Assembly: GCA_963797095.1 (NCBI GenBank)
Contig: CAWCNY010000001.1
Coordinates: 320,001-384,000 of the forward strand
Length of the DNA stretch: 64,000 nt
Direction: 5' to 3'
From: an uncultured Chloroflexia bacterium
GTDB lineage: Bacteria; Chloroflexota; Chloroflexia; QHBQ01; JADMIH01
Shown here piece after piece: positions 1 to 64,000 of the stretch. Positions within the stretch are counted from its first letter, which is position 1; each line of letters opens with the position of its first letter. A program made the translations under genes and the position numbers. The notes under the pieces were generated by a model that worked only from the letters and a program-made list of their open reading frames with translations, did not search any database and was not told where the DNA came from.

Positions 1-148
1 TGTCCACGGTAAGCTCCAGGTCGTCTATCTGAGACACCTGGATGCCGCGGTAGTACGGTATGCGAGCGCCCAGCTGGAAACCTGTCGCCTCGCCGTTCCG
101 CGTCACATTCTTGAAATCCTCACCGACGATTATGTATTTGTCGAACAC
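1..148 (-). CDS. C-glycoside deglycosidase beta subunit (DUF6379), 3' part outside window (beta-1)
   Basis: Manual translation from GTG at 148 behind a GAGGAGG RBS: MFDKYIIVGEDFKNVTRNGEATGFQLGARIPYYRGIQVSQIDDLELTVD..., the same motif set as the other beta paralogs; not in the ORF track because it is truncated. Confidence 0.85.
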   Translation of the reverse strand, partial: MFDKYIIVGEDFKNVTRNGEATGFQLGARIPYYRGIQVSQIDDLELTVD

Positions 149-180
149 GCGTGGCCCTCCTCTCGCCGCTTGCGAGCCTT

Positions 181-576
181 TCAGCCTACCAGTTGCAGCA
201 CCTTCTTGTCCTCGCCTGAGAAGCCCTCGGGCACATAGGTCATGAGTACGGTTTCTTTCATCTCGACCCTGTGCTCACCAGGTTCCAGTCCGCCCGGCTT
301 GCGCACCGTGACGGTGGCAACCTCACCGAACTCCCAGCGGTCCTCTATCTCGGTCTCCATCTCGTCGAGGGTGTAGGTGTTGCCGTGGACCGTGATGGTG
401 AGCAGGTCGCGGGGGACCTGCTCACCATCAATAGTCAGGTCAATTCCGCCGAAGAGGGACAGGAAGATCCCGCGGTAGTACGGCAGCCGGGCGCCAAGCT
501 GATAACCTACCGCCTTGCCGTCCTTCACCACGTTCTTGAATTCCTCGCCGACGATCATAAAGTTGTCGTGTATCAC
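181..576 (-). CDS. C-glycoside deglycosidase beta subunit (DUF6379; DgpB/CarC-like) (beta-2)
   Basis: 131 aa; GYQLGARLPYYRG...DGE...RWEFGE...KPGGLEPGEH motifs match the DgpB-type beta-sandwich subunit. Confidence 0.85.
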   Translation of the reverse strand: MIHDNFMIVGEEFKNVVKDGKAVGYQLGARLPYYRGIFLSLFGGIDLTIDGEQVPRDLLTITVHGNTYTLDEMETEIEDRWEFGEVATVTVRKPGGLEPGEHRVEMKETVLMTYVPEGFSGEDKKVLQLVG

Positions 577-579
577 GCT

Positions 580-1641
580 TCACTCCTTCGCTGCGTCACC
601 GGCACCATCCTGCCCGAGCAGGCGGCGCAGCATGACCTGGTGGCGGCGCACCTGCTCGACGCTGTCCACTTCGAAGGCATCCTCGATGTGGTACTGGCCC
701 TCGTACTCGCTGGCGATGTAGCCCTGGTAGCCACCCTCCTTGAGGACGGAGATGACCTGGTCGTAAGGGATGCTGTACTCAGTGTAGTCGGGGAGCATCT
801 CGTAGAACTTGCCATGGACGTGTACTATCCGGTGCATGTAATCGAGCATACGCCGGGGATCCGACCAAATGATGTAATAGAGGCTGAAGAGGGCGTTACT
901 CACATCGCTCGCCGTGCCACCCATCCTGAGGATGTTCTCCTCCAATTTGGCCTTATCGGGCTGCGTGCCGTTTTCCCTCGCTTCCACGATATAGCGGACT
1001 ATCTCGTCCTTCATGCCGTTGCGCTTCCAGCGCTCGGTCAGGATGCGCGGCAGGCGACGCACGAAGATGCCACAATCGGGTATGACTCCCAGGTAGGGGG
1101 AGCCGACCCGCTCCATCATCTCGAGCTGCCCCTGAATCAGGGGTGCGTCGAGGTGGCTGGGCGCGTGGATCTCAAGGCCGAGCTTGACGTTGTACTTCTC
1201 GGCGTTTTCAGCAGACCGCGCCATTACCTCGGGCGGCGTATCGACGATCACGCGGATGACCGAGCAGCCGAGGCGGTTGGCGAACTTGATGTCGCGCAGC
1301 AGCAACTCGACCATCTCGTCCCCCGTCATGAGCCGTCCCTTGTAGAGGTTCATGTCAAGGAACATGTCGTGGCAGACCGGGGTAACGCCGTACTTCTCCA
1401 GCCAGGCGTGCCACTCCTCGAAGACCGAGTCGGGCACCTTCGGGAAGCCACGTATCATCTGCTCTGTCACGATTTCCACGCCCGGAATGCCAAGTCGCCC
1501 GGTAGTGGCAATGCAATCCTCAAGCGACATCTGCCCCAGCATGTACTCCTGCTGGAAGCTGTACAGGCTCACGGCCCGCTTGATGTTGGCCGTCTTCGTC
1601 GAGCCGGTAGTGCCGGCTGCCTGAGCCGTATTGCTGCTCAT
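580..1641 (-). CDS. C-glycoside deglycosidase alpha subunit (sugar-phosphate isomerase/epimerase TIM barrel) (alpha-1)
   Basis: SLYSF, EIHAP, PDCG, HVHGKF, ASEYEG, QVRRHQ motifs as in DgpC/CarB. Confidence 0.85.
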   Translation of the reverse strand: MSSNTAQAAGTTGSTKTANIKRAVSLYSFQQEYMLGQMSLEDCIATTGRLGIPGVEIVTEQMIRGFPKVPDSVFEEWHAWLEKYGVTPVCHDMFLDMNLYKGRLMTGDEMVELLLRDIKFANRLGCSVIRVIVDTPPEVMARSAENAEKYNVKLGLEIHAPSHLDAPLIQGQLEMMERVGSPYLGVIPDCGIFVRRLPRILTERWKRNGMKDEIVRYIVEARENGTQPDKAKLEENILRMGGTASDVSNALFSLYYIIWSDPRRMLDYMHRIVHVHGKFYEMLPDYTEYSIPYDQVISVLKEGGYQGYIASEYEGQYHIEDAFEVDSVEQVRRHQVMLRRLLGQDGAGDAAKE

Positions 1642-2687
1642 CTGACCTTCACCTCTTCCCGAGTCTCAACTCCCGAATGCGGCACTTCGCCCAGCAGTCG
1701 CTTGAGCATAACCTGGTGGCGGCGCACCTGCTCCACACTGTCTACAGGGAAGGCATCCTGTATGTGGCGGTTGCCTTCATATTCGCTGGAGAGGTAGCCA
1801 TTGTAGCCGCCCTCTATGAGAACCGGGATGATCTCCTCGTAGGGGATGCTGTACTCTGTATAGTCTTCCAGCATCTCGTTGAATTTGGCGTGGAAATGGA
1901 AGATGTAGGGCATGAAATCGAGCATACGGTGTGGGTCCACATAGATGTTGTGGGTGCCCATGCGCATCATATTGACGTCGTCCTGGGTGGCGCCCATCCG
2001 GCGTATGTCTTCCTCCAACGTGTCAAGCCCTTCATGGCGGTTGTATTTATCTGTGATCACGTGAGCTATTTCCGGGCGCATGCCGTCGCGCACCCAGCGG
2101 TCGCTCACCACGCGTGGCAGGCGCTTGGTGTAGATGCCGAAGTCAATCACGAATCCCACGTGCTTGGAGCCTGTGCGCTGGAACATCTCAACCAGGCTCT
2201 TCGAGAATGCGTCGTCAAGATGGCTGGGTGCGTGGATCTCGTTTCCCAATCGCACGTTGTACTCCGCGGCGTAGGGCGCCGCCTTCTCCATGACTGCTGG
2301 CGACGTGTCGTGGATTACGCGTATCACTGAGCAGCCCAATTTGGCGGCGTTCTTGATGTCCCGGACCAGCACGGCGACACGCTCGTCCTCGGTCATCACG
2401 CGGCCAGGGTACTTGTTCCAGTCGATAAATTGGTCGAGGCAGACGGGTGTGCGCCCGTATTTCTGCATCCAGCCTTGCCACTGCTCGAAGAACAACTCGG
2501 GGACGTTGGGATAGTGGCGGATCATCTGGTCGCCGATGATCTCAATACCAGGTATGTCCAACTTAGCGCAAGTCGCGATGATCTCCTCCAGCGTCATTTT
2601 GCGGAGGAAGAACTCCTCCTGGAAGCTATAGAGGCTGACGCTGCGCTTAATGTTGTGCGCTTTGGCTGTAGTTGTGTTGCTCATCAT
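1638..2687 (-). CDS. C-glycoside deglycosidase alpha subunit (alpha-2)
   Basis: Same motifs (EIHAP, IDFG, HFHAKF, SSEYEG); start moved to MMSNTT at 2687 behind AAGGAG; stop overlaps the alpha-1 start (ATGA). Confidence 0.85.
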   Translation of the reverse strand: MMSNTTTAKAHNIKRSVSLYSFQEEFFLRKMTLEEIIATCAKLDIPGIEIIGDQMIRHYPNVPELFFEQWQGWMQKYGRTPVCLDQFIDWNKYPGRVMTEDERVAVLVRDIKNAAKLGCSVIRVIHDTSPAVMEKAAPYAAEYNVRLGNEIHAPSHLDDAFSKSLVEMFQRTGSKHVGFVIDFGIYTKRLPRVVSDRWVRDGMRPEIAHVITDKYNRHEGLDTLEEDIRRMGATQDDVNMMRMGTHNIYVDPHRMLDFMPYIFHFHAKFNEMLEDYTEYSIPYEEIIPVLIEGGYNGYLSSEYEGNRHIQDAFPVDSVEQVRRHQVMLKRLLGEVPHSGVETREEVKVR

Positions 2688-2788
2688 TCTCTCCTTGAAC
2701 TGCCATTGCTGAACCGGACAGCGATGGCTGCTGTGAATCTGTTCCAATGTATCCGGTATGCAGAGAGCCAGGGTCGCTGCCCTACCCA

Positions 2789-3181
2789 TCAGTTGTCGAT
2801 GGTGAGCTTCTTGGCGTCGCTCCCCTTGAAGCCGAAAGGCACATAGGAAATCTTCAATTGCTGCGACAGCTCAACCTCGTGTTCCCCCGGCGCAAGCCCG
2901 CCCGGCTTCTCCACTGTAAGGAGGCCCACCTCGCCGAACTCCCACCTGTCGCCGGTCTGGTCCTCCACCTCGGTCAGCCGGTAGGTGTTGCCGTGTAAGG
3001 TCACCGAGATCTTGTCGGGCGAGAAGTGCTCGCCGTCCACTGCAAGGTCGGTCGTGCCCACCAGGGAGAGTGTAATACCGCGGTAGTAGGGCAGCCGCTC
3101 GCCGACCTGGAAGCCGGCAACCTTGCCATCTTTCTCCACGTTCCTGAACTCTTCGCCAACGATAATATACTTATCGAACAT
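2789..3181 (-). CDS. C-glycoside deglycosidase beta subunit (beta-3)
   Basis: MFDKYIIVGEEF...RLPYYRG...RWEFGE...PGGLAPGEH; GGAGG RBS before ATG 3181. Confidence 0.85.
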   Translation of the reverse strand: MFDKYIIVGEEFRNVEKDGKVAGFQVGERLPYYRGITLSLVGTTDLAVDGEHFSPDKISVTLHGNTYRLTEVEDQTGDRWEFGEVGLLTVEKPGGLAPGEHEVELSQQLKISYVPFGFKGSDAKKLTIDN

Positions 3182-3226
3182 CTGTGTAACCTCCATCTAC
3201 ATCAGCCCAGCCGGTGAGCAACCTCC

Positions 3227-3345
3227 CTAGCTGTGCAGTGCTAAACGCTCCGTCGTTCCGCCCATCACAATGCCCCACGTGCGGTTGTCGATGCGCCGCG
3301 TTGCCTCGTGATCTACGAGGGTGCGGGCGCGGCCGCGGTGGAGAG
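3227..3345 (-). pseudogene. orphan 3' relic of a long-loop beta subunit gene (copy of the beta-5 C-terminus)
   Basis: 3248-3324 is a near-copy of 6171-6247; reads RTLVDHEATRRIDNRTWGIVMGGTTERLALHS* with no start of its own. Confidence 0.65.
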
Positions 3346-3348
3346 ATA

Positions 3349-3753
3349 TTAGCGCGCCAGCTCCAACACCTTGCGGTCGTGCGTACGGAAGCCATATGGC
3401 AGCGCATAGGTGATCATCAGCCGCTGCACCAACTCTACCTCGTGCGAGCCCGGTTTCAGCCCGCCCGGCTTCTCCACCGTCAGGATACCTACATCGCCGA
3501 ACTCCCAGCGATCGCGGCACTGGTCCTCGATCTCGGACAGCCTGAAGGTGTTACCGTGAAGGGTTAGAGTCACCTTGTCGGGCGAGAAGTGCTCGCCGTC
3601 CACCGACAGGTCGGCGGGGCGCAGCACAGAGAGGACCACACCTCGATAGTAAGCCAAGCGAGCGCCGATCTGGAAACCGGTAACCTCACCGTCCTGCTCG
3701 ATGTTCCCGAACTCTTCGCCCACTATCATGTATTTGTCGAGCATCTTGATCAT
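3349..3753 (-). CDS. C-glycoside deglycosidase beta subunit (beta-4)
   Basis: MLDKYMIVGEEF...RLAYYRG...RWEFGD...PGGLKPGSH. Confidence 0.85.
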   Translation of the reverse strand: MIKMLDKYMIVGEEFGNIEQDGEVTGFQIGARLAYYRGVVLSVLRPADLSVDGEHFSPDKVTLTLHGNTFRLSEIEDQCRDRWEFGDVGILTVEKPGGLKPGSHEVELVQRLMITYALPYGFRTHDRKVLELAR

Positions 3754-3765
3754 CTCCTCTCGCGG

Positions 3766-4803
3766 CTAAACGCCGACAGGCTCGGCGGCCGGTACTTCGC
3801 CCAACAACTTCTTGAGCATCGTCTGCTGGCGGCGCACCTGCTCGATGCTCTCGAACTCGATGTTGCGCTGGCCCTCGTACTCGCTCGACAAGTAGCCGTT
3901 ATAGCCGCCCTCGATAAGCACGGGCACTATCTCCTCATAGGGGATGCTGTACTCGGTCGTATCGTCGACCATCTCCCAGAACTTGGCGTGGATGTGCACT
4001 ACCCGCGGCATGATCTTCAGGAGGGTGCGCGGGTCGGTGTAGACCATGTGGGTCGTCATGAAAGCGGCACTCTGGTCCGCCGGGCCGCCGCCCATCTTCG
4101 CGATCTCTTCGGGCAGCTTGTCGATCGCGGCGAGGTCGTGGGTGTTGTAGACGGCGAAGATATGCTCCAACATCTCGGGCCGGGCGCCCTTGCTGATCCA
4201 CTGGTCGGTGATCACGCGAGGCAAGCGCTTCACGAACATACCCATGTCGGGAACGAAGCCGAGGTAGGGCGAGCCGAGGCGCTCCATATACTCCCACAGT
4301 TCCTGGGTGAAGGGGTGCTCTACGTGGAACGGAGCATGGATCTCCCAGCCCCATTTGACGCCGACCTTCTCCGCATATTCGGCGACCCTGGCCAACACGT
4401 TCAGGTCGGTCGGGTGAATGTCGCGCACGACAGAACAGCCGAGACGCTTGGCGAAGTCGAGGTCGCGCACGAACGCCTGGTACTGCTCGTCGGCCGTCAT
4501 GACGCGGCCCTTGTACATGTTCCAGTCGAGAAACGCGTCCTGGGCGACTGGCGTGCGGCCGTACTTCTCAATGGCCGCATGCCACATTTTGAACCACTCC
4601 TCGCCGGGGTCGGGGAAGCCGGGGGCCATCTGCTCGCCGATGATCTCGATACCTGGTATGTCGAGCTCCGCGCACTTGGCGATTATGTCTTCCAGCGTCA
4701 TCTCCCGCAGGAAGTACTCTTCCTGGAAGCTGTAGAAGCTAACGCTCCGCTTGATGTTGTGGCGCTTGGCGCTGTTGCCAGGCCCGTTTGTCGCCATTGT
4801 CAT
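3766..4803 (-). CDS. C-glycoside deglycosidase alpha subunit (alpha-3)
   Basis: SFYSFQEEY, WEIHAP, PDMG, HIHAKF, SSEYEG. Confidence 0.85.
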   Translation of the reverse strand: MTMATNGPGNSAKRHNIKRSVSFYSFQEEYFLREMTLEDIIAKCAELDIPGIEIIGEQMAPGFPDPGEEWFKMWHAAIEKYGRTPVAQDAFLDWNMYKGRVMTADEQYQAFVRDLDFAKRLGCSVVRDIHPTDLNVLARVAEYAEKVGVKWGWEIHAPFHVEHPFTQELWEYMERLGSPYLGFVPDMGMFVKRLPRVITDQWISKGARPEMLEHIFAVYNTHDLAAIDKLPEEIAKMGGGPADQSAAFMTTHMVYTDPRTLLKIMPRVVHIHAKFWEMVDDTTEYSIPYEEIVPVLIEGGYNGYLSSEYEGQRNIEFESIEQVRRQQTMLKKLLGEVPAAEPVGV

Positions 4804-4921
4804 TTGCTCACCTCCAAAAACTCAGGTTCGCCCGGTCCTCATCTGGGCCCGAAGACTCTCGACCTGCGGGGGCAGGCTCACGTAGTCAGGCTGGCGCGAC
4901 TTCAGGTGTCGTACCATGCTG

Positions 4922-4952
4922 AGTATTGCCGCCAATCCCGCGCGGCAATACT
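4922..4952. other. intra-operon stem-loop downstream of the oxidoreductase gene
   Basis: AGTATTGCCGC-N9-GCGGCAATACT, a perfect 11-bp stem; no U-tract on the minus strand, so more likely a stabiliser/processing hairpin than an intrinsic terminator. Confidence 0.55.
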
Positions 4953-4959
4953 AAGGAAC

Positions 4960-6144
4960 CTAGGGGCGGCTTGCTGGTACCGCCTGCAACTCGTCTATGT
5001 GCACTACGTCGCCCCTCTCCGAAGACTTATAGATGGCCTCAAGGATTAGAGTAACGGTGTAAGCTTGCTCGGGCTTGATAACCAGTTCACCGCCGTTGCG
5101 GACAGCGTTGTACCAGACTTCCTGCTCCCTGAACATACCAGGGTAGAACTCCGGCTGCTCGCCGCTGCCGATGAAGCTCCCACCGAGCGCATAGTTCTGG
5201 ATATACAGCTTGCCGTTGTTCTCGCCGTTCACCCGGACATTGAAGGTCCGATTCCGGTCGAAGTCGATGGTGAGGATGCCCGGCCCCGTCTCCGGGAACA
5301 TGTCTGCCCCGGCCTTGGTGCCGCACAGCACGACATATGCATCCTGCTGAGCTATGACTTGATTCAGAGCCCAGGACAATTCGACTATGACGGTAGCCCC
5401 GTTCTTGAACTTCACAAGCCCGAAGCCACTGTCCTCCACTTCGAACTTGTCCGGGTCCCATGGTCCCATGATGTTTGCCCCGCTGCCGATCTTGCCGAGC
5501 TTATTGAAGGTCGAGCCGAGCACAGTCTCGGGCTCGTAATTGTCCATCATCCAGAGCGTAAGATCCAGCGTGTGGGTGGCAAGGTCAATGAGAGAGCCAC
5601 CACCCTGCTTGGCTTTGTCGAGGAAGACCCCGTGGGTTGGCACTCCGCGCCGGCGGGTGCCCAGCGCCTTGCCAAGATATATCTCGCCCAGCTCGCCGTC
5701 TTCGACTACCTTCTTCAGGAACTGCGCGTTGGGGCGGTAGCGGTTCTGGTAGCCGATCGTGAGCAACCTGCCTGTCTCGCGGCTGGCGTCTAGCATGGCC
5801 CTGGCTTCCGCTGCGGTCTTGGCCATCGGCTTCTCGCACAGTACGTGCTTGCCCGCGCGAAGGGCTGCTATACTGATCTCGGCGTGTGAGCTATTGGGCG
5901 TGCAGACGTGCACTACCTCGATATCGTCGCGGGCGAGCAGGTTCGTGTAATCCCCGTACACGGCCGCACTCGAGGTGCCGTACTTCCTGGCCGCGGCCTG
6001 CGCCCGCTCGACGATGATGTCGCAGAAAGCGATAATCTCCACGTCGGGCAGCCGGGATATGCTGGGCATGTGCTTTTGATTGGCAATGCCACCGCACCCG
6101 ATGATGCCTACCCTGGTCTTGTCACTGCGACTACTGAGGTTCAT
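4960..6144 (-). CDS. Gfo/Idh/MocA family NAD-dependent oxidoreductase (candidate glycoside 3-dehydrogenase, DgpA-like role)
   Basis: VGIIGCGGIA Rossmann motif, GKHVLCEKP, GGGSLIDLATHTLD; start at ATG 6144 overlapping the beta-5 stop. Confidence 0.85.
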   Translation of the reverse strand: MNLSSRSDKTRVGIIGCGGIANQKHMPSISRLPDVEIIAFCDIIVERAQAAARKYGTSSAAVYGDYTNLLARDDIEVVHVCTPNSSHAEISIAALRAGKHVLCEKPMAKTAAEARAMLDASRETGRLLTIGYQNRYRPNAQFLKKVVEDGELGEIYLGKALGTRRRGVPTHGVFLDKAKQGGGSLIDLATHTLDLTLWMMDNYEPETVLGSTFNKLGKIGSGANIMGPWDPDKFEVEDSGFGLVKFKNGATVIVELSWALNQVIAQQDAYVVLCGTKAGADMFPETGPGILTIDFDRNRTFNVRVNGENNGKLYIQNYALGGSFIGSGEQPEFYPGMFREQEVWYNAVRNGGELVIKPEQAYTVTLILEAIYKSSERGDVVHIDELQAVPASRP

Positions 6145-6605
6145 GCTCTCACTCCTTGCAATTCTATGTTCTCCGTCGTGCCGCCCATCACAATGCCCCA
6201 CGTGCGGTTATCGATGCGGGGAGTTGCCTCGTGATCCACAAGAGTGCTGTAGCGCATGTAGTAAATATCCAGACTGAACCGCACTGTTACCTCGTGCTCC
6301 CCCGGCGCGAGACCCCCCGGCTTGGCGACAGTCAGGACGCCAAACTTGCCGTACTCCCAGCGGTTGTCAGGATCATTCTCGAATTGCGCCAGCGGGTAGG
6401 TCTTCTCGCCCAGCGTCACCGAAATCTTGTCGGGCGAGAAGCTCTCGCCGTCCACCACAAGCTCGATCCCCTTGAGCATCGAGAGATAAAAGCCCCGGTA
6501 GTATGGCACGCGCACATTGATTTGGAACCCCGTGATGCGCCCGTCCTGCTCCACGTTCTTGAAGCTCTCCTTGGCGATCACGTATTTGTCGGATATGGTC
6601 TTCAT
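6141..6605 (-). CDS. C-glycoside deglycosidase beta subunit with ~20-aa C-terminal loop insertion (beta-5)
   Basis: RVPYYRG, RWEYG, PGGLAPGEH, then an extra STLVDHEATPRIDNRTWGIVM segment. Confidence 0.85.
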   Translation of the reverse strand: MKTISDKYVIAKESFKNVEQDGRITGFQINVRVPYYRGFYLSMLKGIELVVDGESFSPDKISVTLGEKTYPLAQFENDPDNRWEYGKFGVLTVAKPGGLAPGEHEVTVRFSLDIYYMRYSTLVDHEATPRIDNRTWGIVMGGTTENIELQGVRA

Positions 6606-7687
6606 CTCCCTGCCTCGCTTCCCACCAGAGCCGGGCCTGTTGTGCCTGCCCTGCTGCCCGTGTCGTCTGCTTGCGTTTCGCCCAACAGATGCCTGAGCAT
6701 GACCTGATGGCGGCGCACCTGCTCTACGCTATCTGATTCTGTGTCGTCCACGAGCCAGCCGTTGCCTTCATACTCGCTCGAGATGTAGCCGTTGTATCCT
6801 CCCTCGATCAGCACCGGCACAACTTCTTCGTAGGGGATGGCCTCCTCCCGGTACCCGCTAACAGGGTCCTCAACCATATCGTTGAACTTGCCGTGGACGT
6901 GGAGTATGTGCGGCATGTACTCTGCCAGCCGCTGTGGGTCGGCGAAGATGAAGCGGGCCGCGCGGTTTGCCATGGCGATCTCGTCCTGTGTGCCCCCCAG
7001 GCGCTCGACCTCTGCGGGTATCTGTCCTATGCTTTCGTGGCTGTTGTACGCTTTGGTAATGAAGCCGGCGATGTGCGGGCGCATACCGTTGGCCAGCCAG
7101 TAGCTGAGGAAGATTCGAGGCATATGCTTGGTGAAAATCCCCATGTCGACTGTGAAGCCGAGGTAGGGGGAGCCAACCTCGCGCATCATGGTCACGTGCT
7201 TCTGCATCCATACATCATCCAGCTGGTGCGGCGCATGGACCTCGAGTGCCTGCTTGACATTGTATTTCTCGGCATACGGAGCCACACGCGCCAGGATGGA
7301 GGGCGGGGTGAGGTGCAACACCCGGATAACGGTGCAGCCAAGGCGATTCGCGAACACGATGTCTCGGATCGCCAACTCGACCATCTCGTCCTCGGTCATG
7401 AGGCGGCCGCTGTACCTGTTGATGTCGAGGAACATATCGTGGGCGACGGGAGTGCGGCCGTACTTGGCAAGCCAGCCTTTCCACTGCGCCAGCCACTCAT
7501 CGCCGGGATCGGGGAAGTTGGGCACCATCTGCTCCCCGATCACCTCAATTCCGGGGATACCCAGATCGGCTGCAGTCTTGATGCAATCTTCCAGGCTCAT
7601 CTTGCCTATGAAGTAGTCGTGCCGCCAGCTATAGAACGTAACACAACGCTTGATGTCGTGCGGCACGGTCGTGTCTGTCTCATCCAT
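6602..7687 (-). CDS. C-glycoside deglycosidase alpha subunit (alpha-4)
   Basis: TFYSW, LEVHAP, VDMG, HVHGKF, SSEYEG. Confidence 0.85.
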   Translation of the reverse strand: MDETDTTVPHDIKRCVTFYSWRHDYFIGKMSLEDCIKTAADLGIPGIEVIGEQMVPNFPDPGDEWLAQWKGWLAKYGRTPVAHDMFLDINRYSGRLMTEDEMVELAIRDIVFANRLGCTVIRVLHLTPPSILARVAPYAEKYNVKQALEVHAPHQLDDVWMQKHVTMMREVGSPYLGFTVDMGIFTKHMPRIFLSYWLANGMRPHIAGFITKAYNSHESIGQIPAEVERLGGTQDEIAMANRAARFIFADPQRLAEYMPHILHVHGKFNDMVEDPVSGYREEAIPYEEVVPVLIEGGYNGYISSEYEGNGWLVDDTESDSVEQVRRHQVMLRHLLGETQADDTGSRAGTTGPALVGSEAGR

Positions 7688-7699
7688 TCCCAGCTCCTT

Positions 7700-8779
7700 T
7701 CACGCCGACGCGGCTAGATACTTGTTAACCATGGCGTGCCACTTCTGCACTTCTTGCATGGCGGCATTCGGATCCGCGGTGAATCTGCTGCCCTCCCACT
7801 CGGCAGAGATAGAGCCGCTGTAGCCGCTCTCCTTGAGCAGCTTGATAATTTCGCCGTAAGGGATAGAAGGCTCAACTCCGCTCTCGTCTATGTGGTAGAA
7901 CTTGCCGTGGATGTGGCGGCTGTAAGGGAGCACCTCGCGCCAGGTCTCTACCGGCATGTGCCCGAACATCGTAATTACCGAGTTGAGCGAGCCGACGAGC
8001 GATGCCGGCGCCTGGTAGCGCTGGGCTGCGCCGGCAAGGGCGGCAAACTTCTGCATGGACGGCTCATCGCTGTGCCAGATCTCTCTCGTCGTTTCGATCA
8101 GCGGCTCGGGCGCGCCCATCTGCCGCAGCATCGGCCAATATCCATCGGGCGGCTTGGTCATGGAGCAGCTGAGGTCGGGCACGAAGCCAAGGTAAGGCGA
8201 CCCGATGCGGTCGTAAAGCTCCCGCAACTCGATAACTTCAGGATGTGAGGGGGAGAGGGGCGAATGCAGTTCGCAGGCCACCTGCACCTCCGCCCGCTCG
8301 GCGGCCGGCACCAGCCTCTGTATGGCTTCGGGTCCGGCGAGCGCCTGAATGCGCAGCACCGGAAAGCCCAGCTTACGGGCCGCCTCGATCTGCGGCTCTA
8401 TGTAGGCTACCGTTTCCTCCACCGTCATTAGCCGGCCCGGGAAGCGGCCCAGGTCTACGTTGCCGGACAGCGAGGTGGGCCGCAGACCCAGGCGCGTCGT
8501 AACTTCCCTGAACAGCTCGGCGAACTCATCAGTGATATCGGGGTAGTCGCGTATGCTCTGGAAGCCCACGACCTCGACGCCGGGCCCCACTCCCAGCTCT
8601 GCTACCTTCTCCATCAACTGCTCAAGAGTGAAGCGGCGTGTCTGCCACCGGCTGGTGAAGCTGTAGAGGGTAGTACCCAGGACGATATTGCCGGTGTTTG
8701 CGCCGCCTGCGCCGCCTGCGCCGCCTGCGCCGCCTGCGCCGTCCGTCCCGCTTGTGCTAGATCTATTGTAAGTGTTCAT
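7700..8779 (-). CDS. C-glycoside deglycosidase alpha subunit, divergent CarB/DgpC-like clade (alpha-5)
   Basis: LGTTLYSFT, GNVDLGRFPGR, CELHSP, PDLS, HIHGKF, SAEWEG; N-terminal (GGA)n from a 9-bp repeat. Confidence 0.85.
   Translation of the reverse strand: MNTYNRSSTSGTDGAGGAGGAGGAGGANTGNIVLGTTLYSFTSRWQTRRFTLEQLMEKVAELGVGPGVEVVGFQSIRDYPDITDEFAELFREVTTRLGLRPTSLSGNVDLGRFPGRLMTVEETVAYIEPQIEAARKLGFPVLRIQALAGPEAIQRLVPAAERAEVQVACELHSPLSPSHPEVIELRELYDRIGSPYLGFVPDLSCSMTKPPDGYWPMLRQMGAPEPLIETTREIWHSDEPSMQKFAALAGAAQRYQAPASLVGSLNSVITMFGHMPVETWREVLPYSRHIHGKFYHIDESGVEPSIPYGEIIKLLKESGYSGSISAEWEGSRFTADPNAAMQEVQKWHAMVNKYLAASA
8701..8740. repeat. 9-bp tandem repeat (CGCCGCCTG x4) in the alpha-5 N-terminus
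   Basis: Seen directly; encodes GAGGAGGAGGAGG. Confidence 0.9.
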
Positions 8780-8789
8780 CGCTTGGCCC

Positions 8790-9182
8790 TCACGCGGCTA
8801 CCTGTGTTGTGGCATACTGCCAAGTTGGGGTCAAGAACTTGCCCGGGCCCACCAGGATGTAGGGAGCACGCACCGCCAGTTGTAGCTCTAACCTGTGGCT
8901 CTCGCCCGCCTTCACCCGGCCCGGGTCGCGCACGCCCAGCAGAGCGGAGTCGAGCACGAACCAGAACTCATCGGCATGTGCGGCCAGCTCCTCCAGCCGG
9001 TATCGGTGCCCGTTGATGCCGAAGCGAATAGCGTCGGGCGGCACAGGCCGCCCGTCCAGGCTCAACTCGACCCTTTCGACGCACGACAGAGGCAGTGACC
9101 TGTACCAGTTGAGGCGGGCCTCCAACTGGTAGCCTTCTTGTGTAGCCCGCAGGCTGTTGTCCTCTATTATGTTCAGAGGCAT
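8790..9182 (-). CDS. C-glycoside deglycosidase beta subunit, 'YRSLPLSC' clade (beta-6)
   Basis: RLNWYRSLPLSCVERVELSLDG...FWFVLD...RAPYI. Confidence 0.85.
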   Translation of the reverse strand: MPLNIIEDNSLRATQEGYQLEARLNWYRSLPLSCVERVELSLDGRPVPPDAIRFGINGHRYRLEELAAHADEFWFVLDSALLGVRDPGRVKAGESHRLELQLAVRAPYILVGPGKFLTPTWQYATTQVAA

Positions 9183-9198
9183 GTGAGCACCACCCTCC

Positions 9199-10266
9199 CT
9201 ACTTGGTCTCGCCGAGCAACTGCTTGAACATCTCTTGCTCGCGGCGCACCTGCTCCACGCTGTCTACCTGGTAAATGTCCTGGATGTGGCGGTTGCCTTC
9301 GTACTCGCTGGACAGGTAGCCATTGTAGCCGCCCTCGATCAGCACGGGCACCACCTCGTCGTAGGCAATGCTGTACTCGGTGTAGTCGGGCAGCATCTCG
9401 TAGAACTTGGCGTGGATATGCACGAAGTGCGGCATGAACTCGAGCAAGCGCTGCGGGTTCTCGTAAATCTGGAACTTGGCCATGCGGGCCATCTCGCGGT
9501 CGTAGTCGTTCGCGCCCATTTTCTCCACCTCGTCAGGTAGGTTGTCGAGGTTGTCGTGGTTGTTGAACTTCTCGAGGACGTAGTTCACGATATTCTGGTG
9601 CGCGCCGTTCCTGACGAGGCGGTCGCTCGTCACGCGAGGGAAGCGCCTGGTGAAGATGCCCATGTCCGGGGTGAAGCCGAGATATGGAGAGCCGAGCCGA
9701 TCCATGAGCTTGATTCGATCTTTGAACCACTCTTCCTCGAAGTGGTGCGGCGCGTGGATCTCGATGCCCATCTTGACATCGTATTTCTCGGCGAATGGCA
9801 CCGCTCGCTCCAACACGGGCAGCTCGGTGTTGTGGATGACTCGGATGACTTTGCAGCCGAGGCGGTTGGCGAAGCGCAGGTCGCGCACCACCGAGTCAAC
9901 CATCTCGTCCTCGGTCATTTTGCGGCCCTTGTAGATGTTCCAGTCGAGGAACATGTCGTGGCATACGGGTGTACGGCCATACTTGCGCATCCACTCATGC
10001 CACTGCTCGAAGAAGGCCTCGCCCGGCTCGGGGAAGCCAGGCACCATCTGCTCGCCGATGATCTCGATACCTGGTATGTCGAGCTTTTCGCAGGTGGCGA
10101 TAATGTCCTCCAGGCTCATTTTGCGCAGGAAGTACTCTTCCTGGAAGCTATACAGGCTCACGCCGCGCTTGATGGTGGGGGTCTTGGCGGTGCTTGCACC
10201 GGTGCCGGCGCCAGATACACTTGGGCTACTCATCATCTTCTCCTTCGGCTCCATCAGAGCCTCCAT
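9199..10266 (-). CDS. C-glycoside deglycosidase alpha subunit (alpha-6)
   Basis: GVSLYSFQEEY, IEIHAP, PDMG, HIHAKF, SSEYEG; true start may be the downstream MMSS. Confidence 0.85.
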   Translation of the reverse strand: MEALMEPKEKMMSSPSVSGAGTGASTAKTPTIKRGVSLYSFQEEYFLRKMSLEDIIATCEKLDIPGIEIIGEQMVPGFPEPGEAFFEQWHEWMRKYGRTPVCHDMFLDWNIYKGRKMTEDEMVDSVVRDLRFANRLGCKVIRVIHNTELPVLERAVPFAEKYDVKMGIEIHAPHHFEEEWFKDRIKLMDRLGSPYLGFTPDMGIFTRRFPRVTSDRLVRNGAHQNIVNYVLEKFNNHDNLDNLPDEVEKMGANDYDREMARMAKFQIYENPQRLLEFMPHFVHIHAKFYEMLPDYTEYSIAYDEVVPVLIEGGYNGYLSSEYEGNRHIQDIYQVDSVEQVRREQEMFKQLLGETK

Positions 10267-10269
10267 TTA

Positions 10270-10662
10270 TCAGTGGACTAATTCCAGAACTTTGTGATCG
10301 TGACCTCTGAAGCCTGCAGGCACATACGATATCTTCAGGTGCTGTTCCACATCTACCTCGTGCCGGCCCGGCTTGAGCCCACCCGGCTTGTTCACGGTCA
10401 CGATACCGACCTCACCGAACTCCCAGCGGTCCACGTCCTGGTCTTCCATCTCGGCGAGTTTGTAGGTGTTCCCGTGCAGGGTGACCGTCAACCCCTCCGG
10501 GGCGATGCTCTCGCCATCCACACTAAGTTGGGGAGGATCGACCAGGGATATCACGATGCCACGATAATATGGCAAGCGCAGTCCGACTTGGAACCCCGTG
10601 ACCTCACCGTCCTTCTCCACGTTCCTGAACTCCTCACCCACGATCATGTATTTGTCAAACAT
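10270..10662 (-). CDS. C-glycoside deglycosidase beta subunit (beta-7)
   Basis: MFDKYMIVGEEF...RLPYYRG...RWEFGE; ATG 10662 behind AAGGAG. Confidence 0.85.
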   Translation of the reverse strand: MFDKYMIVGEEFRNVEKDGEVTGFQVGLRLPYYRGIVISLVDPPQLSVDGESIAPEGLTVTLHGNTYKLAEMEDQDVDRWEFGEVGIVTVNKPGGLKPGRHEVDVEQHLKISYVPAGFRGHDHKVLELVH

Positions 10663-10690
10663 AGCGTGTCTCCTTCTCCCGACTAGACCC

Positions 10691-11743
10691 TTAGCGCCCA
10701 GCAGAAACGGCCGACGTCTCGCCAAGCAGCCGTTTGAACATCACGTGTTGGCGGCGCACCTGCTCTACGCTGTCTACGGGGAAAGCATCCTGGATATGGC
10801 GGTTGCCCTCGTACTCGCTCGACAGATAGCCGCCGTAGCCGCCCTCGATCAGCACGGGGATGATCTCGTCATAGGGGATGCTGTACTCTGTGTAGTCGGG
10901 CAGCATTTCATTGAACTTGGCGTGAATGTGGACCACGTGCGGCATGATCGGCAGGAGGCGGCGCGGGTCGACGTAGATCATGGCTCGGCTCGTATAGGAG
11001 GCCGCCCACTTGTCAACAGGCCCACCGCCCATCTTCTCAACATCTTCCGGCAGGTGCTCCTGTCCTTCATGGCTGTTGTAGACCTCGACGATGTGATCGA
11101 CGATGTCTTGGCGAGCTCCGTCGCGCACCCACCGCTCGCTGACTACCCGTGGCATACGCTTGGTGAAAATGCCCATGTCGGGAGTGAAGCCCAGGTAAGG
11201 AGAGCCAAGCCGCTCCATTAGCTCCAACAGCTCCTGCATTGCGGGATTGTCGGGGTGGTTGGGCGCGTGTATCTCCACGCCTATCTTGACGTCAAGCTCC
11301 TCGGCGTAGGGCACCGAGCGCGCCAGCACGTTCAGGCTGGCCGTGTGGATCCCGCGGATGACTTTGCAGCCGAGGTGGTTGGCGAAGCGCAAGTCGCGCA
11401 CTACCGATTGCACCTGCTCATCCTCGGTCATGGTGCGGCCCTTGTGCTTGTTCCAGTCGAGGAACATGTCGTGGCACACCGGAGTGCGGCCGTACTTGCG
11501 CATCCACTCGTGCCAGTTCTGGAAAAATGCCTCACCAGGCTCGGGGAAGCCAGGGGCCATCTGCTCGCCGATGATCTCGATACCTGGTATATCGAGCTTT
11601 TCGCAGGTGGCGATAATGTCCTCCAGGCTCATTTTGCGCAGGAAATACTCTTCCTGGAAGCTGTACAGGCTCGCCCCTCGCTTTATGTTGTTGGCGGGGA
11701 CTTGCTTGGTGCTGTTTGCCTCGGTTGTGCTTGCGTTGCTCAC
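10691..11743 (-). CDS. C-glycoside deglycosidase alpha subunit (alpha-7)
   Basis: GASLYSF, VEIHAP, PDMG, HIHAKF, SSEYEG. Confidence 0.85.
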   Translation of the reverse strand: MSNASTTEANSTKQVPANNIKRGASLYSFQEEYFLRKMSLEDIIATCEKLDIPGIEIIGEQMAPGFPEPGEAFFQNWHEWMRKYGRTPVCHDMFLDWNKHKGRTMTEDEQVQSVVRDLRFANHLGCKVIRGIHTASLNVLARSVPYAEELDVKIGVEIHAPNHPDNPAMQELLELMERLGSPYLGFTPDMGIFTKRMPRVVSERWVRDGARQDIVDHIVEVYNSHEGQEHLPEDVEKMGGGPVDKWAASYTSRAMIYVDPRRLLPIMPHVVHIHAKFNEMLPDYTEYSIPYDEIIPVLIEGGYGGYLSSEYEGNRHIQDAFPVDSVEQVRRQHVMFKRLLGETSAVSAGR

Positions 11744-11785
11744 GTTCGGTCACCTCCATGTGCATGAAAGCCGCAAATCTGATAC

Positions 11786-12181
11786 TCAGGCGGCTAGATT
11801 GAGGTCTTTATGGTCGTTGCCGCGGAAGCCCCGACCCGGTATGTAACTAATGTCCAGGTGGATGAACAGGTCGAACTTGTGCTCGCCAGGGGCAAGGCCA
11901 CCCGGTTTGTTCATCCTCAGGATGCCCACTTCGCCGAACTCCCACCGGAAGTCGGGCATCGACTTGAGGGCTGTGAGAGGGTACGTCTGGCCATGCAAGG
12001 TTACGCTGATCTTTTCGGGTGGGATGTGCTCCCCGTCAACAGCCAGGTCTATTGTCTTGATGAGCGACACGCAAATGCCGCGGTAGTACGGAAGGCGAGC
12101 GCCGACCTGGAAGCCGGTAATCTCGCCGTCCTTGCTGACGTTGCGGAATTCCTCGCCCACGATCATGTATCTGTCAAACAT
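11786..12181 (-). CDS. C-glycoside deglycosidase beta subunit (beta-8)
   Basis: MFDRYMIVGEEF...RLPYYRG...RWEFGE...PGGLAPGEH. Confidence 0.85.
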   Translation of the reverse strand: MFDRYMIVGEEFRNVSKDGEITGFQVGARLPYYRGICVSLIKTIDLAVDGEHIPPEKISVTLHGQTYPLTALKSMPDFRWEFGEVGILRMNKPGGLAPGEHKFDLFIHLDISYIPGRGFRGNDHKDLNLAA

Positions 12182-12203
12182 CTCACTGAACTCCTTATTT
12201 GGG

Positions 12204-13259
12204 CTACCGGGCGGCAGTTTCCGTAGCCGGAACCTCCCCGATCAGCTGCTTGAACATTGCATGTTGCCGGCGAACCTGCTCGGTGCTGTCCACCGGGAAG
12301 GCATCCTGTATATGGCGGTTGCCTTCGTACTCGCTCGACAGGTGGCCATCGAAACCCGCCTCGATCAGCACGGGCACAACCTCGTCATAGGCGATGCTGT
12401 ATTCGGTGTAATCGGGCAGCATCTCGTAGAACTTGGCGTGGATGTGGAAGATGTAGTCCTTAATCTTCAGCAGGTCGCGAGGTTTCTCGAAGATGCCCAG
12501 GCGCATGCCATACCCGAGCTGGAAAGCCTCCTGCTCCGTGGCTCCGATCTTCGTTGACGCCTCTTGCAGATCGTCCATGTAGAGGCCGCTGTTGTATAGC
12601 TCTACGAACCTATCGGCAATCTCCTGCCGCAAGCCGTCGCGCACCCAGCGCTCGCTGACCACGCGCGGAAAGCGGCGCGTGAAGATGCCCATATCGGGCA
12701 GGAAGCCGTAGTGGCGCGTGCCCGTGCGCTGGATCACCTCCAGGTGCAACTCGATCCATTCGCCGTTCAGGCGGCGGGGTGAGTGGATCTCCACCGCGAG
12801 CTTGATATCGCGCTCCTCGGCGTAGGGCAGAGCCAACTCGATCCACTTCGGCGCGATACCCGAACCGACGCGGATCACCTTGCAGCCAAGCTTGTGAGCG
12901 AACTCGATGTCGCGCACCAGGTCGTGACGAGCCTCCTCGTCAGTCATCATCCGTCCCTCGTACTTGTTCCAGTCGAGGAAGAGGTCGTGGCACACCGGAG
13001 TGCGGCCGTACTTGCGCATCCACTCGTGCCAGTTCTGGAAAAATGCCTCACCAGGCTCGGGGAAGCCAGGGGCCATCTGCTCGCCGATGATCTCGATACC
13101 TGGTATGTCGAGCTTTTCGCAGGTGGCGATAATGTCCTCCAGGCCCATTTTGCGCAGGAAATACTCTTCCTGGAAGCTGTACAGGCTCGCCCCTCGCTTT
13201 ATGTTTTGGGCGGGGACCTTTGCCGGTCCTGGTGTGCCTTGTGTATCAGCGTTAGCCAT
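12204..13259 (-). CDS. C-glycoside deglycosidase alpha subunit (alpha-8)
   Basis: GASLYSF, VEIHSP, PDMG, HIHAKF, SSEYEG; start MANADT at 13259 behind AAGGAGG. Confidence 0.85.
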   Translation of the reverse strand: MANADTQGTPGPAKVPAQNIKRGASLYSFQEEYFLRKMGLEDIIATCEKLDIPGIEIIGEQMAPGFPEPGEAFFQNWHEWMRKYGRTPVCHDLFLDWNKYEGRMMTDEEARHDLVRDIEFAHKLGCKVIRVGSGIAPKWIELALPYAEERDIKLAVEIHSPRRLNGEWIELHLEVIQRTGTRHYGFLPDMGIFTRRFPRVVSERWVRDGLRQEIADRFVELYNSGLYMDDLQEASTKIGATEQEAFQLGYGMRLGIFEKPRDLLKIKDYIFHIHAKFYEMLPDYTEYSIAYDEVVPVLIEAGFDGHLSSEYEGNRHIQDAFPVDSTEQVRRQHAMFKQLIGEVPATETAAR

Positions 13260-13297
13260 ATTCTCATGCCTCCTTCCGAGGGCCCGAACAGGCGGGT

Positions 13298-14275
13298 CTA
13301 TGTCGCTGCCTTGATGCATCCCTCGATGTATCGTTTGATCATAGCCTGGTGCTCCTGCACCATTGCCAGCGAATCGGGCGCGTCACCCTCAAACTCGCTG
13401 GACATCCACCCTTTGTAGCCGCCCGCTAACAATTCATGCACCACTTCCTCGTAGCGCAGGTTCGGCTCGGTGCCGTTTTCCATGCTGAAGAACTTGCCGT
13501 GCACATGCATAATGTAGGACATGATCGTGCGTAGGGCCGCCGGCTCCGAGTGGCCAAAGCTGCCCCAGAAGCTCTCGACAGCACTGACCTGGCTTTTTTG
13601 CAAGCCGTGATGCTCCAATTCGGCCAGAGCCTCCGGCAGTGGGGTCTCTGCGTTCCACAGCTCCACCGCCCTCGTTACGATGCTCTCTGCCACCCCGCGG
13701 GCACGGGCCCGCTCAGTGGCGAACTGCGGCACCGAGCGGGCGAAGATACCCATGTCCGGGATAAGACCGAGATGGTCGGAGGAAATCCGCTCTACCTGCC
13801 TGATCAGCTCCTGCGTTTGCGGAGCTTCGATCATCAAGGGCACGTGCAATTCGTAGCCCATCTTCAAACCGAGCTTCTCAGCGTAGGGCAGCAGCCGCTC
13901 GATCACCGGGTAAACGAAGTACTGGAGTCGCACCACCCGGAAGCCGAGCTTTGCCGCGCCAATTAACTGCGGAACAGTGTATTCGACCAGCTCATCGGGC
14001 GTGAGGTCTCGGCCGGGCAGCATGAAGGGGTCAGCGTAGCTGCCATACGAAGTGGGCGTCAGGCCGTTACGCTCAATAGAGCTTTTGAAGATGCGCTCGA
14101 ACTCGGACGTAACGTAGGGGAAGCCCCGGTGATGAGCCGGCCCCACGATTTCCACCCCGCCGCCAAGCCCGGCGGCTTTCTGCATCATGTCCTCGAAGGA
14201 CCACTGGAATGAGCAATACTCGTTCGTGAAGCTATGGAACGATATGCCCACTTTGAAGGGCTCTGTTATGGTCAC
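13298..14275 (-). CDS. C-glycoside deglycosidase alpha subunit, divergent clade (alpha-9)
   Basis: GISFHSFT, RLQ, YELHVP, PDMG, HVHGKF, SSEFEG; GTG start overlaps the beta-9 stop. Confidence 0.8.
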   Translation of the reverse strand: MTITEPFKVGISFHSFTNEYCSFQWSFEDMMQKAAGLGGGVEIVGPAHHRGFPYVTSEFERIFKSSIERNGLTPTSYGSYADPFMLPGRDLTPDELVEYTVPQLIGAAKLGFRVVRLQYFVYPVIERLLPYAEKLGLKMGYELHVPLMIEAPQTQELIRQVERISSDHLGLIPDMGIFARSVPQFATERARARGVAESIVTRAVELWNAETPLPEALAELEHHGLQKSQVSAVESFWGSFGHSEPAALRTIMSYIMHVHGKFFSMENGTEPNLRYEEVVHELLAGGYKGWMSSEFEGDAPDSLAMVQEHQAMIKRYIEGCIKAAT

Positions 14276-14757
14276 GATATGTCCTCCGGCCCTCCACTCT
14301 CAAGACGCAGACGTTTGCTGGAGGAGTTGTAAAAGGAAAATCTCCCCGCGGTCGCGTAAGGCTCTACAGTGACCAGGGTGCCCTGGACGTCATGGACGCC
14401 GGGCTCGAGCGGTGCATGCGGCACAAAGAGGTCGGCGTAATCGAGGATGAACCACCAGACCTTACTCAGGCCGCGAAGCTCATCGAGTTTGTGGCCGTAG
14501 TTATTGAGGATGAGGACGATGTTTTGGGGGTCTATTTGCTCACCGTCAATGCTCAGCTCTATTCCTTCGATGCACGAGAGCGGAAGAGACCTGTAACTGG
14601 TCAGCCTGACCTTGAGCATGACGCCGGGCTGGCTATTGTGTACTGAGTTACGCAAGCCCTGGTCGGCAATAAAGCCCCGATCTTTAGGATGCCGCGCAAT
14701 TGCTATCGGGGACGAGGCTGCGGTCCCCGCCGGCAATGCTCTCTCCTGGCAATCCAT
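14272..14757 (-). CDS. C-glycoside deglycosidase beta subunit, 'YRSLPLSC' clade (beta-9), first gene of the array
   Basis: RLTSYRSLPLSCIEGIELSIDG...WWFILD...EPY; ATG 14757 behind AAGGAG. Confidence 0.8.
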   Translation of the reverse strand: MDCQERALPAGTAASSPIAIARHPKDRGFIADQGLRNSVHNSQPGVMLKVRLTSYRSLPLSCIEGIELSIDGEQIDPQNIVLILNNYGHKLDELRGLSKVWWFILDYADLFVPHAPLEPGVHDVQGTLVTVEPYATAGRFSFYNSSSKRLRLESGGPEDIS

Positions 14758-14910
14758 ACTCTGCTCCTTTCGCTCCCTGTGACGGCCGTGCCTGCCCCTA
14801 TGGCATGTGTAAGTGCACGGCTTGCCGAACGAGGGGTCCAGCCGATGGCCGGTCATTGTGGGCGCGCCAATGCGTGTGCGGCCGGCACTACTTTGCCGGT
14901 ACCAGAGAAG

Positions 14911-14956
14911 AGTATATCCCCCATTTTTCTGCCGAAACACCGTAAAAACCTGGGAA
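14911..14956 (-). promoter_or_regulatory. putative activator-dependent promoter of the deglycosidase array
   Basis: Coding strand TTCCCAGGTTTTTACGGT-N22-TATACT; same architecture at 19726-19771 and 32912-32957. Confidence 0.7.
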
Positions 14957-15011
14957 TCAACGCGCGCGAATACCGGGCGAATCTTCGCGGGATTTAGCGG
15001 CTGAGCCGCAC

Positions 15012-18000
15012 CTAGATAGCTTCTATGGTGACGAGGCGGTGCTCAATTGCGTAGCGCATGGCGGCCGTGCGCGACGACACGTCCAGTTTGCCGTAAATGA
15101 CGTTGAGGTAGCTGACTACCGTGCTGGGGCTGATCACCAGTTGCTCTGCGATATCCAGGTTGGACAGTCCCTTGGCAACCAACAGCAGCACGTCAAGCTC
15201 GCGTTTGGTCAAGCCTGCGGGGCGCTCAGGGGCCTTGACACGATGCTTGTGCGTGCTGCGAGCGACGTTTTCAAGCGAGAGCAACTGCTCAATGGGCAGA
15301 TTGTGTCCCTCTTCCCATGTGCTGAGGAATTCCAGCTCGCCCATTTCCTGGCGCGCCGAAGCGACCAGTTGTGCACGCTCGGCGGACGGAGCAGGGTGGT
15401 GGTGTGGGTCGGACGCTTGCCGCTGCCTCTCGCCGGCTGCCCAGAGTTGTACGGCCCAGCCCACGCGTCCGCACCGCATGGCCGCGTCGGCCAGCTCCTC
15501 CAGGCAACTGATGATGGCAGCATGCGCGCCTATGGCCTGGGCGCTCGCAATGCAACGTCGAGCCATCGTGATTGATGTCAGGTAATCCTGCCTGTACAGG
15601 GCTGCCTGGGCCATGAGGAGGCTTGCGCGAGCGATACCGCGTATGTCTTGCAGCCGGTCGAACAGGTCGAGCGCCCTCTCAATCAATACCGATGCGCGTG
15701 ACCAATCGCCGCTGCTCAGCGCAAAGCGCCCGTGAGCGCAGAGAAAGTACCCTGCCGTACCGCCCCAGCGGCGCAGTTCCATTTCCTGGATCTGCTCGTC
15801 GAAGAGCGCCTGGGCTCTTGCTCTCTCGCCCGTGGCGAGCAGCGCATCGGCCAGATTCAGCAACGACATGCGGCGCAGATGCAGATCACCCAACTCGGCA
15901 AAGAGCGCGGCGCACCGTTCGAGATGAATACGAGAGCGCGCAAACTCGCCGCAATATTGTGCAAGCATGCCGGACGAGTATTCAATGTGGGCCAGAGTCC
16001 ATGGATCGGCACGCCCATCCATCAGACCGAACAACTCTTCCGCCTGGGCCTTCGCCGCGGCAACATTGCCCTTCACCAGGTGGAAGAGACTCAATATGTG
16101 CGAAGCTCTGGCAATGTTCCTGTTGTCACCGGCTGCTTTACTCAGTTCAAAGCTTTCGCGAAGCCAATCCTGGGCACGCTCGCCCTGGTCAAGATGCAGA
16201 GCGAGCAAGCCCGCAGCTAAGAGGGTTTGCCTGTTGCGCGGTCCGGTGACTTCTCCCTCCGGGGCGTACAATACCTGCTCAGCCCAACTCAACCCCTCAC
16301 TAAGCCTGCCACGAACGTACCAGAATTGCCCCAGATCCCCAACCAGCTCCGCGCTGCGGTCGTAGTCATGCTCAGACAGCAAGAAGGAAAGCGCAGCGTT
16401 GAAGTTGTGTTCATCCCGGTCGAATCTTCCCAGCCAGTGCATCTGCTGCTCACTGTGTAACCCCGGTCCGGCTTGCCGGGCGAGAGAGATGTAGTGTTCG
16501 GCGTGGGCGGTCCTGGCCATACGCAATTCGCCGCTCCGCTCCAGGCGCTCCAGCGCATATTCCCGCACCGTCTCCGAGAGGCTGAGGCGCGGTGCCTTCC
16601 CGGCCTTTGCAGCTGAGAGGAGCAGGCTCTTGTCAATCAGCGAGGAAAGGATGTCCAGAACGGAGGTCGCCAGCTCCCCAAATGCATTGCACACCGCTTC
16701 GGCCGCGTCCAGGTCAAATCGGGCGTTGAAAACGGCAAGCCGCCGTAGCGCCGACTGCTCATCGGGGTGCAGCAGATCATAGCTCCAATCCAGAGTGGCG
16801 CGTAACGTCTGGTGGCGCGCCGGGCGCTCTCGCCCGCCCCCGGTGAGCACCGCCAGCAGGTGCTCCAGTCGCTCAAGCAGCGCCTCAGGCGATAGGAGCC
16901 GCACGCGGGCAGCCGCCAGCTCGATAGCCAGTGGAAGTCCGTCCAGACGCGCACAAATCTGAGCAATCGCCTTCAGGGAGGGACCGCTCACGTCCAGGTT
17001 CGGGGCGATTGCAGTTGCCCGGTCAAGGAAAAGGGCAATTGCCGGGTAATTCAGGAGGTTATCATGGGGCGGCAGGTCGGCGGGGTCGGGGAAAGATAGC
17101 GACTTCACAAGAATGGAGTGTTCGCCCCGGAGGTAGAGCACTTCGCGGCTAGTGACCAGCAGCTTAAGCCCGTCGCATGCGCTAACAAGTTCGTCCAGCA
17201 TTGGGACAACCTCAGGCACCTGTTCGAGGTTGTCGAGGATAAGCAGCAGCTCTCGGTGCTGTAGCGCCTCGCTGAGCAGCACTCTGATCGAGGTGTGGCC
17301 GTCGGTAGGCAATCCGAACAGCCGAGCCACTCTCGTAAGGGCGATTTGCGGATCGCGCACAGAATCGATGGACAGAAAGTATACGCCATCCCGGAAGTCG
17401 GCTTGCAATGCGGAGATGGCCTCAAAGGCAAGGCGTGTTTTGCCTATGCCGCCCGGACCCACCAGGCTGACCACTCTGACATCCGGGCGACGAAGCAGAG
17501 CTACCAGGGACGCCACTTCATCAACGCGGTCCACAAGGCGTGTTGTCGGGAGAGGCACCGGCGCCGGAGGGTTTAGCCTGGCAATCGAGCCTGCGTCCAG
17601 GGCGATGTATCTTGAAGCTGCGGGCTCAGCTTTCGCAACGAGCATATCGACAAGACGATGTGTGCTAGGCTCCTCGGTGTCGCTCAGTTCGGTGGGATCC
17701 TCTGGGTCAACATGGTCGGCCTGATCGCTGTGATCGCTGTAGTCTTCCAGGCGCAGCAGTTTGCCCACAACCGTGATCAGGCGCGCCCAGGTCATTTCCT
17801 CAGCTTTTCCAATGTAGGTACTGATGCGCTTACCCTGCGTCTTGCGATATGCGTACCAGTATGGTTTGCCGGAGCGCACCTCTTTACGAGCGCTGAAAGA
17901 GCCAGCAGGTGACTCGAACCGGAATGAGGAATGTGTGTCGAGCCAGGCAAACCATTGTGCCGAGCCGACCCTAACGGGACTCGTGACGTCAACTATATTT

Positions 18001-18044
18001 TGCAGTAATCCCTGCCGAATAATCGGAGCACAACTGGTGTTCAA
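15012..18044 (-). CDS. LuxR-family STAND transcriptional regulator (N-terminal WFAWL/YWYAYR domain, NB-ARC-like ATPase, TPR, LuxR HTH)
   Basis: GPGGIGKTRL Walker A, LLILDNLEQ, LDGLPLAIELAAAR, C-terminal GLTKRELDVLLLVAKGLSN...YGKLDVSSR; TTG 18044 behind GGAGG. Confidence 0.9.
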   Translation of the reverse strand: MNTSCAPIIRQGLLQNIVDVTSPVRVGSAQWFAWLDTHSSFRFESPAGSFSARKEVRSGKPYWYAYRKTQGKRISTYIGKAEEMTWARLITVVGKLLRLEDYSDHSDQADHVDPEDPTELSDTEEPSTHRLVDMLVAKAEPAASRYIALDAGSIARLNPPAPVPLPTTRLVDRVDEVASLVALLRRPDVRVVSLVGPGGIGKTRLAFEAISALQADFRDGVYFLSIDSVRDPQIALTRVARLFGLPTDGHTSIRVLLSEALQHRELLLILDNLEQVPEVVPMLDELVSACDGLKLLVTSREVLYLRGEHSILVKSLSFPDPADLPPHDNLLNYPAIALFLDRATAIAPNLDVSGPSLKAIAQICARLDGLPLAIELAAARVRLLSPEALLERLEHLLAVLTGGGRERPARHQTLRATLDWSYDLLHPDEQSALRRLAVFNARFDLDAAEAVCNAFGELATSVLDILSSLIDKSLLLSAAKAGKAPRLSLSETVREYALERLERSGELRMARTAHAEHYISLARQAGPGLHSEQQMHWLGRFDRDEHNFNAALSFLLSEHDYDRSAELVGDLGQFWYVRGRLSEGLSWAEQVLYAPEGEVTGPRNRQTLLAAGLLALHLDQGERAQDWLRESFELSKAAGDNRNIARASHILSLFHLVKGNVAAAKAQAEELFGLMDGRADPWTLAHIEYSSGMLAQYCGEFARSRIHLERCAALFAELGDLHLRRMSLLNLADALLATGERARAQALFDEQIQEMELRRWGGTAGYFLCAHGRFALSSGDWSRASVLIERALDLFDRLQDIRGIARASLLMAQAALYRQDYLTSITMARRCIASAQAIGAHAAIISCLEELADAAMRCGRVGWAVQLWAAGERQRQASDPHHHPAPSAERAQLVASARQEMGELEFLSTWEEGHNLPIEQLLSLENVARSTHKHRVKAPERPAGLTKRELDVLLLVAKGLSNLDIAEQLVISPSTVVSYLNVIYGKLDVSSRTAAMRYAIEHRLVTIEAI

Positions 18045-18314
18045 CTGCTTACCTCCACTAGCTCCAGACACATCTGCCGTTTCAGTCTCCAGAGAGGGTC
18101 TGGTGGCTAAAGGTAGATACACAATAATGTCCGGGTGCCCAACGGGTGCGCAACCCATACTCTTCAGTAAGAAGGAGCACAACTAGGGCAAATTAGGCGA
18201 AGCGCTGGCCAAATATGGCTGCTCAGGGCAAAGAACCGGTGCCAGCATACGCAATAGAGGACCTTAGCGCTGCGCTCCTCCCGCCGACGTGGACGTGGCA
18301 ACAACTGTAGGCTA

Positions 18315-18343
18315 TTGACAGTTACACGTATAACTAGTATTAT
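18315..18343 (+). promoter_or_regulatory. sigma70-type promoter with a palindromic LacI-type operator in the spacer
   Basis: TTGACA-N17-TATTAT; AGTTACACGTATAACT (18320-18335) is a CG-centred near-perfect palindrome; lies upstream of the LacI gene. Confidence 0.7.
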
Positions 18344-18550
18344 AAGGGCAGATTGTGCATCTGTCAATACTCTTTGTGGTGACGGCTCACAGGTGCTCAA
18401 GACCCAGGGATTTCCACCTGCGGGGCTGCAAATATGCCGGGGCGATAGCCCCCGGCGAATTATCATATCTTGCTGCGTCGCGGCCCGGATAGGAATAAAT
18501 CTTCTCGCGCGCAAGTAGGATCGACGTATCCAATCGAGGAGGATGCAAGG

Positions 18551-19609
18551 ATGCCGAGGCGAGTTAGAGGCGCAGCGAACCAGGACCAAACCCTGATTGA
18601 TAAGGCCCCCCGCAAGGGCCCGCCTACCAGCGCAGATGTGGCGATGCTCGCGGGCGTTTCTCAGGCCACCGTATCGCTCGTGCTGAACGACGTGGGCAAC
18701 AGCCGGTTCAGCGACGAGACGCGAGACCGTGTGCTGAGCGCGGTGGACGCACTGGGCTACGTGCCGCACGCGATGGCAAGTGCGCTGCGCGCCGGGCAGA
18801 GCAACCTCATACTTATCACCTTCTTGAGCCTCCCAACAGGTGCCCAACTGGCTGTGTTCTATGACCAGTTGGCCGCCAAGCTTAATGAGCGCGGCTACAC
18901 TGTGCTCTTCCATGCTGACCGCGCTCAGTTGGGCGTGGCGGCAGCCCGTGCGTGGGCTGCGCTCAGGCCCGCTGGGGTTGTAGTTGACGGCACGCGGCTG
19001 AGCGACGAGGTGCTGAAGGTCTTGCGCAAAGTCGGAGTCAAGGCAATAGTGGCCATGGGGGGCGATGCCATCAGATCTGTGCCCACAGTCAGCATAGGAA
19101 GCGATGTAGCAGGCAAGCTTGCGACAGAGCACATGATTAGTATGGGCCGCCACAGGCTCGCAGTTGTGGTGCCGAAAGATCCGGAGCTACTGCCGGTAGC
19201 AATGGAGCGCCTCAACGCTGCGGAAAAGGCGGCTCGTGAGCGCAATATCGCTTTGCAGCGTATTGATCTTGCCCTCGATGAGGAGGATGCGGCCAGGGTG
19301 GCGGCAGAGTGGACGCGCGGGCCACACCCTGATGGAATATTCGCGTTTAACGACATTTATGCCGGATTGCTGCTTATTGCCTTACAAGAGGCTGGGCTGC
19401 GGGTGCCGGACGACGTTGCCGTAATTGGCTGCGACGATCTGCCGGTAAGCTGGTTCTTTCGCCCACGCCTCACCACGGTACGCTTCCCTATTGAACAGAT
19501 AACCCGGCAAATAGCGACCATAGTTGACGCCATGGTGCAGGGGAAGAGTGTCGACTTTGAGCGGTCACAGGATACCGAACCGTACCTGGTCTTGAGAGAC
19601 TCAGCCTAG
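18551..19609 (+). CDS. LacI-family transcriptional regulator
   Basis: TSADVAMLAGVSQATVSLVLN HTH, LGYVPH..A.ALR hinge, FAFND, VPDDVAVIGCDD, PRLTTV. Confidence 0.92.
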   Translation: MPRRVRGAANQDQTLIDKAPRKGPPTSADVAMLAGVSQATVSLVLNDVGNSRFSDETRDRVLSAVDALGYVPHAMASALRAGQSNLILITFLSLPTGAQLAVFYDQLAAKLNERGYTVLFHADRAQLGVAAARAWAALRPAGVVVDGTRLSDEVLKVLRKVGVKAIVAMGGDAIRSVPTVSIGSDVAGKLATEHMISMGRHRLAVVVPKDPELLPVAMERLNAAEKAARERNIALQRIDLALDEEDAARVAAEWTRGPHPDGIFAFNDIYAGLLLIALQEAGLRVPDDVAVIGCDDLPVSWFFRPRLTTVRFPIEQITRQIATIVDAMVQGKSVDFERSQDTEPYLVLRDSA

Positions 19610-19725
19610 AACATCGCGATCACAGCCATCGCAGCCAAAGAAGCACCGCAACACGGCGACACGACAAATGGAGAGGGGGATACCCACAATTCCCGTGCCC
19701 TGCCTCCTCAACGATTTCCCTCATT

Positions 19726-19771
19726 TTCCCAGGTTTTTGTAGTAGCTTAAGCCTTAAGCAGCCTTTATACT
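19726..19771 (+). promoter_or_regulatory. putative activator-dependent promoter of the ABC importer operon
   Basis: TTCCCAGGTTTTTGTAGT-N22-TATACT. Confidence 0.7.
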
Positions 19772-19932
19772 CGCCCCGAATGGCTCGCTCCGGCCTACGA
19801 TCTGCGGCGCCAGATGGGAGTTGTTACAAGGGGTCGGTGACCTTCTGATAGACTAGCGCTGGCTATCCAGAGGGGCAATTCGTGCTATCAGCGCTGCGAA
19901 AAACCTGCAGGTTGATCCTAAGGAGGAAAGCA

Positions 19933-21765
19933 ATGCACAAACGAGTAATGTTGCTTATATGCTTTGCGGTTGTCAGCAGTATGCTGCTGTCAGCTTGCGA
20001 CACAGGCTCTCCCACCGCTACTCCCGTTCCCGCACCAACCGCCACCACAGCGCAGGCGGCGCCCACCGATACGACTGCCCCTGCCGCAGCCGCTACCAAC
20101 ACAACTTCCACTGCGGCACAGCCTACCAACACTACCGCCACCGGCGGGAGCACGGGCCAACCAGCCACCACGGGCGTGATGCATGTCATGCCCAACGGCG
20201 GGCAGATGACAACGTTCGCGCGCAACTTCAACCCCTTCGTCCAGGCCTCGCTCTTCCCAACGCAGAACGGCATCTACGAGCTTCTGATGATAGACAACCC
20301 GGCCACCAATAAGATTGAGCCCTGGTTGGCCGATTCCTACGAGTGGAGCAGCGACCTCAAGACCCTGACGCTCAAGCTCCACCCCAACGTCAAGTGGTCC
20401 GACGGGCAGCCCTTCACCGCTAATGACGTGGTCTTCACCTTCGACCTGCTCAAGAACACCCCCGGCCTGCTCGGCAACGGCATCAACGCCGTCAATACAA
20501 CGAGCGGCTACGTTAGCTCAGTGGAAGCGGTCAACGACCTGACCGTGAAGTTCAACTTCTCCAAGGTCTTCACTCCCGGCATCCACGACATCGTTACACA
20601 GGTGATCGTGCCCGAGCACATCTGGAAGGATGTCCAGGACGTGTCGAAGTTCACCAACGACAACCCGGTCGCTACCGGCCCCTTCATCCAGGTGAGCAAC
20701 TTCACCGCGCAGAGCTACCAGATCGAGAAGAATCCCAACTACTGGCAGCCAGGCAAGCCCTACATCAACGCACTCCGCATGGATGCATACAGCGGCAACG
20801 ACCCGACAACCATCGCCTTCATCAACGGCGACCTTGACTACGGCGCATGGTTCCAGATCGACCCGCAGAATACCGTTCTCAACAAGGACCCAACCAACCT
20901 GCACCACGTGGCGGGAGCAGGACCCGGGACTGGCATCATGTTCATGCTGAACACGACGGTCAAGGGGCTTGACGACCCGATCGTGCGCAAGGCCATAAGT
21001 ATGTCGCTCAACCGCCCTGAGATGATGGCCATCGTCATGGGCCCCGGCGGCTACAAGAACGATATCACAGGCCTCAACTTCGCATTCAACTCCTGGAAGC
21101 CCTCCGACCTCTCCAGCCTCGGCCAGGACTGGACCGCTTACGACCCCGACGCGGCCAACAAGATGCTCGACGACGCCGGCTACAAGATGGGCGCTGACGG
21201 CATCCGTGCCAAGGGCGACGTCAAGCTCAGCTTCGAGTACACCTCGATCAATGGCTTTACGGACTTCATCGCCGTTGGGCCGACGATGATAGAGAACATG
21301 AAGACCATCGGCGTGGAAGCCAAATCGGTGTCTCAGGACCCGGGCCTCGCCATCGGCAACTGGCAGGTGGGTAAGTTCCAGATGTCGCTGTGGTTCGGCA
21401 CCACCTCGAGCACTCCCTACTACGTCTACTGGCGCCTGATGTCTCCCAACTCCGTGATACCGCTGGACACCAACACCAACTACAACTACTCGCGCTACGG
21501 CAGCCAGGCCGCCGCGCCCCTGCTCGACGAGTTCGCCTCCACCCAGGACGAGGCCAAGCAGAAGGAAGTTACCCTGCAGCTGGAGAAGGTCTTCGCCGAC
21601 GAGGCGCCTTACGTGCCCATGTGGACGCTGCCCGGCGATTGGTGGTACAGTACCAAGAACTTCACCGACTGGCCGGACCAGACCAAGGTTCTCAGCGGCC
21701 CCGTACGGGGTGTCGGTTTCACCGGCGAGCAATTGTACATACTGACCAGCGTCAAACCCAAGTAA
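19933..21765 (+). CDS. ABC transporter substrate-binding lipoprotein, family 5 (Opp/Dpp-type, probably sugar/glycoside-binding)
   Basis: Lipobox LLSAC, Pro/Thr linker, RNFNPF, LADSYEWS, VKWSDGQPFTANDVVFTF; AGGAGG RBS. Confidence 0.9.
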   Translation: MHKRVMLLICFAVVSSMLLSACDTGSPTATPVPAPTATTAQAAPTDTTAPAAAATNTTSTAAQPTNTTATGGSTGQPATTGVMHVMPNGGQMTTFARNFNPFVQASLFPTQNGIYELLMIDNPATNKIEPWLADSYEWSSDLKTLTLKLHPNVKWSDGQPFTANDVVFTFDLLKNTPGLLGNGINAVNTTSGYVSSVEAVNDLTVKFNFSKVFTPGIHDIVTQVIVPEHIWKDVQDVSKFTNDNPVATGPFIQVSNFTAQSYQIEKNPNYWQPGKPYINALRMDAYSGNDPTTIAFINGDLDYGAWFQIDPQNTVLNKDPTNLHHVAGAGPGTGIMFMLNTTVKGLDDPIVRKAISMSLNRPEMMAIVMGPGGYKNDITGLNFAFNSWKPSDLSSLGQDWTAYDPDAANKMLDDAGYKMGADGIRAKGDVKLSFEYTSINGFTDFIAVGPTMIENMKTIGVEAKSVSQDPGLAIGNWQVGKFQMSLWFGTTSSTPYYVYWRLMSPNSVIPLDTNTNYNYSRYGSQAAAPLLDEFASTQDEAKQKEVTLQLEKVFADEAPYVPMWTLPGDWWYSTKNFTDWPDQTKVLSGPVRGVGFTGEQLYILTSVKPK

Positions 21766-21773
21766 TCTGAAAA

Positions 21774-21801
21774 GGGAGTGGCCCCACGATGGGCCACTCC
21801 C
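21774..21801 (+). other. intergenic stem-loop after the binding-protein gene
   Basis: GGGAGTGGCCC-CACGAT-GGGCCACTCCC, an 11-bp stem in the usual position of ABC-operon mRNA stabilisers. Confidence 0.7.
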
Positions 21802-21882
21802 CTCCTCCCTGGTCCCTGGCTCCCCGGCTACGCTGCTATGCGGGCAGCCGGCCTGTCTTCTCGCCAGACAAGGAGCACGCAA

Positions 21883-22857
21883 ATGCGCTACATTCTGCGC
21901 CGCCTGGGATTCTACATCCTGGCTTTCTTTTCGGCCGTAGTCATCAACTTCGCCCTACCGCGCATGTTGCCGGGCGACCCCGCCTCGATCATCCTGGCGC
22001 AGGCCACCCAGCTCACCTCCGAGCAGGTCCAGGCTATGCGCCTGTCGCTCGGGCTGACCAACGACCCGTTGCCGGTGCAGTTCTGGAACTATGTTACCCA
22101 TGCCATCACGGGCGACTTCGGCATCTCATACTCGTATTACCCGTCCCCCGTCACATCTGTGATCTCCAACGGCATCGGCTGGACGCTGCTACTCGGGCTG
22201 ACCAGCTTGCTCATCGCCTTCATCTTCGGCAACATCATAGGCGTCATCAGTGCCTGGCGGCGCGGCGGCCTGATGGACAACATAACGCCGCCGCTGCTCA
22301 TGTTCATCGGCGCTTTTCCTCCATTCTTCCTGGCCCTCGCGTTTCTCTTTATCCTGGCCCTCGGCACCGGCTGGTTCCCCACCGCCCACTCGTTCGACAC
22401 CTCAATCGTGCCAGGATGGACCTGGCAATATATAGGGAGCGTGGCGCACCACCTTATCTTACCGGCCAGCGTCGTCATACTCGTTTCTATTGGGGGGTGG
22501 GCCCTCGGAATGCGCAACGTCATGATGGGCGTGCTCGGCGAAGACTATATTACCCTCGCCGAAGCCAAGGGCCTCAAGACGAACCGGCTCATGGCCTGGT
22601 ACGCGGCGCGCAACGCCCTCTTACCCGGCATCACCGGCTTCGGTACCCAGCTGGGTTTCATCTTGAGCGGCCAGATATTGATAGAACAGGTCTTCGCCTA
22701 CCCTGGCGTCGGCTACCAACTGGTCAGCGCGGTCGGCAATCGCGACTACCCGCTCATGCAGGGGCTTTTCCTGATGATCACGATCGCGGTGCTGCTCGCC
22801 AATTTCCTCGTTGACATACTCTACGTCCGCCTCGACCCGCGGGTAAGGACCAGGTGA
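21883..22857 (+). CDS. ABC transporter permease (OppB/DppB-like)
   Basis: MRYILRRL, PRMLPGDP, EDYITLAEAKGL EAA motif, RDYPLMQG, LDPRVR. Confidence 0.92.
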   Translation: MRYILRRLGFYILAFFSAVVINFALPRMLPGDPASIILAQATQLTSEQVQAMRLSLGLTNDPLPVQFWNYVTHAITGDFGISYSYYPSPVTSVISNGIGWTLLLGLTSLLIAFIFGNIIGVISAWRRGGLMDNITPPLLMFIGAFPPFFLALAFLFILALGTGWFPTAHSFDTSIVPGWTWQYIGSVAHHLILPASVVILVSIGGWALGMRNVMMGVLGEDYITLAEAKGLKTNRLMAWYAARNALLPGITGFGTQLGFILSGQILIEQVFAYPGVGYQLVSAVGNRDYPLMQGLFLMITIAVLLANFLVDILYVRLDPRVRTR

Positions 22858-23999
22858 GGAGGGCACCGATGCAACAAGAAACACCCGAGAGGAATACTCA
22901 ACCCGACGACCCGGCGGAGCGCGTGGAGTTTATTGATGGCGAGGCCGCCGAAGTCGAGGCCGCCGAAGGCCAGTCCCTCGCCCTCGTGACCGATCCGGTG
23001 CGCGACGCGCAGGACGCGGCGACCGGCGTACAGGTGGAGCTTTCCGGGCAGTTCGTAGCAGCGCCAATAGCAGCGCCCCCAAGGCGGCGCTTCCAGGTGC
23101 TCAGGACGTTCCTGGGCAGCCCCAAGTCGCGCCTGGGGTTCGGGGTTGTGCTCTTCTTCGTGCTGGTCGCCATATTCGCGCCCTGGATCGCCAACGCCAG
23201 CCCGACCAAGTTCACAGGCGTTATAGGCTCGCCTCCTTCGGCTGACCACTGGTTCGGCACCGGCACCCAGGGCCGCGACGTCTTCAGCCAGACCGTGTAT
23301 GGTGCGCGCATCACGCTGATAGTCGGCTTTGCCACGGGCGCGCTGGCCTCGGCCCTGGCGGTGATCGTTGGGCTGACGGCAGCCTACTTCCGCGGCAGGG
23401 TTGACGACATAATCACCCTGATCGCCAACCTCTTCCTGACCATACCGGGCCTGCCTCTGCTCATCGTCATCTCGGTCTATTTCACGGCGGGCACTATCAC
23501 CGTCATCCTGGCCCTGGCCTTCACAAGCTGGGCATACGGCTCACGCATCATCCGCGCACAGGCGCTCTCCATCCGCGAAAAAGAGTTCATAGCGGCAAGC
23601 ATTGTGGCGGGCGAAAGCAGCACCCGCATCATTTTCCGCGAGATGCTGCCTAACCTGATCAATATCATCGGCGGCAACTTCCTCGGCAGCACCCTCTTCG
23701 CAATCGCCGCATCGACCAGCCTTGCCTTCCTGGGCCTGACCGATACGACCGAGGTCAGCTGGGGCACCAACCTGTTCTTCGCTCAAAACGGCGGGGCCAT
23801 GATGAGGGGGTACTGGTGGACATTTGTTCCGTCGGGCCTGTGCGTCGCCTTCGTGGCGTTCGGCCTTTCGATGATCAACTACGGCATGGACGAAATCACA
23901 AACCCGCGCCTGCGCGCTGAAAGAGAACTGCGAAATGTATTCAAGAACAGGAATTTCCGGCGCGGTCGTGCCACGCCCGTCGTCCGCGACTCAGAATGA
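22854..23999 (+). CDS. ABC transporter permease (OppC/DppC-like)
   Basis: HWFGT..GRDVFSQTVYGARITL, REKEFIAAS, LAFLGL, SWG, NPRLR. Confidence 0.92.
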   Translation: MRRAPMQQETPERNTQPDDPAERVEFIDGEAAEVEAAEGQSLALVTDPVRDAQDAATGVQVELSGQFVAAPIAAPPRRRFQVLRTFLGSPKSRLGFGVVLFFVLVAIFAPWIANASPTKFTGVIGSPPSADHWFGTGTQGRDVFSQTVYGARITLIVGFATGALASALAVIVGLTAAYFRGRVDDIITLIANLFLTIPGLPLLIVISVYFTAGTITVILALAFTSWAYGSRIIRAQALSIREKEFIAASIVAGESSTRIIFREMLPNLINIIGGNFLGSTLFAIAASTSLAFLGLTDTTEVSWGTNLFFAQNGGAMMRGYWWTFVPSGLCVAFVAFGLSMINYGMDEITNPRLRAERELRNVFKNRNFRRGRATPVVRDSE

Positions 24000-24987
24000 G
24001 CCACTACTGGATGTCCGCGGGCTGTGCGTTGAGTACCACACGCCCAGAGGCTCGGTGCGCGCTGTCGACAACGTATCGTTCTCCATCGCCCCAGGCGAGG
24101 TATTCGGGCTGGCAGGGGAGTCGGGCAGCGGCAAGTCGACCATAGCCCATGCCATCATGAGAATACTGCGCCCCCCGGCTATGATCAGGAAGGGCGAGAT
24201 CACCGTGAACGGCCAGGACGTGCTCGAAATGACCGATAGCGAGCTTCAGGAGTTCAGGTGGCGCGACGTATCAATGGTGTTCCAGGGCGCTCTCAACTCG
24301 CTGAACCCGGTGATGAAGGTCGGCCACCAGATCGCGGATGTGCTGGTTACGCACCTTCACATACCCTGGAAGCAGGCGCTCGAACGCGCCGCCGACCTTC
24401 TCAAGCTGGTCAACATCGAGCCGAAACGCCTGGAGAGCTACCCCCATGAGCTATCGGGCGGTATGCGCCAGCGTGTTGTCATCGCCATCGCGCTGACGCT
24501 AAACGCACCCCTCCTGATCATGGACGAGCCGACAACGGCCCTCGACGTGGTTGTGCAGAAGGACATCATGAAGCAGATTGCGAGCCTGAAGCAGCAGTTT
24601 GGCTTCTCAACCCTCTTCATCACGCACGACCTGTCGCTGATGGCGGAGCTTTCGGACCGCATAGGCATTATGTACGCAGGGCAGATTGTGGAGATGGCAG
24701 CAGCCAAGGAGATCTTCAACAACCCCTTGCACCCATATACGCAGGGATTGCTTACCTCCTTCCCGCCGCTGCAGGGGGAGAAGCGCAGGTTGAGTGGCAT
24801 CCCCGGCTCGCCGCCCGACATGTCCGAGCCGCCCACCGGCTGCCGCTTCCACCCGCGCTGCACTTTTTGTAATCCTCTGGAGACGAAAGAGCAGCCGAAG
24901 CTAATCGAGGTGCTGCCCGGGCACTGGCTCTCCTGGCACGAAGGCATGCCGCTGAAACTGAACGTCGCGGGAAAGGTACTACCATGA
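23935..24987 (+). CDS. ABC transporter ATP-binding protein (OppD-like)
   Basis: GESGSGKST, YPHELSGGMRQR, MDEPTTALD, HPYT, GCRFHPRC; start may be GTG 23968. Confidence 0.93.
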   Translation: MYSRTGISGAVVPRPSSATQNEPLLDVRGLCVEYHTPRGSVRAVDNVSFSIAPGEVFGLAGESGSGKSTIAHAIMRILRPPAMIRKGEITVNGQDVLEMTDSELQEFRWRDVSMVFQGALNSLNPVMKVGHQIADVLVTHLHIPWKQALERAADLLKLVNIEPKRLESYPHELSGGMRQRVVIAIALTLNAPLLIMDEPTTALDVVVQKDIMKQIASLKQQFGFSTLFITHDLSLMAELSDRIGIMYAGQIVEMAAAKEIFNNPLHPYTQGLLTSFPPLQGEKRRLSGIPGSPPDMSEPPTGCRFHPRCTFCNPLETKEQPKLIEVLPGHWLSWHEGMPLKLNVAGKVLP

Positions 24988-26078
24988 CAACACCGGCTAC
25001 GAATATCGCCCCCGCCGGCGGCCCGGCAACTAACGGCGCGGCAGATCAGTCTCCGGTAGTGCTGGAGGTCCGCAACCTCACCAAGCACTTCCCTATGGGC
25101 AGCCCGCTCCGCCCGCTTTTCGTGCATGCCCTCACCGATGCGTCCTTCACCATTTCGCGCGGAGAGGTAGTCGCACTGGTAGGCGAGTCGGGCAGCGGCA
25201 AATCCACCACCGCCCGCGTGATAGTGAGGTTGATCGAGCCGACCGGCGGCAAGATACTGCTTCATGGCCGGGATATGCTCAAGGAGGAGCCTCGCAAGGC
25301 TTCGCTGAGCTATCGCAAGGCTGTGCAAATGATCTTCCAGGATCCATTCGGCTCGCTGAATCCGGTGCATACGATAGAGCACACGGTGGGCCGCCCCATC
25401 TCCATCCACAACAAGACGAAGCGCTCACCCGAGAACGAAGTGCTTACGCTGCTGGACTCGGTCGGCTTGCACCCGGCGGCCGACGTGGCCGCCCGTTACC
25501 CCTTCCAGCTATCGGGTGGGCAGCGCCAGCGTGTGGCTATCGCCAGGGCTCTCGCGGTAAACCCCGAGATCATCCTGGCGGACGAGCCCGTTTCGATGCT
25601 GGATGTGTCCATCCGAATGGGCATTTTGAACTTGATGGAGCGGCTCAAGGACGACAAGGGGATCGGCTTCCTGTATATCACCCACGACCTGGCGAGCGCT
25701 CGCTACATAGGTGACCGCACCATCGTGCTGTACGCCGGGCACATGGTGGAAGGCGCCGAGAGCAAGGAATTGATGGCCGAGCCTGCACACCCGTATTCCC
25801 GCTTGCTGCTTTCAGCCGTGCCCAACCCCCAGGCGGGCCTCGTGGTGGACGACGAGGAGGTGCGTGGCGAGATACCGTCGCTTATCAACCCGCCCCCCGG
25901 CTGTCCGTTCGCTCCTCGCTGCCCGCACGTCATGGACGCATGCCGACAGGTGATGCCTGGTCGTGAGAATGTATCATCTGACCATTGGGTTCGCTGCCAT
26001 CTCTACGGCCCCGGTAAGTCGCAAGATATACAAGATATAATGGAGAAGCCAGCCGTTTCAGCGGCACAAAGCCAGTAG
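24984..26078 (+). CDS. ABC transporter ATP-binding protein (OppF-like)
   Basis: GESGSGKST, QMIFQDPFGSLNP, LSGGQRQR, DEPVSMLD, GCPFAPRC. Confidence 0.93.
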   Translation: MTTPATNIAPAGGPATNGAADQSPVVLEVRNLTKHFPMGSPLRPLFVHALTDASFTISRGEVVALVGESGSGKSTTARVIVRLIEPTGGKILLHGRDMLKEEPRKASLSYRKAVQMIFQDPFGSLNPVHTIEHTVGRPISIHNKTKRSPENEVLTLLDSVGLHPAADVAARYPFQLSGGQRQRVAIARALAVNPEIILADEPVSMLDVSIRMGILNLMERLKDDKGIGFLYITHDLASARYIGDRTIVLYAGHMVEGAESKELMAEPAHPYSRLLLSAVPNPQAGLVVDDEEVRGEIPSLINPPPGCPFAPRCPHVMDACRQVMPGRENVSSDHWVRCHLYGPGKSQDIQDIMEKPAVSAAQSQ

Positions 26079-26197
26079 ATCTTTGGATTTCGCCCCAGGG
26101 AACGTTCTAACCACCATACTGGCCCATCGGGGGAACGGGCTCTGCCGTTGGAGCATCTCCGAAAAGGCATATGCGGTTCGTCTGAACGGACATCACT

Positions 26198-28267
26198 ATG
26201 CAGACTTCGGGCTCGCCAATCACACCATACGCTCCGGCATCCGCGCAAGACCAACCGACGATCCGCTCCGGGCTGGTAGTGCTGATAGGCGCGCTCTCCG
26301 CTCTGGCGCCGCTGTCGCTTACCATGTACCTGCCGGGGCTGCCTTCGATAGTGCGCGACCTGGGAGCTAGCACATCAGAGGGTCAGTTGTCCCTGACCGC
26401 CTGTATGTTCGGGTTGGCCGCCGGGCAAATTGTCGCCGGATCGTTGAGCGACGCGCTGGGCCGCCGTAGACCGCTCATAGTGGGGTTGCTAATCTACACA
26501 GTGGCGTCCCTCCTCTGCGCTCTGGTTCCGTCGGCGGGCGTTTTGATCGGTTTGCGCTTCGTTCAGGGGCTTGCCGGAGCTGCGTGCGTGGTGACGGCGC
26601 TAGCCATAGTGCGCGACCTCTTTGAGGGCACTGAAATGGCGCGCTTTCTCACGCTGACAATGCTGGTGTCAGGGCTCGCGCCGATTCTCGCCCCGATAGT
26701 GGGCGGCGCGCTTCTGGACGTCACCTCCTGGCGTGGTGTCTTCCTTCTCTTGGCGGCATACGGAGGAGTGCTGGCGCTGCTTTGCGCCATGGGTATGCGA
26801 GAGACCCTGCCCACAGAGCGTCGAGCTCAGGCGCAGTCTATTGCTACCCTTGGCGCCTTCCGGAGACTGCTCACAGACCGCGTTTTCCTCGGCTACGCAC
26901 TCTCATCTGGTCTCGCTACGGGCGCTCTATTTGCCTACGTCTCCGGCTCGCCCTTCGTCCTGCAGAACATCTATGGTATGTCGCCCCAGGCCTTCAGCCT
27001 TCTGTTCGGCCTGAACTCGGTGGGTGGTATCATGGCGAGCTTTATCGCCAATCGGCTGGTCAAGCGTCTGGCGCCCCAGAGGATTCTTGTTATCGGTTTG
27101 ACTACGTTGCTTTGTGCCGGGCTGCTACTGCTAGCCTGCCTTCTGACAGGACTGGGATTGCTTGGCATCATGCCGGCCTTCTTTATAATAGGCAGTTGCT
27201 TCGGGTTCATCACGCCCATGGCGAACGCTTTAGCGTTGACTAGCCACCCGGAAGCGGCAGGTAGCGCCGCGGGCCTGGTCGGTATGCTAGGCTTTGCGTT
27301 CGGCGGGTTAGTTGCTCCCCTTGTCGGAATTGCTGGGCCGGCTACGGCCATGCCAATGGCGCTGATTGTAGTAATTGCCAGCGCAGGTGCGTGCTGCACT
27401 TACCTACTCTTGAGCTATAGAGCCGGCCGCATCCCTGGCCGTGTGGCCAGGGCGGAAGATTCAAGGGTTGACCTGCAGGCGAGCCGCGGTGGTGCAGCAG
27501 GTGGTGCAGCAGGTGGTGCAGCTGGTGTGGCTCGTGGTGCAGCTGGCGGCATGTGCGTGGTTACTATATCGGGCGAATATGGCAGCGGCAGTGGTGAGGT
27601 GGCTGCACGGCTGGCGAAGCGCCTCGGATGGCAGCTCGTTGACCACGAAATCATCAGCAGGGTGGCCAATGCGCTCGGGGTGACACCCGAACTTGCCGAA
27701 GCGCACGATGAGCGGACCGATAAGCCTTCCCCGGAATACCTCGCCGGCCTGCAGACTATGCAAGTCCTGGCTAATGCCCCGATACCCGTAGATATCCCGC
27801 GCGACTCTCAGGCCTACTCCGAAGCGCGACGTTTAGTTGTCCGGGAGGCCGCTGCGAGTGGCAAAGTCGTTATAGTGGGTCGAGGTGGACAGGTACTGCT
27901 CGCGGGCCGGCGCGACACTTTGCATGCCAGGATCGTTGCTCCCCTTCTCGAGCGTACAGCCTACGTAAGGCGGCGCGAGTTGCTGAACGCCGATGCAGCC
28001 CTGGAGCGGATACAGACCAAAGATAGAGAGCGAGCTAAATTCCTGATGGTGGAGCACGGGCATGACCCGGCGGACGTCCACCTGTACGACATTGTACTTA
28101 ACACTGCAATGCTGGACCTCGACAGTGTTGTGGATCAGCTGGCAGATGCTCTACAGCGCAAGGGGACGAGGATCGCAGTACCAACTGCAGACTTGGGACC
28201 GGGAGCGGGGCTGCAACCCTATCCCACGCTGCCCACAGCCGGCGAAGCGCCCAATGCAAGCCTATAG
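26198..28267 (+). CDS. Bcr/CflA-type MFS efflux transporter fused to a cytidylate-kinase-like domain
   Basis: MYLPGLP, GSLSDALGRRRP, LRFVQGL and about 12 hydrophobic segments, then a Gly/Ala linker and VVTISGEYGSGSGEVA...VIVGRGG...D..RA...YDIVLNT. Confidence 0.85.
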   Translation: MQTSGSPITPYAPASAQDQPTIRSGLVVLIGALSALAPLSLTMYLPGLPSIVRDLGASTSEGQLSLTACMFGLAAGQIVAGSLSDALGRRRPLIVGLLIYTVASLLCALVPSAGVLIGLRFVQGLAGAACVVTALAIVRDLFEGTEMARFLTLTMLVSGLAPILAPIVGGALLDVTSWRGVFLLLAAYGGVLALLCAMGMRETLPTERRAQAQSIATLGAFRRLLTDRVFLGYALSSGLATGALFAYVSGSPFVLQNIYGMSPQAFSLLFGLNSVGGIMASFIANRLVKRLAPQRILVIGLTTLLCAGLLLLACLLTGLGLLGIMPAFFIIGSCFGFITPMANALALTSHPEAAGSAAGLVGMLGFAFGGLVAPLVGIAGPATAMPMALIVVIASAGACCTYLLLSYRAGRIPGRVARAEDSRVDLQASRGGAAGGAAGGAAGVARGAAGGMCVVTISGEYGSGSGEVAARLAKRLGWQLVDHEIISRVANALGVTPELAEAHDERTDKPSPEYLAGLQTMQVLANAPIPVDIPRDSQAYSEARRLVVREAAASGKVVIVGRGGQVLLAGRRDTLHARIVAPLLERTAYVRRRELLNADAALERIQTKDRERAKFLMVEHGHDPADVHLYDIVLNTAMLDLDSVVDQLADALQRKGTRIAVPTADLGPGAGLQPYPTLPTAGEAPNASL

Positions 28268-28329
28268 TGGATCTACGAATGCGAGCGTGATGCTCGGTAA
28301 GGACAACTACAGGCCAAGGTATTACTAAC

Positions 28330-28935
28330 ATGACAGACACATCAACCAATATTTCCGGTACGACAATTCTCATCGCTGATGAGGACTCAATCCTGCGGCT
28401 CGACTTGCGCGATCTACTGCAAGCGATGGGCTACCTGGTGATCGGGGAGGCACGCGACGGGCAAAGCGCCATAGCCATGGCGAGAAGCCTGCACCCCGAC
28501 CTGGTCATTGTGGGCGTACGGCTGGTAGGAGATATGGATGGCGTTGCTGTCGCCGCGGTGCTTACGTCGGAGCGGATCGCTCCGGTGCTTCTGCTGTCCC
28601 ACTTCAGCGACTCCCCCCTGGCCCGCCGGGCCGCGGAGGCAGGCGTAGCGGGCTACGTGCTGAAGCCGGTTGATGAGAGTAACCTCTACCCGGCAATCGA
28701 GGTAGCCATCTCTCGTTTCCGGCAGATCCAGTCGCTTGAGAATAAGATAAGCTATTTGCTCGACGAACTGGAGACGACCAAGCTGTTGGAGCGCGCCAAG
28801 GCGGTGCTTATGAAGCAGCACCAGCTGACCGAGGAAGAAGCACTTGTTCGCATCGAATATGTGTGCAACAACGCGAACAAGTCTATGCGCGCCGTAGCCG
28901 AAGCTATAATCCTCACGCAACGTCTTGGCGCGTGA
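28330..28935 (+). CDS. ANTAR-domain response regulator (PdtaR/NasT-like) with degenerate receiver
   Basis: REC fold (PDLVIVGV, GYVLKP), coiled coil and ERAKAVLMKQHQLTEEEAL...SMRAVAEAI ANTAR. Confidence 0.88.
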   Translation: MTDTSTNISGTTILIADEDSILRLDLRDLLQAMGYLVIGEARDGQSAIAMARSLHPDLVIVGVRLVGDMDGVAVAAVLTSERIAPVLLLSHFSDSPLARRAAEAGVAGYVLKPVDESNLYPAIEVAISRFRQIQSLENKISYLLDELETTKLLERAKAVLMKQHQLTEEEALVRIEYVCNNANKSMRAVAEAIILTQRLGA

Positions 28936-29005
28936 CCCGGCCACCTCTGCGCCAGGCTACCCCAGGATGTAGGAGCAAGGAAGCCCATGCGGAAGTGGCC
29001 GTGAA

Positions 29006-29155
29006 GTGGCCATGTCGGAGTGGCCATGTCGGAGTGGCCATGTCGGAGTGGCCATGTCGGAGTGGCCATGTCGGAGTGGCCATGTCGGAGTGGCCATGTC
29101 GGAGTGGCCATGTCGGAGTGGCCATGTCGGAGTGGCCATGTCGGAGTGGCCATGT
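29006..29155. repeat. 14-bp tandem repeat GTGGCCATGTCGGA, 10 perfect copies plus a partial copy, intergenic
   Basis: Counted directly; no spacers. Confidence 0.95.
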
Positions 29156-29234
29156 AGCCGTAAGCAGTAGCCCGCAACGCGACCCGCTGCGTTCGCGTCG
29201 CCTCGCGTGGCCTCAGGAGGGAATAAGAGTAACG

Positions 29235-30149
29235 ATGGTGCAAATAGAATTCGGCTTGCTGCTTCCTCATGGAGCGCAAACACCACAGGCTCGGGTTCGC
29301 TACCTGCGAGATTGCCTAAGCAACCTGCAGATCATAAAGGGCCGTTTCACATCGGTCTGGATGTCTGACCACCTGCAGGTAGGTGGTCAGGATGTCATGG
29401 AGTGTTGGACCACCCTGGCGTACTTCGCCGCCCTCCACCCCGAGCTGTACTTCGGATCGGTCGTGCTCTCCCAGGCCTATCGGAATCCGGCTCTGGTGGC
29501 AAAGATGGGCGCCACCTTCCAGTACCTTACCGGCGGCCGCCTGGTGTTGGGCCTGGGAGCAGGCTGGAAGGAGGACGAATTCCACTCCTATAACTACCCG
29601 TTCCCATCGCCGGCCACGCGCGTAAGCGAGCTGGAGGAGGCGGTCACAATCATCAAGGCGCTGTGGACCCAGGAGGAGACCACTTTCGAGGGTAAGCACT
29701 ACAGTGTGCGCGCCGCCCGCTGCGAACCGAAACCCGAACCTGTGCCGCCCATTTTGATCGGCGCACAGCGGCCGCAATTGATGCGTATCGCAGCCCGGCT
29801 GGCTGACCGGTGGGATATCACCGGCTCGGCGGTATCGCGCGACGACTACCCGGCCCTCGCCCGCAGGATGGACGCGCTCCTGGACGAAGTCGGCCGAGAC
29901 CCCGCGACCTTGCGGCGCAGCTTCTCTGGGCCGTGTGCCGTAGCCCCAACCGAAGCCGAGGTCAAGGAGTTGGCCGCGCGTATACCCGAGGGCAAAGGCA
30001 TAGTCGGCACACCCTCCAGGGTGGTGGAGCAGCTCGGGCGTTTCGTCGATCATGGGGTAACACGGTTCCAGCTTGCGTTCGCGGGTTTCCCCGACACCGG
30101 ACAGATCGAGCTCTTTATGAGAGAGGTTATGCCACAGCTGGGGGTGTAG
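29235..30149 (+). CDS. LLM-class flavin/F420-dependent oxidoreductase
   Basis: VWMSDH, ECWTTLA, YRNPALVAKM, GRLVLGLGAGW, PPILIG; start 29235 (the ORF-track extension runs through the repeat). Confidence 0.88.
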   Translation: MVQIEFGLLLPHGAQTPQARVRYLRDCLSNLQIIKGRFTSVWMSDHLQVGGQDVMECWTTLAYFAALHPELYFGSVVLSQAYRNPALVAKMGATFQYLTGGRLVLGLGAGWKEDEFHSYNYPFPSPATRVSELEEAVTIIKALWTQEETTFEGKHYSVRAARCEPKPEPVPPILIGAQRPQLMRIAARLADRWDITGSAVSRDDYPALARRMDALLDEVGRDPATLRRSFSGPCAVAPTEAEVKELAARIPEGKGIVGTPSRVVEQLGRFVDHGVTRFQLAFAGFPDTGQIELFMREVMPQLGV

Positions 30150-30171
30150 GGGCATTCGCAAACTATTACCG

Positions 30172-30609
30172 TCAGTTGCCCCTGACTTTGGTCGGGGTGA
30201 TCCTGATGGGCACCGTATACTTCGCGGCGAAGTTCTCGGGCGTGCCCCACGGGCCGTGGGCAATGAAGTCGGCATACTTTGTGGCGTACGTCTGGTTCGT
30301 GGCCGCCGACGGCTCTCCGGGGTAGATGCGCGCCTCGCCCCCTATCACGATTATGTGCCCGCCCCGGCCGTCGCCGTCGAAGTTGAACGACACACGTGGC
30401 TTGCGCTTGATATTTGCGACCCTGGCGGCATGAGTGAGGCTGTACATAAGTATCGTGTCGCCCTCCCACAGGAACCAAACCGGGTTGGGCTGAGGCGTGC
30501 CGTCTTCTCCCACTGTGGTGAGCCCGGCCAGCTTCTCCTCGCGCAGCCTTCTCGCCACCCGCCCGCCGAAGGACGTGGAAGTGGGAGGCATAGCAGAACT
30601 CTCACTCAT
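30172..30609 (-). CDS. PPOX-class F420-dependent oxidoreductase (Rv3369-like)
   Basis: LTTVGEDGTPQPNPVWFLW, NIKRKPRVSFNFDG, YATKY, IRITPTKVRG. Confidence 0.85.
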   Translation of the reverse strand: MSESSAMPPTSTSFGGRVARRLREEKLAGLTTVGEDGTPQPNPVWFLWEGDTILMYSLTHAARVANIKRKPRVSFNFDGDGRGGHIIVIGGEARIYPGEPSAATNQTYATKYADFIAHGPWGTPENFAAKYTVPIRITPTKVRGN

Positions 30610-31840
30610 GTTGTAGTCCTTTCTCCTGTTTGATAGTGTCTCCCCTGCTCGGCATGGTTGCGGGCTGAGGCTCGGCGAAATGGTGCCGGGTCAGTTGGGC
30701 AGCAAGCATCAGGACCAGCGCCAGCAGCGCAGCGCCACTGCTCGCCACCATTATGCTGCGTACGCCAAACGCATCGAACACGAAGCCCCCCAGCAGGCTG
30801 GCAGCCAGGGGCGCGAGCCCCTGTATGCCTATGTTCATCAGCCCCTGGTAGGTCGCCCCTCGCTGGGGCGGTGCCCAGCTGTTGACCAGCCGCACAGTGG
30901 TGGGCACGAACGTGGCGTAGCCCAAGCCCTGAAGTATCGCTGCGAGAGGCAGCAGCACAGGCTCAGTAATCAGGAAGGCGCTCATATAGGAGCAAGCGGA
31001 CACGCCATAGGAGAGGAGCAGCGTGCGTGGCCCCCCCAGGCGGTCCATGATAGCGCCGTGAGTCAGCATCACCGGCACCTCCACTGCCGCGGCCACCGCC
31101 GAGTAGATCCCCACCAGCACTTGCCCGCCCAGGTTGCTGAAGTACACGGGGGAGAATATCCGCATCATCGACATGCCCAGGCTCAGGAAGAACGAACAAG
31201 CCAGCACGACCCAGAAACGGCGCTGCACTGAGCTGAGGCGCAGGGTTGGTGGGGCCATGGTGGGTCCTTCCTTCTTATCGCCGAGCAGCGGCACTATTAC
31301 GCTCGCGACGAGATAGAAGAAGGTGGTGACCGGAAACATCAGCAGCATGCCCAGGCGTTGCCACAGCACGCCGGCCACGGCGGGCAACACCGCAAAAGTC
31401 GCGGATCCCCACAGCCGCATCCGTCCAAAACTCAAGTTGTGGCGTGCAGCCAGCTGCACTGCCAACCCGTCAGTGAGGGAGAAAATCGAGCAGCTGCAGA
31501 ACGCAAAGGCGGTTGCCGCCGAAAGCAAGGTGGCGAATGAGCCGGTGAGGGGATATAGCAGGAATATTATGCCGCTGCAGATCATGCTGAGTCGCAGCAG
31601 TGCCACCTGCCAGCCGTGGCGGTCGGCGAAAGATATGAGCACCGGCGCGGCAAACAGCGACATCAACGGCCCTAGGGCGCTCAGCAGCCCGATTTCGCTG
31701 CCGGACAGCCCCCGCTGAGCATAGTAGACGCTCAGGAAGGGCAAGAAGAACGCATTGCCGCTCATGAAGGCCAAGTAGACGAGGCCCCCGCGCGCTGTGG
31801 GGCTGAGACGGGACCGCCACTTTTCGATCATTGCTGCCAC
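30602..31840 (-). CDS. MFS transporter (MFS_1-like)
   Basis: PFLSVYY..RGLSGSEIG, FGRMRLWGS, EVP motif, hydrophobic segments. Confidence 0.88.
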   Translation of the reverse strand: MAAMIEKWRSRLSPTARGGLVYLAFMSGNAFFLPFLSVYYAQRGLSGSEIGLLSALGPLMSLFAAPVLISFADRHGWQVALLRLSMICSGIIFLLYPLTGSFATLLSAATAFAFCSCSIFSLTDGLAVQLAARHNLSFGRMRLWGSATFAVLPAVAGVLWQRLGMLLMFPVTTFFYLVASVIVPLLGDKKEGPTMAPPTLRLSSVQRRFWVVLACSFFLSLGMSMMRIFSPVYFSNLGGQVLVGIYSAVAAAVEVPVMLTHGAIMDRLGGPRTLLLSYGVSACSYMSAFLITEPVLLPLAAILQGLGYATFVPTTVRLVNSWAPPQRGATYQGLMNIGIQGLAPLAASLLGGFVFDAFGVRSIMVASSGAALLALVLMLAAQLTRHHFAEPQPATMPSRGDTIKQEKGLQHE

Positions 31841-31951
31841 TTTGCTACATTCCTGCCACTTACCAGCTGCCGCCTCGACGTGGGCCGTAGCCTATCATGA
31901 TGGTTTCGTGTTGTTCCCTAACGCCCGTTCTTAGCCACTCTCTGCAAGTCT

Positions 31952-32746
31952 CTACAAGCCCGGAACCTTGGAGGCTGCCTCCACATCTGCCGTGCCGATG
32001 AACGCCAGGATGCGCCGCCACGCGTCGTCGCAGTTAGAGGCAAACTCCGGCAACTCGTGGTCGAAGAAGCCGTGCGGAGCGCCCTCGTAGATCGTTATGT
32101 GGTGCGCTACACCCGAGCGATCCAGCTGCTCGTCGAGCTGGCGAGTCAGCTCCACAGGTGCCACTTGGTCGGCGCTGCCGAAAAAGCCTAGCACCGGGGC
32201 CTTCACGCCGAGCGACTCCTCCAGCACGCTTCCCTTGGACCCCGCTACGGGGCTGCTCATACGCGAGGCATAGAAAGGGATCAGTCCTTGCAGGCCGAAC
32301 TCCTGAGTGCCTGTGAGCAGCGTCAGGCTGCCGCCTATACAGAAGCCGGCAACGAACGTCGAGCGCGAGCCTCCCTCACCCTGGCGCAGGTACTCCAGGC
32401 AGGCCCATACATCGCTGAAGAAGTCGGGTAGCTCCAGTTGGGCGGCGTGATCGCGCCCATTGAAATCACTGCCCCTTGGGCTCACGCCAGCTGAATGGCC
32501 ATAAAAGTCAACCGCGAGGGCGGTGATGCCCTGCTCGGCGAAGCGAAGTGCCAGCTTCTTGTAGAAGAGGCCAAGGCCGTTTATGTCGGGATAGATAAGG
32601 ATCTGGCTCTGGCCCGCCCGCTGCGGGCGGGCCAGGTAAGCGTTGAAGCTGTTGCCGTCGGTACCGGTCAGTACGACATCCTCGCCAAGCGCGGCATTAC
32701 CAGCACTTGGCGGATAGGGCGGGTTGGCATCACGGTCATAGCACAT
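31952..32746 (-). CDS. dienelactone hydrolase family protein
   Basis: PDINGL, GFCIGG nucleophile motif, FGSAD, YEGAPHGFF. Confidence 0.9.
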   Translation of the reverse strand: MCYDRDANPPYPPSAGNAALGEDVVLTGTDGNSFNAYLARPQRAGQSQILIYPDINGLGLFYKKLALRFAEQGITALAVDFYGHSAGVSPRGSDFNGRDHAAQLELPDFFSDVWACLEYLRQGEGGSRSTFVAGFCIGGSLTLLTGTQEFGLQGLIPFYASRMSSPVAGSKGSVLEESLGVKAPVLGFFGSADQVAPVELTRQLDEQLDRSGVAHHITIYEGAPHGFFDHELPEFASNCDDAWRRILAFIGTADVEAASKVPGL

Positions 32747-32911
32747 GGGGACTCACTCCTTTAGTGGTCTGCGCACCGCGAGCGCAAGCAAAGGGGAGGC
32801 CAGGGAGACTGCCACCCTGCCACCCTGCGCGGGCAGGCCCGTAAATCAGATTTGCTCACAGGCCGCCGGGAGGTCACCTCTCAGTGGGGATCAACGGACC
32901 GTGTCGTGCAG

Positions 32912-32957
32912 AGTATACCCTGCCATGCAGTGTAGGAATACCGAAAAAGCCTGGGAA
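32912..32957 (-). promoter_or_regulatory. putative activator-dependent promoter of the DLH-MFS-PPOX operon
   Basis: Coding strand TTCCCAGGCTTTTTCGGT-N22-TATACT. Confidence 0.7.
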
Positions 32958-33072
32958 TCACGTTGGGAGGCATTGGCTGGTTCCCAATGGTAATTTGGGG
33001 GTTAGTGTGCAACCAGGAGATGGGCTCAACGTTAGGACAGCCCTCGATGTATATTTCCGCTCACTTAGCGAT

Positions 33073-33903
33073 TTACTTTACTGCCCGAAAGCGTTGCAGT
33101 TTTTCGCGTGTCTGGGCATCCGGCATGTAGGCTGTGACCCTCATGTCCGGGTCGTTGAAAACGTGCAAGGTGAGATGCTTGAACTCGAGATGGCCTAGCT
33201 TTGGGTGCTCGATGATTTTATCGTTGTCCATTGAGTTACTTACATCGTGATGAGACCACCAGAGGCGAAAATGAGGGCTGGCCTGTCTTAGGTCCTCGAT
33301 CAATTCCTCGAACCACACATCACCAGGGTAGCGAGCACTGGCGGTACGAAACTCTGCAAGTATCCCTCGTGCCATCGGCTCCCAGTGAGAGAACCGCTCC
33401 CGCATCGTCGGATCGGTAAAGAAGCGCCAGATCACGTTGCGTGCGTGTGGAGGTGATGCCTCCGAAATGCCGAACACACCGTCGGCGGCCCTGTTCCATG
33501 CCAGGTAGTCCCAGCGTCGACCTATGACACAGGCGGGGCTCGGGTTGAGGTCATCGAGCATCTGTTGAAGTGTCGGGCTGACGCTCTCTTCCAATGGGAG
33601 GGCAGGCGATGGCAGCGGTTGCCCTGCGAGCAGAAACAAATGCCGCCGCTCATTTACTGTGAGCCTGAGCGCCTGAGCAATGCTTTCCAACACCTGCGCC
33701 GATGGGTGAATATCACGCCCCTGCTCCAACCAGACATACCAGGAGGTGCCGATGCTGGCAAGTTGCGCAACTTCCTCTCGGCGCAGCCCCGGTGTGCGAC
33801 GACGACCACCGGGTGGCAGCCCTACCGCGCTCGGCGTAAGGCTCGCCCGCCTCTTACGTAGGAAATCGGCAAGGGCCTGGTGACGACCGTCGCTCTTCTG
33901 CAT
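33073..33903 (-). CDS. XRE-family HTH regulator, MmyB-like
   Basis: LADFLRKRR...RRRTPGLRREEVAQLASIGTSWYVWLEQGR, PAS-like C-terminus. Confidence 0.92.
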   Translation of the reverse strand: MQKSDGRHQALADFLRKRRASLTPSAVGLPPGGRRRTPGLRREEVAQLASIGTSWYVWLEQGRDIHPSAQVLESIAQALRLTVNERRHLFLLAGQPLPSPALPLEESVSPTLQQMLDDLNPSPACVIGRRWDYLAWNRAADGVFGISEASPPHARNVIWRFFTDPTMRERFSHWEPMARGILAEFRTASARYPGDVWFEELIEDLRQASPHFRLWWSHHDVSNSMDNDKIIEHPKLGHLEFKHLTLHVFNDPDMRVTAYMPDAQTREKLQRFRAVK

Positions 33904-34042
33904 TTCAGCCTCTCCTTAGCACTTGTCATGGTAGTCTCAGACCTATGATAAACAAAGTCTGGTAATGGTATCAGACATTCAGTATCTTCAAAAGGAGCAT
34001 CAATGACAAGGCTACATCCTTCACACAAGCGAGGTAACTATT

Positions 34043-35041
34043 TTGTCTCTTCAATATAGCCTGGCCCTGCCTCAAGGTGGGACAATGGAACTAGCAAGCA
34101 TCAAAGACCCGGTTGAAGCATATGAGGCGATGACAAGTGTTGCTCAGACAGCCGACGAGTTGGGATTCACATCCGTGTGGTTGAGCGACCAGTTCCATAC
34201 CATCCCACGGCCAACACAGGAAGCGACGTTCGAGTGCTGGACTACCCTGACGGCGCTGATGCGTGATACGAAGCGCGTGCGCATGGGTCCGCTGGTCACA
34301 TGCAACCACTATCGGAACCCAGCCTTGCTGGCGAAGATGGCAAGCACAGTCGATGTGCTCTCACATGGGAGGCTTAACTTCGGCATCAGCTCAGGGGGCT
34401 GGAACGAAGAGCAGGACCGCGCCTACGGTTATGACTACGGCGATGCTCCTGATCTTCTGCGCCGTCTACGCGAAGCCGTCCAGGTCATTCTCAGCATGTG
34501 GACCCAGGAAGAGGCGGTCTTTGAAGGCGAATACTACCATGTGCGTTGTGCTGTCAATCAGCCCAAGGGCGTACAGAAACCCCATATTCCTCTGCTGATC
34601 GCAGGCAGTGGCGAGAAGGTGACGCTCAAACTGGTTGCTCAATATGGCGACGCCTGCCATATCGGCGGAGATGTGCCGACGATCCGGCGAAAACTTGCGA
34701 TCCTCAAGCAGCATTGCGAGACCATCGGACGTAATTACGAAAGCATACATCGCACCGCAACTGCCTTCTGTGCCATTGGAGAAACGTATGAACACGCTAT
34801 GTCGAAAATTCCGGAGCCCTTCTTGCAATTGCTAGAGTATATCGGTAGTACCAGGCTTATCGGCAGCCCCGATACGTTTCGCGTAGGTCTGGCCTCTTTG
34901 GAAGCAGCTGGTGTGCAGGAAGTGATACTTATATTCCCTGATGCCCTGCAGCTGGATTCGTTGCGCTCCTTCGCGCAAGCATTCATACGCCAGCGATGTG
35001 CAGGCGCAGCTCCTCATGATCAAGCTACGAGCAATTGTTGA
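34043..35041 (+). CDS. LLM-class F420-dependent oxidoreductase
   Basis: FECWTTL, YRNPALLAKMASTVDVLSHGRL, NQPKGVQKPHIPLLIAGSGEKVTL; divergent from the MmyB-like regulator. Confidence 0.88.
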   Translation: MSLQYSLALPQGGTMELASIKDPVEAYEAMTSVAQTADELGFTSVWLSDQFHTIPRPTQEATFECWTTLTALMRDTKRVRMGPLVTCNHYRNPALLAKMASTVDVLSHGRLNFGISSGGWNEEQDRAYGYDYGDAPDLLRRLREAVQVILSMWTQEEAVFEGEYYHVRCAVNQPKGVQKPHIPLLIAGSGEKVTLKLVAQYGDACHIGGDVPTIRRKLAILKQHCETIGRNYESIHRTATAFCAIGETYEHAMSKIPEPFLQLLEYIGSTRLIGSPDTFRVGLASLEAAGVQEVILIFPDALQLDSLRSFAQAFIRQRCAGAAPHDQATSNC

Positions 35042-35246
35042 GAAGCTGCTCTCGTAGAATATAGTAGGAGTGCTTGTCCAGGGCGATCTGGCTGCTTTTG
35101 GGCTCTGGTCAGCACGGTTAGTACCGTCGAGCTGACGACAGCAACTGTCGGCGGTGCATTAGGTATAATGCTCCCAGGTATTCGGACCAGGGGATAAGGT
35201 AGAGGAGGCTGTGATAGAATGGGCCAACCAAAAGGAGAAAAGACCC

Positions 35247-35610
35247 ATGTCAGCCCAACGAGCACAGCGCAAAACCTACTCAGCAGAGTTCAAGAGCAAG
35301 GTAGCCATCGAGGCAATCGGAGGGTTCCACACGATAAACGAGCTGGCCGCCGAATACGGGGTACACCCTCATCATATTAGCATGTGGAAAGCCCAGTTGC
35401 TGCAGGCAGCGCCAGGGGTGTTCTCAGGACGAGCTGATCAGCGGGAGAAGGAAGCCGAGGAGTTGCAAGCTCGCCTGTACCAGCAGACCTGTACCAGCAG
35501 ATCGGTAAGCTCAAGATGGAGCTTGACTGGCTGGAAAAAAAGTTGGACCTCTCGGTTGAGCACAAGCGCCTGCTGATAGAGGACGAGCACCCACACATAT
35601 CAATAAGGGG
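35247..35610 (+). mobile_element. IS3-family transposase remnant (OrfA plus start of OrfB), disrupted and truncated
   Basis: RKTYSAEFKSKVAIEAI...ELAAEYGVHP..IS.WK; a 14-bp duplication CCTGTACCAGCAGA (35474-35501) shifts the frame; A7 slippery run; homology ends at ~35610. Confidence 0.8.
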
Positions 35611-35991
35611 GGTCTGGGAATGTCTACGTACTCGTGCCCCGCACAGACTGTGCTTGAAGGGACAGGTAAGACGCGCCTGGTTCAGCTCCCTGTTCAGCTT
35701 CAAGAAACCTTACTCAACGGCGGCTTCAAGTGGACTCAGAACTCCCGGCGTCGGTAACATACCGCAGGTCCTCATTGATAATCACTGGGAACTTTGGCAT
35801 CCAGAGCAATACTCTAAGCTAACACCCGAACAATACATTGAGTGGTGGAATTCCGAGGTTGCACCTGCACTGGGGAGCGCCGCTCAGAAAACGTGGGTCT
35901 ATCCGCCTCAGCGATAGTTCCTGTCCTGTATCCGACTAATATCGGCAAAAACCCGGATGTATTGGATAGGCTGGAAGGGATTGTCCTCTTC

Positions 35992-36420
35992 ATGGCAGTT
36001 ATCACCAGAATTTATCTCTTTGACTTTGAAGGGTTCAGGGAATACGTCAACCCATTGATCGCCGACATGCACGGTGGCAACTATGAAGTCTTAGCAGATG
36101 CTGCTGCTGATGTAGCCCGCAACAATCCACAGGTTTGGACTGTACTAAGAGATTTCCGCTTCGATCCAACAGACCTGGGATCTGAGCTTGTGGAGTTTCC
36201 TGAAGTGTGTGACCGTGTTCGTTTTTGGTTGATGGTCCTTATCTCACCCTTCTTATAGCCCATGGAGGAACAATCCAACCAATTATCCGCGCCTTCTTTG
36301 CGCGGTTTCAGTTTTGTGGACAAATTGAAATCCAATGGATGGGCTGAAGAAGATGCGAAACGCCTAATTATAGGTAACCCATCTGAACAACTTCTGAGAC
36401 CTCAACCAAGTTCGTCGTGA
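35992..36420 (+). pseudogene. hypothetical protein relic with an internal TAG
   Basis: MAVITRIYLFDF...ISPFL*PMEEQ... keeps reading after the stop; AT-richer than flanks. Confidence 0.35.
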
Positions 36421-36587
36421 TCACAACGCACTCAGGACATAGAACCAAGTTCTGTGGTCGTTGGACTGGGACAGTTGCCCAACTTGACTGGGTGGTTGAG
36501 CTCAGACGGTACTGGGCGGATTGCACCACGATTACCGGAGGGTCGCATGAGCGTGGATGGGCCAGGTAGCCGGGACAGGCTTTTTAA

Positions 36588-36828
36588 CTCCATGGTTAGC
36601 CGCCCGAGCTTCCGTTCGAGTTCGGCGATGCGCTCTTGCTGTGAGCTTGCGAACCCTGAACGCTGCTCTTCCTGGCTGAAGATGAGGGGTGCTCCTTCCA
36701 GGAAGGTGGTGCGCCACTTGTAGAATAGGTTGTGGTGAATTTGGTACTGACGGCACACCTCGGTGCTGGTCTTGGTGCCGCTGAGCACTCCCAGAACCAC
36801 CTGGGCCTTGAACTGGGCTGTGAATGTG
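36588..36828 (-). mobile_element. IS3-family OrfA fragment
   Basis: FTAQFKAQVVLGVLSGTKTSTEVCRQYQIH..LFYKWR...ERIAELERKLGRLTMEL. Confidence 0.78.
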
Positions 36829-37030
36829 CATCCCTGAATACTGGATTGTCAATCCATTGAACGAGACCATCACCGTCCTTGAGCTGCAGGGTGACACCTA
36901 TGTGGAGCATGGTGTTTTCGCCCGTGGTGAGAGCGCTTCCTCGAAGCTCCTTGAGGGCTTCCGTGTGAATGTCAATGAAGTGTTTGACGCTATGTAGCGA
37001 TGTAGACCGGAAGTGTCAGATCTGGAACCC

Positions 37031-37143
37031 ATTCAAAACCGGGGCAAGCGTCCCAACCTGCCGTGCCGCTGAGCAAGAGAAGGAGGTCGAGGCGAATTTT
37101 CCTTGCTAACGCTTGCTCCCGGTGCTTGCCCCCGGTTTTGAAT
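37031..37143. mobile_element. MITE-like element with terminal inverted repeats
   Basis: ATTCAAAACCGGGGCAAGC ... GCTTGCCCCCGGTTTTGAAT (one extra G/C); no coding capacity. Confidence 0.5.
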
Positions 37144-37199
37144 TGCCCCTGGCAGACGGACTATGAGTATCAACGGAACGGAGATGTACGAATCGTACT

Positions 37200-38441
37200 T
37201 CAGGACGTCCAAATCCCCTTCCTTAGCGCCTCAGCGGCACGGGCCATGTTTGACAGCTTGCTCGCGGCAATAGCGGTAGAGTTCAGCGGACGGGTCGCGA
37301 AGGTGCCGAAACCGCAGTCAGGGTTGAGGAATATCCGTTCCGGCGGGAGGTAGCGTAGCGCTTCCTTTACCCGTGCTGCTATCGCCTCGGGCGACTCGAT
37401 TTCTTCGGTACGCGGGTTCACTACCCCCAGCCCTAGTTCCTTGGCTGTACCGTCCATCGCCCCAAGGGCATCGGCCGGGTCCCCGGCGCGGGGAGTAGCG
37501 TATTCCAGCACGAGTTGGTCTACGTTCATGCGCTCGAGGTAGGGCATCAAGAGGCCGTATGGTCCGCTGAGCAGCACCTCTTCGTGGGTGCTCCAGTTGC
37601 CCCGGCAAACGTGGAGCCCGATGCGCGGGCCAGGCTCGCTCTTTGTGCCCTTCGTCTTCTCGACTACCCTGTTGACAAGGTCCACAGCTAGCTCAAGCTC
37701 TTCGGTCGGGGTGTTGCGGATACTCAGGGACGCGCACATGAAGACGCGCGAGCTTACTTTGCTGCTGAACACAAGCTCTGATAGCACAGGCTCGTCGAAC
37801 TGGATGAAGTCCGCGCCTGCATGCCGGAGGGCCGATAGCTCCTCGCGCAAGATCGTCACTACATCATCCGCCAGGTGTTCTTTGGTTGGGTACGCCCCTT
37901 GCGAAACACCCTGCAGCCACATAGCGCGCGTGAGCAAGTAGGGGCCGGGTAGCGTTACTTTGATAGGTCGGGAGGTGTGGCGGCGGAGGAAGGTGTACTC
38001 TTCGACGGCCAGCGATTTGCGGCGAGCGATGCGCCCGATCGCTATCGGGTTGAACATGGCGAAGGCGGGCACGTCCATCGACCTGAGGATTTCTTCGTAG
38101 CTTGCTTTGTCCTCAACGTAATCGAGCATTTCGGCTAGCGGCATCAACCTCACGCCTTCCAGCCTGTCGGCAACAAAGCTGAAGAAGTTATCCCGCCTCT
38201 GCTCACCGTCCGTTACGATATCCACGCCCGCTGCTTCCTGCATGCGCAGAGTATCGAGGACTGACCTGTCAGCTACTTCGTTGAACTGGTCGGGGTCGGT
38301 GCGGCCGAGCCGCCTGGCCTTGAGCATGCGAAGCAGCTCGGGCGAGCGCGGCCAACTGCCCACGGTAGTAACGGGGAAGAGTGTCCTGCCGGGCACCTCA
38401 CCCGGCAAGGACGGTGTATTCGCGCTTCGTTCATCAACCAA
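37200..38441 (-). CDS. cobalamin-independent methionine synthase II family protein (single-barrel MetE-like)
   Basis: TTVGSWPR, TDGEQRR, KVTLPGP, IQFDEP, LHVCRGNW, LEYATPR, NPDCGF zinc ligands; start TTG ~38441 uncertain. Confidence 0.88.
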   Translation of the reverse strand: MVDERSANTPSLPGEVPGRTLFPVTTVGSWPRSPELLRMLKARRLGRTDPDQFNEVADRSVLDTLRMQEAAGVDIVTDGEQRRDNFFSFVADRLEGVRLMPLAEMLDYVEDKASYEEILRSMDVPAFAMFNPIAIGRIARRKSLAVEEYTFLRRHTSRPIKVTLPGPYLLTRAMWLQGVSQGAYPTKEHLADDVVTILREELSALRHAGADFIQFDEPVLSELVFSSKVSSRVFMCASLSIRNTPTEELELAVDLVNRVVEKTKGTKSEPGPRIGLHVCRGNWSTHEEVLLSGPYGLLMPYLERMNVDQLVLEYATPRAGDPADALGAMDGTAKELGLGVVNPRTEEIESPEAIAARVKEALRYLPPERIFLNPDCGFGTFATRPLNSTAIAASKLSNMARAAEALRKGIWTS

Positions 38442-39270
38442 GGCTCGGCTCCTCACTTTGCTCGAAGAAGTGCTGTTCTTGAACAGCCTGCTGGAGGTCG
38501 ACATAGCCTTCGGTGCGGCCCGGCAGCCAGGCTTTGAGCCCTTCCATATCCATCATCTCGCGGTGGAGCGGATTGTCATAGCTCATCTTGAAAAGCGCAT
38601 CGAGCCAGCGCTCCTGGTCCTCATGCGGGAAGCTTTGCAACACGGTGAAGTTGCAGTGGTCGAACGGTCCCGTGCTGGTGAGCACCTGCAATTCACCGGG
38701 TGGTACCGTGCCGTCGGTGCTCCAGCGCTCCCAGTTCAGGTCGAGAACAGCCGCGGCCTTGCTTTCGCCGCTCCGAAGGCTCTTGAGGGCGTCAAGCTCT
38801 CCGCCTACGTGGTCGCCGTGCTTGCCTACCATGACGTCGAACCTGCGCACATGGAAATCGCGCTCGGGTTCCAGGCCGTGCTGCCTAAGCGCGTGGATAG
38901 GAAGCAGAGTGGCCTGCGGCGAATCCATAGCACCCGTCGCCAGCGTCTTGCCTCGAAGGCCGGCGGGCGTCCGTATTCCGCTGTCGCGCCTGACGAGGAT
39001 GTGGGTCACGCGGTCGCGGTCGGTGTCGCGCATAGCAATTGCCTTACACCCGTTGCCAGTTCTGCGCTGCGCATCCAGCCAGGCCAGTGGCGAATTCCAC
39101 GCGATATGGATGTGTCCCGAGGTCAACCCTTCCACCATCAACTCGTAATTTGTATAGAACACGCAGTCCATAGGCACAGACTGCGCCTCGAAGAAGTCCT
39201 TGATGATCTCCCAGATCACCACCACCTTAGGGTCGTATATTACCGCGCCAACGCGGACCGTAGGATCCAT
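38434..39270 (-). CDS. PhnD-like (phosphonate-binding fold) protein without signal peptide
   Basis: VGAVIYDPKVVVIW, IAWNSPLAW, MRDTDRD, GAMDSPQATLLP, GKHGDHVGGE, FDHCNFT. Confidence 0.8.
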   Translation of the reverse strand: MDPTVRVGAVIYDPKVVVIWEIIKDFFEAQSVPMDCVFYTNYELMVEGLTSGHIHIAWNSPLAWLDAQRRTGNGCKAIAMRDTDRDRVTHILVRRDSGIRTPAGLRGKTLATGAMDSPQATLLPIHALRQHGLEPERDFHVRRFDVMVGKHGDHVGGELDALKSLRSGESKAAAVLDLNWERWSTDGTVPPGELQVLTSTGPFDHCNFTVLQSFPHEDQERWLDALFKMSYDNPLHREMMDMEGLKAWLPGRTEGYVDLQQAVQEQHFFEQSEEPSLG

Positions 39271-39285
39271 GGTAGTTGTCCTTTC

Positions 39286-40455
39286 TCAGAAGAGCGGCAT
39301 GCCGGTAACGGCTTTACCAATGAAGTCGTAAAGCACATCGGTTGTGGGGGCCATCACGGTAGCTGCCCTTGCGTCGCGGAAGTTGCGCTCGACGCCCACC
39401 TCTTTTCGGAAGGCAGCGCCACCGCACACGCGCATCGCGAGGTCCGTCACCTCGGTGGCCGTTTCGCCTGCTGCGGCTTTGACCTCGAGCACACGCAGCA
39501 TCGTGTCCTCACGGCCCGATTCGAGAGCGTTCAGGGTATCGAGGAGGAGGCTGCGTACCAAATCCGTCTTTATCCTCATGCGTGCGATGTAGGCGCGGAC
39601 TGTGGGAAGGTCGGCGAGGGCGCTGCGCAGGTGCTCGTAGCGCGTGCCACCGGCGTGCGCTGCCGTTATGCTTGTGGCCAACTCCATGATGCCCAGGGAG
39701 CAAGCGGCGTTCATAAGCTGGAAGTAGGGCAAGACAACACCCATCATGATGTCGAAGCCGCCACCGTCGGGACCAAGCATATTCTCCTTGGGCACCTCGG
39801 CGTTCTCCGCAGTTATGGGCGACGAGTGGTTGCCTCTCATGCCAAGACCGTTGAACGGCGCGGGTATGCTCAGACCTGCGGTATCAGCTGGTACGAGCCA
39901 GAGAGTGCTTGCTCCCTCGACCGACAGTGGCAGGCTGGACCAGACGTAGCTATCGGCTTGCCCCGCCGAGGTGGCCCAGCTTTTCTTCGCGTTTAGCCTG
40001 ACCCGGCCGTCGATTGCGGTCCCGGTGCTCAAGGGCGCCCAGAAGTGGCTGCGCGAGCCTGCCTCTGAGAAGGCCAGCGTGGTAATGTGCCTGCCCTCTG
40101 CTATCGCTTCGCGGGTTTCTCTCGGGCCGTGGGTCTCGATCACGGCGGTGCCCGCATAGTGCATACAGAGCACCATAGCGGTAGAGGCGCAGGCCTCGGC
40201 CACTCGCTCCACTGCCATCGTCGCTGCGCGGTGGGCCTTACCCGACCCGCCAACTTCCTCTGCGCTGATCAACCCGAGCAGACCTGCCCGCCCGAGCGCC
40301 TCCATCCCGGCGCGGGGATAGGTGCCCGTCTGGTCTACCTCGATGGCAGCGGGAGCTATGACTTCTGCGATTACTTTGTCCAGTGCTTCCATGTACGAGG
40401 GCGCTCCGGCTGTGGAAGATGCGCCAGTATCTTCTGTTTCAAGGGTGCTTGCCAC
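39286..40455 (-). CDS. acyl-CoA dehydrogenase family flavoprotein (non-canonical)
   Basis: CASTAMVLCMHY, TLAFSEAGSRSHFW, KKSWATSA, GLGMRGNHS, ERNFRDARA; GTG 40455 behind GGAGGA. Confidence 0.88.
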   Translation of the reverse strand: MASTLETEDTGASSTAGAPSYMEALDKVIAEVIAPAAIEVDQTGTYPRAGMEALGRAGLLGLISAEEVGGSGKAHRAATMAVERVAEACASTAMVLCMHYAGTAVIETHGPRETREAIAEGRHITTLAFSEAGSRSHFWAPLSTGTAIDGRVRLNAKKSWATSAGQADSYVWSSLPLSVEGASTLWLVPADTAGLSIPAPFNGLGMRGNHSSPITAENAEVPKENMLGPDGGGFDIMMGVVLPYFQLMNAACSLGIMELATSITAAHAGGTRYEHLRSALADLPTVRAYIARMRIKTDLVRSLLLDTLNALESGREDTMLRVLEVKAAAGETATEVTDLAMRVCGGAAFRKEVGVERNFRDARAATVMAPTTDVLYDFIGKAVTGMPLF

Positions 40456-40484
40456 TACTTGTTCCTCCAATGTGTCTATCAAGG

Positions 40485-40955
40485 TTAATCTATCAGGCGC
40501 AGCTCGATACGTATCGCGGCGCTGCGCTTCAGGGTGTTTGCAATGGGTGAGCGCTCGAGTGTTGTTTGCCACACCGTCCGCACAAGGTCCTCGTCCGCGT
40601 CTGTGCTGACGTACAAAGTACCGTCTATCTCGCTCACATAGGGGTCGCCTGTTTCACCGATCACACCGACGTAGACCAGTGGGTTCTCAAGGCGGCCCGA
40701 GAGTGCCATCTCCAGCTCATCCAGGGTGATGCCTTCGGCCTGGGCGTTCTTCTGGAAGCCGCTCGTGAGGTCGGCACCCAGCGCACCGAGCAGGTACTCG
40801 ATGGCGCTCGGGTGGAGGTCCTTGTCGCGGAAGCTCGCGGGCGAACCTACTATGAACGCATTGTTGCGTGCGTATACCGTGGACACCTGGGCGGCATTCC
40901 AGCGCACGCGCAGGGACCAGGTGAAACCTGAACCTGCGCCAGGCGAATCAGTCAT
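40485..40955 (-). CDS. OsmC-like protein lacking the catalytic cysteines
   Basis: PSAIEYLLGALGADL...GITLDELE...ERSPIANTL. Confidence 0.75.
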   Translation of the reverse strand: MTDSPGAGSGFTWSLRVRWNAAQVSTVYARNNAFIVGSPASFRDKDLHPSAIEYLLGALGADLTSGFQKNAQAEGITLDELEMALSGRLENPLVYVGVIGETGDPYVSEIDGTLYVSTDADEDLVRTVWQTTLERSPIANTLKRSAAIRIELRLID

Positions 40956-41556
40956 ATGCAGTTAAAAACCCCCAGTTAGGACTTTAGCGATGGCCTATGG
41001 TGGCCTGTGGGGTGAAGCTAGACCTGGAGCGGGGAGCTAAGAGCTAGAAGAGGGAACAGGAGAAAGATCGCAGGTGAAGAGCGATCTGCGTGCCTCCTCG
41101 TGATTACGCCCGGCAGCCAGGTTCAACACCGGGTCAATGTTGTTACCATTGCAAAATCGCGTACAGCGATTGGCAGGGGTCGCTCACGTCTTGACGTAGA
41201 AATTCAACGCTCTTCACCTCCTCTCCTTTTCTGATTTTCGGTGTCGGAGCCCATAATGAGGACCATAAAGGCATGAAGACACCGGTGAGATCATAGCCAG
41301 TATATGTACCAATGGCCCGCATCGTCAACCCGGCAACACGGTGTGGCGACCGGGTCTAGTGCGGCTCACCCGGTTGCACCATCCTTCCGATCGTACTCCA
41401 AGGCCCAGACTGCAAATCTCTCTTCGGAGCGGTTGAGGGAGTGTGTGCAGAGTGTGCAAACACTGTGCAGAATGACCCTTCTGTATACCGACTCGAGTGT
41501 GCTCCTGCAAAAGCTGTAGGAGAACCGCATGAAACAAGCCCCTGCCAACGCCCTGT

Positions 41557-42818
41557 TGTAGTATGCGGTTTTGGCATCCGTGCTCCGCAACCCGCTCAGG
41601 ACCACCGCTGACGGCTGCGCGGCACAGGGCAGGTATCGCTTCTGCACTTCCCATAGTACGCTTTAGTATGCTTTACCTGCTAATCGCTCAACTCGTCTCT
41701 CTATCCCTTGACCTGTTCACTATCAGCCCGCGCTCCGAGCGCCACCAAGACCTCCAGATCCTGCTCCTCCGTCAACAACTGCGCATCGTCCAATGCCGTC
41801 ATCCTACCACCCTCGTATCTCTCGGTGGGAGAAACTCGGTCTCGCTGTTGTTGCTGCTAGACTCACATCTCTTGGACGGAAGGGACGCGAATGCTTGAAC
41901 CAGGCATCCCTCCTATTCAAGCCCGACACTGTCCTGCGCCGGCACCGGGAACTGGTCAGGCGCAAGTGGACTTTCAAACAACAGCCTTTTCGCCCTCGTC
42001 GCGCTACCGCCCCCGAACTGGTTAACCTCCTGCTACGCCTGGCCACTGAGAACCCGAGTTGGGGTTATAGCAAGCTCCAAGGGGAGATGATCAGACTCGG
42101 TTATAGGATTGGACGCTCGACTGTCAGAGACATACTGAAACGCCAACACGTACGGCCGACTCCTGAACGAGGAAGACCAGGAAGCACCTGGCGCTCGTTC
42201 CCGGGCCATTATCGAGAGCAATTCATCGCCTGCGATTTCTTTACCGTAGAAAACGGCTTGGCTGAAGACACTCTACGCACTTTTCTTCATAGAGTTGGGC
42301 AGTCGCCGACTGTATTTCGCAGGCTGCACCGCTCATCCCACAGTGGAGTGGGTCACCCAACAAGCACGCCAACTATCCTGGACACTGCAGGGAGAGGAGG
42401 GAGAGGAGGAACAGCGCTTGCCAATCCGGTTCTTGATCCACGACGGGACGCCAAGTTCACCTCTTCCTTTGATAGGGTGTTCACTGCCGAAGGCATCAAG
42501 ATTGTGCGAACTCCCTGCAGGGCACCCAGGGCGAATGCATATGCCGAACGCTGGATTCGCTCAACCCGAGAGGAGTGCCTCGACCGCCTGTTGATCCTGA
42601 GCGAAGCACATGTGCGGCGGGTACTCAGGGAATACGTGGACTACTACAATCGCTGTCGTCCGCACCAAGGTATCGACCAACGCTGCCCGATACCAATAGA
42701 GGGGAACTGTAAAGAAGGCTCTGTGAAATGCCGCAATATCCTGGGAGGCATCATCCACGACTATATCGAGAGGCGGCCTGACCGAATCTGAGCGTGGATC
42801 GGGTTACCGCACACTACA
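41557..42818 (+). mobile_element. IS481-like / rve integrase-core insertion sequence, frameshifted
   Basis: Ends TGTAGTATGCGG...CCGCACACTACA; LLRQQL, KPDTVLR.H, ENPSWGY, ACDFFTVE, RANAYAERW..S.REECLD, YYN..RPHQG spread over several frames. Confidence 0.82.
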
Positions 42819-42842
42819 CGCATCGCCCTGATGAGGCGTGTG

Positions 42843-43229
42843 TTATGAGGCTTTTCGCATAGCCATGAAATACTGAGTATGGAGCACCTGGCGCAGCATC
42901 AGCCGCAGTGGTGGCGGAAAGGCAGGCAGAGCAACCTTGCGTTTGGCCGGGGTGGGTGCCTGGAGGTCGTACGATTTGCCGTGCCAGAGAAGGGTGCAGC
43001 GTTCGGCTGCCAGCACGTTACGATACCAATCCACGTCTCGCCCATAGGTGAGGGCAAATATGAAGCCGTCTCCAAACGGCTCAACGATCACAGGTGTTTT
43101 GTAGCTCCTGCCGCTGCTGCGCCCGGTATGGCGAACCACGGATATCGGGCTGTGTGCCGCGCCCGCGAATTTGAGCATCAATGGATTGAGAAGGTGTTTG
43201 TTGAAGGAGAAGATCAGATCGAGCGCCAT
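42843..43229 (-). CDS. deazaflavin (F420)-dependent nitroreductase family protein
   Basis: HTGRSSGRSYKTPV, LTYGRDVDWYRNVLAA. Confidence 0.85.
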   Translation of the reverse strand: MALDLIFSFNKHLLNPLMLKFAGAAHSPISVVRHTGRSSGRSYKTPVIVEPFGDGFIFALTYGRDVDWYRNVLAAERCTLLWHGKSYDLQAPTPAKRKVALPAFPPPLRLMLRQVLHTQYFMAMRKAS

Positions 43230-43244
43230 ACTATCTTCCTAGGC

Positions 43245-46052
43245 TTACTTGCCACTTGCTGCCTGTGAGTTAATACAACCGGCAAGAAAGGTGCCAGCCA
43301 CTATCTTGGCGGCCTGCCCCCTGGTGACGTCGTTGCCGGGGCGGAAGTAGGGGAGGTTATCGGGAGCGACGCAAGGCTCGCCAGCGCCGCCGCATTGGTA
43401 GCCGCTAATCAGGTCGAGCCAGGCCATTGTTTCGACCCAGGGAAAGAAAGTTTGGTCAGGTGGCACATCTTCGAATCTTTGCTCGCCGGGCGGTGGGTCG
43501 GGGAAGGCGGCAGTGCCGGCCACTATCTTGGCGGCCTGCCCCCTGGTGACGTCGTTGCCGGGGCGGAAATAGGGGAGGTTATCGGGAGCGACGCAAGGCT
43601 CGCCAGCGCCGCCGCATTGGTAGCCGCTTACAAGCCCTCGCGCGGTAAGGTGCTCAATATAGGGGTAGAAGCTTGAGCCGGGCGGCACGTCGTGATAGGT
43701 CTGGCCCGTCACAGGCTCGGTGAAGCCTGCGGCGTTGGCAACGATCTTGGCGAGTTGCCCCCTGGTGGTCGGGTTATTGGGCCGGAAGGTTTCATCATCA
43801 TAGCCGCTGACCAGGCCCTCGCACACGAGGCAGCGAATGTAAGGATAGAACGTGCTGCCGGGCGGAACATCGGTGAAATGTGTTGTGCAGGATACAGGTG
43901 TGGGGGTTGGGCCGGGCAGGTCCGTGATCTTGAGGACAAACGCGTCGGGGCTTCCGGCATTGACGGGTTGGAGCGGGTTGGCGGTGGGGAAGTCGGAGGA
44001 GCGGGTGAGGCCTGCGGTGTAGACATTGCCGTGCCCATCCACTGCTATGCGCCACGCGAAATCTTCCTCGCTCCCTCCCAGATAGGTTGAGAAGAGGAGC
44101 ACGCCCAACGGATCGAACATCGAGACGGAGGCATCGCTGTTGCCGCCATATGTAGATTGGATGGGATTAGCCAGCGGGAAGTCGGTGGAATCGGTCAATG
44201 ATGAGATATAGGTATCGCCCTCGGGGTCCGACGCGATGCCGTAGGGCGCATCGTAGGAGCCGTTGCCGCCCAGGTATGTAGAGTAGACTATCCAGGAGCC
44301 GCTTGGCGCGAGACGCGTCACGAACCCGTCGAGGGCAGCGCCCTTGACAGGCTGGATCGCCTGCCTCACCGGGAAGTCGGGCGAGTCTGTCACCCCGGTC
44401 AGGAAAGCATCGCCCACGCCCGACAGGGCCACCCCCCACGGAACCTCATCGCCGCTCCCTCCCAGGTAAGTTGAGTAGGCAAGCGCATCGCCTGCACGCG
44501 TCAGCTTGGTGACAACCACATCTTCGCCCCCCCGGTTGGTGGGCTGGTAGGGGTTGTGCAGCGGGTAATCGGTGGAGTGTGAGCCGCCTGAAATGTAGGC
44601 GGTGCCATCGAGGTCGACCGCTATGCCCAGCGATTCCTCGTCGGCGCTTCCGCCCAGGTAGGTTGAGTAGACGAGGTTTTGCCCGGAGATGTCGAGCTTG
44701 GTGACGAATATATCTTTGCCCCCCGCGTTGGCAGGCTGGTAGGGATTAGTGGTGGGGAAGTCGGTGGAGGCGGTCTTTCCTGTGACGTAGGCATAACCAT
44801 CCCTCTGAGCTATATGCCAGGCTTCATCGTCGCCTGTGCCTCCAAGATAAGTGGCATAGTCGAGGGCCGCGCCCTTCGCATTGATCTTGACTACAACCAC
44901 ATCTTCGCCCCCGGCGCGGGTGGGCTGGAAGGCGTTTACCACGGGGAAATCGTCCGATGTGGTCGAGCCTGCGAGGTACGCGTTGCCGGAGTCATCGACC
45001 GCTATGCCCCAGGAGATCTCCGATTGCGAGCCGCCCAGGTAGGTTGAGTAGACAAGGACCGTGCCTTCCGCGTTGATCTTGGTGATGAATAGGTCGGTGT
45101 TGCCCGCGTAGGACGGTTGAAAGGGGTCCATAAGAGGGAAGTTGGTTGAGGAGGTCGGGCCGGTTACATAGGTGTTCCCATCGCTATCTACCGCGATGCC
45201 GATACCCGAATCGCTGCCAGCGCCGCCGAGGTATGTCGAGTAGGCAAGCGTGGGGTCTATGACGAGCGGAACGCCATGATCATAGGAGCCGGTGCGGAAA
45301 CCGACGCTGCCGTCAGCGTAGACGACATATCCCACTGAGACATCTACCTTTTGATTGTCTATCTGTTGCCAGGCGACCGGCGCAAGCTCCCTCAACTGCG
45401 TCTGCCCGGCGGAAAGTATTAGCTCATCGTTATCCAGAACAGGGGAATTGGTGCTGCTGTAGCGCCATCTTATGGTTGTTGGGTCGGTGCCGGGCGGCAC
45501 CATGTATGTGCCTTTGAGGTTGCTTGCCGAGCCTTCATATTCCAGGTCGATACCAGGGTAGAGATTCCTATAGGTCAGCTTCCCGTAGGTGGGCAGGTTG
45601 GTATGCCAGCGGGCCGGATCGTTGCCCATGAGATAGCTGACCTTACCTGGCAGCTCTTCTGACTGTTCCAGGCTGGCGGCAGGGTTCGCGCCCAGGAACT
45701 CCATACCGAGCCGGTCAATAGAGGAAACTTGCCGGCTGTATGAAGGTAAGTCGTCGCCGGTTGCTTCGAGCAGGAGGGTGACAGAGGTTTGAGCGAACAG
45801 TAGAGTGCTTTGCCCACCATGGGCGACGTAGCGTACGGCAGGATCGGCCTGGCCGCCATTTGGCTCAAACGCCATGGGCAGCTTGCTGGGGGTATCAGGC
45901 GCCGAGCGATTGCGTTGCGTGCCCGGAACGATCCTGGAGTCGAGGCGTGGTGCCTGGGAGCTAAGAAGTGCGATAGCGACGAGAGCAACTATGGAGACGG
46001 AGACCAGGCACCGCTGGCCGAGGCTCCCCCGATGACTCAGGAGTGCCGACAT
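43245..46052 (-). CDS. cell-surface protein with SBBP beta-propeller repeats and C-terminal SLH domains
   Basis: FEPNGGQAD, YSTYLGG..D...IAVD..GNAYVTG.T.S.DFP repeats, FTDVPPGSTFYPYI...FRPNN.TRGQ. Confidence 0.9.
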   Translation of the reverse strand: MSALLSHRGSLGQRCLVSVSIVALVAIALLSSQAPRLDSRIVPGTQRNRSAPDTPSKLPMAFEPNGGQADPAVRYVAHGGQSTLLFAQTSVTLLLEATGDDLPSYSRQVSSIDRLGMEFLGANPAASLEQSEELPGKVSYLMGNDPARWHTNLPTYGKLTYRNLYPGIDLEYEGSASNLKGTYMVPPGTDPTTIRWRYSSTNSPVLDNDELILSAGQTQLRELAPVAWQQIDNQKVDVSVGYVVYADGSVGFRTGSYDHGVPLVIDPTLAYSTYLGGAGSDSGIGIAVDSDGNTYVTGPTSSTNFPLMDPFQPSYAGNTDLFITKINAEGTVLVYSTYLGGSQSEISWGIAVDDSGNAYLAGSTTSDDFPVVNAFQPTRAGGEDVVVVKINAKGAALDYATYLGGTGDDEAWHIAQRDGYAYVTGKTASTDFPTTNPYQPANAGGKDIFVTKLDISGQNLVYSTYLGGSADEESLGIAVDLDGTAYISGGSHSTDYPLHNPYQPTNRGGEDVVVTKLTRAGDALAYSTYLGGSGDEVPWGVALSGVGDAFLTGVTDSPDFPVRQAIQPVKGAALDGFVTRLAPSGSWIVYSTYLGGNGSYDAPYGIASDPEGDTYISSLTDSTDFPLANPIQSTYGGNSDASVSMFDPLGVLLFSTYLGGSEEDFAWRIAVDGHGNVYTAGLTRSSDFPTANPLQPVNAGSPDAFVLKITDLPGPTPTPVSCTTHFTDVPPGSTFYPYIRCLVCEGLVSGYDDETFRPNNPTTRGQLAKIVANAAGFTEPVTGQTYHDVPPGSSFYPYIEHLTARGLVSGYQCGGAGEPCVAPDNLPYFRPGNDVTRGQAAKIVAGTAAFPDPPPGEQRFEDVPPDQTFFPWVETMAWLDLISGYQCGGAGEPCVAPDNLPYFRPGNDVTRGQAAKIVAGTFLAGCINSQAASGK

Positions 46053-46387
46053 GTCCTTCCTCCACGGATGGACAGAATATCAATTGGTGCCGGCTGAGCA
46101 TATTTTGCGCCTGGGTGCTCAAGCTTGTTGGTGTCAGAATGTGAGAGCGCAGTTCGGCTGGATACAGGATACCACAAAGTGGCTCAAGCCATCCTGAGAA
46201 TCGCCTCTCTGCAATCAAAGTGTGGAGTGCAACGCTTTCTTGGCTAATGAAGGGCCTGGATGAGGCAAGTAGCCAGCACAGGCGCTCTGGAGGGCCGCTG
46301 GATAAACGTGTTGATCACAGATCGCCTCACTGCTGAGCACCTGACAAGGAAAGTGGAGGGACGTATTGCCCAGCCTCTGGTGGTAGG

Positions 46388-49093
46388 ATGACTAACTCCG
46401 CGCCGGATCTTCCCGCATATAAGAACGCCCTCCTGCCATTCGCGCAGCGGGTCGATGATCTCATCTCTCGGATGTCGCCGAGGCAGAAGTTGGCCCAGCT
46501 AAACTGCGCCCCGCTCGTTTTCATGCAGCCCGAGCGCAAAGAGGCCGTCATGGGCCAGGGTATGGGCCACTTTTCTTTATCGGTCTCCTCGGGCGAATCG
46601 ATCGAGCAGAACATCGCCCTCGTCGAAGAGGTGCAGAGCTACTTGGTCGAGCAGACTGAGCTGGGCATCCCGGCTATCGTGCATACAGAGGCGCTCTCGG
46701 GAGCGATGCTCGTTGGTGCAACCAATTTCCCCGGTGCCATAGCCCTCGCGGCCACCAGGGATCCTGAAGGCATCGAGGCGATGGGCCGGGTTATCGCCAG
46801 GCAGCTCGTGCCGCTGGGCATCAGGCACGTCCTTCCGCCGGTGATGGACGTGGCGCGCGACCCACGCTGGGGTCGCATCGGCGAAACCTACGGCGAAGAT
46901 GTGGCCCTGGTCGCCCGCATGAGCGTGGCCTTCGTGCGGGGGGTGCAGGGCAATGATCTCTCCGCCGGCGTTGCTGCGACCGGCAAGCATTTTCTCGGCT
47001 ATGCCATGACCGAGGGTGCGATGAACACTACCTTGGAACGTCTCGGCCCACGGGAGCTACGTGAGGTATATGGCAAACCGTTCGCGGCGGCTATCCGCGA
47101 GGCGGGGCTCGCCACGATGATGAACTCCTACAGCACCCTGGACGGTGTGCCGATCGTCGCATCGCCGGCGATACTGACCGACCTACTGCGCGGGGAGCTG
47201 GGCTTCAACGGCATGACGATCTCAGATTACGGCGCGATAAACAAGCTCGTGGTGCCACTTAGGATCGTGGACGACTATACCGAGGCGGGTATCCAAGCGC
47301 TACAGGCCGGTATGGATGTCGAGGCGCCCGAGGTGGCGGCCTACGGCGCGGGATTGCTGGAGGCAATAGAAGATGGCCGGGTGTCGACGGAGATCCTCGA
47401 CCGTGCGGTGCGTCGCGTGCTCGAGTTGAGGTTCAGGCTCGGACTCTTCGAGCACCCATACCCGGATCGAGAGGCCATCTCCCGTGCCTATGCCCGGCCC
47501 GAGGAAGATGAGCTCTTCTACCGCCTGGCTAGGGAGGCGATAGTGCTGTTGGAGAACAAAGGGGGTTTATTACCTCTATCGACCGAGTTGCATAGCGTAG
47601 CCGTGATTGGGCCGAACGCCGACGTCCTGCGCAACTTGTTCGGAGGCTACTCCTACCCAGCTGCACTAGAAGCCACTTCCGGCAATGCTGCCCCTCAGGG
47701 AGTAGATATGGACTCGGCTGCGGCCCTTGAAAGCCCAACCCAGGATCACAAGAACGCAGCGGGGCTTGAAACCAGGCTGGCCGGTTTGTACCCGCGCGCC
47801 GTCACCGTGCTCGACGCGATCGGCGCGAAGGTACCGGGCGCCACGATCTCGTATTCGCGGGGCTGCGCCTTGAAGGGCGATGACCGCTCGGGCTTCGATG
47901 ACCGCTCGGGCTTCAATGAGGCCGTACAGCAGGCCGAGCAGGCCGAACTGGTGATCCTGGTCGTAGGGGACGAAGAAGGCTGGCACCCGGAGAACTCCAC
48001 CATCGGTGAAGGTTTTGATGGCAGTACGATCGGGTTGCCGGGTATGCAGGAGGAACTGGTGCGTGCCGTCTTCGGCACCGGTAAGCCTGTTGTGCTAGTG
48101 AATGTGAGCCCGCGCCCCTTAAGCAGCCCCTGGATCGCCGAGCATGTTCCTGCGATCTTGCAGGCTTGGTACCCGGGGCAGAGTGGCGGAGCAGCCATTG
48201 CCGACGTGCTGTTCGGCGACTACAACCCGGGCGGCAAGCTGCCTATGAGCGCGGCCCGAGACACCGGGCAGCTACCGGTCTATTACGCTCACCAACGTGG
48301 TTCGGGTTACGAGGGGCGCTCGCTATGGCCGTGGGCTCCCCTGGCCGGATACGTGGACGGCACCGCCCAGCCCCTCTACGCCTTCGGGCATGGCCTTTCC
48401 TATACGCAGTTCACGTATTCGGCGCTAATGATTGAAAACTCAGAAGTTCCGAGCGACGGCACGGTCGATATCTCCTGCATCGTCAGAAACATAGGCGAGA
48501 GGGAAGGGGACGAGGTTGTGCAGCTCTACATCTCCGACAATTTTGCCTCGGTTGCAAGGCCCGTCAAGGAACTCGTGGGCTTTCGGCGGGTCAAGCTGGC
48601 CGCAGGTCAAAGCCGAAGGTTGCACTTTACCGTGAAGCTGAGCCAGCTGGCCTTCCTCGACCGCAAGATGCGCTGGGTGGTCGAGCCCGGCGAGATGGAG
48701 GTGCTGGTTGGCTCATCATCGCAGGACATTCGGCTGCAAGGGAGTTTTACTATCGTTGGTGAGACCAGGGAGGCCGGGGCTGAGCGCGCGTTCTATGCCT
48801 CTGCCAGCGACGAGTTACTGGTGGGCTACGCGCCCGCTACAGTGACCGCCACGGACATGGCCAGCGCGGCACATAACACCTTTTCCCTGGACACAAAGGT
48901 CGGCGACCTGCTTGCCAACCAGGCGGCACGAGAGGTACTGGAACGGCAAGTGCCTGGTCTGCTCGACAACCAGGCGATGCTGGAAAGGGTCAAGTCGCTG
49001 ACGATGCGACAGGTAGGAGCTATACCGATACCCGCAGTCGAACCCAAGCGGCTGCGGGCTGTGGCTGCGGACCTAGCTGCGCTCGAGGGTTGA
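46388..49093 (+). CDS. glycoside hydrolase family 3 (beta-glucosidase/xylosidase) with FN3-like domain and extra C-terminal module
   Basis: DVARDPRWGRIGETYGED, ATGKHF, MNSY, TISDY nucleophile, AWYPGQSGG, FGHGLSYT, EVVQLY. Confidence 0.93.
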   Translation: MTNSAPDLPAYKNALLPFAQRVDDLISRMSPRQKLAQLNCAPLVFMQPERKEAVMGQGMGHFSLSVSSGESIEQNIALVEEVQSYLVEQTELGIPAIVHTEALSGAMLVGATNFPGAIALAATRDPEGIEAMGRVIARQLVPLGIRHVLPPVMDVARDPRWGRIGETYGEDVALVARMSVAFVRGVQGNDLSAGVAATGKHFLGYAMTEGAMNTTLERLGPRELREVYGKPFAAAIREAGLATMMNSYSTLDGVPIVASPAILTDLLRGELGFNGMTISDYGAINKLVVPLRIVDDYTEAGIQALQAGMDVEAPEVAAYGAGLLEAIEDGRVSTEILDRAVRRVLELRFRLGLFEHPYPDREAISRAYARPEEDELFYRLAREAIVLLENKGGLLPLSTELHSVAVIGPNADVLRNLFGGYSYPAALEATSGNAAPQGVDMDSAAALESPTQDHKNAAGLETRLAGLYPRAVTVLDAIGAKVPGATISYSRGCALKGDDRSGFDDRSGFNEAVQQAEQAELVILVVGDEEGWHPENSTIGEGFDGSTIGLPGMQEELVRAVFGTGKPVVLVNVSPRPLSSPWIAEHVPAILQAWYPGQSGGAAIADVLFGDYNPGGKLPMSAARDTGQLPVYYAHQRGSGYEGRSLWPWAPLAGYVDGTAQPLYAFGHGLSYTQFTYSALMIENSEVPSDGTVDISCIVRNIGEREGDEVVQLYISDNFASVARPVKELVGFRRVKLAAGQSRRLHFTVKLSQLAFLDRKMRWVVEPGEMEVLVGSSSQDIRLQGSFTIVGETREAGAERAFYASASDELLVGYAPATVTATDMASAAHNTFSLDTKVGDLLANQAAREVLERQVPGLLDNQAMLERVKSLTMRQVGAIPIPAVEPKRLRAVAADLAALEG

Positions 49094-49137
49094 TCAAGAG
49101 ATACAGAGGGCAAGAGGATATCACCTACTGATACCGC

Positions 49138-50950
49138 TTACGGACTAGGTGCCGTGGACGGGCGAGAGGGCGAGCCGGCCTCAGATGAGCCGCGCAAGGG
49201 GTAAAGCCTCACTACCCGACCCTCCAACGGAAGTGAAATGGCCCCATCATAAGTCTTAACCTCCAGTCGCCCCTGGCGGACGTAGGCCAGCAGGCCGCGA
49301 CCGAAGCTCCAGCCCTGGCCTGATCCGGTATACGGCCCCATTTCTCTCCCACTATCCGTGGCATCAACAGAGGAAATCAGCTCTACCGGGGCACCGCTAG
49401 TGGCAGATGTAGCGGGCAGATACGTAAAGCGCCGGCAGTGAGCTGGTGGCCATACTGTTGAGGGGGAGTAGCACACCTCCGCTGAGGCTGAACACCTGTA
49501 GCGGTGCTACAAAATCGATCTGACCGGTCGTCCAGATCGTCCTGCCCGGGTCGTCCGGGTCGACCAGCCTCAACTCGCCGTCGGGATAGGTTCTGCGCTC
49601 GACCAGCAACTTGCCCGCAAACGGGCCGGACTCGATGAAGGCTGCGTCGTACCAGGCATTGCCCACGACTTGCTGATCGCGCCCACCAGCCGACATCAGC
49701 ACTTCGGGCGAGCGCTTCTGGCCATCTCTACCGCCTGGGTAGAGCAAGACGAGGCGGTGCTCTTCGGGTCCGGCTCCCACCGGCACCCACTCGTCTGCCA
49801 CCAGGAAGCGCCCGTCAGAGCTGAGCCAGGCCGCCTGCACTATGGCAGGGCGTTCGGCCACGAGCGAGAGATCGCCCTTCGAATCGCTTTCGTAGAGCAC
49901 CGTCTTCCGGCTGTTCCCCAGAGTATTGGTAAAGTCACCGACAACGAAGCGCTGCTTGCCGTCATCGGTCAGGATGGCCCAGGCAGGGTCCAGGGAGGGC
50001 ATACGTGTGACGATTTCGCTATCGTAAGCCTGGTAGGCGCGCGAATGGACTTGAATACCTCGGGTATAGGCGAGCCGTATGTCAAGAAGATCCTCGTTGC
50101 TCGCGGCGTAGCTCTCGCCTGTAGCGCCTGAGTCGTCGCAAGTGAAGCGGGCGAATTCGCGCAGGTCGAAAGCCAGTGGGCTGGCGGATAGCCTGTCGTT
50201 TCCATATTGGGCCACCATGAGAGTCCGCCGGCCCGGACCTGCGCCAGGATCGTCGAGAGGCCCAGTAGAGCTAGCTGTTCGGCTGGGCGAGGGCTCCCTG
50301 TCGAGTCCGGACGTGGAGGGCGTGTCGTAAACCAGGCAGGGGAACGAGCCGGTGCTGCGCACCTGGCTGGAGAGATCACTGCCGGGCAGATATTTCCAGC
50401 CGTCAGCGAGGTAGATATAGAGGCCGGGCGTGCCGGAACCGGGAGGATCGGGGGAGCGTACGGCTACAGTGCCGCTCAGTGCTAAGCTATATACCTGCTG
50501 CTCGATTTGCGCAGCGAGAGGATCGCTGTCTCGAAAACCGGGTTCGATGGCTTGAACCTGGCGGAAGTCGCGCAGAGAGGCAGCCCAGCGTCCTGCATCT
50601 CTTTCGGCAAGCGCGTCGGCATAAGCTGCGTCGCGCTAGCTGATCTGCTTGGAGGCGTCGATGGCACGAGCGACGGCCTGCGGAAAATCTCCGGCGGCGA
50701 GGAACGAGGCACGGGCAGCTTCCCAGTCATGAGCGGCGGCATAACGTTCACCGGCCTGGTAGTTGGACGTGGCCTCCTGCTGCTGCCACCAGTTCCAGCC
50801 GGCCCAGAGTGCGACACCAACCAGCAACAGCAGCCCCACGAGCACGTCGAAGCCACGCCATGACTGGGTCTTGCCGGCCCGCGTCTCTAGTTCGTCGGGT
50901 GTCTCGAAGTCTTCCGGCGCATCTTTCTCGCCTTCCTGGCCTTGCTCCAT
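49138..50950 (-). pseudogene. membrane-anchored hypothetical protein split over several frames
   Basis: N-terminal TM segment plus TPR-like YQAG..AAAHDWEAA (50636-50950) continuing in other frames (49397-50362, 49138-49476). Confidence 0.55.
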
Positions 50951-50983
50951 TGCTTCCCTTTTTGCCCTTCACAGGGCGCGTCC

Positions 50984-52538
50984 TTACCCCAGTGTCACTA
51001 GCGTAACCGACATAGGCGCGAGTTGCAAGTACAGCTCGCCATTTGCTACTGACAACCCTTTTAGGGCAACAGGCTTCACGACGTTCGGTTCGTTGAAGGT
51101 ATTGTGTGCTCTCAAATCCAGTGCGGTAAGAACACGACCCAACACCTTGCTTGTGTCGTTGATGCCATGCAGTGCAACAGAAAGGTTCGCAACAGAGCGG
51201 CTGTCCATGTTACACATTGTCACATTGATCCGGCCCTCCGTATCTGCAGAAGCTGAGACGCTGACCTGGGGCAACTTTTCTTCGCCGTAGGTGTAAGCGG
51301 CAACGTTCTCAAGGGTCGTTTCCAGGAGTTGGGACCCTTGATGCACCTGGTACATATCGAATACGTGGTAAGTGGGGGTGAGAACAATCTTATCCTCTTC
51401 CGTCAGCACCAGCGCCTGCAGAACGTTCGCCGTCTGAGCGAGATTGGCCATATAGACCCGGTCGCTGTGGCTGTTGAAGATATTGAGCGTGACGCCCGCC
51501 ACGAGTGCATCACACAGTGAGTTTTGTTGGTAAAGGAAGTGCGGGTTCGTTCCAGGCTCCGCGTCATACCAGGTTCCCCATTCGTCGACAATCAGGCCTA
51601 CCCTCTTCTCAGGATCGTACCGATCCATGATCTCTGTGTGCTTACTCACCAGCTCTTCCATTACCAGTGCCTTTTTCAGAGTAACGAACCACTCCTCTTC
51701 CGTGAAGACGGTTGCCGACCCCTTCTTCTCCCAGGTGCCGGGCACTGTGTAATAATGTAGGCTCATTCCGTCCATGTAGCGAGCGGCCTGACGCATAAGC
51801 ACTTCGGCCCACTCGTAATCGAAGTCGCTTGCTCCGCAGGCGATCTTGTACAAGCGGTTGGAGCCGTAGTTTCGCGCAAAGGTCTGGTAGCGGCGGTACA
51901 CATCGGCATAGTACTCGGGGCGCATGCTGCCCCCGCAACCCCAGTTCTCGTTGCCAACGCCGAAGAACTTCACGTGCCACGGCTCCTCCCGACCGTTACG
52001 CCGTCGCCGGTTGGACATGGGCGAATCCCCGCTGGAGGTCATATATTCGAGCCACTCCTGCATCTCCTGCACGGTGCCGCTGCCGACATTGCCGACGATG
52101 TAAGGCTCGCAGCCCAGCAGCTCGCACAGCCGCAGAAACTCATGCGTGCCGAAGCTGTTGTCCTCGACCACCCCGCCCCAGTTATTGTTCAGCATGTACT
52201 TGCGCTCTTCACGCGCGCCCACGCCGTCTTTCCAGTGGTATTCGTCAGCGAAACAGCCGCCAGGCCAGCGCAGTACCGGCACCCGGATGCGGCGCAGTGC
52301 CTCCAGAACGTCGTTGCGGATACCTTCGGTGTTGGGAATAGCCGAGTTCGAGCCCAACCCAGATGCCTCCGTAGATACACCTCCCCAGATGCTCGGCAAA
52401 GTGCCCATAGATGAAGGGGCTGATCGTGCCTTTCTTCTTGGTGGCGTCGATACTAATCTTCGTGCTCTTGCTCTGGGCACCTGAGCTTCCGACCTGATCG
52501 CGGGCGGACGAAACGGAAAAATTCGAGGATGCTGGCAA
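50984..52538 (-). pseudogene. abfA: alpha-L-arabinofuranosidase (GH51) with one frameshift near 52350
   Basis: N-terminus [24 protein letters not shown] is in one frame; [37 protein letters not shown] are in another. Confidence 0.85.
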
Positions 52539-52800
52539 AGTACGATCTCCTTTCCCCTTCGAGTGTATGGTCCAGGACAGCAACTGTCTGGAAGCGACTG
52601 TCTGGAGTAGTATCACCAGTAGTATCACCCAAACGCCCTAACTGGTCCACCCCGAGAGTCAGTCCTTTCTGGTGCAGGATTGGCGGTAGGCGCCACGGTC
52701 GCGCTCGGTAAGTAGGCCTTCGAGGAACAGATATCCCTACTGCTACCGGGATCCTGGGCAAGTTCGGGCGTGAAAGTTAGGGACGGGGCTATCCATAGTC

Positions 52801-54003
52801 TAGTGCATAATCAAGCAGTCTTTTGTTCAATATGATCAAGATGTTCACAACCAAAGTAACCACAAACTCGCCCAGCCACTTCGTGGGCAGCCAGGGTGCG
52901 GGTCGGTTCGACTATCGCCCGCTTTCCATGGACCCATCTCGGCTCTATCGGGTTGAGCCAGGGACTCTTGGACGGCAGCCAGCAGGGAATTATCTGCACA
53001 CCTCTCTCTCCTCCACCTCCTCGCCGCCCTGCCAGCACCCCACGGTTGTGCTCCCCCAGCCATTCCCTCACTTCTCTGCTTACATGCCAACTCGCGTTAT
53101 CCCATACCATCACCAACACCCGCTTCCCTTCAGCACTCAATACCTCGCACACCCACTCCAGATAAGTGATGGTAACAGAGCTTACTGGACGCCCATCAAC
53201 GAAGCGCAGCATCACCTTATGCGTGTCGTCTCGCAAAAGGCCATAGCAACACAACGCCTTGGGGTCTTTGTCTTGCTTGCTCAGGCTCTTCTCCACCAAC
53301 CGCAATGGCGCCTTCTCCTCACTCCAACTGTGCATGGCCGGTTGGGAGAGACGGCTCCACCATACCTCATCCTGAAAGCCCACCACCCAACCCTCCTGCG
53401 CACGCTCAATTGCTCTCTCAATCAGGGTGTCGCGTCGTATTTTTTCCTGACATACTCCGGATCAGGGGAGGTAATCCAATTCTTGGCTCGCCGCCAGCCC
53501 ACTCCCAGCCGCCGCAGGGCCATTCGCACCGTCTCATCGCTCACCAATCGTTCAGTCAATCCGCTCTGCAAGCAGACGTCTGCGGCAATCTCCAATGTCC
53601 ACACTGAGGTCTCCTTGCCAAAATCACGCGGACTTGTGTGCAACAGCGCCTTCAACTCTTCGCACTTATGCTCATCAAAGATAGGGTGTGTCTGAATGGG
53701 ACCCATTGGCTTTGGTCGTAGGCAAGCTTCTCCCTGGGCATGGTATGCTCTTATGGTGTTACGCACTGTTTGCACAGCACACCCCAGGTTGTGGGCAATG
53801 AGTGATGGCCGTTCTCCTCGGGAGGAGGCGAGCAGTATCTGGCTACGCCGTAAGGTAAAAGCATCTGAACAACGTAGTCCCCTCTCCAGGGCTGCTCGTT
53901 CTTCGTCGGATAGTTCCCCAACAAACATAGGTGGTCTTCTCATACCCACCATTATCTCATATTCATTCATGCTTTGTACAATATACTTCTTGGAATGGCA
54001 CTA
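52801..54003 (-). mobile_element. IS630-family insertion sequence (two ORFs joined by a frameshift)
   Basis: orfA 53422-53970 HTH (WITSPDPEYVRKK), orfB 52811-53386 DDE (FQDE, VWDNASWH, SPWLNPIE); A6 slippery site; ends TA-GTGC...GCAC-TA. Confidence 0.9.
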
Positions 54004-54298
54004 GGAAGCAACCAGGGAGACAATGCTCATCTCCTGGCTGTCTGAGGACCCGAAGCCGCCTGAGCCCTGGTACTTGGTATCCGGGTAGTTCATCAGTCGG
54101 AAAGACGCGACAGGTAAGGGATGGTAAGAGAATGGGTAAGCGGTATATCGTGGGTGAGCCAACCACAACTAAACCTAAGCAGTTTTGGGACTCACATTTG
54201 AAGTGCCAAATACCACCGATTATGGTCGACGGGTAGGCGTCGCCTAAAAAGGTGCCAACTGATATGATCCAGATTGGAGAGGACTGGATTGTACCAAC

Positions 54299-55560
54299 CT
54301 ATAAGCGAGCGATAATACGGGGCAAGTCCTGCATATGCGCTGCTGTGTCGTCTACAAGAGCTACAGCCTTTTCATTGTCACCCTCTTTCCACATGCCTAC
54401 TTGGCGGAAATAAGCTTCGCTCTCCGCAGCCATCCCTGAGTACCATATCGCGTGGAGACCTGCCTCCTTTACCGGGCGGATATCGCTTTCAAACTGGTCG
54501 CCCATTCGATACACTACAATCATGTGACTCTTTCCAGAAACAACCAGCGCAGTCTGACCACTCGATATTGGGTTCATTGTCAATCTGCAAGTCCCGAATC
54601 CATGAGTTTTGAGCAAGTACCGTCTGCACGCTCTGGACAACCTTATTAGGTGTAATCTTATTCGGGTCGGTCATGGACAATGAGTCTGGCTTGAAAGTCG
54701 GATCCAATCTTACCACGACTCGCACACCTTTCTGTTCTACGAGATACTTCATTGCCTCAGCAACATTATCGCCCCAGGCCCCGCTTGTAGGCACAATGTG
54801 CCGAGAAAGATCCGAAGCAAGAACAATTACGGAGCCAAAATACGGCTGATCATGATCAGCGCCCAGCGCATCAATTGCCCTACGCTGATTTATCGCAGTA
54901 ATTGATGGCATAGGAGTCAAAGGAGGAAGTCCAAGCCATCCGTCACCGTTGACTGCATGAATTCCCTTGTATAGAGGTGGTGCAGTGTTAACCCCTGCAC
55001 CTACCGGCGAGGGCGTTTTCGTTGGCTTCGGTGTTGGCGACGGATGTGCTGGTTGGGATCTGCTTCGAGATCTTGCATCGGCGAGGGAGCACGATAGGCA
55101 ACCAAGCACTATACTATTACCACGGGTTCCGGGCTGTACAGACGAATTACTTTGTACACCAGTCTGTGAAAGACTACCACCGGGCTCGAGCCCTGCAAAC
55201 TCGTTTTCATAAACAATCAGGTCGCCATCGATGACTGCATTACGCTGCATTCCCTGTTGTTCAATTAGTGGGAGCGGATCGAACGGCTGTTGGCTCAAGT
55301 CGGTATACCAAATGTCGAACGAGTTGGCTACAGGATCGTTATTGGTGCCAGCAGTCCAGACAAGGTTATTGCCATCTATCGAAGGAGCAAAGCCTCCACG
55401 CGACGATACTATCACACTTTGCCCATTTTCAAGATCAACCAAATGTATCGTACGGCCAATTAGGCCCGTCGGCACAATTTACAACGCTAAGACATGATTC
55501 TGGCTGCAGGACAATTACAGGAGTGCCTGATTGTCTGCAGGACAAAGCGCTACTCTTATA
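54299..55560 (-). pseudogene. fragment of a large secreted-type hypothetical protein (TolB-like repeats, Pro/Thr linker, glycoside-hydrolase-like N-EPN segment)
   Basis: PSIDGNNLVW, IDGDLIVYE, PTPKPTKTP, VRVVVRL...DNEPNIEW; broken frames. Confidence 0.4.
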
Positions 55561-55670
55561 TAATGTGCGGTAACCTCACCCGCTCATTGCAAGATCAGCA
55601 CGGCACGACCATTATTAGCGGAGAGGGAGATAGTGATCTGGTTTTGAATGGGCCCCCGTTATCGGCCTTA

Positions 55671-56177
55671 TCAGCGAACTTCACCTGCATCAGCAAGTAT
55701 TTGCTCATATAGGTCGGAGGCGATGAAGAAACCGAATTTGATCAGACCGTCAAGCTCAGGGCGCAGCGTATCCAATAGGCCCCGCCGTTTTGCGGCCAAG
55801 AGTACCCCCAATGTACCAATAACCGACAGGCCCAGCGACTGGGCGAGCCTGCGTGCTGGCCGGTCATCAAGGATAACCCACTGTGCGCCAATTTCAAGAC
55901 CAAGACTGATCGCCTCACTCTCACCCGACCCAAGTGATGAGCTGAGAATCTGTGCTCCGATGGGCTGCGTAAGTGCGCGCTCTATCACCCAGGTTGGCAG
56001 GGTCACCGTAGGGGCGGTTTCTCTGACGACAGCCGGTGGGACCAGTAGTGAAAGAAACAAGGCCCCCAACAGATCCAACTGGCCGATTTGTGCCAATCCA
56101 ATCAATGGACTGGAATTCGACACGACCAGTGCCGGGGTCACATCCGGGGTCACATCCGGGGTCACATCGGGAGTCAC
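55671..56177 (-). CDS. DUF3368 PIN-domain protein (putative toxin)
   Basis: VVSNSSPLIGL, LGSGESEAI, ILDDRPARR.A..LGL.VIGTLGVL; GTG overlaps the upstream stop; N-terminal VTPD repeat. Confidence 0.85.
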   Translation of the reverse strand: MTPDVTPDVTPDVTPALVVSNSSPLIGLAQIGQLDLLGALFLSLLVPPAVVRETAPTVTLPTWVIERALTQPIGAQILSSSLGSGESEAISLGLEIGAQWVILDDRPARRLAQSLGLSVIGTLGVLLAAKRRGLLDTLRPELDGLIKFGFFIASDLYEQILADAGEVR

Positions 56178-56434
56178 AAAGCTTCGCTCCGCGCACGTTC
56201 CGCTGCCCACTCATCTTGCGTCAGCGTGAAGTAGGGGATGCCCAAGCGCGAGGCGTAGTGGATCAACTCCCAGCGGCCCATACCTAGTAATTCGGCAGCC
56301 TTGCCACTGGAGACAACGCCGCGCCTGTACAGTTCCAACACGATCAATTCACGTGCTGACTGCTGCACGGGCTGATTGAACTGATGGAGCAATGCGACGA
56401 GATCTTCTTGCAGTTCGATGTTGATATTAGTCAT
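56174..56434 (-). CDS. UPF0175 family protein (putative antitoxin)
   Basis: LELYRRGVVSSGKAAELLGM.RWE. Confidence 0.85.
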   Translation of the reverse strand: MTNINIELQEDLVALLHQFNQPVQQSARELIVLELYRRGVVSSGKAAELLGMGRWELIHYASRLGIPYFTLTQDEWAAERARSEAL

Positions 56435-56840
56435 CCCCTATACCCCTACTTCCCGCTACACTCCTACCAAATAAGCACTGTTACTCATATTAGGTCTAAA
56501 GTTGCTCGGCCGCTCGGCTCTAGCTTGGAGCTTCTTCATGGTTTGTGCTACGCTTGCGTAATTATACCATGGTATCCATGGATGCCATGCCTGTGCTGAG
56601 GAGGAACGTCATCCAGGCGTTAGCCTCGGTCACGCCGCCTCCTGCTTGTCGATAATCCACATATCTTCACTGCAGCGCGCCGATGTGCTATACTCGCCCG
56701 CACCGGTTCATTGGCTGTCTCCCGTGTCCAAGATAATACATGTTATCCTAGACATCACCCGAGATTCACCGGGATAATGAGCGCGTCTACCGGCGCTCTC
56801 CACCAGCACTAAACTGAGATTATCTTGGACATCCCGGAAT

Positions 56841-57516
56841 ATGGAGGTTGTGCTTATAGACTGGACCGAGCTTATGGATGCTTTTCTTTCTGCCAAGCAC
56901 TTGACCCTGGCTCCCAACACCCGCCGCGCCTATCGCTATGACCTGCAGGCCTGCGCGCACTTGCTGGACGATGTTCCCATCTCCGAGATCACCGTCACCC
57001 ACCTACGATTCCCCCTTGACGCCTCCCTCGACCTAGCCCCGACTACTCTGGCCCGCCGCAAAGCTGCCTTGCATTCCTGTTTCAGTTGGGCTTACCAGCA
57101 GAATCTGCTCCCCGCAGACCCAACAGCCAAGCTCGAAGCTATCTCCATTGGGGAGCGTGACCCGCGTCCACTCACCGAGAAGCAGGTTGAGGCAATTCTT
57201 GCCGCTATCCCCCGCCACGACTTGCGCAATCGCCTGCTGCTGACATTGTTGTATGAAACCGGTATGCGCGTCGGCGAGGCGTTGGGTTTGCAGGTGCAGC
57301 AGGTGCATCTCAACGACCTTGACGGCGGCTACCTGCGCGTTGTCGGCAAGGGTAACAAGGAACGGGTTATCCCGCAAGCTGCGTGACGGGGTTAGCTTGC
57401 CCTCGGTGCGTAAGCTGCTGGGCCACAAGAACATACAGACAACGTTGCGCTATACCGAGGTTCCAACTGGGGGAATCTGCAATCGAACAAGGGACTCGCT
57501 GAAGGCCCAGGTGTAG
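56841..57516 (+). pseudogene. tyrosine recombinase (XerC/D-like) with internal deletion
   Basis: APNTRRAY, LLYETGMRVGE, VVGKGNKER then a jump to LRDGVSL..VRKLLGHKNIQTT.RY; the H-x-x-R box is missing. Confidence 0.82.
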
Positions 57517-58089
57517 CGGTCAGCAGTAATCCAACGCTTCCACAACTGTTCGTCAGCGACTTTGATCGACTACTTTATTGGGATAACCCTACAACTGCTG
57601 GGGGTGCGCTCAACCTTGCCAATGGACAGGAGGGAACTCCTGTTGCCGGCACTTCTGGCACCATATTACACATGAAAGCAACTCGGAACTACCTGTACGT
57701 AACGTCCCAAAGCGGTGATAATCGGGTTAATGTTTATCACTTACCGCTGAACGCCACTGCTACCCCTGTTGCGAGCTTTCGCTACCCCTACGATTTCTAC
57801 ACTGTCAATGGCGTCCAACTGGGGCATTACAGTAACTACAGCACTCGCGGTGCGTCACTCTTCATAGCGCCTACGAGCGATGATCAGTATCTTTGGGTCG
57901 GCGTAACTGACGACAGCCGCATATTCCGCGTTCGCAATCCATTAGGCGTTACGCCCACGGGTACGGTGACGGCTACTCCTGACCCGTACCAGGGAAAAGT
58001 AGACATTATTTTAGGGCAAGAGGACCTATACAATTATGGGTGCAACGCTCAAAAGGTAACAGCGCACCTATACCTTCCAGACGATATCT

Positions 58090-58314
58090 GACTCGACCTG
58101 CTACATCGGTCACTGTCCTCAGCACGTTGTCCTGGTAACTGAGCGTGGTTGTGTAGTTATTGCGGTCCACGATCTGATACAGTCTGAAGACATTCGGATC
58201 TCCAACAGACTGGAAGTAGTACTGATCCTGACTGTGGCTGGGCGTGAAGGTAAAGATGCCATTGCTTTCGGTTAGTGTAGCCATCACAGGCGGTAACAGC
58301 ACGTCCAGGATCAC
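58090..58314 (-). pseudogene. RHS/YD-repeat protein fragment
   Basis: RLYQIVDRNNYTTTLSY...LRTVTDVAG. Confidence 0.5.
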
Positions 58315-58488
58315 TCACACCACATACGATAGCACATTCCACGCTCTGCCCTGCTATTGCTGATATACCCTATGCATTTCATGTCATTCTGGAATACATA
58401 TCCCATCAGCTACAAACACCCCTCAAAACAAGATAATCCACCAAGTCTGCTTACTCGAATTAGTTTACCGGCGGCATCAAAATAGGAA

Positions 58489-58955
58489 CTAGGCAGCCCT
58501 CGAGCAGCTGGATGCTGCGCCCTTGCTGCCCTTGCGGTGGATGCGCACATTCGCCAGCCTTCGCTCCTGGCTGGCCCAATCGGCCTTGTACGGCTCTTCG
58601 CCCCTGAGGAAGTCGTACTCACGCATTCCCATGTCGAAAGCGTCGCGGAATGTCTCGCCTATCAGCACCAGCCCCACGCTCAGCTCGTGCCATTAGGGGT
58701 CTCTGCCCGTCAGGTAGCAGATCATTTTGCCACCGTGCGCCAGCGCATAAAACCAAGGATAGAGCCACCCCACGACAGAAATACCCCTAAATCGCTCTCA
58801 TCATGCAGTGGCTCCCACTCGCCCCGTAGCGCCTCGAATTCTTCCACTCTGCTTATCACCTCGCCCGATGCGTATCCCACGCGAGGGGCGATCAGAACTC
58901 CACCTCGTCCGTGAGGAGCGGCAGCATATCAAGCTCGCGCTGAACAGTGAGCATA
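58489..58955 (-). pseudogene. GNAT (CelD/BcsL-like) acetyltransferase relic
   Basis: N-terminal FEALRGEWEPL...FLSWGWL and C-terminal GLVLI...EYDFLRGEEPYKADW with the middle missing. Confidence 0.65.
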
Positions 58956-58956
58956 G

Positions 58957-59910
58957 CTAAGGTGTGCGTCCTTCCGTGGGCAAAGCACGCCGCTGCCTGT
59001 GTAGCAAACTCATAGCGCGCCTACCGAGCGCCGAGCGCAGCACCAGGCCCGCTTTGTTGCGGGTCTCGTAAGTTGGGTCGAGCAGGGCAGCCATAAACGC
59101 TATGCCGAAAGCCTTCCAACGCTGCCCACCCGAAGGACTGTCGGCCAACGCTGCCGCCGTGTAGTAGAGGTTCATACTTTGCGCAGCCAGCAGCAAGCGC
59201 GCACGCTCCAACGGGTTTTTGATGCGCTGGATGTAGCGGCGTTGCATCTGCCTGTTGGACTTATACCGCTCGCCCATCTTGCCCGCCGTCAGGCTTGTTG
59301 CGTGCCGCGTGAAAAGGATCAGCGGCTTATCGACAACTCCGATTGGAAATCGCCTGGCGATCCGAATCCACATATCCCAGTCCTGCCCAAGCGGCATATC
59401 CTCGTCAAACATACCCACAGTGTCGAAGCATTCCCGCCGGACCAGAGTCAATGAAGGGTTGCCCACTGTATTCTCAATCAGGATCTGCGGGTAGATGTTC
59501 TCGGAGCTGATCGAGGGGCGGCGCAACAGATAAGGAGCCTGTCCCTTCTCAAATACCTGCCATTCGCTCCCACTGACTAATCCCACGCCGGGATATCGCT
59601 CTATATGCGCCAACTGCAACTCGATCTTGTCGGGCAGCCAGCGGTCATCGCCATCGAGAAAGGCTATCAACTCGCCTGAGGTCTCGCGGATACCGGTGTT
59701 GCGGGCAGCACCCGCCCCGCTATTGGGCTGGTAGACATACCCCACACCCCGTCCCTCGAACGAAGCAACCACCTCGCGCGTATCATCGGAAGAACCATCG
59801 TCCACCACCACGACCTCGTCAGGCACGCGCGTCTGGCCCAACACGCTCTCAATGGCCGCAGGCAAGAAGCGGGCGTAATTATAGCCGGTAATAACAGCAC
59901 TAATCTTCAT
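58957..59910 (-). CDS. glycosyltransferase family 2
   Basis: ISAVITGYNY, VVDDGSSD, ARNTG, FLDGDD, QDWDMWIR. Confidence 0.92.
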   Translation of the reverse strand: MKISAVITGYNYARFLPAAIESVLGQTRVPDEVVVVDDGSSDDTREVVASFEGRGVGYVYQPNSGAGAARNTGIRETSGELIAFLDGDDRWLPDKIELQLAHIERYPGVGLVSGSEWQVFEKGQAPYLLRRPSISSENIYPQILIENTVGNPSLTLVRRECFDTVGMFDEDMPLGQDWDMWIRIARRFPIGVVDKPLILFTRHATSLTAGKMGERYKSNRQMQRRYIQRIKNPLERARLLLAAQSMNLYYTAAALADSPSGGQRWKAFGIAFMAALLDPTYETRNKAGLVLRSALGRRAMSLLHRQRRALPTEGRTP

Positions 59911-59914
59911 GGGC

Positions 59915-60003
59915 GTGACGAGTGAGGAGTGACGAGTGAGGAGTGAATAGGCAATACGCAGTAGCTCAGGTCTCCCCTTCCACTCGCCACTCGTCACTCG
60001 TCA
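59915..60003. repeat. inverted array of 7-mer repeats (GTGACGA/GTGAGGA...TCGTCAC) forming an intergenic hairpin
   Basis: GTGACGAGTGAGGAGTGACGAGTGAGGAGTG followed by CACTCGCCACTCGTCACTCGTCA. Confidence 0.6.
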
Positions 60004-60006
60004 GTT

Positions 60007-61626
60007 TCACGTCCCTCCAAGCCTTAGCACAACGGCAACCGTGCGAAGCAGAATCAGCAGGTCAAGGTACAGCAACTCGTTCTTGATATAGTACAGGTCG
60101 TACTCTACCTTGCGCAAGGCATCGAGCATGGTATTGCCGTATCCGTGGCTTATCTGCGCCCACCCGGTGAGGCCGGGACGCACCGCTCTCCTTGCCCTGT
60201 AGAACGGTATCTCGCGCTCAAGCTTCTCGTCGAACTCGGGCCGTTCGGGCCTTGGCCCCACGAAGCTCATGTCGCCTATCAGCACATTCCACAACTGCGG
60301 AATCTCGTCCAGCCTGCTCTTGCGCAGGAACCTTCCTACGCGGGTGATGCGCGGATCGTGGTCGATGGCCCACACCGCGCCTGTGCTTGCCTCGGCATCC
60401 TGGCGCATCGTGCGGAACTTCACGATCTTGAAGCTCTTGCCGCCCCTGCCCACCCGCGTCTGCCTGAAGAAGACCGGGCCAGGCGAATCGAGCTTGATGG
60501 CGAGAGCCACCAGCGGCATCACAGGCGTGGTGAGCGCCAGCCCCACCAGCGCCATCCCGAAGTCCCAGGCGCGCTTGACCATCATGTAAGTGCGCCCGTT
60601 CTTCTTCACGTGAGCCGGTAGCGCCACATACCAATCGTCGCCAAGGTGCGACACCGGCACGCGGCCGGTCAGGTCCTGGTAGAGCGCGAACATGGGCGTG
60701 ATCTGCACCCCCTGCTCGTGGAGTAGCGACAACGTTCTCAGGAGTTGCGGTGTCTGGGTCGGGTTGGCAAGCACGACCTGGTCCAGCCCCTGGTTGTTAT
60801 GGATCGGCAACAGCTCGGAGGTGGGCCATACCAGCGCGGCATGAGTGTCCGCCGGTCTACCGTCGTGCGTCGGCCACTCCAGCACACGATGGAGATCGTT
60901 CATGTCATCAAAGTAGCCCAGGAATTCATATGTTTTGCCGTCATAGCGCGCCAGCGCGTCCGCCATCTCAAAGCCGTCACGGTTGGCACCTATTACCACC
61001 ACCTTGCGGCGCATAGGTGCGCGAGTAAGGATCGCCGATACGGCGACGCGCGCCAGCACCAAAGGAATGGAAAGCATGATAGCCTGAAGCGTTTCGCTGA
61101 TGCGTGGGCGCAATACGGGCAGCAACCCTCCTGCCAACCAGGCCAGCAGCGTGTAAGCTACAATGGTCAAAACGAGCACTTTGACCGCGGTGTAGCCGCT
61201 CCGAAAGCTGCTTTGCATGACGGGTATCTTGTAGGCATCGAACGCGTCCGCGAAGAAGAACCACAGCACCGCGATAATACCCAGACTGATACCCATGTTC
61301 AGGGGTTGGTAATTGCGCTCGGAAAGGGTCAGGATGATAAGCCCGCCGCCCATCACCACCATCCAATCGCACAACGCCTGCATGAACTTACGCTCACCCA
61401 GGCCCAGAGCTGGCATACGCGAGGAGCGTGGCGGTTGCGCACCCGCCTCGTCCACCAAAGGAAGGACAGGAATTGAAACCGCGTTGTGGGCAGCAGGGGG
61501 CGGGGACGTGGTTACAGTACGCGTAGGGCGTGGGAGCATCTGCTCGCGCGAATGTGTGGTTGTAATTCGTAGTCCAAGCACGGACGCGAGCGTGCCCTTA
61601 CGTTTGACGTCAGGTAGCTGAGCCAT
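60007..61626 (-). CDS. exopolysaccharide polyprenyl glycosylphosphotransferase (initiating sugar transferase)
   Basis: TM domain, VVIGA, KRAWD, SPGPVFFRQ.RVG, KFRTM, DPRITRVGRFLRKSRLDEIPQ, GDMSFVGPRPE. Confidence 0.93.
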   Translation of the reverse strand: MAQLPDVKRKGTLASVLGLRITTTHSREQMLPRPTRTVTTSPPPAAHNAVSIPVLPLVDEAGAQPPRSSRMPALGLGERKFMQALCDWMVVMGGGLIILTLSERNYQPLNMGISLGIIAVLWFFFADAFDAYKIPVMQSSFRSGYTAVKVLVLTIVAYTLLAWLAGGLLPVLRPRISETLQAIMLSIPLVLARVAVSAILTRAPMRRKVVVIGANRDGFEMADALARYDGKTYEFLGYFDDMNDLHRVLEWPTHDGRPADTHAALVWPTSELLPIHNNQGLDQVVLANPTQTPQLLRTLSLLHEQGVQITPMFALYQDLTGRVPVSHLGDDWYVALPAHVKKNGRTYMMVKRAWDFGMALVGLALTTPVMPLVALAIKLDSPGPVFFRQTRVGRGGKSFKIVKFRTMRQDAEASTGAVWAIDHDPRITRVGRFLRKSRLDEIPQLWNVLIGDMSFVGPRPERPEFDEKLEREIPFYRARRAVRPGLTGWAQISHGYGNTMLDALRKVEYDLYYIKNELLYLDLLILLRTVAVVLRLGGT

Positions 61627-61983
61627 GAGTGCGACCAGATTTCCTTCCGGGGGGACCTATCCCGCGCCTGGGGACGGGCTTGCTAGAGGCGTGATAATGT
61701 TGCGGCACGCTCTCGGCAGATAGCGACTCTCGTGCAAAGTACTAATACTGCGCATCTATATAGTAGCTTAAGAGGCACGCCAGGGTCATCACCCAAAAGG
61801 ATTAGTTGTGTGGTAAGGCGCAATTAGGCATAGATTAGCGCGTCCCCCGCGCAGTACAGGGCGCGGCACAGTATAGCACAGATGGGCAGAAACCGGTGTT
61901 TGCTTAGCGTCTTGCTTGTATCTATAATTGGGCATATTGCGGGTCACCCCAATCTTCGGTCGGAATCTCATCAGGTCGGGCAG

Positions 61984-64000
61984 ATGCTAAACCCCGTATA
62001 CAGGCGATCGGCCTTCATTGGGCGAATACATGAACTCAGTCTGACCCTGGATCAGTATCAAGCTACGCTGTCCGGACATGCTCATGTCGTGCTGCTCGCG
62101 GGCGATCCGGGCATCGGCAAGACACGCTTGATGGAGGAAGTTGCGGCCCAGACCTCGGCGCGGGGAGCAATTGTGCTGCGCGGCGGGGCTTCGGAGGCCG
62201 AGGGTATGCCCCCCTATTTACCCTTCCTGGAAGCCCTCGGTTCATATATCCGTGAAGCTCCACCGGACCTGCTTCGCGCCCAGGTCGAAGCTTCGGCTCC
62301 CACCCTGGTTGCCATACTGCCTGAGCTAATTACGCGCCTCGGCGCGCCCGCTGCAAGCTATTCGCTGCCTCCGGAGCAGGCACGCCTGCGGCTGTACGAG
62401 GCTGTAGGAGAATTCCTGGCAAATATCAGCGCGCGCCGGCCATTGGTGTTGCTGTTGGATGACTTGCAATGGGCTGATGCCTCCAGCCTTGACCTGCTCT
62501 GCTACGTGGTGCGACGCCAGGCAGGTGCGCGGCTCCTTGTGCTGGGCAGTTACAGAGAGGACGAGGCCGAGCAGAATCAGGCGCTTGTTCGCGCGATAAC
62601 AGAGCTTAACCGCCAGCGATGCTTTACCTCGATTGGTATGCATGGATTCGAGGCAAAGGATATCGCCACGCTGGCCGAGTCGTACCTGGGTGCTCCCCTC
62701 GATACCACCGCCGGTCTTACGCTAATTGCGCAGAGCGAAGGCAATCCCTTTTTCGCTGAGGAACTGCTTCATGATTGGGTCGGATCGGGCTTGCTCAAGC
62801 AAGGTGAGGATGCGTGGCATCTGGTCGAGGGCCAGGAGGAAAGCCTGCCTACAAGCATAGCCAGGACAATCCGGCAACGCCTTTCACGACAGCCGCCCGG
62901 GGTGGTCGATCATCTACGCACGGCCTCCATTATCGGGCGGAATTTCGAGGTAGAGTTCCTGGCGGATATCGAGGGAACAGACGTAGAAGTGGTGGAGGGG
63001 CATCTCAGGTTGGCCGCGCAGGCCCACCTGATCCGGCAAAGTGGGGTCGGAACCTACTCATTCAGCCACGACAAGATACGTGAATGCCTCTATTTGGAGG
63101 TAAACTCCACCCGCTCCACACGCTTACATGGCATCATTGGGAAAGCGCTGGAATCTCAATACCAGGGGGACGAAGCGCCACATCCGCCACGCACCCGGAA
63201 AGAGGAAGCCCAACAACTGGCGGACCTCGCCTTTCACTTCGCGCGCAGCGGCGACCGCCGCAAAGGAGTTTATTACTCACAGCGAGCCGCTGAGGAAGCG
63301 TTGCAGGCGTACGCGCCGCACGCCTCGATTGCACACTACCGAACTGCGCTTGGCCTTGTTGCTGCGGGCGACCCCAGGCGAGGCGCTTTACTGCTGGGAT
63401 TGGGCGATGCCGAGCTACTGGCCGATGCCGACCAGGATGCGGTTGAGACCTTCACGGAAGCCAAGGCCCTGTTCCTTACCTCCGGGGACCCCTTAGCTGC
63501 CGCTCGCGCGGCCCACATGGAAGGGAGGGCCTGGTGGAGGCTAGAGGTGCCTGCGCATAAGGCCCTGACAGCGTTCAAGGAGAGCCTGGCATTGCTCGAC
63601 AGTCTGAAAGATAAGGCGGCGATTCCTGAAACTGTGCTCACCCTGGCAGACCTGAGCAGCAGGCTGGTGATCAACCTGAACAAGTATGAGGAAGGCCTGC
63701 AATATGCTCAGCAGGCGCTCCAGATGGCGCGTGAAATGGGCGACAGCCGCCTTGAGGCCTCGGCGGGGCGCACGTTGGGGAATTTGCTGGCTCGCAGAGC
63801 CGCTATCGGCGCGGGCATTCCACTACTTGAGAGATCGCTTGAGCTGGCGGTCGTTGCAGATGATCCCGTGGAGGCAGCCGAGTGTTGCGCCTGCCTGGCA
63901 AATGCCTACTATTGGTCGGGGAATCCGCTCCTCTCAATGGACTTCACAGAAAGACGGCTCGGATTCGCTGAGCAGTCAAAAGACCCCTACCAGCTCCGGC
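61984..64000 (+). CDS. STAND-type AAA ATPase / TPR regulator, 3' end outside window
   Basis: Manual translation from ATG 61984: FIGRIHEL...LAGDPGIGKTRL, LLLDDLQWAD, EGNPFFAEEL, FSHDKIRE, LAFHF; absent from the ORF track because it has no stop in the window. Confidence 0.88.
   Translation, partial: MLNPVYRRSAFIGRIHELSLTLDQYQATLSGHAHVVLLAGDPGIGKTRLMEEVAAQTSARGAIVLRGGASEAEGMPPYLPFLEALGSYIREAPPDLLRAQVEASAPTLVAILPELITRLGAPAASYSLPPEQARLRLYEAVGEFLANISARRPLVLLLDDLQWADASSLDLLCYVVRRQAGARLLVLGSYREDEAEQNQALVRAITELNRQRCFTSIGMHGFEAKDIATLAESYLGAPLDTTAGLTLIAQSEGNPFFAEELLHDWVGSGLLKQGEDAWHLVEGQEESLPTSIARTIRQRLSRQPPGVVDHLRTASIIGRNFEVEFLADIEGTDVEVVEGHLRLAAQAHLIRQSGVGTYSFSHDKIRECLYLEVNSTRSTRLHGIIGKALESQYQGDEAPHPPRTRKEEAQQLADLAFHFARSGDRRKGVYYSQRAAEEALQAYAPHASIAHYRTALGLVAAGDPRRGALLLGLGDAELLADADQDAVETFTEAKALFLTSGDPLAAARAAHMEGRAWWRLEVPAHKALTAFKESLALLDSLKDKAAIPETVLTLADLSSRLVINLNKYEEGLQYAQQALQMAREMGDSRLEASAGRTLGNLLARRAAIGAGIPLLERSLELAVVADDPVEAAECCACLANAYYWSGNPLLSMDFTERRLGFAEQSKDPYQLR

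Follow-up and report, generated by a model that had tools for sequence, protein, structure and literature searches.

A dense array of fourteen putative C-glycoside deglycosidase pairs in a soil Chloroflexota genome

The genome of an uncultured soil bacterium of the Chloroflexota encodes 14 alpha and 14 beta subunits of the C-glycoside deglycosidase (CGD) type, and a genome scan placed all of these frames within a single 36-kb block (C1:299153-335042, where the prefix C1 denotes coordinates on the genome contig). We consider this array to be, most probably, a catabolic super-locus for glycosidase-resistant glycosides, chiefly plant polyphenols that bear an aryl C-linked sugar. Ordinary glycosidases fail on C-glycosides, for example puerarin, vitexin, orientin, mangiferin, and carminic acid. 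The stretch of DNA that was analyzed (the window, 64,000 nucleotides) spans positions 320,001-384,000 of contig CAWCNY010000001.1, and coordinates without a prefix refer to it.

In the window the array consists of 19 genes, all on the minus strand, namely nine alpha TIM barrels, nine CGDB/DUF6379 betas, and one DgpA-type oxidoreductase. They follow the order b9-a9-a8-b8-a7-b7-a6-b6-a5-a4-b5-Gfo-a3-b4-b3-a2-a1-b2-b1, exactly as an earlier note on this DNA had read them; its guess that the host belongs to the Chloroflexota and its expectation that the array continues past the window edge (by another 20 kb) were also borne out. The same note had spoken of at least nine alphas and nine betas with one shared oxidoreductase. 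The subunit counts stand for the window, but the genome holds 14 of each, and since the full locus carries six Gfo/Idh/MocA genes (three of the DgpA type), the single shared oxidoreductase is wrong. The block also encodes a glucokinase, an aldo-keto reductase, and a TIM barrel resembling hydratases. Three regulators (two of the LacI family and one of the LuxR type) and an ABC importer of the Opp type are likewise credited to the locus. Most junctions are tight, ranging from overlaps to a spacing of 42 nt, and the genes may well be organized in operons.

Read from the first position of the window, the array opens with the class I beta b1 (1-148), of which only the N-terminal part lies inside (48 residues in frame, reading FDKYIIVGEDF...; full gene C1:319756-320148, 124.8 bits to PF19906). 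Next come the class I beta b2 (181-576; PF19906, 133.7 bits) and the class I alphas a1 (580-1641; PF01261, 63.7 bits) and a2 (1638-2789, with a probable start at ATG 2687 or 2684; PF01261, 50.7 bits), both with the catalytic motifs. The class I betas b3 (2789-3196; 126.3 bits) and b4 (3349-3753; 121.6 bits) are separated by a spacer in which a repeat search revealed a 98-nt relic (3234-3331) of the junction between b5 and the Gfo gene (6157-6254; 83% identity). Beyond the class I alpha a3 (3766-4803; 59.4 bits) lies the predicted DgpA-type glycoside 3-oxidoreductase (4960-6144), whose frame is open to 6201 and whose ATG at 6144 overlaps the stop codon of b5 (ATGA). The latter is a class I beta with a C-terminal tail (6141-6605; 122.8 bits) and is followed by the class I alpha a4 (6602-7687; 61.4 bits). 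The class II alpha a5 (7700-8779; 49 bits) probably has its partner immediately upstream in the class II beta b6 (8790-9182; 81 bits), which shares 50-58% identity with the two upstream class II betas. The remaining class I members are a6 (9199-10266; 52.2 bits), b7 (10270-10725, start probably ATG 10662; 128.2 bits), a7 (10691-11743; 48.2 bits), b8 (11786-12181; 119.7 bits), and a8 (12204-13319; 49.5 bits). Finally, a divergent pair closes the array: alpha a9 (13298-14275; 35.1 bits), with the motifs and 29-35% identity to the other alphas, and beta b9 (14272-14757; 65 bits over residues 88-195 of a long ORF), whose frame is open to 14940, with ATG 14757 as the probable start. Thirteen pairs of alpha and beta neighbors can be drawn in the full set; left over are b1, which has no alpha neighbor, and a6, which is not adjoined by a class I beta of its own and whose beta partner is presumptive.

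The alphas can be assigned to their family with confidence. All nine in the window pass the cut-off of PF01261 (AP_endonuc_2; 35.1-63.7 bits against 31.1), as do all 14 in the genome. In a PDB search that covered a7 and a5 (the other alphas were placed through alignment and HMM), each matched all eight solved CGD alpha sequences, with best scores of 377 bits (a7 with 8qvc_A) and 217 bits (a5 with AgCGD2, 7dnm_A), so that the proposed close homology to these enzymes is well founded. The four motifs reported for the alphas (E-x-H, D-x-G/S, H-x-H-x-K-F, and E-[YFW]-E-G) were found by alignment in 9/9 in-window sequences. In AgCGD2, E147, D179, H269, K271, and E305 are described as metal ligands and H149 and E307 as catalytic residues (Mori 2021, PMC8563793, according to the text available); each of these seven aligns with an identical residue of a5. 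Across the genome, 13 of the 14 called alpha ORFs retain the AgCGD2-type metal ligands and catalytic residues. The fourteenth (C1:311153-311953) is frameshifted, with HVHGKF and EYEG present in the shifted frame.

The betas are equally clear members of their family: the eight that are complete in the window match PF19906 (CGDB, formerly DUF6379), as had been proposed for them, at 65-133.7 bits against a cut-off of 27.6, and all 14 in the genome exceed it (65-133.7 bits at the protein level, 66.9-133.5 bits when scanned in the genome). One tyrosine (Y33 of b7) is invariant throughout the 14. When b7 residues 8-114 are laid against DgpB residues 14-120 (107 residues each), Y33 falls by offset on residue 39, assuming that the numbering of the chain equals that of the paper in which Tyr39 of the PuCGE beta is described as required for C-C cleavage and dispensable for C-O cleavage (Bitter 2023, PMC10628242, in the part available).

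This tyrosine helps to weigh another interpretation, in which most pairs would be general beta-eliminases of 3-keto-O-glycosides or oligosaccharides, serving as an oxidative, aglycone-indifferent substitute for glycoside hydrolases, with C-C cleavage as a minor activity. According to the available text of the same paper (PMC10628242), PuCGE is a promiscuous eliminase of C- and O-glycosides that also cuts a 3-keto-O-glucoside, and C-glycosides are scarce in nature, with plant O-glycosides far outnumbering them. C-glycosides therefore need not be the main substrate of every pair, and 14 dedicated C-C lyases are hard to rationalize. The Gfo enzymes of the locus also give matches, albeit below the cut-off, to the 'glycoside 3-dehydrogenase' and 'levoglucosan dehydrogenase' models of NCBIfam, and a GH3 glycosidase is encoded nearby (46388-49093; Pfam). 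We nevertheless judge this interpretation unlikely, as the dedicated O-glycoside eliminase AtOGE is described as needing no beta (PMC10628242, available text), whereas alphas and CGDB betas occur here at 14:14, the beta tyrosine linked to C-C cleavage (its position equated with Tyr39 by offset) is invariant, and the closest solved relatives come from C-glycoside enzymes without exception.

The paralogs are old. Within a class they share 39-70% protein identity (43-70% for the eight class I paralogs), and the 14 pairs fall into an eight-member clade, a three-member clade, and three singletons. They are under purifying selection, with dN/dS values of 0.13-0.36 over 14 paralog comparisons, which are rough because dS (0.75-2.3) is partly saturated. 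The only near-identical DNA between paralogs is the 5' end of a8 (285 nt, 12933-13217), which is 95% identical to a7 (11417-11701) and is a gene-conversion tract. It could also be taken, together with the frameshifted alpha and the junction relic at 3234-3331, as a sign that much of the array is redundant or in decay after a duplication burst without functional differentiation, or even that it is an assembly artifact of a repeated pair; one low-depth soil contig indeed joins 6220 to 3298. Both ideas are very improbable. The in-class identity is too low for assembly collapse or inflation, which speaks against the misassembly that the earlier note had named as a threat to its reading, while decay is contradicted by the (rough) dN/dS values, by the retained catalytic residues (for the fourteenth alpha, in the shifted frame), and by the tree, in which several CGD clades have their own orthologs in other Chloroflexota.

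Where the paralogs differ most bears on the proposed breadth of substrates. Among the solved enzymes, PuCGD and AgCGD2 have a four-helix lid over the active site and EuCGD lacks it. The match of a7 to the lid-less DfgA (7bvs_A) is split in two, its first part ending at residue 195, right after the metal Asp, and a segment of about 80 residues occupies the presumed lid position in every alpha, as judged from the alignment. In the eight class I alphas, this lid segment has a mean identity of 37.7%, against 58.6% and 70.6% for the core segments. Because divergence peaks in the segment that closes the active site, the 14 pairs most likely differ in substrate, and the pattern would fit a library that covers many aglycones or sugars, as had been suggested. 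A bolder extension holds that the library is mix-and-match, so that the class I subunits, eight alphas and eight betas, form more than the eight 'cognate' combinations. The CGD active site lies at the alpha/beta interface, and the array shows alpha-alpha and beta-beta neighbors, a partnerless alpha and beta, and gene conversion, so that non-cognate assembly could occur. We hold this for a rather long shot; if true, the array would offer far more specificities than genes, and recombination between tandem copies would keep producing new lids and interfaces.

Oxidation at C3 can be assigned to candidate enzymes. The in-window oxidoreductase belongs to the Gfo/Idh/MocA family, as claimed before: the ORF at 4960-6201 matches GFO_IDH_MocA (PF01408) at 108.5 bits, and the gene (4960-6144) aligns with DgpA (7xr9_A, 373.9 bits, E 8.5e-111, residues 8-377) and with DgpA1 (9m3d, 377.2 bits), with an N-terminal Rossmann and a C-terminal alpha/beta domain according to Pfam. 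Two further DgpA-type paralogs lie at C1:303246-304397 and C1:312543-313832, the three sharing 67-74% identity; the remaining three Gfo genes fall outside the DgpA type (44-120 bits). With regard to sugar salvage, the glucokinase scores above the TIGR00749 cut-off, and the TIM barrel at C1:314808-315818 is a candidate hydratase with a weak match to 8ro4, a '2-hydroxy-3-keto-glucal hydratase' (E 1.4e-7), and a score of 48.9 bits to the IolE-like NCBIfam model, far under its cut-off of 290 bits.

Upstream, the array adjoins a gene for a LuxR-family regulator on the same strand (15012-18182, minus; NB-ARC/AAA and TPR, Pfam), by which a sigma-70-like site matches at 12/12 positions (18367-18339). 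Divergent from it is a LacI-family regulator (18470-19609, plus; Pfam), and nearby lies an Opp/Dpp-type ABC importer (19882-26078, plus; SBP_bac_5 binding protein, two permeases, and two ATPases, Pfam), the probable glycoside uptake system. In another Chloroflexota genome (G445), one cluster holds a TIM barrel, a sugar kinase, a DgpA, a second Gfo, and two CGD pairs, and adjoins an SBP_bac_5 transporter of the same type. Aromatic-catabolism (ring-cleavage) genes are also found upstream; their tie to the array is one of adjacency.

Taken in sequence, a glycoside would be imported by the Opp-type importer and oxidized at C3 of its sugar in the cytoplasm by one of the three DgpA-type paralogs. 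One of the 14 alpha/beta Mn2+-type lyases would then act, the histidine of E-x-H taking the C2 proton and the C-C bond being cut by beta-elimination, with C-O cleavage as a possible side activity, to yield the aglycone and 2-hydroxy-3-keto-glucal. The latter may be hydrated by the IolE-like TIM barrel, reduced by the other Gfo enzymes and the aldo-keto reductase, and phosphorylated by the glucokinase, and the aglycones could be consumed through the neighboring ring-cleavage genes. The opposite direction, in which the enzymes add 2-hydroxy-3-keto-glucal to polyphenols in vivo and the locus is biosynthetic, has a precedent in the 1,4-addition by a 3-keto-C-glycoside lyase in vitro (PMC13273386, in the text available). 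It is scarcely credible here, given the catabolic surroundings (importer, LacI regulators, glucokinase, and ring-cleavage genes) and the lack of glycosyltransferase and polyketide/flavonoid biosynthesis genes among the ORFs scanned.

The catabolic route proposed here follows known systems. Among solved structures, the eight class I pairs are closest to the C-glucosyl deglycosidase 8QVC/8QVD/8UMC, which we take to come from Deinococcus aerius and which has two subunits and the same catalytic motifs; a7 aligns with 8qvc_A from end to end (377.4 bits) and b7 with 8qvc_B (96.7 bits). That entry is a single alpha/beta pair, whereas here there are eight class I paralogs in which the lid is most divergent. 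Soil actinobacterial CGD systems oxidize their substrates via the FAD oxidase CarA; the array has NAD-type DgpA homologs instead. For the three class II pairs, the closest solved relative is AgCGD2 (CarB2/CarC2 of Arthrobacter globiformis, 7DNM/7DNN, PMC8563793; 216.8 bits for a5), and the beta-then-alpha gene order was read for the class II pairs of the array only. DgpA/DgpB/DgpC of gut strain PUE (7XR9, 7BVR/7EXZ/7XRF) and DfgA/DfgB of Eubacterium cellulosolvens (7BVS/7EXB) share the two-step logic, in which the 3-oxo-glycoside is made by a Gfo/Idh/MocA enzyme and then cleaved by an alpha/beta Mn2+ lyase. The array alphas match theirs more weakly (162-171 bits), and these gut Firmicutes have one pair per operon, as opposed to 14 pairs and three DgpA paralogs in a soil Chloroflexota. 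The Agrobacterium tumefaciens GlycDH/AtOGE/AtHYD/Gfo operon follows the same proposed downstream logic, with hydration to 3-keto-glucose and reduction to glucose; its AtOGE is described as single-subunit and O-glycoside-specific and is unrelated in sequence to the CGD alphas (Bitter 2023, PMC10628242, available text).

Multiple copies have precedents, too. As far as the available text of PMC11170127 goes, Catenibacillus decagia and C. scindens likewise have several divergent CGD pairs and several DgpA homologs per genome (for C. decagia, six dgpBC clusters plus DfgAB homologs and 11 DgpA homologs; Microb Genom 2024), which its authors interpret as breadth of substrate range. The array differs in that 14 pairs and six Gfo genes lie inside one 36-kb block, and in another phylum. 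Among the approximately 1,050 genomes searched, the 14-pair set is the largest; the sets that follow it in size (11, 8, and 7 copies) all belong to a different order of the Chloroflexota, and the family is absent from all 25 congeners examined. The rarity claimed by the earlier note is thus upheld in that no larger array was found among these genomes, and tempered by the 6-11 pairs of that other order and by the multi-copy set in print for C. decagia. Our literature search found no set larger than the latter, as described in the available text of PMC11170127, and no paper tying the Chloroflexota to C-glycoside deglycosidase chemistry.

The enzyme family and its chemistry are already known, and the locus shows no new mechanism; what is new are the scale, the density, and the phylum. 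C-glycoside turnover in soil is poorly mapped, and here 14 divergent and apparently intact putative C-C lyases are found in one 36-kb block together with three matching oxidases and sugar-salvage genes. They would make up a compact natural panel for learning how lid and beta sequences set the substrate range (C6 versus C8, aglycone class, and sugar) and may be a source of biocatalysts for the cleavage or synthesis of C-glycosides. For the organisms themselves, the array suggests that a few soil Chloroflexota have specialized on plant polyphenol glycosides.

Exactly 14 alpha-type and 14 beta-type C-glycoside deglycosidase (CGD) genes are encoded in this genome, and all of them lie within C1:299153-335042, as a Pfam search of 30 upstream ORFs and our own HMMs run on six frames of the whole genome agree. 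A profile scan for the beta family likewise gave 14 matches genome-wide, each over the cut-off and all in C1:300265-334679. The earlier note, which had counted at least nine alphas and nine betas, was thus correct as far as it reached, and the genome-wide HMM scan extends its count to 14 of each. Within the window, which corresponds to C1:320001-384000, the array is an unbroken run of 19 genes on the minus strand (1-14940), whose order in the ORF listing is the one previously described. PF01261 (AP_endonuc_2, a xylose-isomerase-like TIM barrel) scores above cut-off in all nine alpha ORFs (325-383 aa), and so does PF19906 in all eight complete beta ORFs (130-222 aa), the ninth beta being cut by the window start. 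PF19906, formerly DUF6379, now carries the Pfam name 'C-glycoside deglycosidase beta subunit' (CGDB). The remaining gene, ORF 4960-6201, is a Gfo/Idh/MocA oxidoreductase according to Pfam.

The genes are tightly packed: the neighbours a2/a1, a4/b5, and b9/a9 share four bases (ATGA), as do b5/Gfo if Gfo starts at the internal ATG 6144, and most remaining junctions are 3-42 nt apart. A promoter and terminator scan found no intrinsic-terminator-like site on the minus strand within the array, and neither its promoter nor its terminator counts rose above those of shuffled sequence (5 vs 6.3 and 7 vs 12.4, respectively). The exception is a divergent pair of sigma-70-like sites at 18315-18367, between the LuxR-type and LacI genes, reading TTGACA-17-TATAAT on the minus strand (12/12) and TTGACA-17-TATTAT on the plus strand (11/12).

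The family assignment made in the earlier note is right: the betas are CGDB proteins and the alphas are homologous to solved CGD chains. For example, a7 aligns end to end with 8qvc_A (377 bits) and hits the other solved CGD alphas without exception, the closest solved chain to a5 is the AgCGD2 alpha (7dnm_A, 217 bits), and b7 matches 8qvc_B, DfgB, DgpB, and AgCarC2. No NCBIfam model matched any of the five subunits tested, be it alpha or beta. In AgCGD2, Mn2+ is reported to be bound by E147, D179, H269, K271, and E305, with H149 and E307 as the catalytic pair (Mori et al. 2021, PMC8563793); a5 carries identical residues at all seven positions in its alignment with 7dnm_A. The N-terminus of the a5 ORF (window about 8690-8740) also holds a low-complexity Gly/Ala run, GAGGAGGAGGAGGA, which its paralogues do not have. 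Aligning the alphas bears out the catalytic motifs listed before: 13 of the 14 called ORFs keep the metal and catalytic residues, and the last one has them in a shifted frame. All 14 betas share one invariant tyrosine, which probably corresponds to residue 39 of DgpB, judged from the gap-free offset at which b7 matches that chain. Tyr39 of the beta subunit is described as required for C-C cleavage and hardly for C-O cleavage (Bitter et al. 2023, PMC10628242). With these residues kept and a homologue of DgpA (7xr9, 374 bits) present in the window, the sequence also speaks for the chemistry proposed earlier; the breadth of substrates proposed there is putative.

The idea of a single shared oxidoreductase, on the other hand, has to be abandoned, as the same block carries six Gfo/Idh/MocA genes. 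Two upstream copies are 67-74% identical to the in-window enzyme; the other three are of different kinds, with 6a3f and 3q2i/8tdi as their nearest solved chains. The block further encodes a glucokinase (TIGR00749, 242 bits vs a 225 cut-off), an aldo-keto reductase, a separate TIM barrel (X314) weakly matching the '2-hydroxy-3-keto-glucal hydratase' 8ro4 (E 1.4e-7), two LacI regulators, a LuxR-type regulator with NB-ARC and TPR parts, and a five-gene Opp/Dpp-type ABC importer. Directly after the importer lies a 689-aa ORF (window 26198-28267) with an unusual fusion of an MFS transporter and a cytidylate-kinase-like domain (PF13189). An F420-type luciferase-like oxidoreductase sits inside the block (C1:308478-309431, passing the F420-dependent TIGR03621 cut-off) and two further luciferase-like oxidoreductases lie nearby (window 28863-30149 and 34043-35041); a putative role in aglycone reduction is possible. 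Just upstream (C1:289827-298355), Pfam recognizes an extradiol-dioxygenase-type glyoxalase, an FAD monooxygenase, a cyclase, an SDR, an SMP-30-type lactonase, and a fumarylacetoacetase-family hydrolase. Downstream of the locus, we noted an rve_3 integrase from an IS element (41793-42791), a 935-aa SLH-anchored beta-propeller surface protein (DUF7948 and SBBP; 43245-46052), and a GH3 glycosidase (46388-49093).

Taken as a pathway, these genes would import glycosides through the ABC transporter, oxidize the sugar at C3 by a DgpA paralogue, and release the aglycone and 2-hydroxy-3-keto-glucal by Mn2+-assisted beta-elimination in an alpha/beta pair. The sugar product would then be hydrated, possibly by X314, and reduced, either by the aldo-keto reductase or by the non-DgpA Gfo enzymes, before the glucokinase phosphorylates it. 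That such a pathway is conserved is supported by a Chloroflexota cluster in another genome (G445) with the same kinds of genes, namely a TIM barrel, a sugar kinase, DgpA, a second Gfo, a class II pair, a class I pair, and an SBP_bac_5 transporter. Since PuCGE is reported to cleave a 3-keto-O-glucoside too (PMC10628242), some pairs may, by analogy, serve O-glycosides.

The paralogues fall into two larger classes. Eight alphas, sharing 43-70% identity, and eight betas, sharing 39-67%, make up class I, where the alpha mostly precedes the beta. In the three class II pairs (47-58% identity) the beta comes first, and b6 thus probably belongs with a5 rather than with a6; three singleton pairs, a9/b9 among them, complete the set. 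For the pairing of a6, a2, b1, and b3, a mirror-tree test scored all 40,320 assignments: the mapping by adjacency reached r 0.48 (rank 2,728) and the alternative a2-b1/a6-b3 r 0.71 (rank 136), with a top-scoring assignment that is not based on adjacency. We built a tree of 79 alphas (IQ-TREE quick mode, LG+G4, SH-aLRT support only); its input excluded loci L017-L020 and L023 as duplicates, the frameshifted alpha, and frames below 200 bits or 280 aa. Herein, a3, a6, a7, and a8 form a clade holding only this genome's copies (SH-aLRT 94), which points to local duplication. The tree places a2, a9, and the class II copies among sequences from other Chloroflexota or from an actinobacterial MAG.

The copies are maintained, with a dN/dS of 0.13-0.36 in 14 comparisons (at a partly saturated dS of 0.75-2.3). 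Class I alphas diverge unevenly: their mean identity is 58.6% on the N-terminal side of the metal Asp, drops to 37.7% over the segment of about 80 residues from this Asp to H-x-H, and reaches 70.6% beyond that segment. The variable segment is most likely the lid domain closing over the substrate, because the lid-less DfgA breaks its alignment there and the cavity residues 241-249 given for AgCGD2 fall within it (PMC8563793). The paralogues continue to recombine: over their first ~285 nt, a7 and a8 share 95-100% identity even at third codon positions, whereas the remainder is near saturation (dS of 0.18 in the tract vs 1.09 elsewhere).

Two irregularities bear on the integrity of the array. A single frameshift interrupts one alpha ORF (C1:311153-311953), whose HVHGKF and EYEG motifs follow in the next frame. 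The broken gene spans C1:310957-311953 and adjoins a beta (C1:311968-312492); both halves look otherwise intact and no long homopolymer occurs at the break near C1:311.2 kb, which may reflect a pseudogene or an assembly error. Secondly, there is a direct repeat of 98 nt (83% identical; window 3234-3331 and 6157-6254), by which the spacer after b4 holds a remnant of the junction between the b5 end and the Gfo start; this would fit a duplicated beta-Gfo unit that later lost its Gfo. A single soil-metagenome contig of low depth runs across these copies, connecting 6220 with 3298, and could stem from a variant strain or from chimeric assembly. Misassembly or a collapsed repeat was rejected for the array, since within-class paralogues are 39-70% identical and the contig is 592 kb long (in a genome of 6.02 Mb on 8 contigs). 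Four soil-metagenome runs from two studies carry only 7-12% of the sampled words, and over window 1-16000 their reads gave contigs of 150-500 nt at a depth of 2-6, bridging no genes. No RNA data set was among the read sets found to carry the array's sampled words.

To what extent is such an array unusual? In the same genus, 0 of 25 genomes hold PF19906 over the cut-off (one 24-bit match; 0 of 22 without the unpublished congeners G016, G021, and G022). The order of this genome yielded 2 of 40, itself counted (14 and 1 copies), and the phylum sample 1 of 400 other genomes (one copy, 31.5 bits). All ten genomes reached via related loci were positive (11, 5, 5, 4, 4, 4, 3, 3, 2, and 1 copies), as were 2 of 400 others in the phylum sample of G448, labelled an actinobacterium (5 copies, 4 over the cut-off, and 1). 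The phylum named in the earlier note, Chloroflexota, is right: the samples around G441 (NCBI label Chloroflexota) and around this genome gave the same three weak matches at identical contig coordinates. With 14 copies, the present set is the largest among the about 1,050 genomes searched, but sizeable sets do recur in the order of G441 (8 of 201 genomes, with 11, 8, 7, 6, 3, 3, 2, and 1 copies). The 11 pairs of G441 spread across 45 kb with at most six in any 20 kb, compared with 10 betas in 17.7 kb here. Our genome-collection scans were built on seven class I betas and see only class I relatives; of the 33 species loci (~20 kb) obtained, 21 held one beta, 8 held two, and 4 held three. A metagenome scan, likewise with class I peptide patterns only, gave 47 loci, often short, with at most four betas each. 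The largest published set we found is that of Catenibacillus decagia, with six dgpBC clusters, DfgAB homologues, and 11 DgpA homologues (PMC11170127). Our literature search returned nothing joining 'Chloroflexi' with 'DgpB', and the few papers joining it with 'C-glycoside' looked unrelated, judging from their titles and abstracts; a search by PDB codes turned up nothing of relevance.

As for its origin, DNA similarity of congeners to the left flank ends at about C1:289830, and the next 15 kb show no congener match except short Rossmann-motif stretches. Exactly where this similarity stops lies a dispersed ~175-nt repeat (L015 4651-4826, C1:289651-289826) with many copies in this genome and its congeners. 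A simple insertion between conserved flanks did not emerge from this comparison: counterparts of the LuxR and ABC transporter genes, 65-76% identical, do occur in congeners, but on other contigs than the left-flank matches. The island is only mildly atypical in composition, with a GC content of 59.9% vs 57.9% for the genome (about the 95th percentile of 45-kb windows) and a tetranucleotide distance in the top 6%, a measure that fourteen paralogues alone bias. By composition, the case for horizontal transfer is weak. The array is most simply read as gained by this species and then expanded by local duplication.

Judged by the per-genome counts and densities, the 14 pairs are the largest and densest set among the genomes searched, and the array marks the upper end of a trait that recurs in Chloroflexota, not a singular event. 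The enzymes themselves are of a known kind; what is unusual is the size and density of the actively recombining array, whose value lies in enzyme discovery and as a case of evolution rather than in new biology.

Follow-up and report, generated by a model that had tools for sequence, protein, structure and literature searches.

The question raised by this locus is whether a deglycosidase array, an Opp-type importer and a dienelactone hydrolase operon are switched on together through a shared promoter element and, if so, by which protein. We analysed a window of 64,000 nt from an uncultured Chloroflexia bacterium (GCA_963797095.1, contig CAWCNY010000001.1, positions 320,001-384,000 of the forward strand); positions follow the window numbering, and the prefix C1: marks contig coordinates, which are used for sites outside the window. 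The original prediction held that three 18-mer boxes, each followed after 22 nt by TATACT, tie these operons into one regulon. All three were found exactly as described, each within a conserved element of about 24 bp.

Box promoters and the genes they face

The three sites and the regulator gene next to site 1 are located as follows.

14935..14958, minus strand: site 1, 24-bp box with a partial dyad, GATTCCCAGGTTTTTACGGTGTTT (18-mer at 14956-14939)
14911..14916, minus strand: site 1 −10 element, TATACT followed by C, 22 nt after the 18-mer
15012..18044, minus strand: LAL (STAND-LuxR) gene, candidate box-binding activator, 1010 aa from TTG 18044 with a GGAGG ribosome-binding site
19724..19747, plus strand: site 2, 24-bp box, TTTTCCCAGGTTTTTGTAGTAGCT (18-mer at 19726-19743)
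19766..19771, plus strand: site 2 −10 element, TATACT followed by C, 22 nt after the 18-mer
32936..32959, minus strand: site 3, 24-bp box, GATTCCCAGGCTTTTTCGGTATTC (18-mer at 32957-32940)
32912..32917, minus strand: site 3 −10 element, TATACT followed by C, 22 nt after the 18-mer

With at most one mismatch, TTCCCAGGYTTTT matches three times in the window against 0.06 expected, and none of 100 shuffles reaches three. The spacers of the three sites have no sequence relationship, so the boxes are not a simple repeat. The box of site 1 lies 55 nt past the LAL stop codon. Transcription starts are predicted at ~14904, ~19778 and ~32905 for sites 1, 2 and 3, giving leaders of ~147, ~155 and ~159 nt to the ATG codons at 14757, 19933 and 32746, respectively. 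Each box faces a same-strand gene run that begins at these codons, in agreement with the prediction that each points at the first gene of an operon.

181..14757, minus strand: 18-gene same-strand run downstream of site 1 (extent from strand and spacing)
19933..26078, plus strand: Opp-type ABC importer downstream of site 2 (SBP_bac_5 lipoprotein, two permeases, two ATPases)
26198-28267, plus strand: MFS-cytidylate-kinase-like fusion, after the importer
28330-28935, plus strand: ANTAR response regulator, after the MFS-kinase-like fusion
to 30149, plus strand: luciferase-like monooxygenase, after the ANTAR response regulator
30172..32746, minus strand: dienelactone hydrolase family (DLH), MFS transporter and PNPOx-like genes downstream of site 3 (DLH ATG 32746)

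The run downstream of site 1 consists of eight CGD-beta genes (PF19906), nine xylose-isomerase-like TIM barrels (CGD-alpha-like) and one GFO/IDH/MocA oxidoreductase. Its first gene, with the ATG at 14757, is a CGD-beta, and the run goes on past the window start (C1:310-320 kb).

The exact 13-nt core occurs three times in the whole 6,018,930-base genome, and all three occurrences are inside the window. A genome scan for box, spacer and −10 element together, which had been proposed with the original prediction, returned three sites at 23/23 and one each at 21, 20 and 19/23; all six are located at C1:298-353 kb, within ~55 kb around the LAL gene. The reversed-sequence control reached at most 18/23. 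The additional sites are given below.

C1:298608, minus strand: further site (21/23), outside the window
C1:305995, plus strand: further site (20/23), outside the window
C1:306865, plus strand: further site (19/23), outside the window

These sites 4-6 are on the same contig, 13-21 kb upstream of the window, and are weaker than sites 1-3. They are placed at a ring-cleavage operon (extradiol-dioxygenase/FAD-monooxygenase/FAA-hydrolase), a cupin gene and another CGD beta/alpha pair, and the six box promoters, all in a single island for plant-glycoside breakdown, head ~40 same-strand genes in all. The three motif sites of the proposed regulon are confirmed, and the number of its promoters has to be raised to at least six, one of them at an aromatic ring-cleavage operon. 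Only five of them are independent because sites 5 and 6 belong to a duplicated segment with ~82% identical flanks.

We also searched 61 genomes with a degenerate pattern, which matched only this genome (six sites) and one other, G027 (two sites), with no match in the reversed controls. Because the pattern was built from these same eight sites, it can inform on specificity but not on sensitivity. The original prediction would have failed had the motif been spread over unrelated promoters; beyond the six sites of this genome, 59 of the 60 other genomes contain none. Likewise, 56 paralogue LAL loci (787 kb) gave no match of at least 18/23.

In G027, both sites flank the LAL orthologue (57% identical), and one of them heads the orthologous Opp-type operon, whose SBP is 46% identical. 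The second is placed 5 nt past the LAL stop codon, so that a box is found directly behind the LAL gene in both genomes. When the LacI-to-SBP intergenic regions are aligned, essentially only the box (13/13 plus AGTA) and TATACTC are kept, and the G027 spacer is 23 nt versus 22 nt here. This conservation bears on the idea that the similarity of the boxes is a functionless relic of segmental duplication, as the ~82% identical flanks of sites 5 and 6 might suggest. We consider this idea extremely improbable: box, spacing and −10 element are kept at sites 1-4 although the spacers and flanks there bear no relation to one another, and these blocks also persist between two genomes that share only 46-57% protein identity.

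Architecture of the box promoters

The conserved element, GAtTCCCAgGyTTTTnnrGTATTC, is a partial dyad. At the register between columns 10 and 11, 33 of 64 arm pairs are complementary, compared with 4-24 at the 35 other registers; sites 1, 2 and 4 have a degenerate right arm and show a weak dyad. The −10 element is TATACT at six of the eight sites and TATGCT at two. As predicted earlier, a canonical −35 element is absent: at spacings of 16-19, the best TTGACA match is 3/6 at site 4 and 2/6 at the other seven sites. A sigma-70 scan of 14500-20100 called no promoter at sites 1 or 2, and in the same locus the LAL and lacI-1 genes have consensus sigma-70 promoters, indicating that the host uses TTGACA-17-TATAAT.

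18339..18367, minus strand: LAL promoter, TTGACA-17-TATAAT, 12/12 to consensus
18315..18343, plus strand: lacI-1 promoter, TTGACA-17-TATTAT, 11/12 to consensus, face to face with the LAL promoter

All eight sites thus combine a good −10 element with the lack of a functional −35 element, as is characteristic of activator-dependent sigma-70 promoters, and a same-strand gene with a good ribosome-binding site is located 79-200 nt downstream of each of them. If transcription starts ~7 nt after the −10 element, the 24-bp element would span ~−54 to −31 with the dyad centre at ~−42.5, and the 18-mer would end 34-35 nt from the predicted start. With such a start, the geometry would fit a class II activator site abutting or overlapping the −35 position, as the original prediction had read it. 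Extra upstream half-sites are not enriched (3 observed versus 1.26 expected), and so cooperative box arrays of the MalT type are not seen.

The same element might instead be read by the RNA polymerase without any activator, the T-tract acting like an UP element and GTATTC as the −35 element of an alternative sigma factor. The invariant T-run at ~−44 to −40 does resemble an UP-element subsite, and the conservation does extend into the −35 position. However, six sites in 6 Mb, confined to one island, are unlike a sigma regulon, the −10 element is of the housekeeping type, and the ORFs examined in the window and in C1:290-320 kb include no sigma factor gene. In addition, the most conserved block, TTCCCAGG, is 32-40 nt from the −10 element and, therefore, too far away for a −35 element. 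We regard a polymerase-read element as improbable.

The candidate activator and the LacI repressors

The LAL protein carries a C-terminal HTH (PF00196 GerE, 58.2 bits, cut-off 23.5) at residues 991-1045 of the 1056-aa frame, and a P-loop NTPase module at residues 228-347 (NB-ARC, 29.5 bits, cut-off 23.5; AAA_22, 28.9 bits, cut-off 27). Its helical-repeat region reaches 27.0 bits for TPR_12, under the cut-off of 30.1, and a relative in G004, 45% identical to LAL, scores 56.5 bits for TPR_MalT against a cut-off of 45. The recognition helix of the GerE HTH is STVVSYLNVIYGKL. Its TVVSY motif is atypical, the usual form being TV[K/R/N]xH; it is found in 1 of the 27 GerE domains of this genome and is otherwise common only to G027. 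The six next-closest HTHs of the taxonomic order (G004, G013, G014, G015, G017, G025) read TVKTY; their loci contain no box of at least 16/22, and G004 has no pattern match genome-wide. In these comparisons, 20 candidates were scored per genome in the LAL searches and all candidates in the HTH search. An orthologous LAL with the same atypical helix was found in a single other genome, G027, which is also the sole other carrier of the motif. Since LAL, LacI and the ANTAR regulator are all syntenic in the two motif-carrying genomes, co-occurrence by itself cannot single out LAL.

The box could be a genuine regulator site that is bound by another protein, for instance a regulator encoded elsewhere in the genome, the MmyB-like one at 33073-33903, or the NarL-type response regulator that follows the second box in G027. 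Further regulators are indeed present in or beside the island, and a partial dyad would suit many HTH families. On the other hand, the MmyB-like gene and the NarL-type response regulator are each in only one of the two islands examined, while the range of the motif (2 of 61 genomes) equals that of the TVVSY-helix LAL, and it is the LAL gene that the box directly follows in both. We judge a binder other than LAL to be unlikely, yet the foremost of the alternatives.

The LacI-family repressors also have to be considered, and in particular the one encoded between the LAL gene and site 2.

18551..19609, plus strand: LacI-1 gene (LacI HTH and Peripla_BP_3), immediately before site 2, which has the same orientation
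18321..18334, no strand assigned: proposed LacI-1 operator, GTTACACGTATAAC, 13/14 to the palindrome GTTATACGTATAAC

This operator candidate is the sole 13/14 match to the palindrome in the genome, where 30 control palindromes of the same half-composition gave 1-24 matches at 12/14 or better. It is located in the spacer of the lacI-1 promoter and over the predicted start of the LAL promoter, and the LacI-LAL intergenic region of G027 contains two 13/14 copies. It has the features expected of a LacI/GalR operator, which is a 14-20-bp palindrome centred on CG, located at the promoter it would regulate and conserved together with the repressor. The second paralogue, LacI-2, has its own candidate CG-centred palindromic operator at its promoter, with the core TTACACGTGTAA. 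The recognition helices of LacI-1 and the G027 LacI are identical (VSQATVSLVLN) while that of LacI-2 differs (VSGATVSYVLN).

Could the box itself be a LacI-family operator? A LacI gene is directly upstream of a box promoter three times (LacI-1 at site 2, LacI-2 at site 5, and the G027 LacI at the Opp site), and LacI-1 and the G027 LacI have the same helix. Nevertheless, we consider this highly improbable. The promoters of both paralogues carry canonical CG-centred palindromes, conserved in G027, whereas the box centre is a T-tract without CG; the box next to LacI-2 belongs to the same family despite the different helix; no LacI gene adjoins sites 1, 3 and 4; and a position upstream of a −35-less promoter is that of an activator, not of a repressor. 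The place of LacI-1 is most likely above LAL in the hierarchy, not at the box, and with both paralogues having putative operators of their own the box would be left to LAL.

Taken together, the sequence evidence suggests that a locus-specific activator binds the box, the LAL at 15012-18044 being the most likely candidate, and we hold this to be probable. The system is best read as a MalT-like activator regulon under a LacI-LAL cascade. The box would operate at sigma-70-type promoters with a good −10 element (TATACT or TATGCT, followed by C) and no −35 element. Since the element is centred at ~−42.5, a LuxR-type HTH dimer, or the HTH pairs of a multimer, bound there would replace the missing −35 contact, as MalT and LuxR do. 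LacI-1 would sit above LAL and, because its operator covers the overlapping lacI-1 and LAL promoters, probably represses both genes; LAL, once made and activated by its own ligand and ATP, would then switch on the island. Because a frameshift is read in the G027 LacI, either the cascade may be inoperative in that genome or the assembly is at fault. We infer the identity of the binder, the transcription starts, activation, the cascade, the inducers and co-induction from sequence. More tentatively, and as something possible rather than probable, a TVVSY LAL with a new DNA specificity and the LacI-to-LAL cascade may together form the master switch of a ~60-kb, ~40-gene island in which uptake, over a dozen C-glycoside deglycosidase pairs and the cleavage of the aglycone ring are coupled.

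Comparison with known regulators and meaning of the island

In the luxI promoter, the lux box bound by LuxR is a 20-bp dyad whose centre is at about −42.5. As in class II activation by LuxR, the dyad here would be bound by a GerE-type HTH dimer at ~−42.5 from the predicted start, beside a −10 element with a poor −35 element. Unlike LAL, LuxR is a small acyl-homoserine-lactone receptor and not a STAND ATPase. In autoregulated LacI/GalR repressors, 14-16-bp CG-centred palindromes are placed within or over the repressor's own and divergent promoters, as are GTTACACGTATAAC and the TTACACGTGTAA core; in contrast to these, the divergent gene under the LacI-1 operator encodes the proposed pathway activator, which would make a repressor-to-activator cascade.

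The MalT boxes of E. coli and Klebsiella are asymmetric decamers, GGGGA[T/G]GAGG, present in several copies that are bound cooperatively, and MalT activates by recruiting RNA polymerase (PMC7567727, PMC4381067), as LAL is proposed to do. LAL shares with this MalT the STAND P-loop NOD and the C-terminal LuxR HTH, with a helical-repeat sensor in MalT and a below-cut-off TPR_12 here, and the target promoters lack a functional −35 element and have the proximal site at the −35 position (predicted here). The differences are the single composite site per promoter, without extra half-site enrichment, and the atypical TVVSY recognition helix. The MalT of Actinoplanes sp. SE50/110, also a LAL, is described as activating a 51-gene region via a dyad that overlaps the −35 element of 17 promoters, the 3′ end of the motif being 34.4 ± 1.0 nt from the start (PMC7567727). 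The two systems have in common a large genomic island that encodes its own large ATP-binding LuxR-family regulator. Many promoters of the island carry a dyad-like motif that overlaps or adjoins the −35 position and has its 3′ end at ~34 nt from the start (predicted here), the motif recurs in the corresponding regions of related genomes, and the regulator is an activator (proposed here). The Actinoplanes motif is TCATCC-N5-GGATGA, while the arms of the one here, GAtTCCCAgG-T5-nnGGTATTC, are longer and its centre is a T-tract; the genes carried here serve C-glycoside and aromatic catabolism instead of forming a maltose-regulated region (PMC7567727). Of the two systems, only the present one shows a putative LacI operator over the regulator's promoter.

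A MalT-style activator that replaces the −35 contact is already textbook knowledge and, therefore, the value of this finding is a pathway map, not a new principle. In a full-text literature search, the regulation of C-glycoside catabolism appears to be undescribed. The putative regulator-operator pairs (LAL with the 24-bp box, LacI with the 14-bp palindrome) come from a poorly studied lineage and could serve as an inducible switch or biosensor. Through the box, the importer, the deglycosidase arrays, the ring-cleavage operon and a number of unassigned enzymes form one predicted unit, which offers candidate enzymes for the steps that follow C-C bond cleavage. If this reading is true, the box would be an annotation-independent marker of pathway membership for the DLH, the PNPOx-like protein, the cupin and the MFS-kinase fusion, and no regulatory circuit for bacterial C-glycoside catabolism would have been described before this one.

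Box promoters of the island

The original prediction placed three 18-mer boxes, each followed after exactly 22 nt by TATACT, upstream of three operons, and all three were recovered at the positions it gave (sites 1–3). In the window they share the form TTCCCAGGYTTTTnnRGT, 22 unrelated bases, TATACT and then C. With up to one mismatch the 13-nt core matches three times in the window against 0.06 expected, a count reached in 0/100 shuffles, and the exact core has three copies in the entire genome (6,018,930 bases in 8 contigs, 58% G+C), every one of them in the window. The 8-mer TTCCCAGG by itself occurs 306 times in the genome.

We scanned both strands of the entire genome with a composite of 23 scored positions (the box, 21–23 nt and TATACTC), in which sites 1–3 score 23/23 and three further sites appear 13–21 kb to the left of the window.

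Box sites in the genome (bare coordinates are window positions; C1 is the contig, and the window spans C1:320001-384000)
Site 1: box 14956-14939, -10 at 14916-14911, minus strand
Site 2: box 19726-19743, -10 at 19766-19771, plus strand
Site 3: box 32957-32940, -10 at 32917-32912, minus strand
Site 4: C1:298608, minus strand, 21/23 in the composite scan
Site 5: C1:305995, plus strand, 20/23 in the composite scan
Site 6: C1:306865, plus strand, 19/23 in the composite scan

The site at C1:298608 also scores 19/23 in a shifted reading. Four matches were found at 18/23, and the control, the reversed non-complemented genome, gave three at 18/23 and none above. A match at C1:550105 (plus strand, 19/23 at spacing 23) is without the invariant CCC core and was set aside as weak and doubtful. 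Since sites 5 and 6 lie within a duplicated segment, with flanks ~82% identical over 122 and 95 nt, the six sites amount to five independent ones. All six sites lie around the island, so that the motif is restricted rather than widespread, and the observation of three box promoters is confirmed and extended to six.

Just upstream of site 5, four copies of GATCGTGA fall within 44 nt (positions 15945-15988 of the fetched locus L001, C1:305945-305988), the sole such cluster in the genome, which holds 313 copies overall. At site 6 the corresponding place is taken by an inverted pair, GATCACGA-N6-TCGTGATC.

The genes assigned earlier to the window agree with Pfam. In the list, CGD stands for C-glycoside deglycosidase and LAL for the STAND-LuxR regulator with a C-terminal GerE helix-turn-helix (HTH).

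Genes around sites 1–3
14757 to 181, minus strand: 8 CGD-beta, 9 xylose-isomerase-like TIM-barrel proteins and one GFO/IDH/MocA oxidoreductase (Pfam)
15012-18044, minus strand: LAL gene
18551-19609, plus strand: LacI-1 repressor gene
19933-26078, plus strand: Opp-type importer; then an MFS-cytidylate-kinase-like fusion, an ANTAR response regulator and a luciferase-like monooxygenase
30172-32746, minus strand: PNPOx-like, MFS and DLH genes
33073-33903, minus strand: MmyB-like regulator

The minus-strand run downstream of 14757 extends on through C1:310-320 kb. Site 4 faces an operon for an extradiol-dioxygenase-type (Glyoxalase) protein, an FAD monooxygenase, a cyclase, an SDR, an SMP-30-like protein, an FAA hydrolase, an epimerase and an esterase, while site 5 faces a cupin gene and site 6 a further CGD-beta/alpha pair. 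No sigma factor gene was found among the ORFs examined in the window and the flanking loci, and transposase remnants appear from ~35.2 kb of the window onward.

The concentration of CGD-beta genes (PF19906) is very large, with 13 genes (8 in the window, 2 in L002 and 3 in L001) spanning 181-14757 on the minus strand and continuing through C1:299150-320000. Every one of the 13 adjoins a xylose-isomerase-like TIM-barrel gene, and several GFO/IDH/MocA oxidoreductases, a glucokinase and an aldo/keto reductase are interspersed with them. The fusion downstream of the importer is unusual, in that a single 689-aa frame (26198-28267, plus strand) carries an MFS transporter (residues 33-374) and a cytidylate-kinase-like domain (454-636). 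At 33073-35041, just upstream of site 3, the MmyB-like regulator (minus strand) is divergent from a luciferase-like monooxygenase (plus strand), and the two may form a separate regulator-enzyme pair; three more luciferase-like monooxygenases occur in the island.

Anatomy of the element and its promoters

A box-centred alignment of the eight sites, six from this genome and two from G027 (another genome of the order), shows no variation in columns 3-5 (CCC), 10-11 (TT), 13 (T), 17 (G) and 18 (T). Conservation takes in two bases upstream of the box (G 5/8, A 6/8) and runs into the -35 position as GTATTC (A19 7/8, T21 7/8, C22 6/8); the element is therefore ~24 bp long. It has a partial dyad, with 33/64 complementary arm pairs in the register between columns 10 and 11 against 4–24 at 35 other registers, and is only weakly symmetrical at sites 1, 2 and 4. 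If transcription starts ~7 nt past the -10 hexamer, the element would be centred at about -42.5, with the end of the 18-mer 34–35 nt from the start; the lux box is centred at -42.5. Extra upstream half-sites of the kind seen in MalT-like arrays show no significant excess (3 observed against 1.26 expected).

The absence of a canonical -35, predicted for the three window sites, holds at all eight (n = 8), as TTGACA at spacings of 16–19 is matched at no more than 3/6 positions in site 4 and 2/6 in each of the other seven. By contrast, the LAL gene has a consensus promoter with a -35, P_LAL (TTGACA-17-TATAAT, 12/12, minus strand, 18367-18339), which lies face to face with that of the LacI-1 gene, P_lacI-1 (TTGACA-17-TATTAT, 11/12, plus strand, 18315-18343). 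An automatic promoter scan of 14500-20100 called these two and none at site 1 or 2.

Every box promoter has a long leader, with start codons and good ribosome-binding sites 79–200 nt past the predicted transcription starts. Rfam gave no matches at E up to 1 over five promoter loci. At sites 1 and 2 no intrinsic terminators or terminator-like hairpins were found in the leader, and an ANTAR-type attenuator is therefore not evident. A response regulator of the ANTAR type (RNA-binding antiterminator) follows the Opp-type operon both in this genome (28330-28935, plus strand) and in G027 (locus L020, 10798-11394, minus strand). The site 2 leader has two short AGCGCT-core palindromes ~30 nt apart at ~19850-19900 (plus strand), CTAGCGCTGG and TCAGCGCTG, which are absent from the G027 leader.

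No RNA run was found to cover 14000-21000, and DNA data from four soil runs gave patchy contig coverage of the locus. As an anecdotal case, one contig (X2 record 9, 14882-15112, ~98.7% identity) has non-coding changes only at 14929 in the spacer and at 14961, 5 nt upstream of the box, and leaves the box and the -10 unchanged. Another observation, from one soil-run contig (X2), is a 6-base insertion at 19689, TTCCCG, duplicating a box-like word ~37 nt upstream of site 2.

Conservation and the LAL recognition helix

STAND-type LAL paralogues are very numerous, with 98 first-look candidates in this genome (20 scored) and up to 185 in relatives. Among 40 genomes of the order, with 20 candidates scored per genome, close relatives of LAL were found only in G027, of another family (57% identity over residues 156-1004), and in G004, of the same genus (45%). 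G027 retains the order LacI, box, SBP_5/OppBCDF and ANTAR regulator, followed by GH2 and glucuronate isomerase genes in place of the CGDs. Its LAL gene is divergent, a second box lies 5 nt past the LAL stop, and the spacer is 23 nt at both sites. The binding proteins of the two genomes share 46% identity from end to end, and when their LacI-to-SBP intergenic regions are aligned, long conserved blocks are confined to the box (13/13 plus AGTA) and TATACTC.

A degenerate pattern derived from the eight sites that it recovers, YCCCNKSYTTWTNNRGT followed by N22 or N23 and TATRCT, was run on 61 genomes and matched without mismatch only in this genome (6 at N22) and in G027 (2 at N23); the count takes in G016, G021, G022 and G033, all non-matches. 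Reversed controls gave 0 throughout, and allowing one mismatch on this genome, G027 and G004 left the outcome unchanged, with none in G004. A search of the species collection (LAL protein against genome contigs) returned 56 loci at up to 41% identity, with no closer LAL orthologue and no composite match of at least 18/23 among them.

In metagenome contigs the pattern matched 118 stretches, which reduce to 15 distinct sequences. Of these stretches, 105 represent one locus of a ~63% G+C gut organism (L081 6001-6046 and 104 others), intergenic and an exact fit to the composite pattern. Its neighbours are ArgRS and Mfd; it looks like an unrelated promoter matched by chance. Two of the other matches are L086, within an ORF, and L179, a fragment of 647 bases. 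The three metagenome loci examined, out of the 15 distinct sequences, showed no LAL or CGD context.

The recognition helix of LAL (STVVSYLNVIYGKL here, NTVVSYLNLIYRKL in G027) is unusual. TVVSY occurs in one of the 27 GerE-type domains of this genome found by tblastn, most others having TV[K/R/N/H]xH. Searching the order with the 72-residue HTH and scoring every candidate gave G027 at 78% identity, then G004, G013, G014, G015, G017 and G025 at 64–71%, all six with TVKTY, and further matches in G035 (63%) and at a second G027 locus (59%). No box at 16/22 or better was present in the 12–19 kb fetched around each of the six TVKTY loci, which have a different common word, TTGTGTAACT, in 6/6. The TVVSY helix and the box thus occur together in 2/2 genomes and are both absent at six sister loci, a correlation among relatives.

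The word TTTGTGTAACTnTT recurs 1–3 times per TVKTY locus in the six genomes, compared with 67 copies of TGTGTAAC in the entire genome studied here. The copies are at L198 10314 and 7255, L199 10088 and 6760, L200 2209 and 4150, L201 8272, L202 12556 and L023 374; some lie past the LAL gene and others right before a ribosome-binding site.

Putative LacI operators and a candidate circuit

LAL and LacI are two DNA-binding regulators syntenic with the box in both genomes, and LacI was weighed as the protein that binds it. We consider this reading very unlikely because LacI is accounted for by putative palindromic operators of its own. The sole 13/14 palindrome match in this genome, GTTACACGTATAAC at 18321-18334, falls within the P_lacI-1 spacer and also covers the predicted P_LAL start. 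The G027 LacI promoter likewise has a palindrome, GTTATACGTATAAT/C, in its spacer, and a second copy ~100 bp off towards the LAL gene (two 13/14 matches). Beside site 5, the paralogue LacI-2 has a 34-bp perfect palindrome, CTATAATATGCTTACACGTGTAAGCATATTATAG (L001 ~14490-14545, C1:304490-304545), between its gene and a divergent CGD/GFO operon, flanked by two facing TATAAT hexamers; its core, TTACACGTGTAA, resembles the LacI-1 operator, and it is probably a LacI-2 operator controlling both directions. These palindromes are predicted to be LacI-type operators of the classic CG-centred kind; the centre of the box, by contrast, is a T-tract. The G027 LacI orthologue (L020 ~18930-18960, minus strand, G027:C4) shows a frame change just after the HTH, between RAG and HSNLV, which points to a pseudogene or to a single-base error in the assembly.

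As far as sequence allows, the evidence supports the original interpretation of the box as an activator site bound by LAL. That the box is a locus-specific regulator site of some kind is very likely; that LAL is the direct activator acting there is a reasonably probable, less secure, assignment.

Of the systems described, the nearest is the LAL MalT of Actinoplanes sp. SE50/110, which activates a 51-gene region via TCATCC-N5-GGATGA over the -35 of 17 mapped starts; the 3' end of its motif lies 34.4 +/- 1.0 nt from the start, and the motif is also found in corresponding regions of related genera (PMC7567727). The same paper summarises the E. coli MalT box as GGGGA[T/G]GAGG at the -35 position (PMC7567727). 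MalT multimerisation is driven by inducer and ATP, with cooperative binding to MalT boxes (PMC4381067), and MilR is another LAL pathway activator (PMC5015266). Compared with what is described for Actinoplanes MalT, the logic here is the same, whereas the motif, helix and cargo differ and a LacI layer is added. Full-text literature searches gave no paper that brings C-glycoside, deglycosidase and LuxR together, and nothing related on C-glycoside, deglycosylation, gene cluster and transcriptional regulator.

We suggest that LacI-1 would occupy one operator common to P_lacI-1 and P_LAL, which overlap, and that release of LacI-1 by its ligand would allow LAL to be made. LAL, with ATP and a repeat-domain ligand, would then bind the 24-bp box at ~-42.5 and replace the contact of the missing -35, so that σ70 holoenzyme could start at the six promoters. 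Because lacI-1 precedes site 2 in the same orientation, transcription running on from P_lacI-1 could provide basal expression of the importer. We infer all of these steps; what we observed is the anatomy, exclusivity and conservation of the box promoters. The value of the regulon would lie in providing a map of the genes that belong to the C-glycoside pathway.
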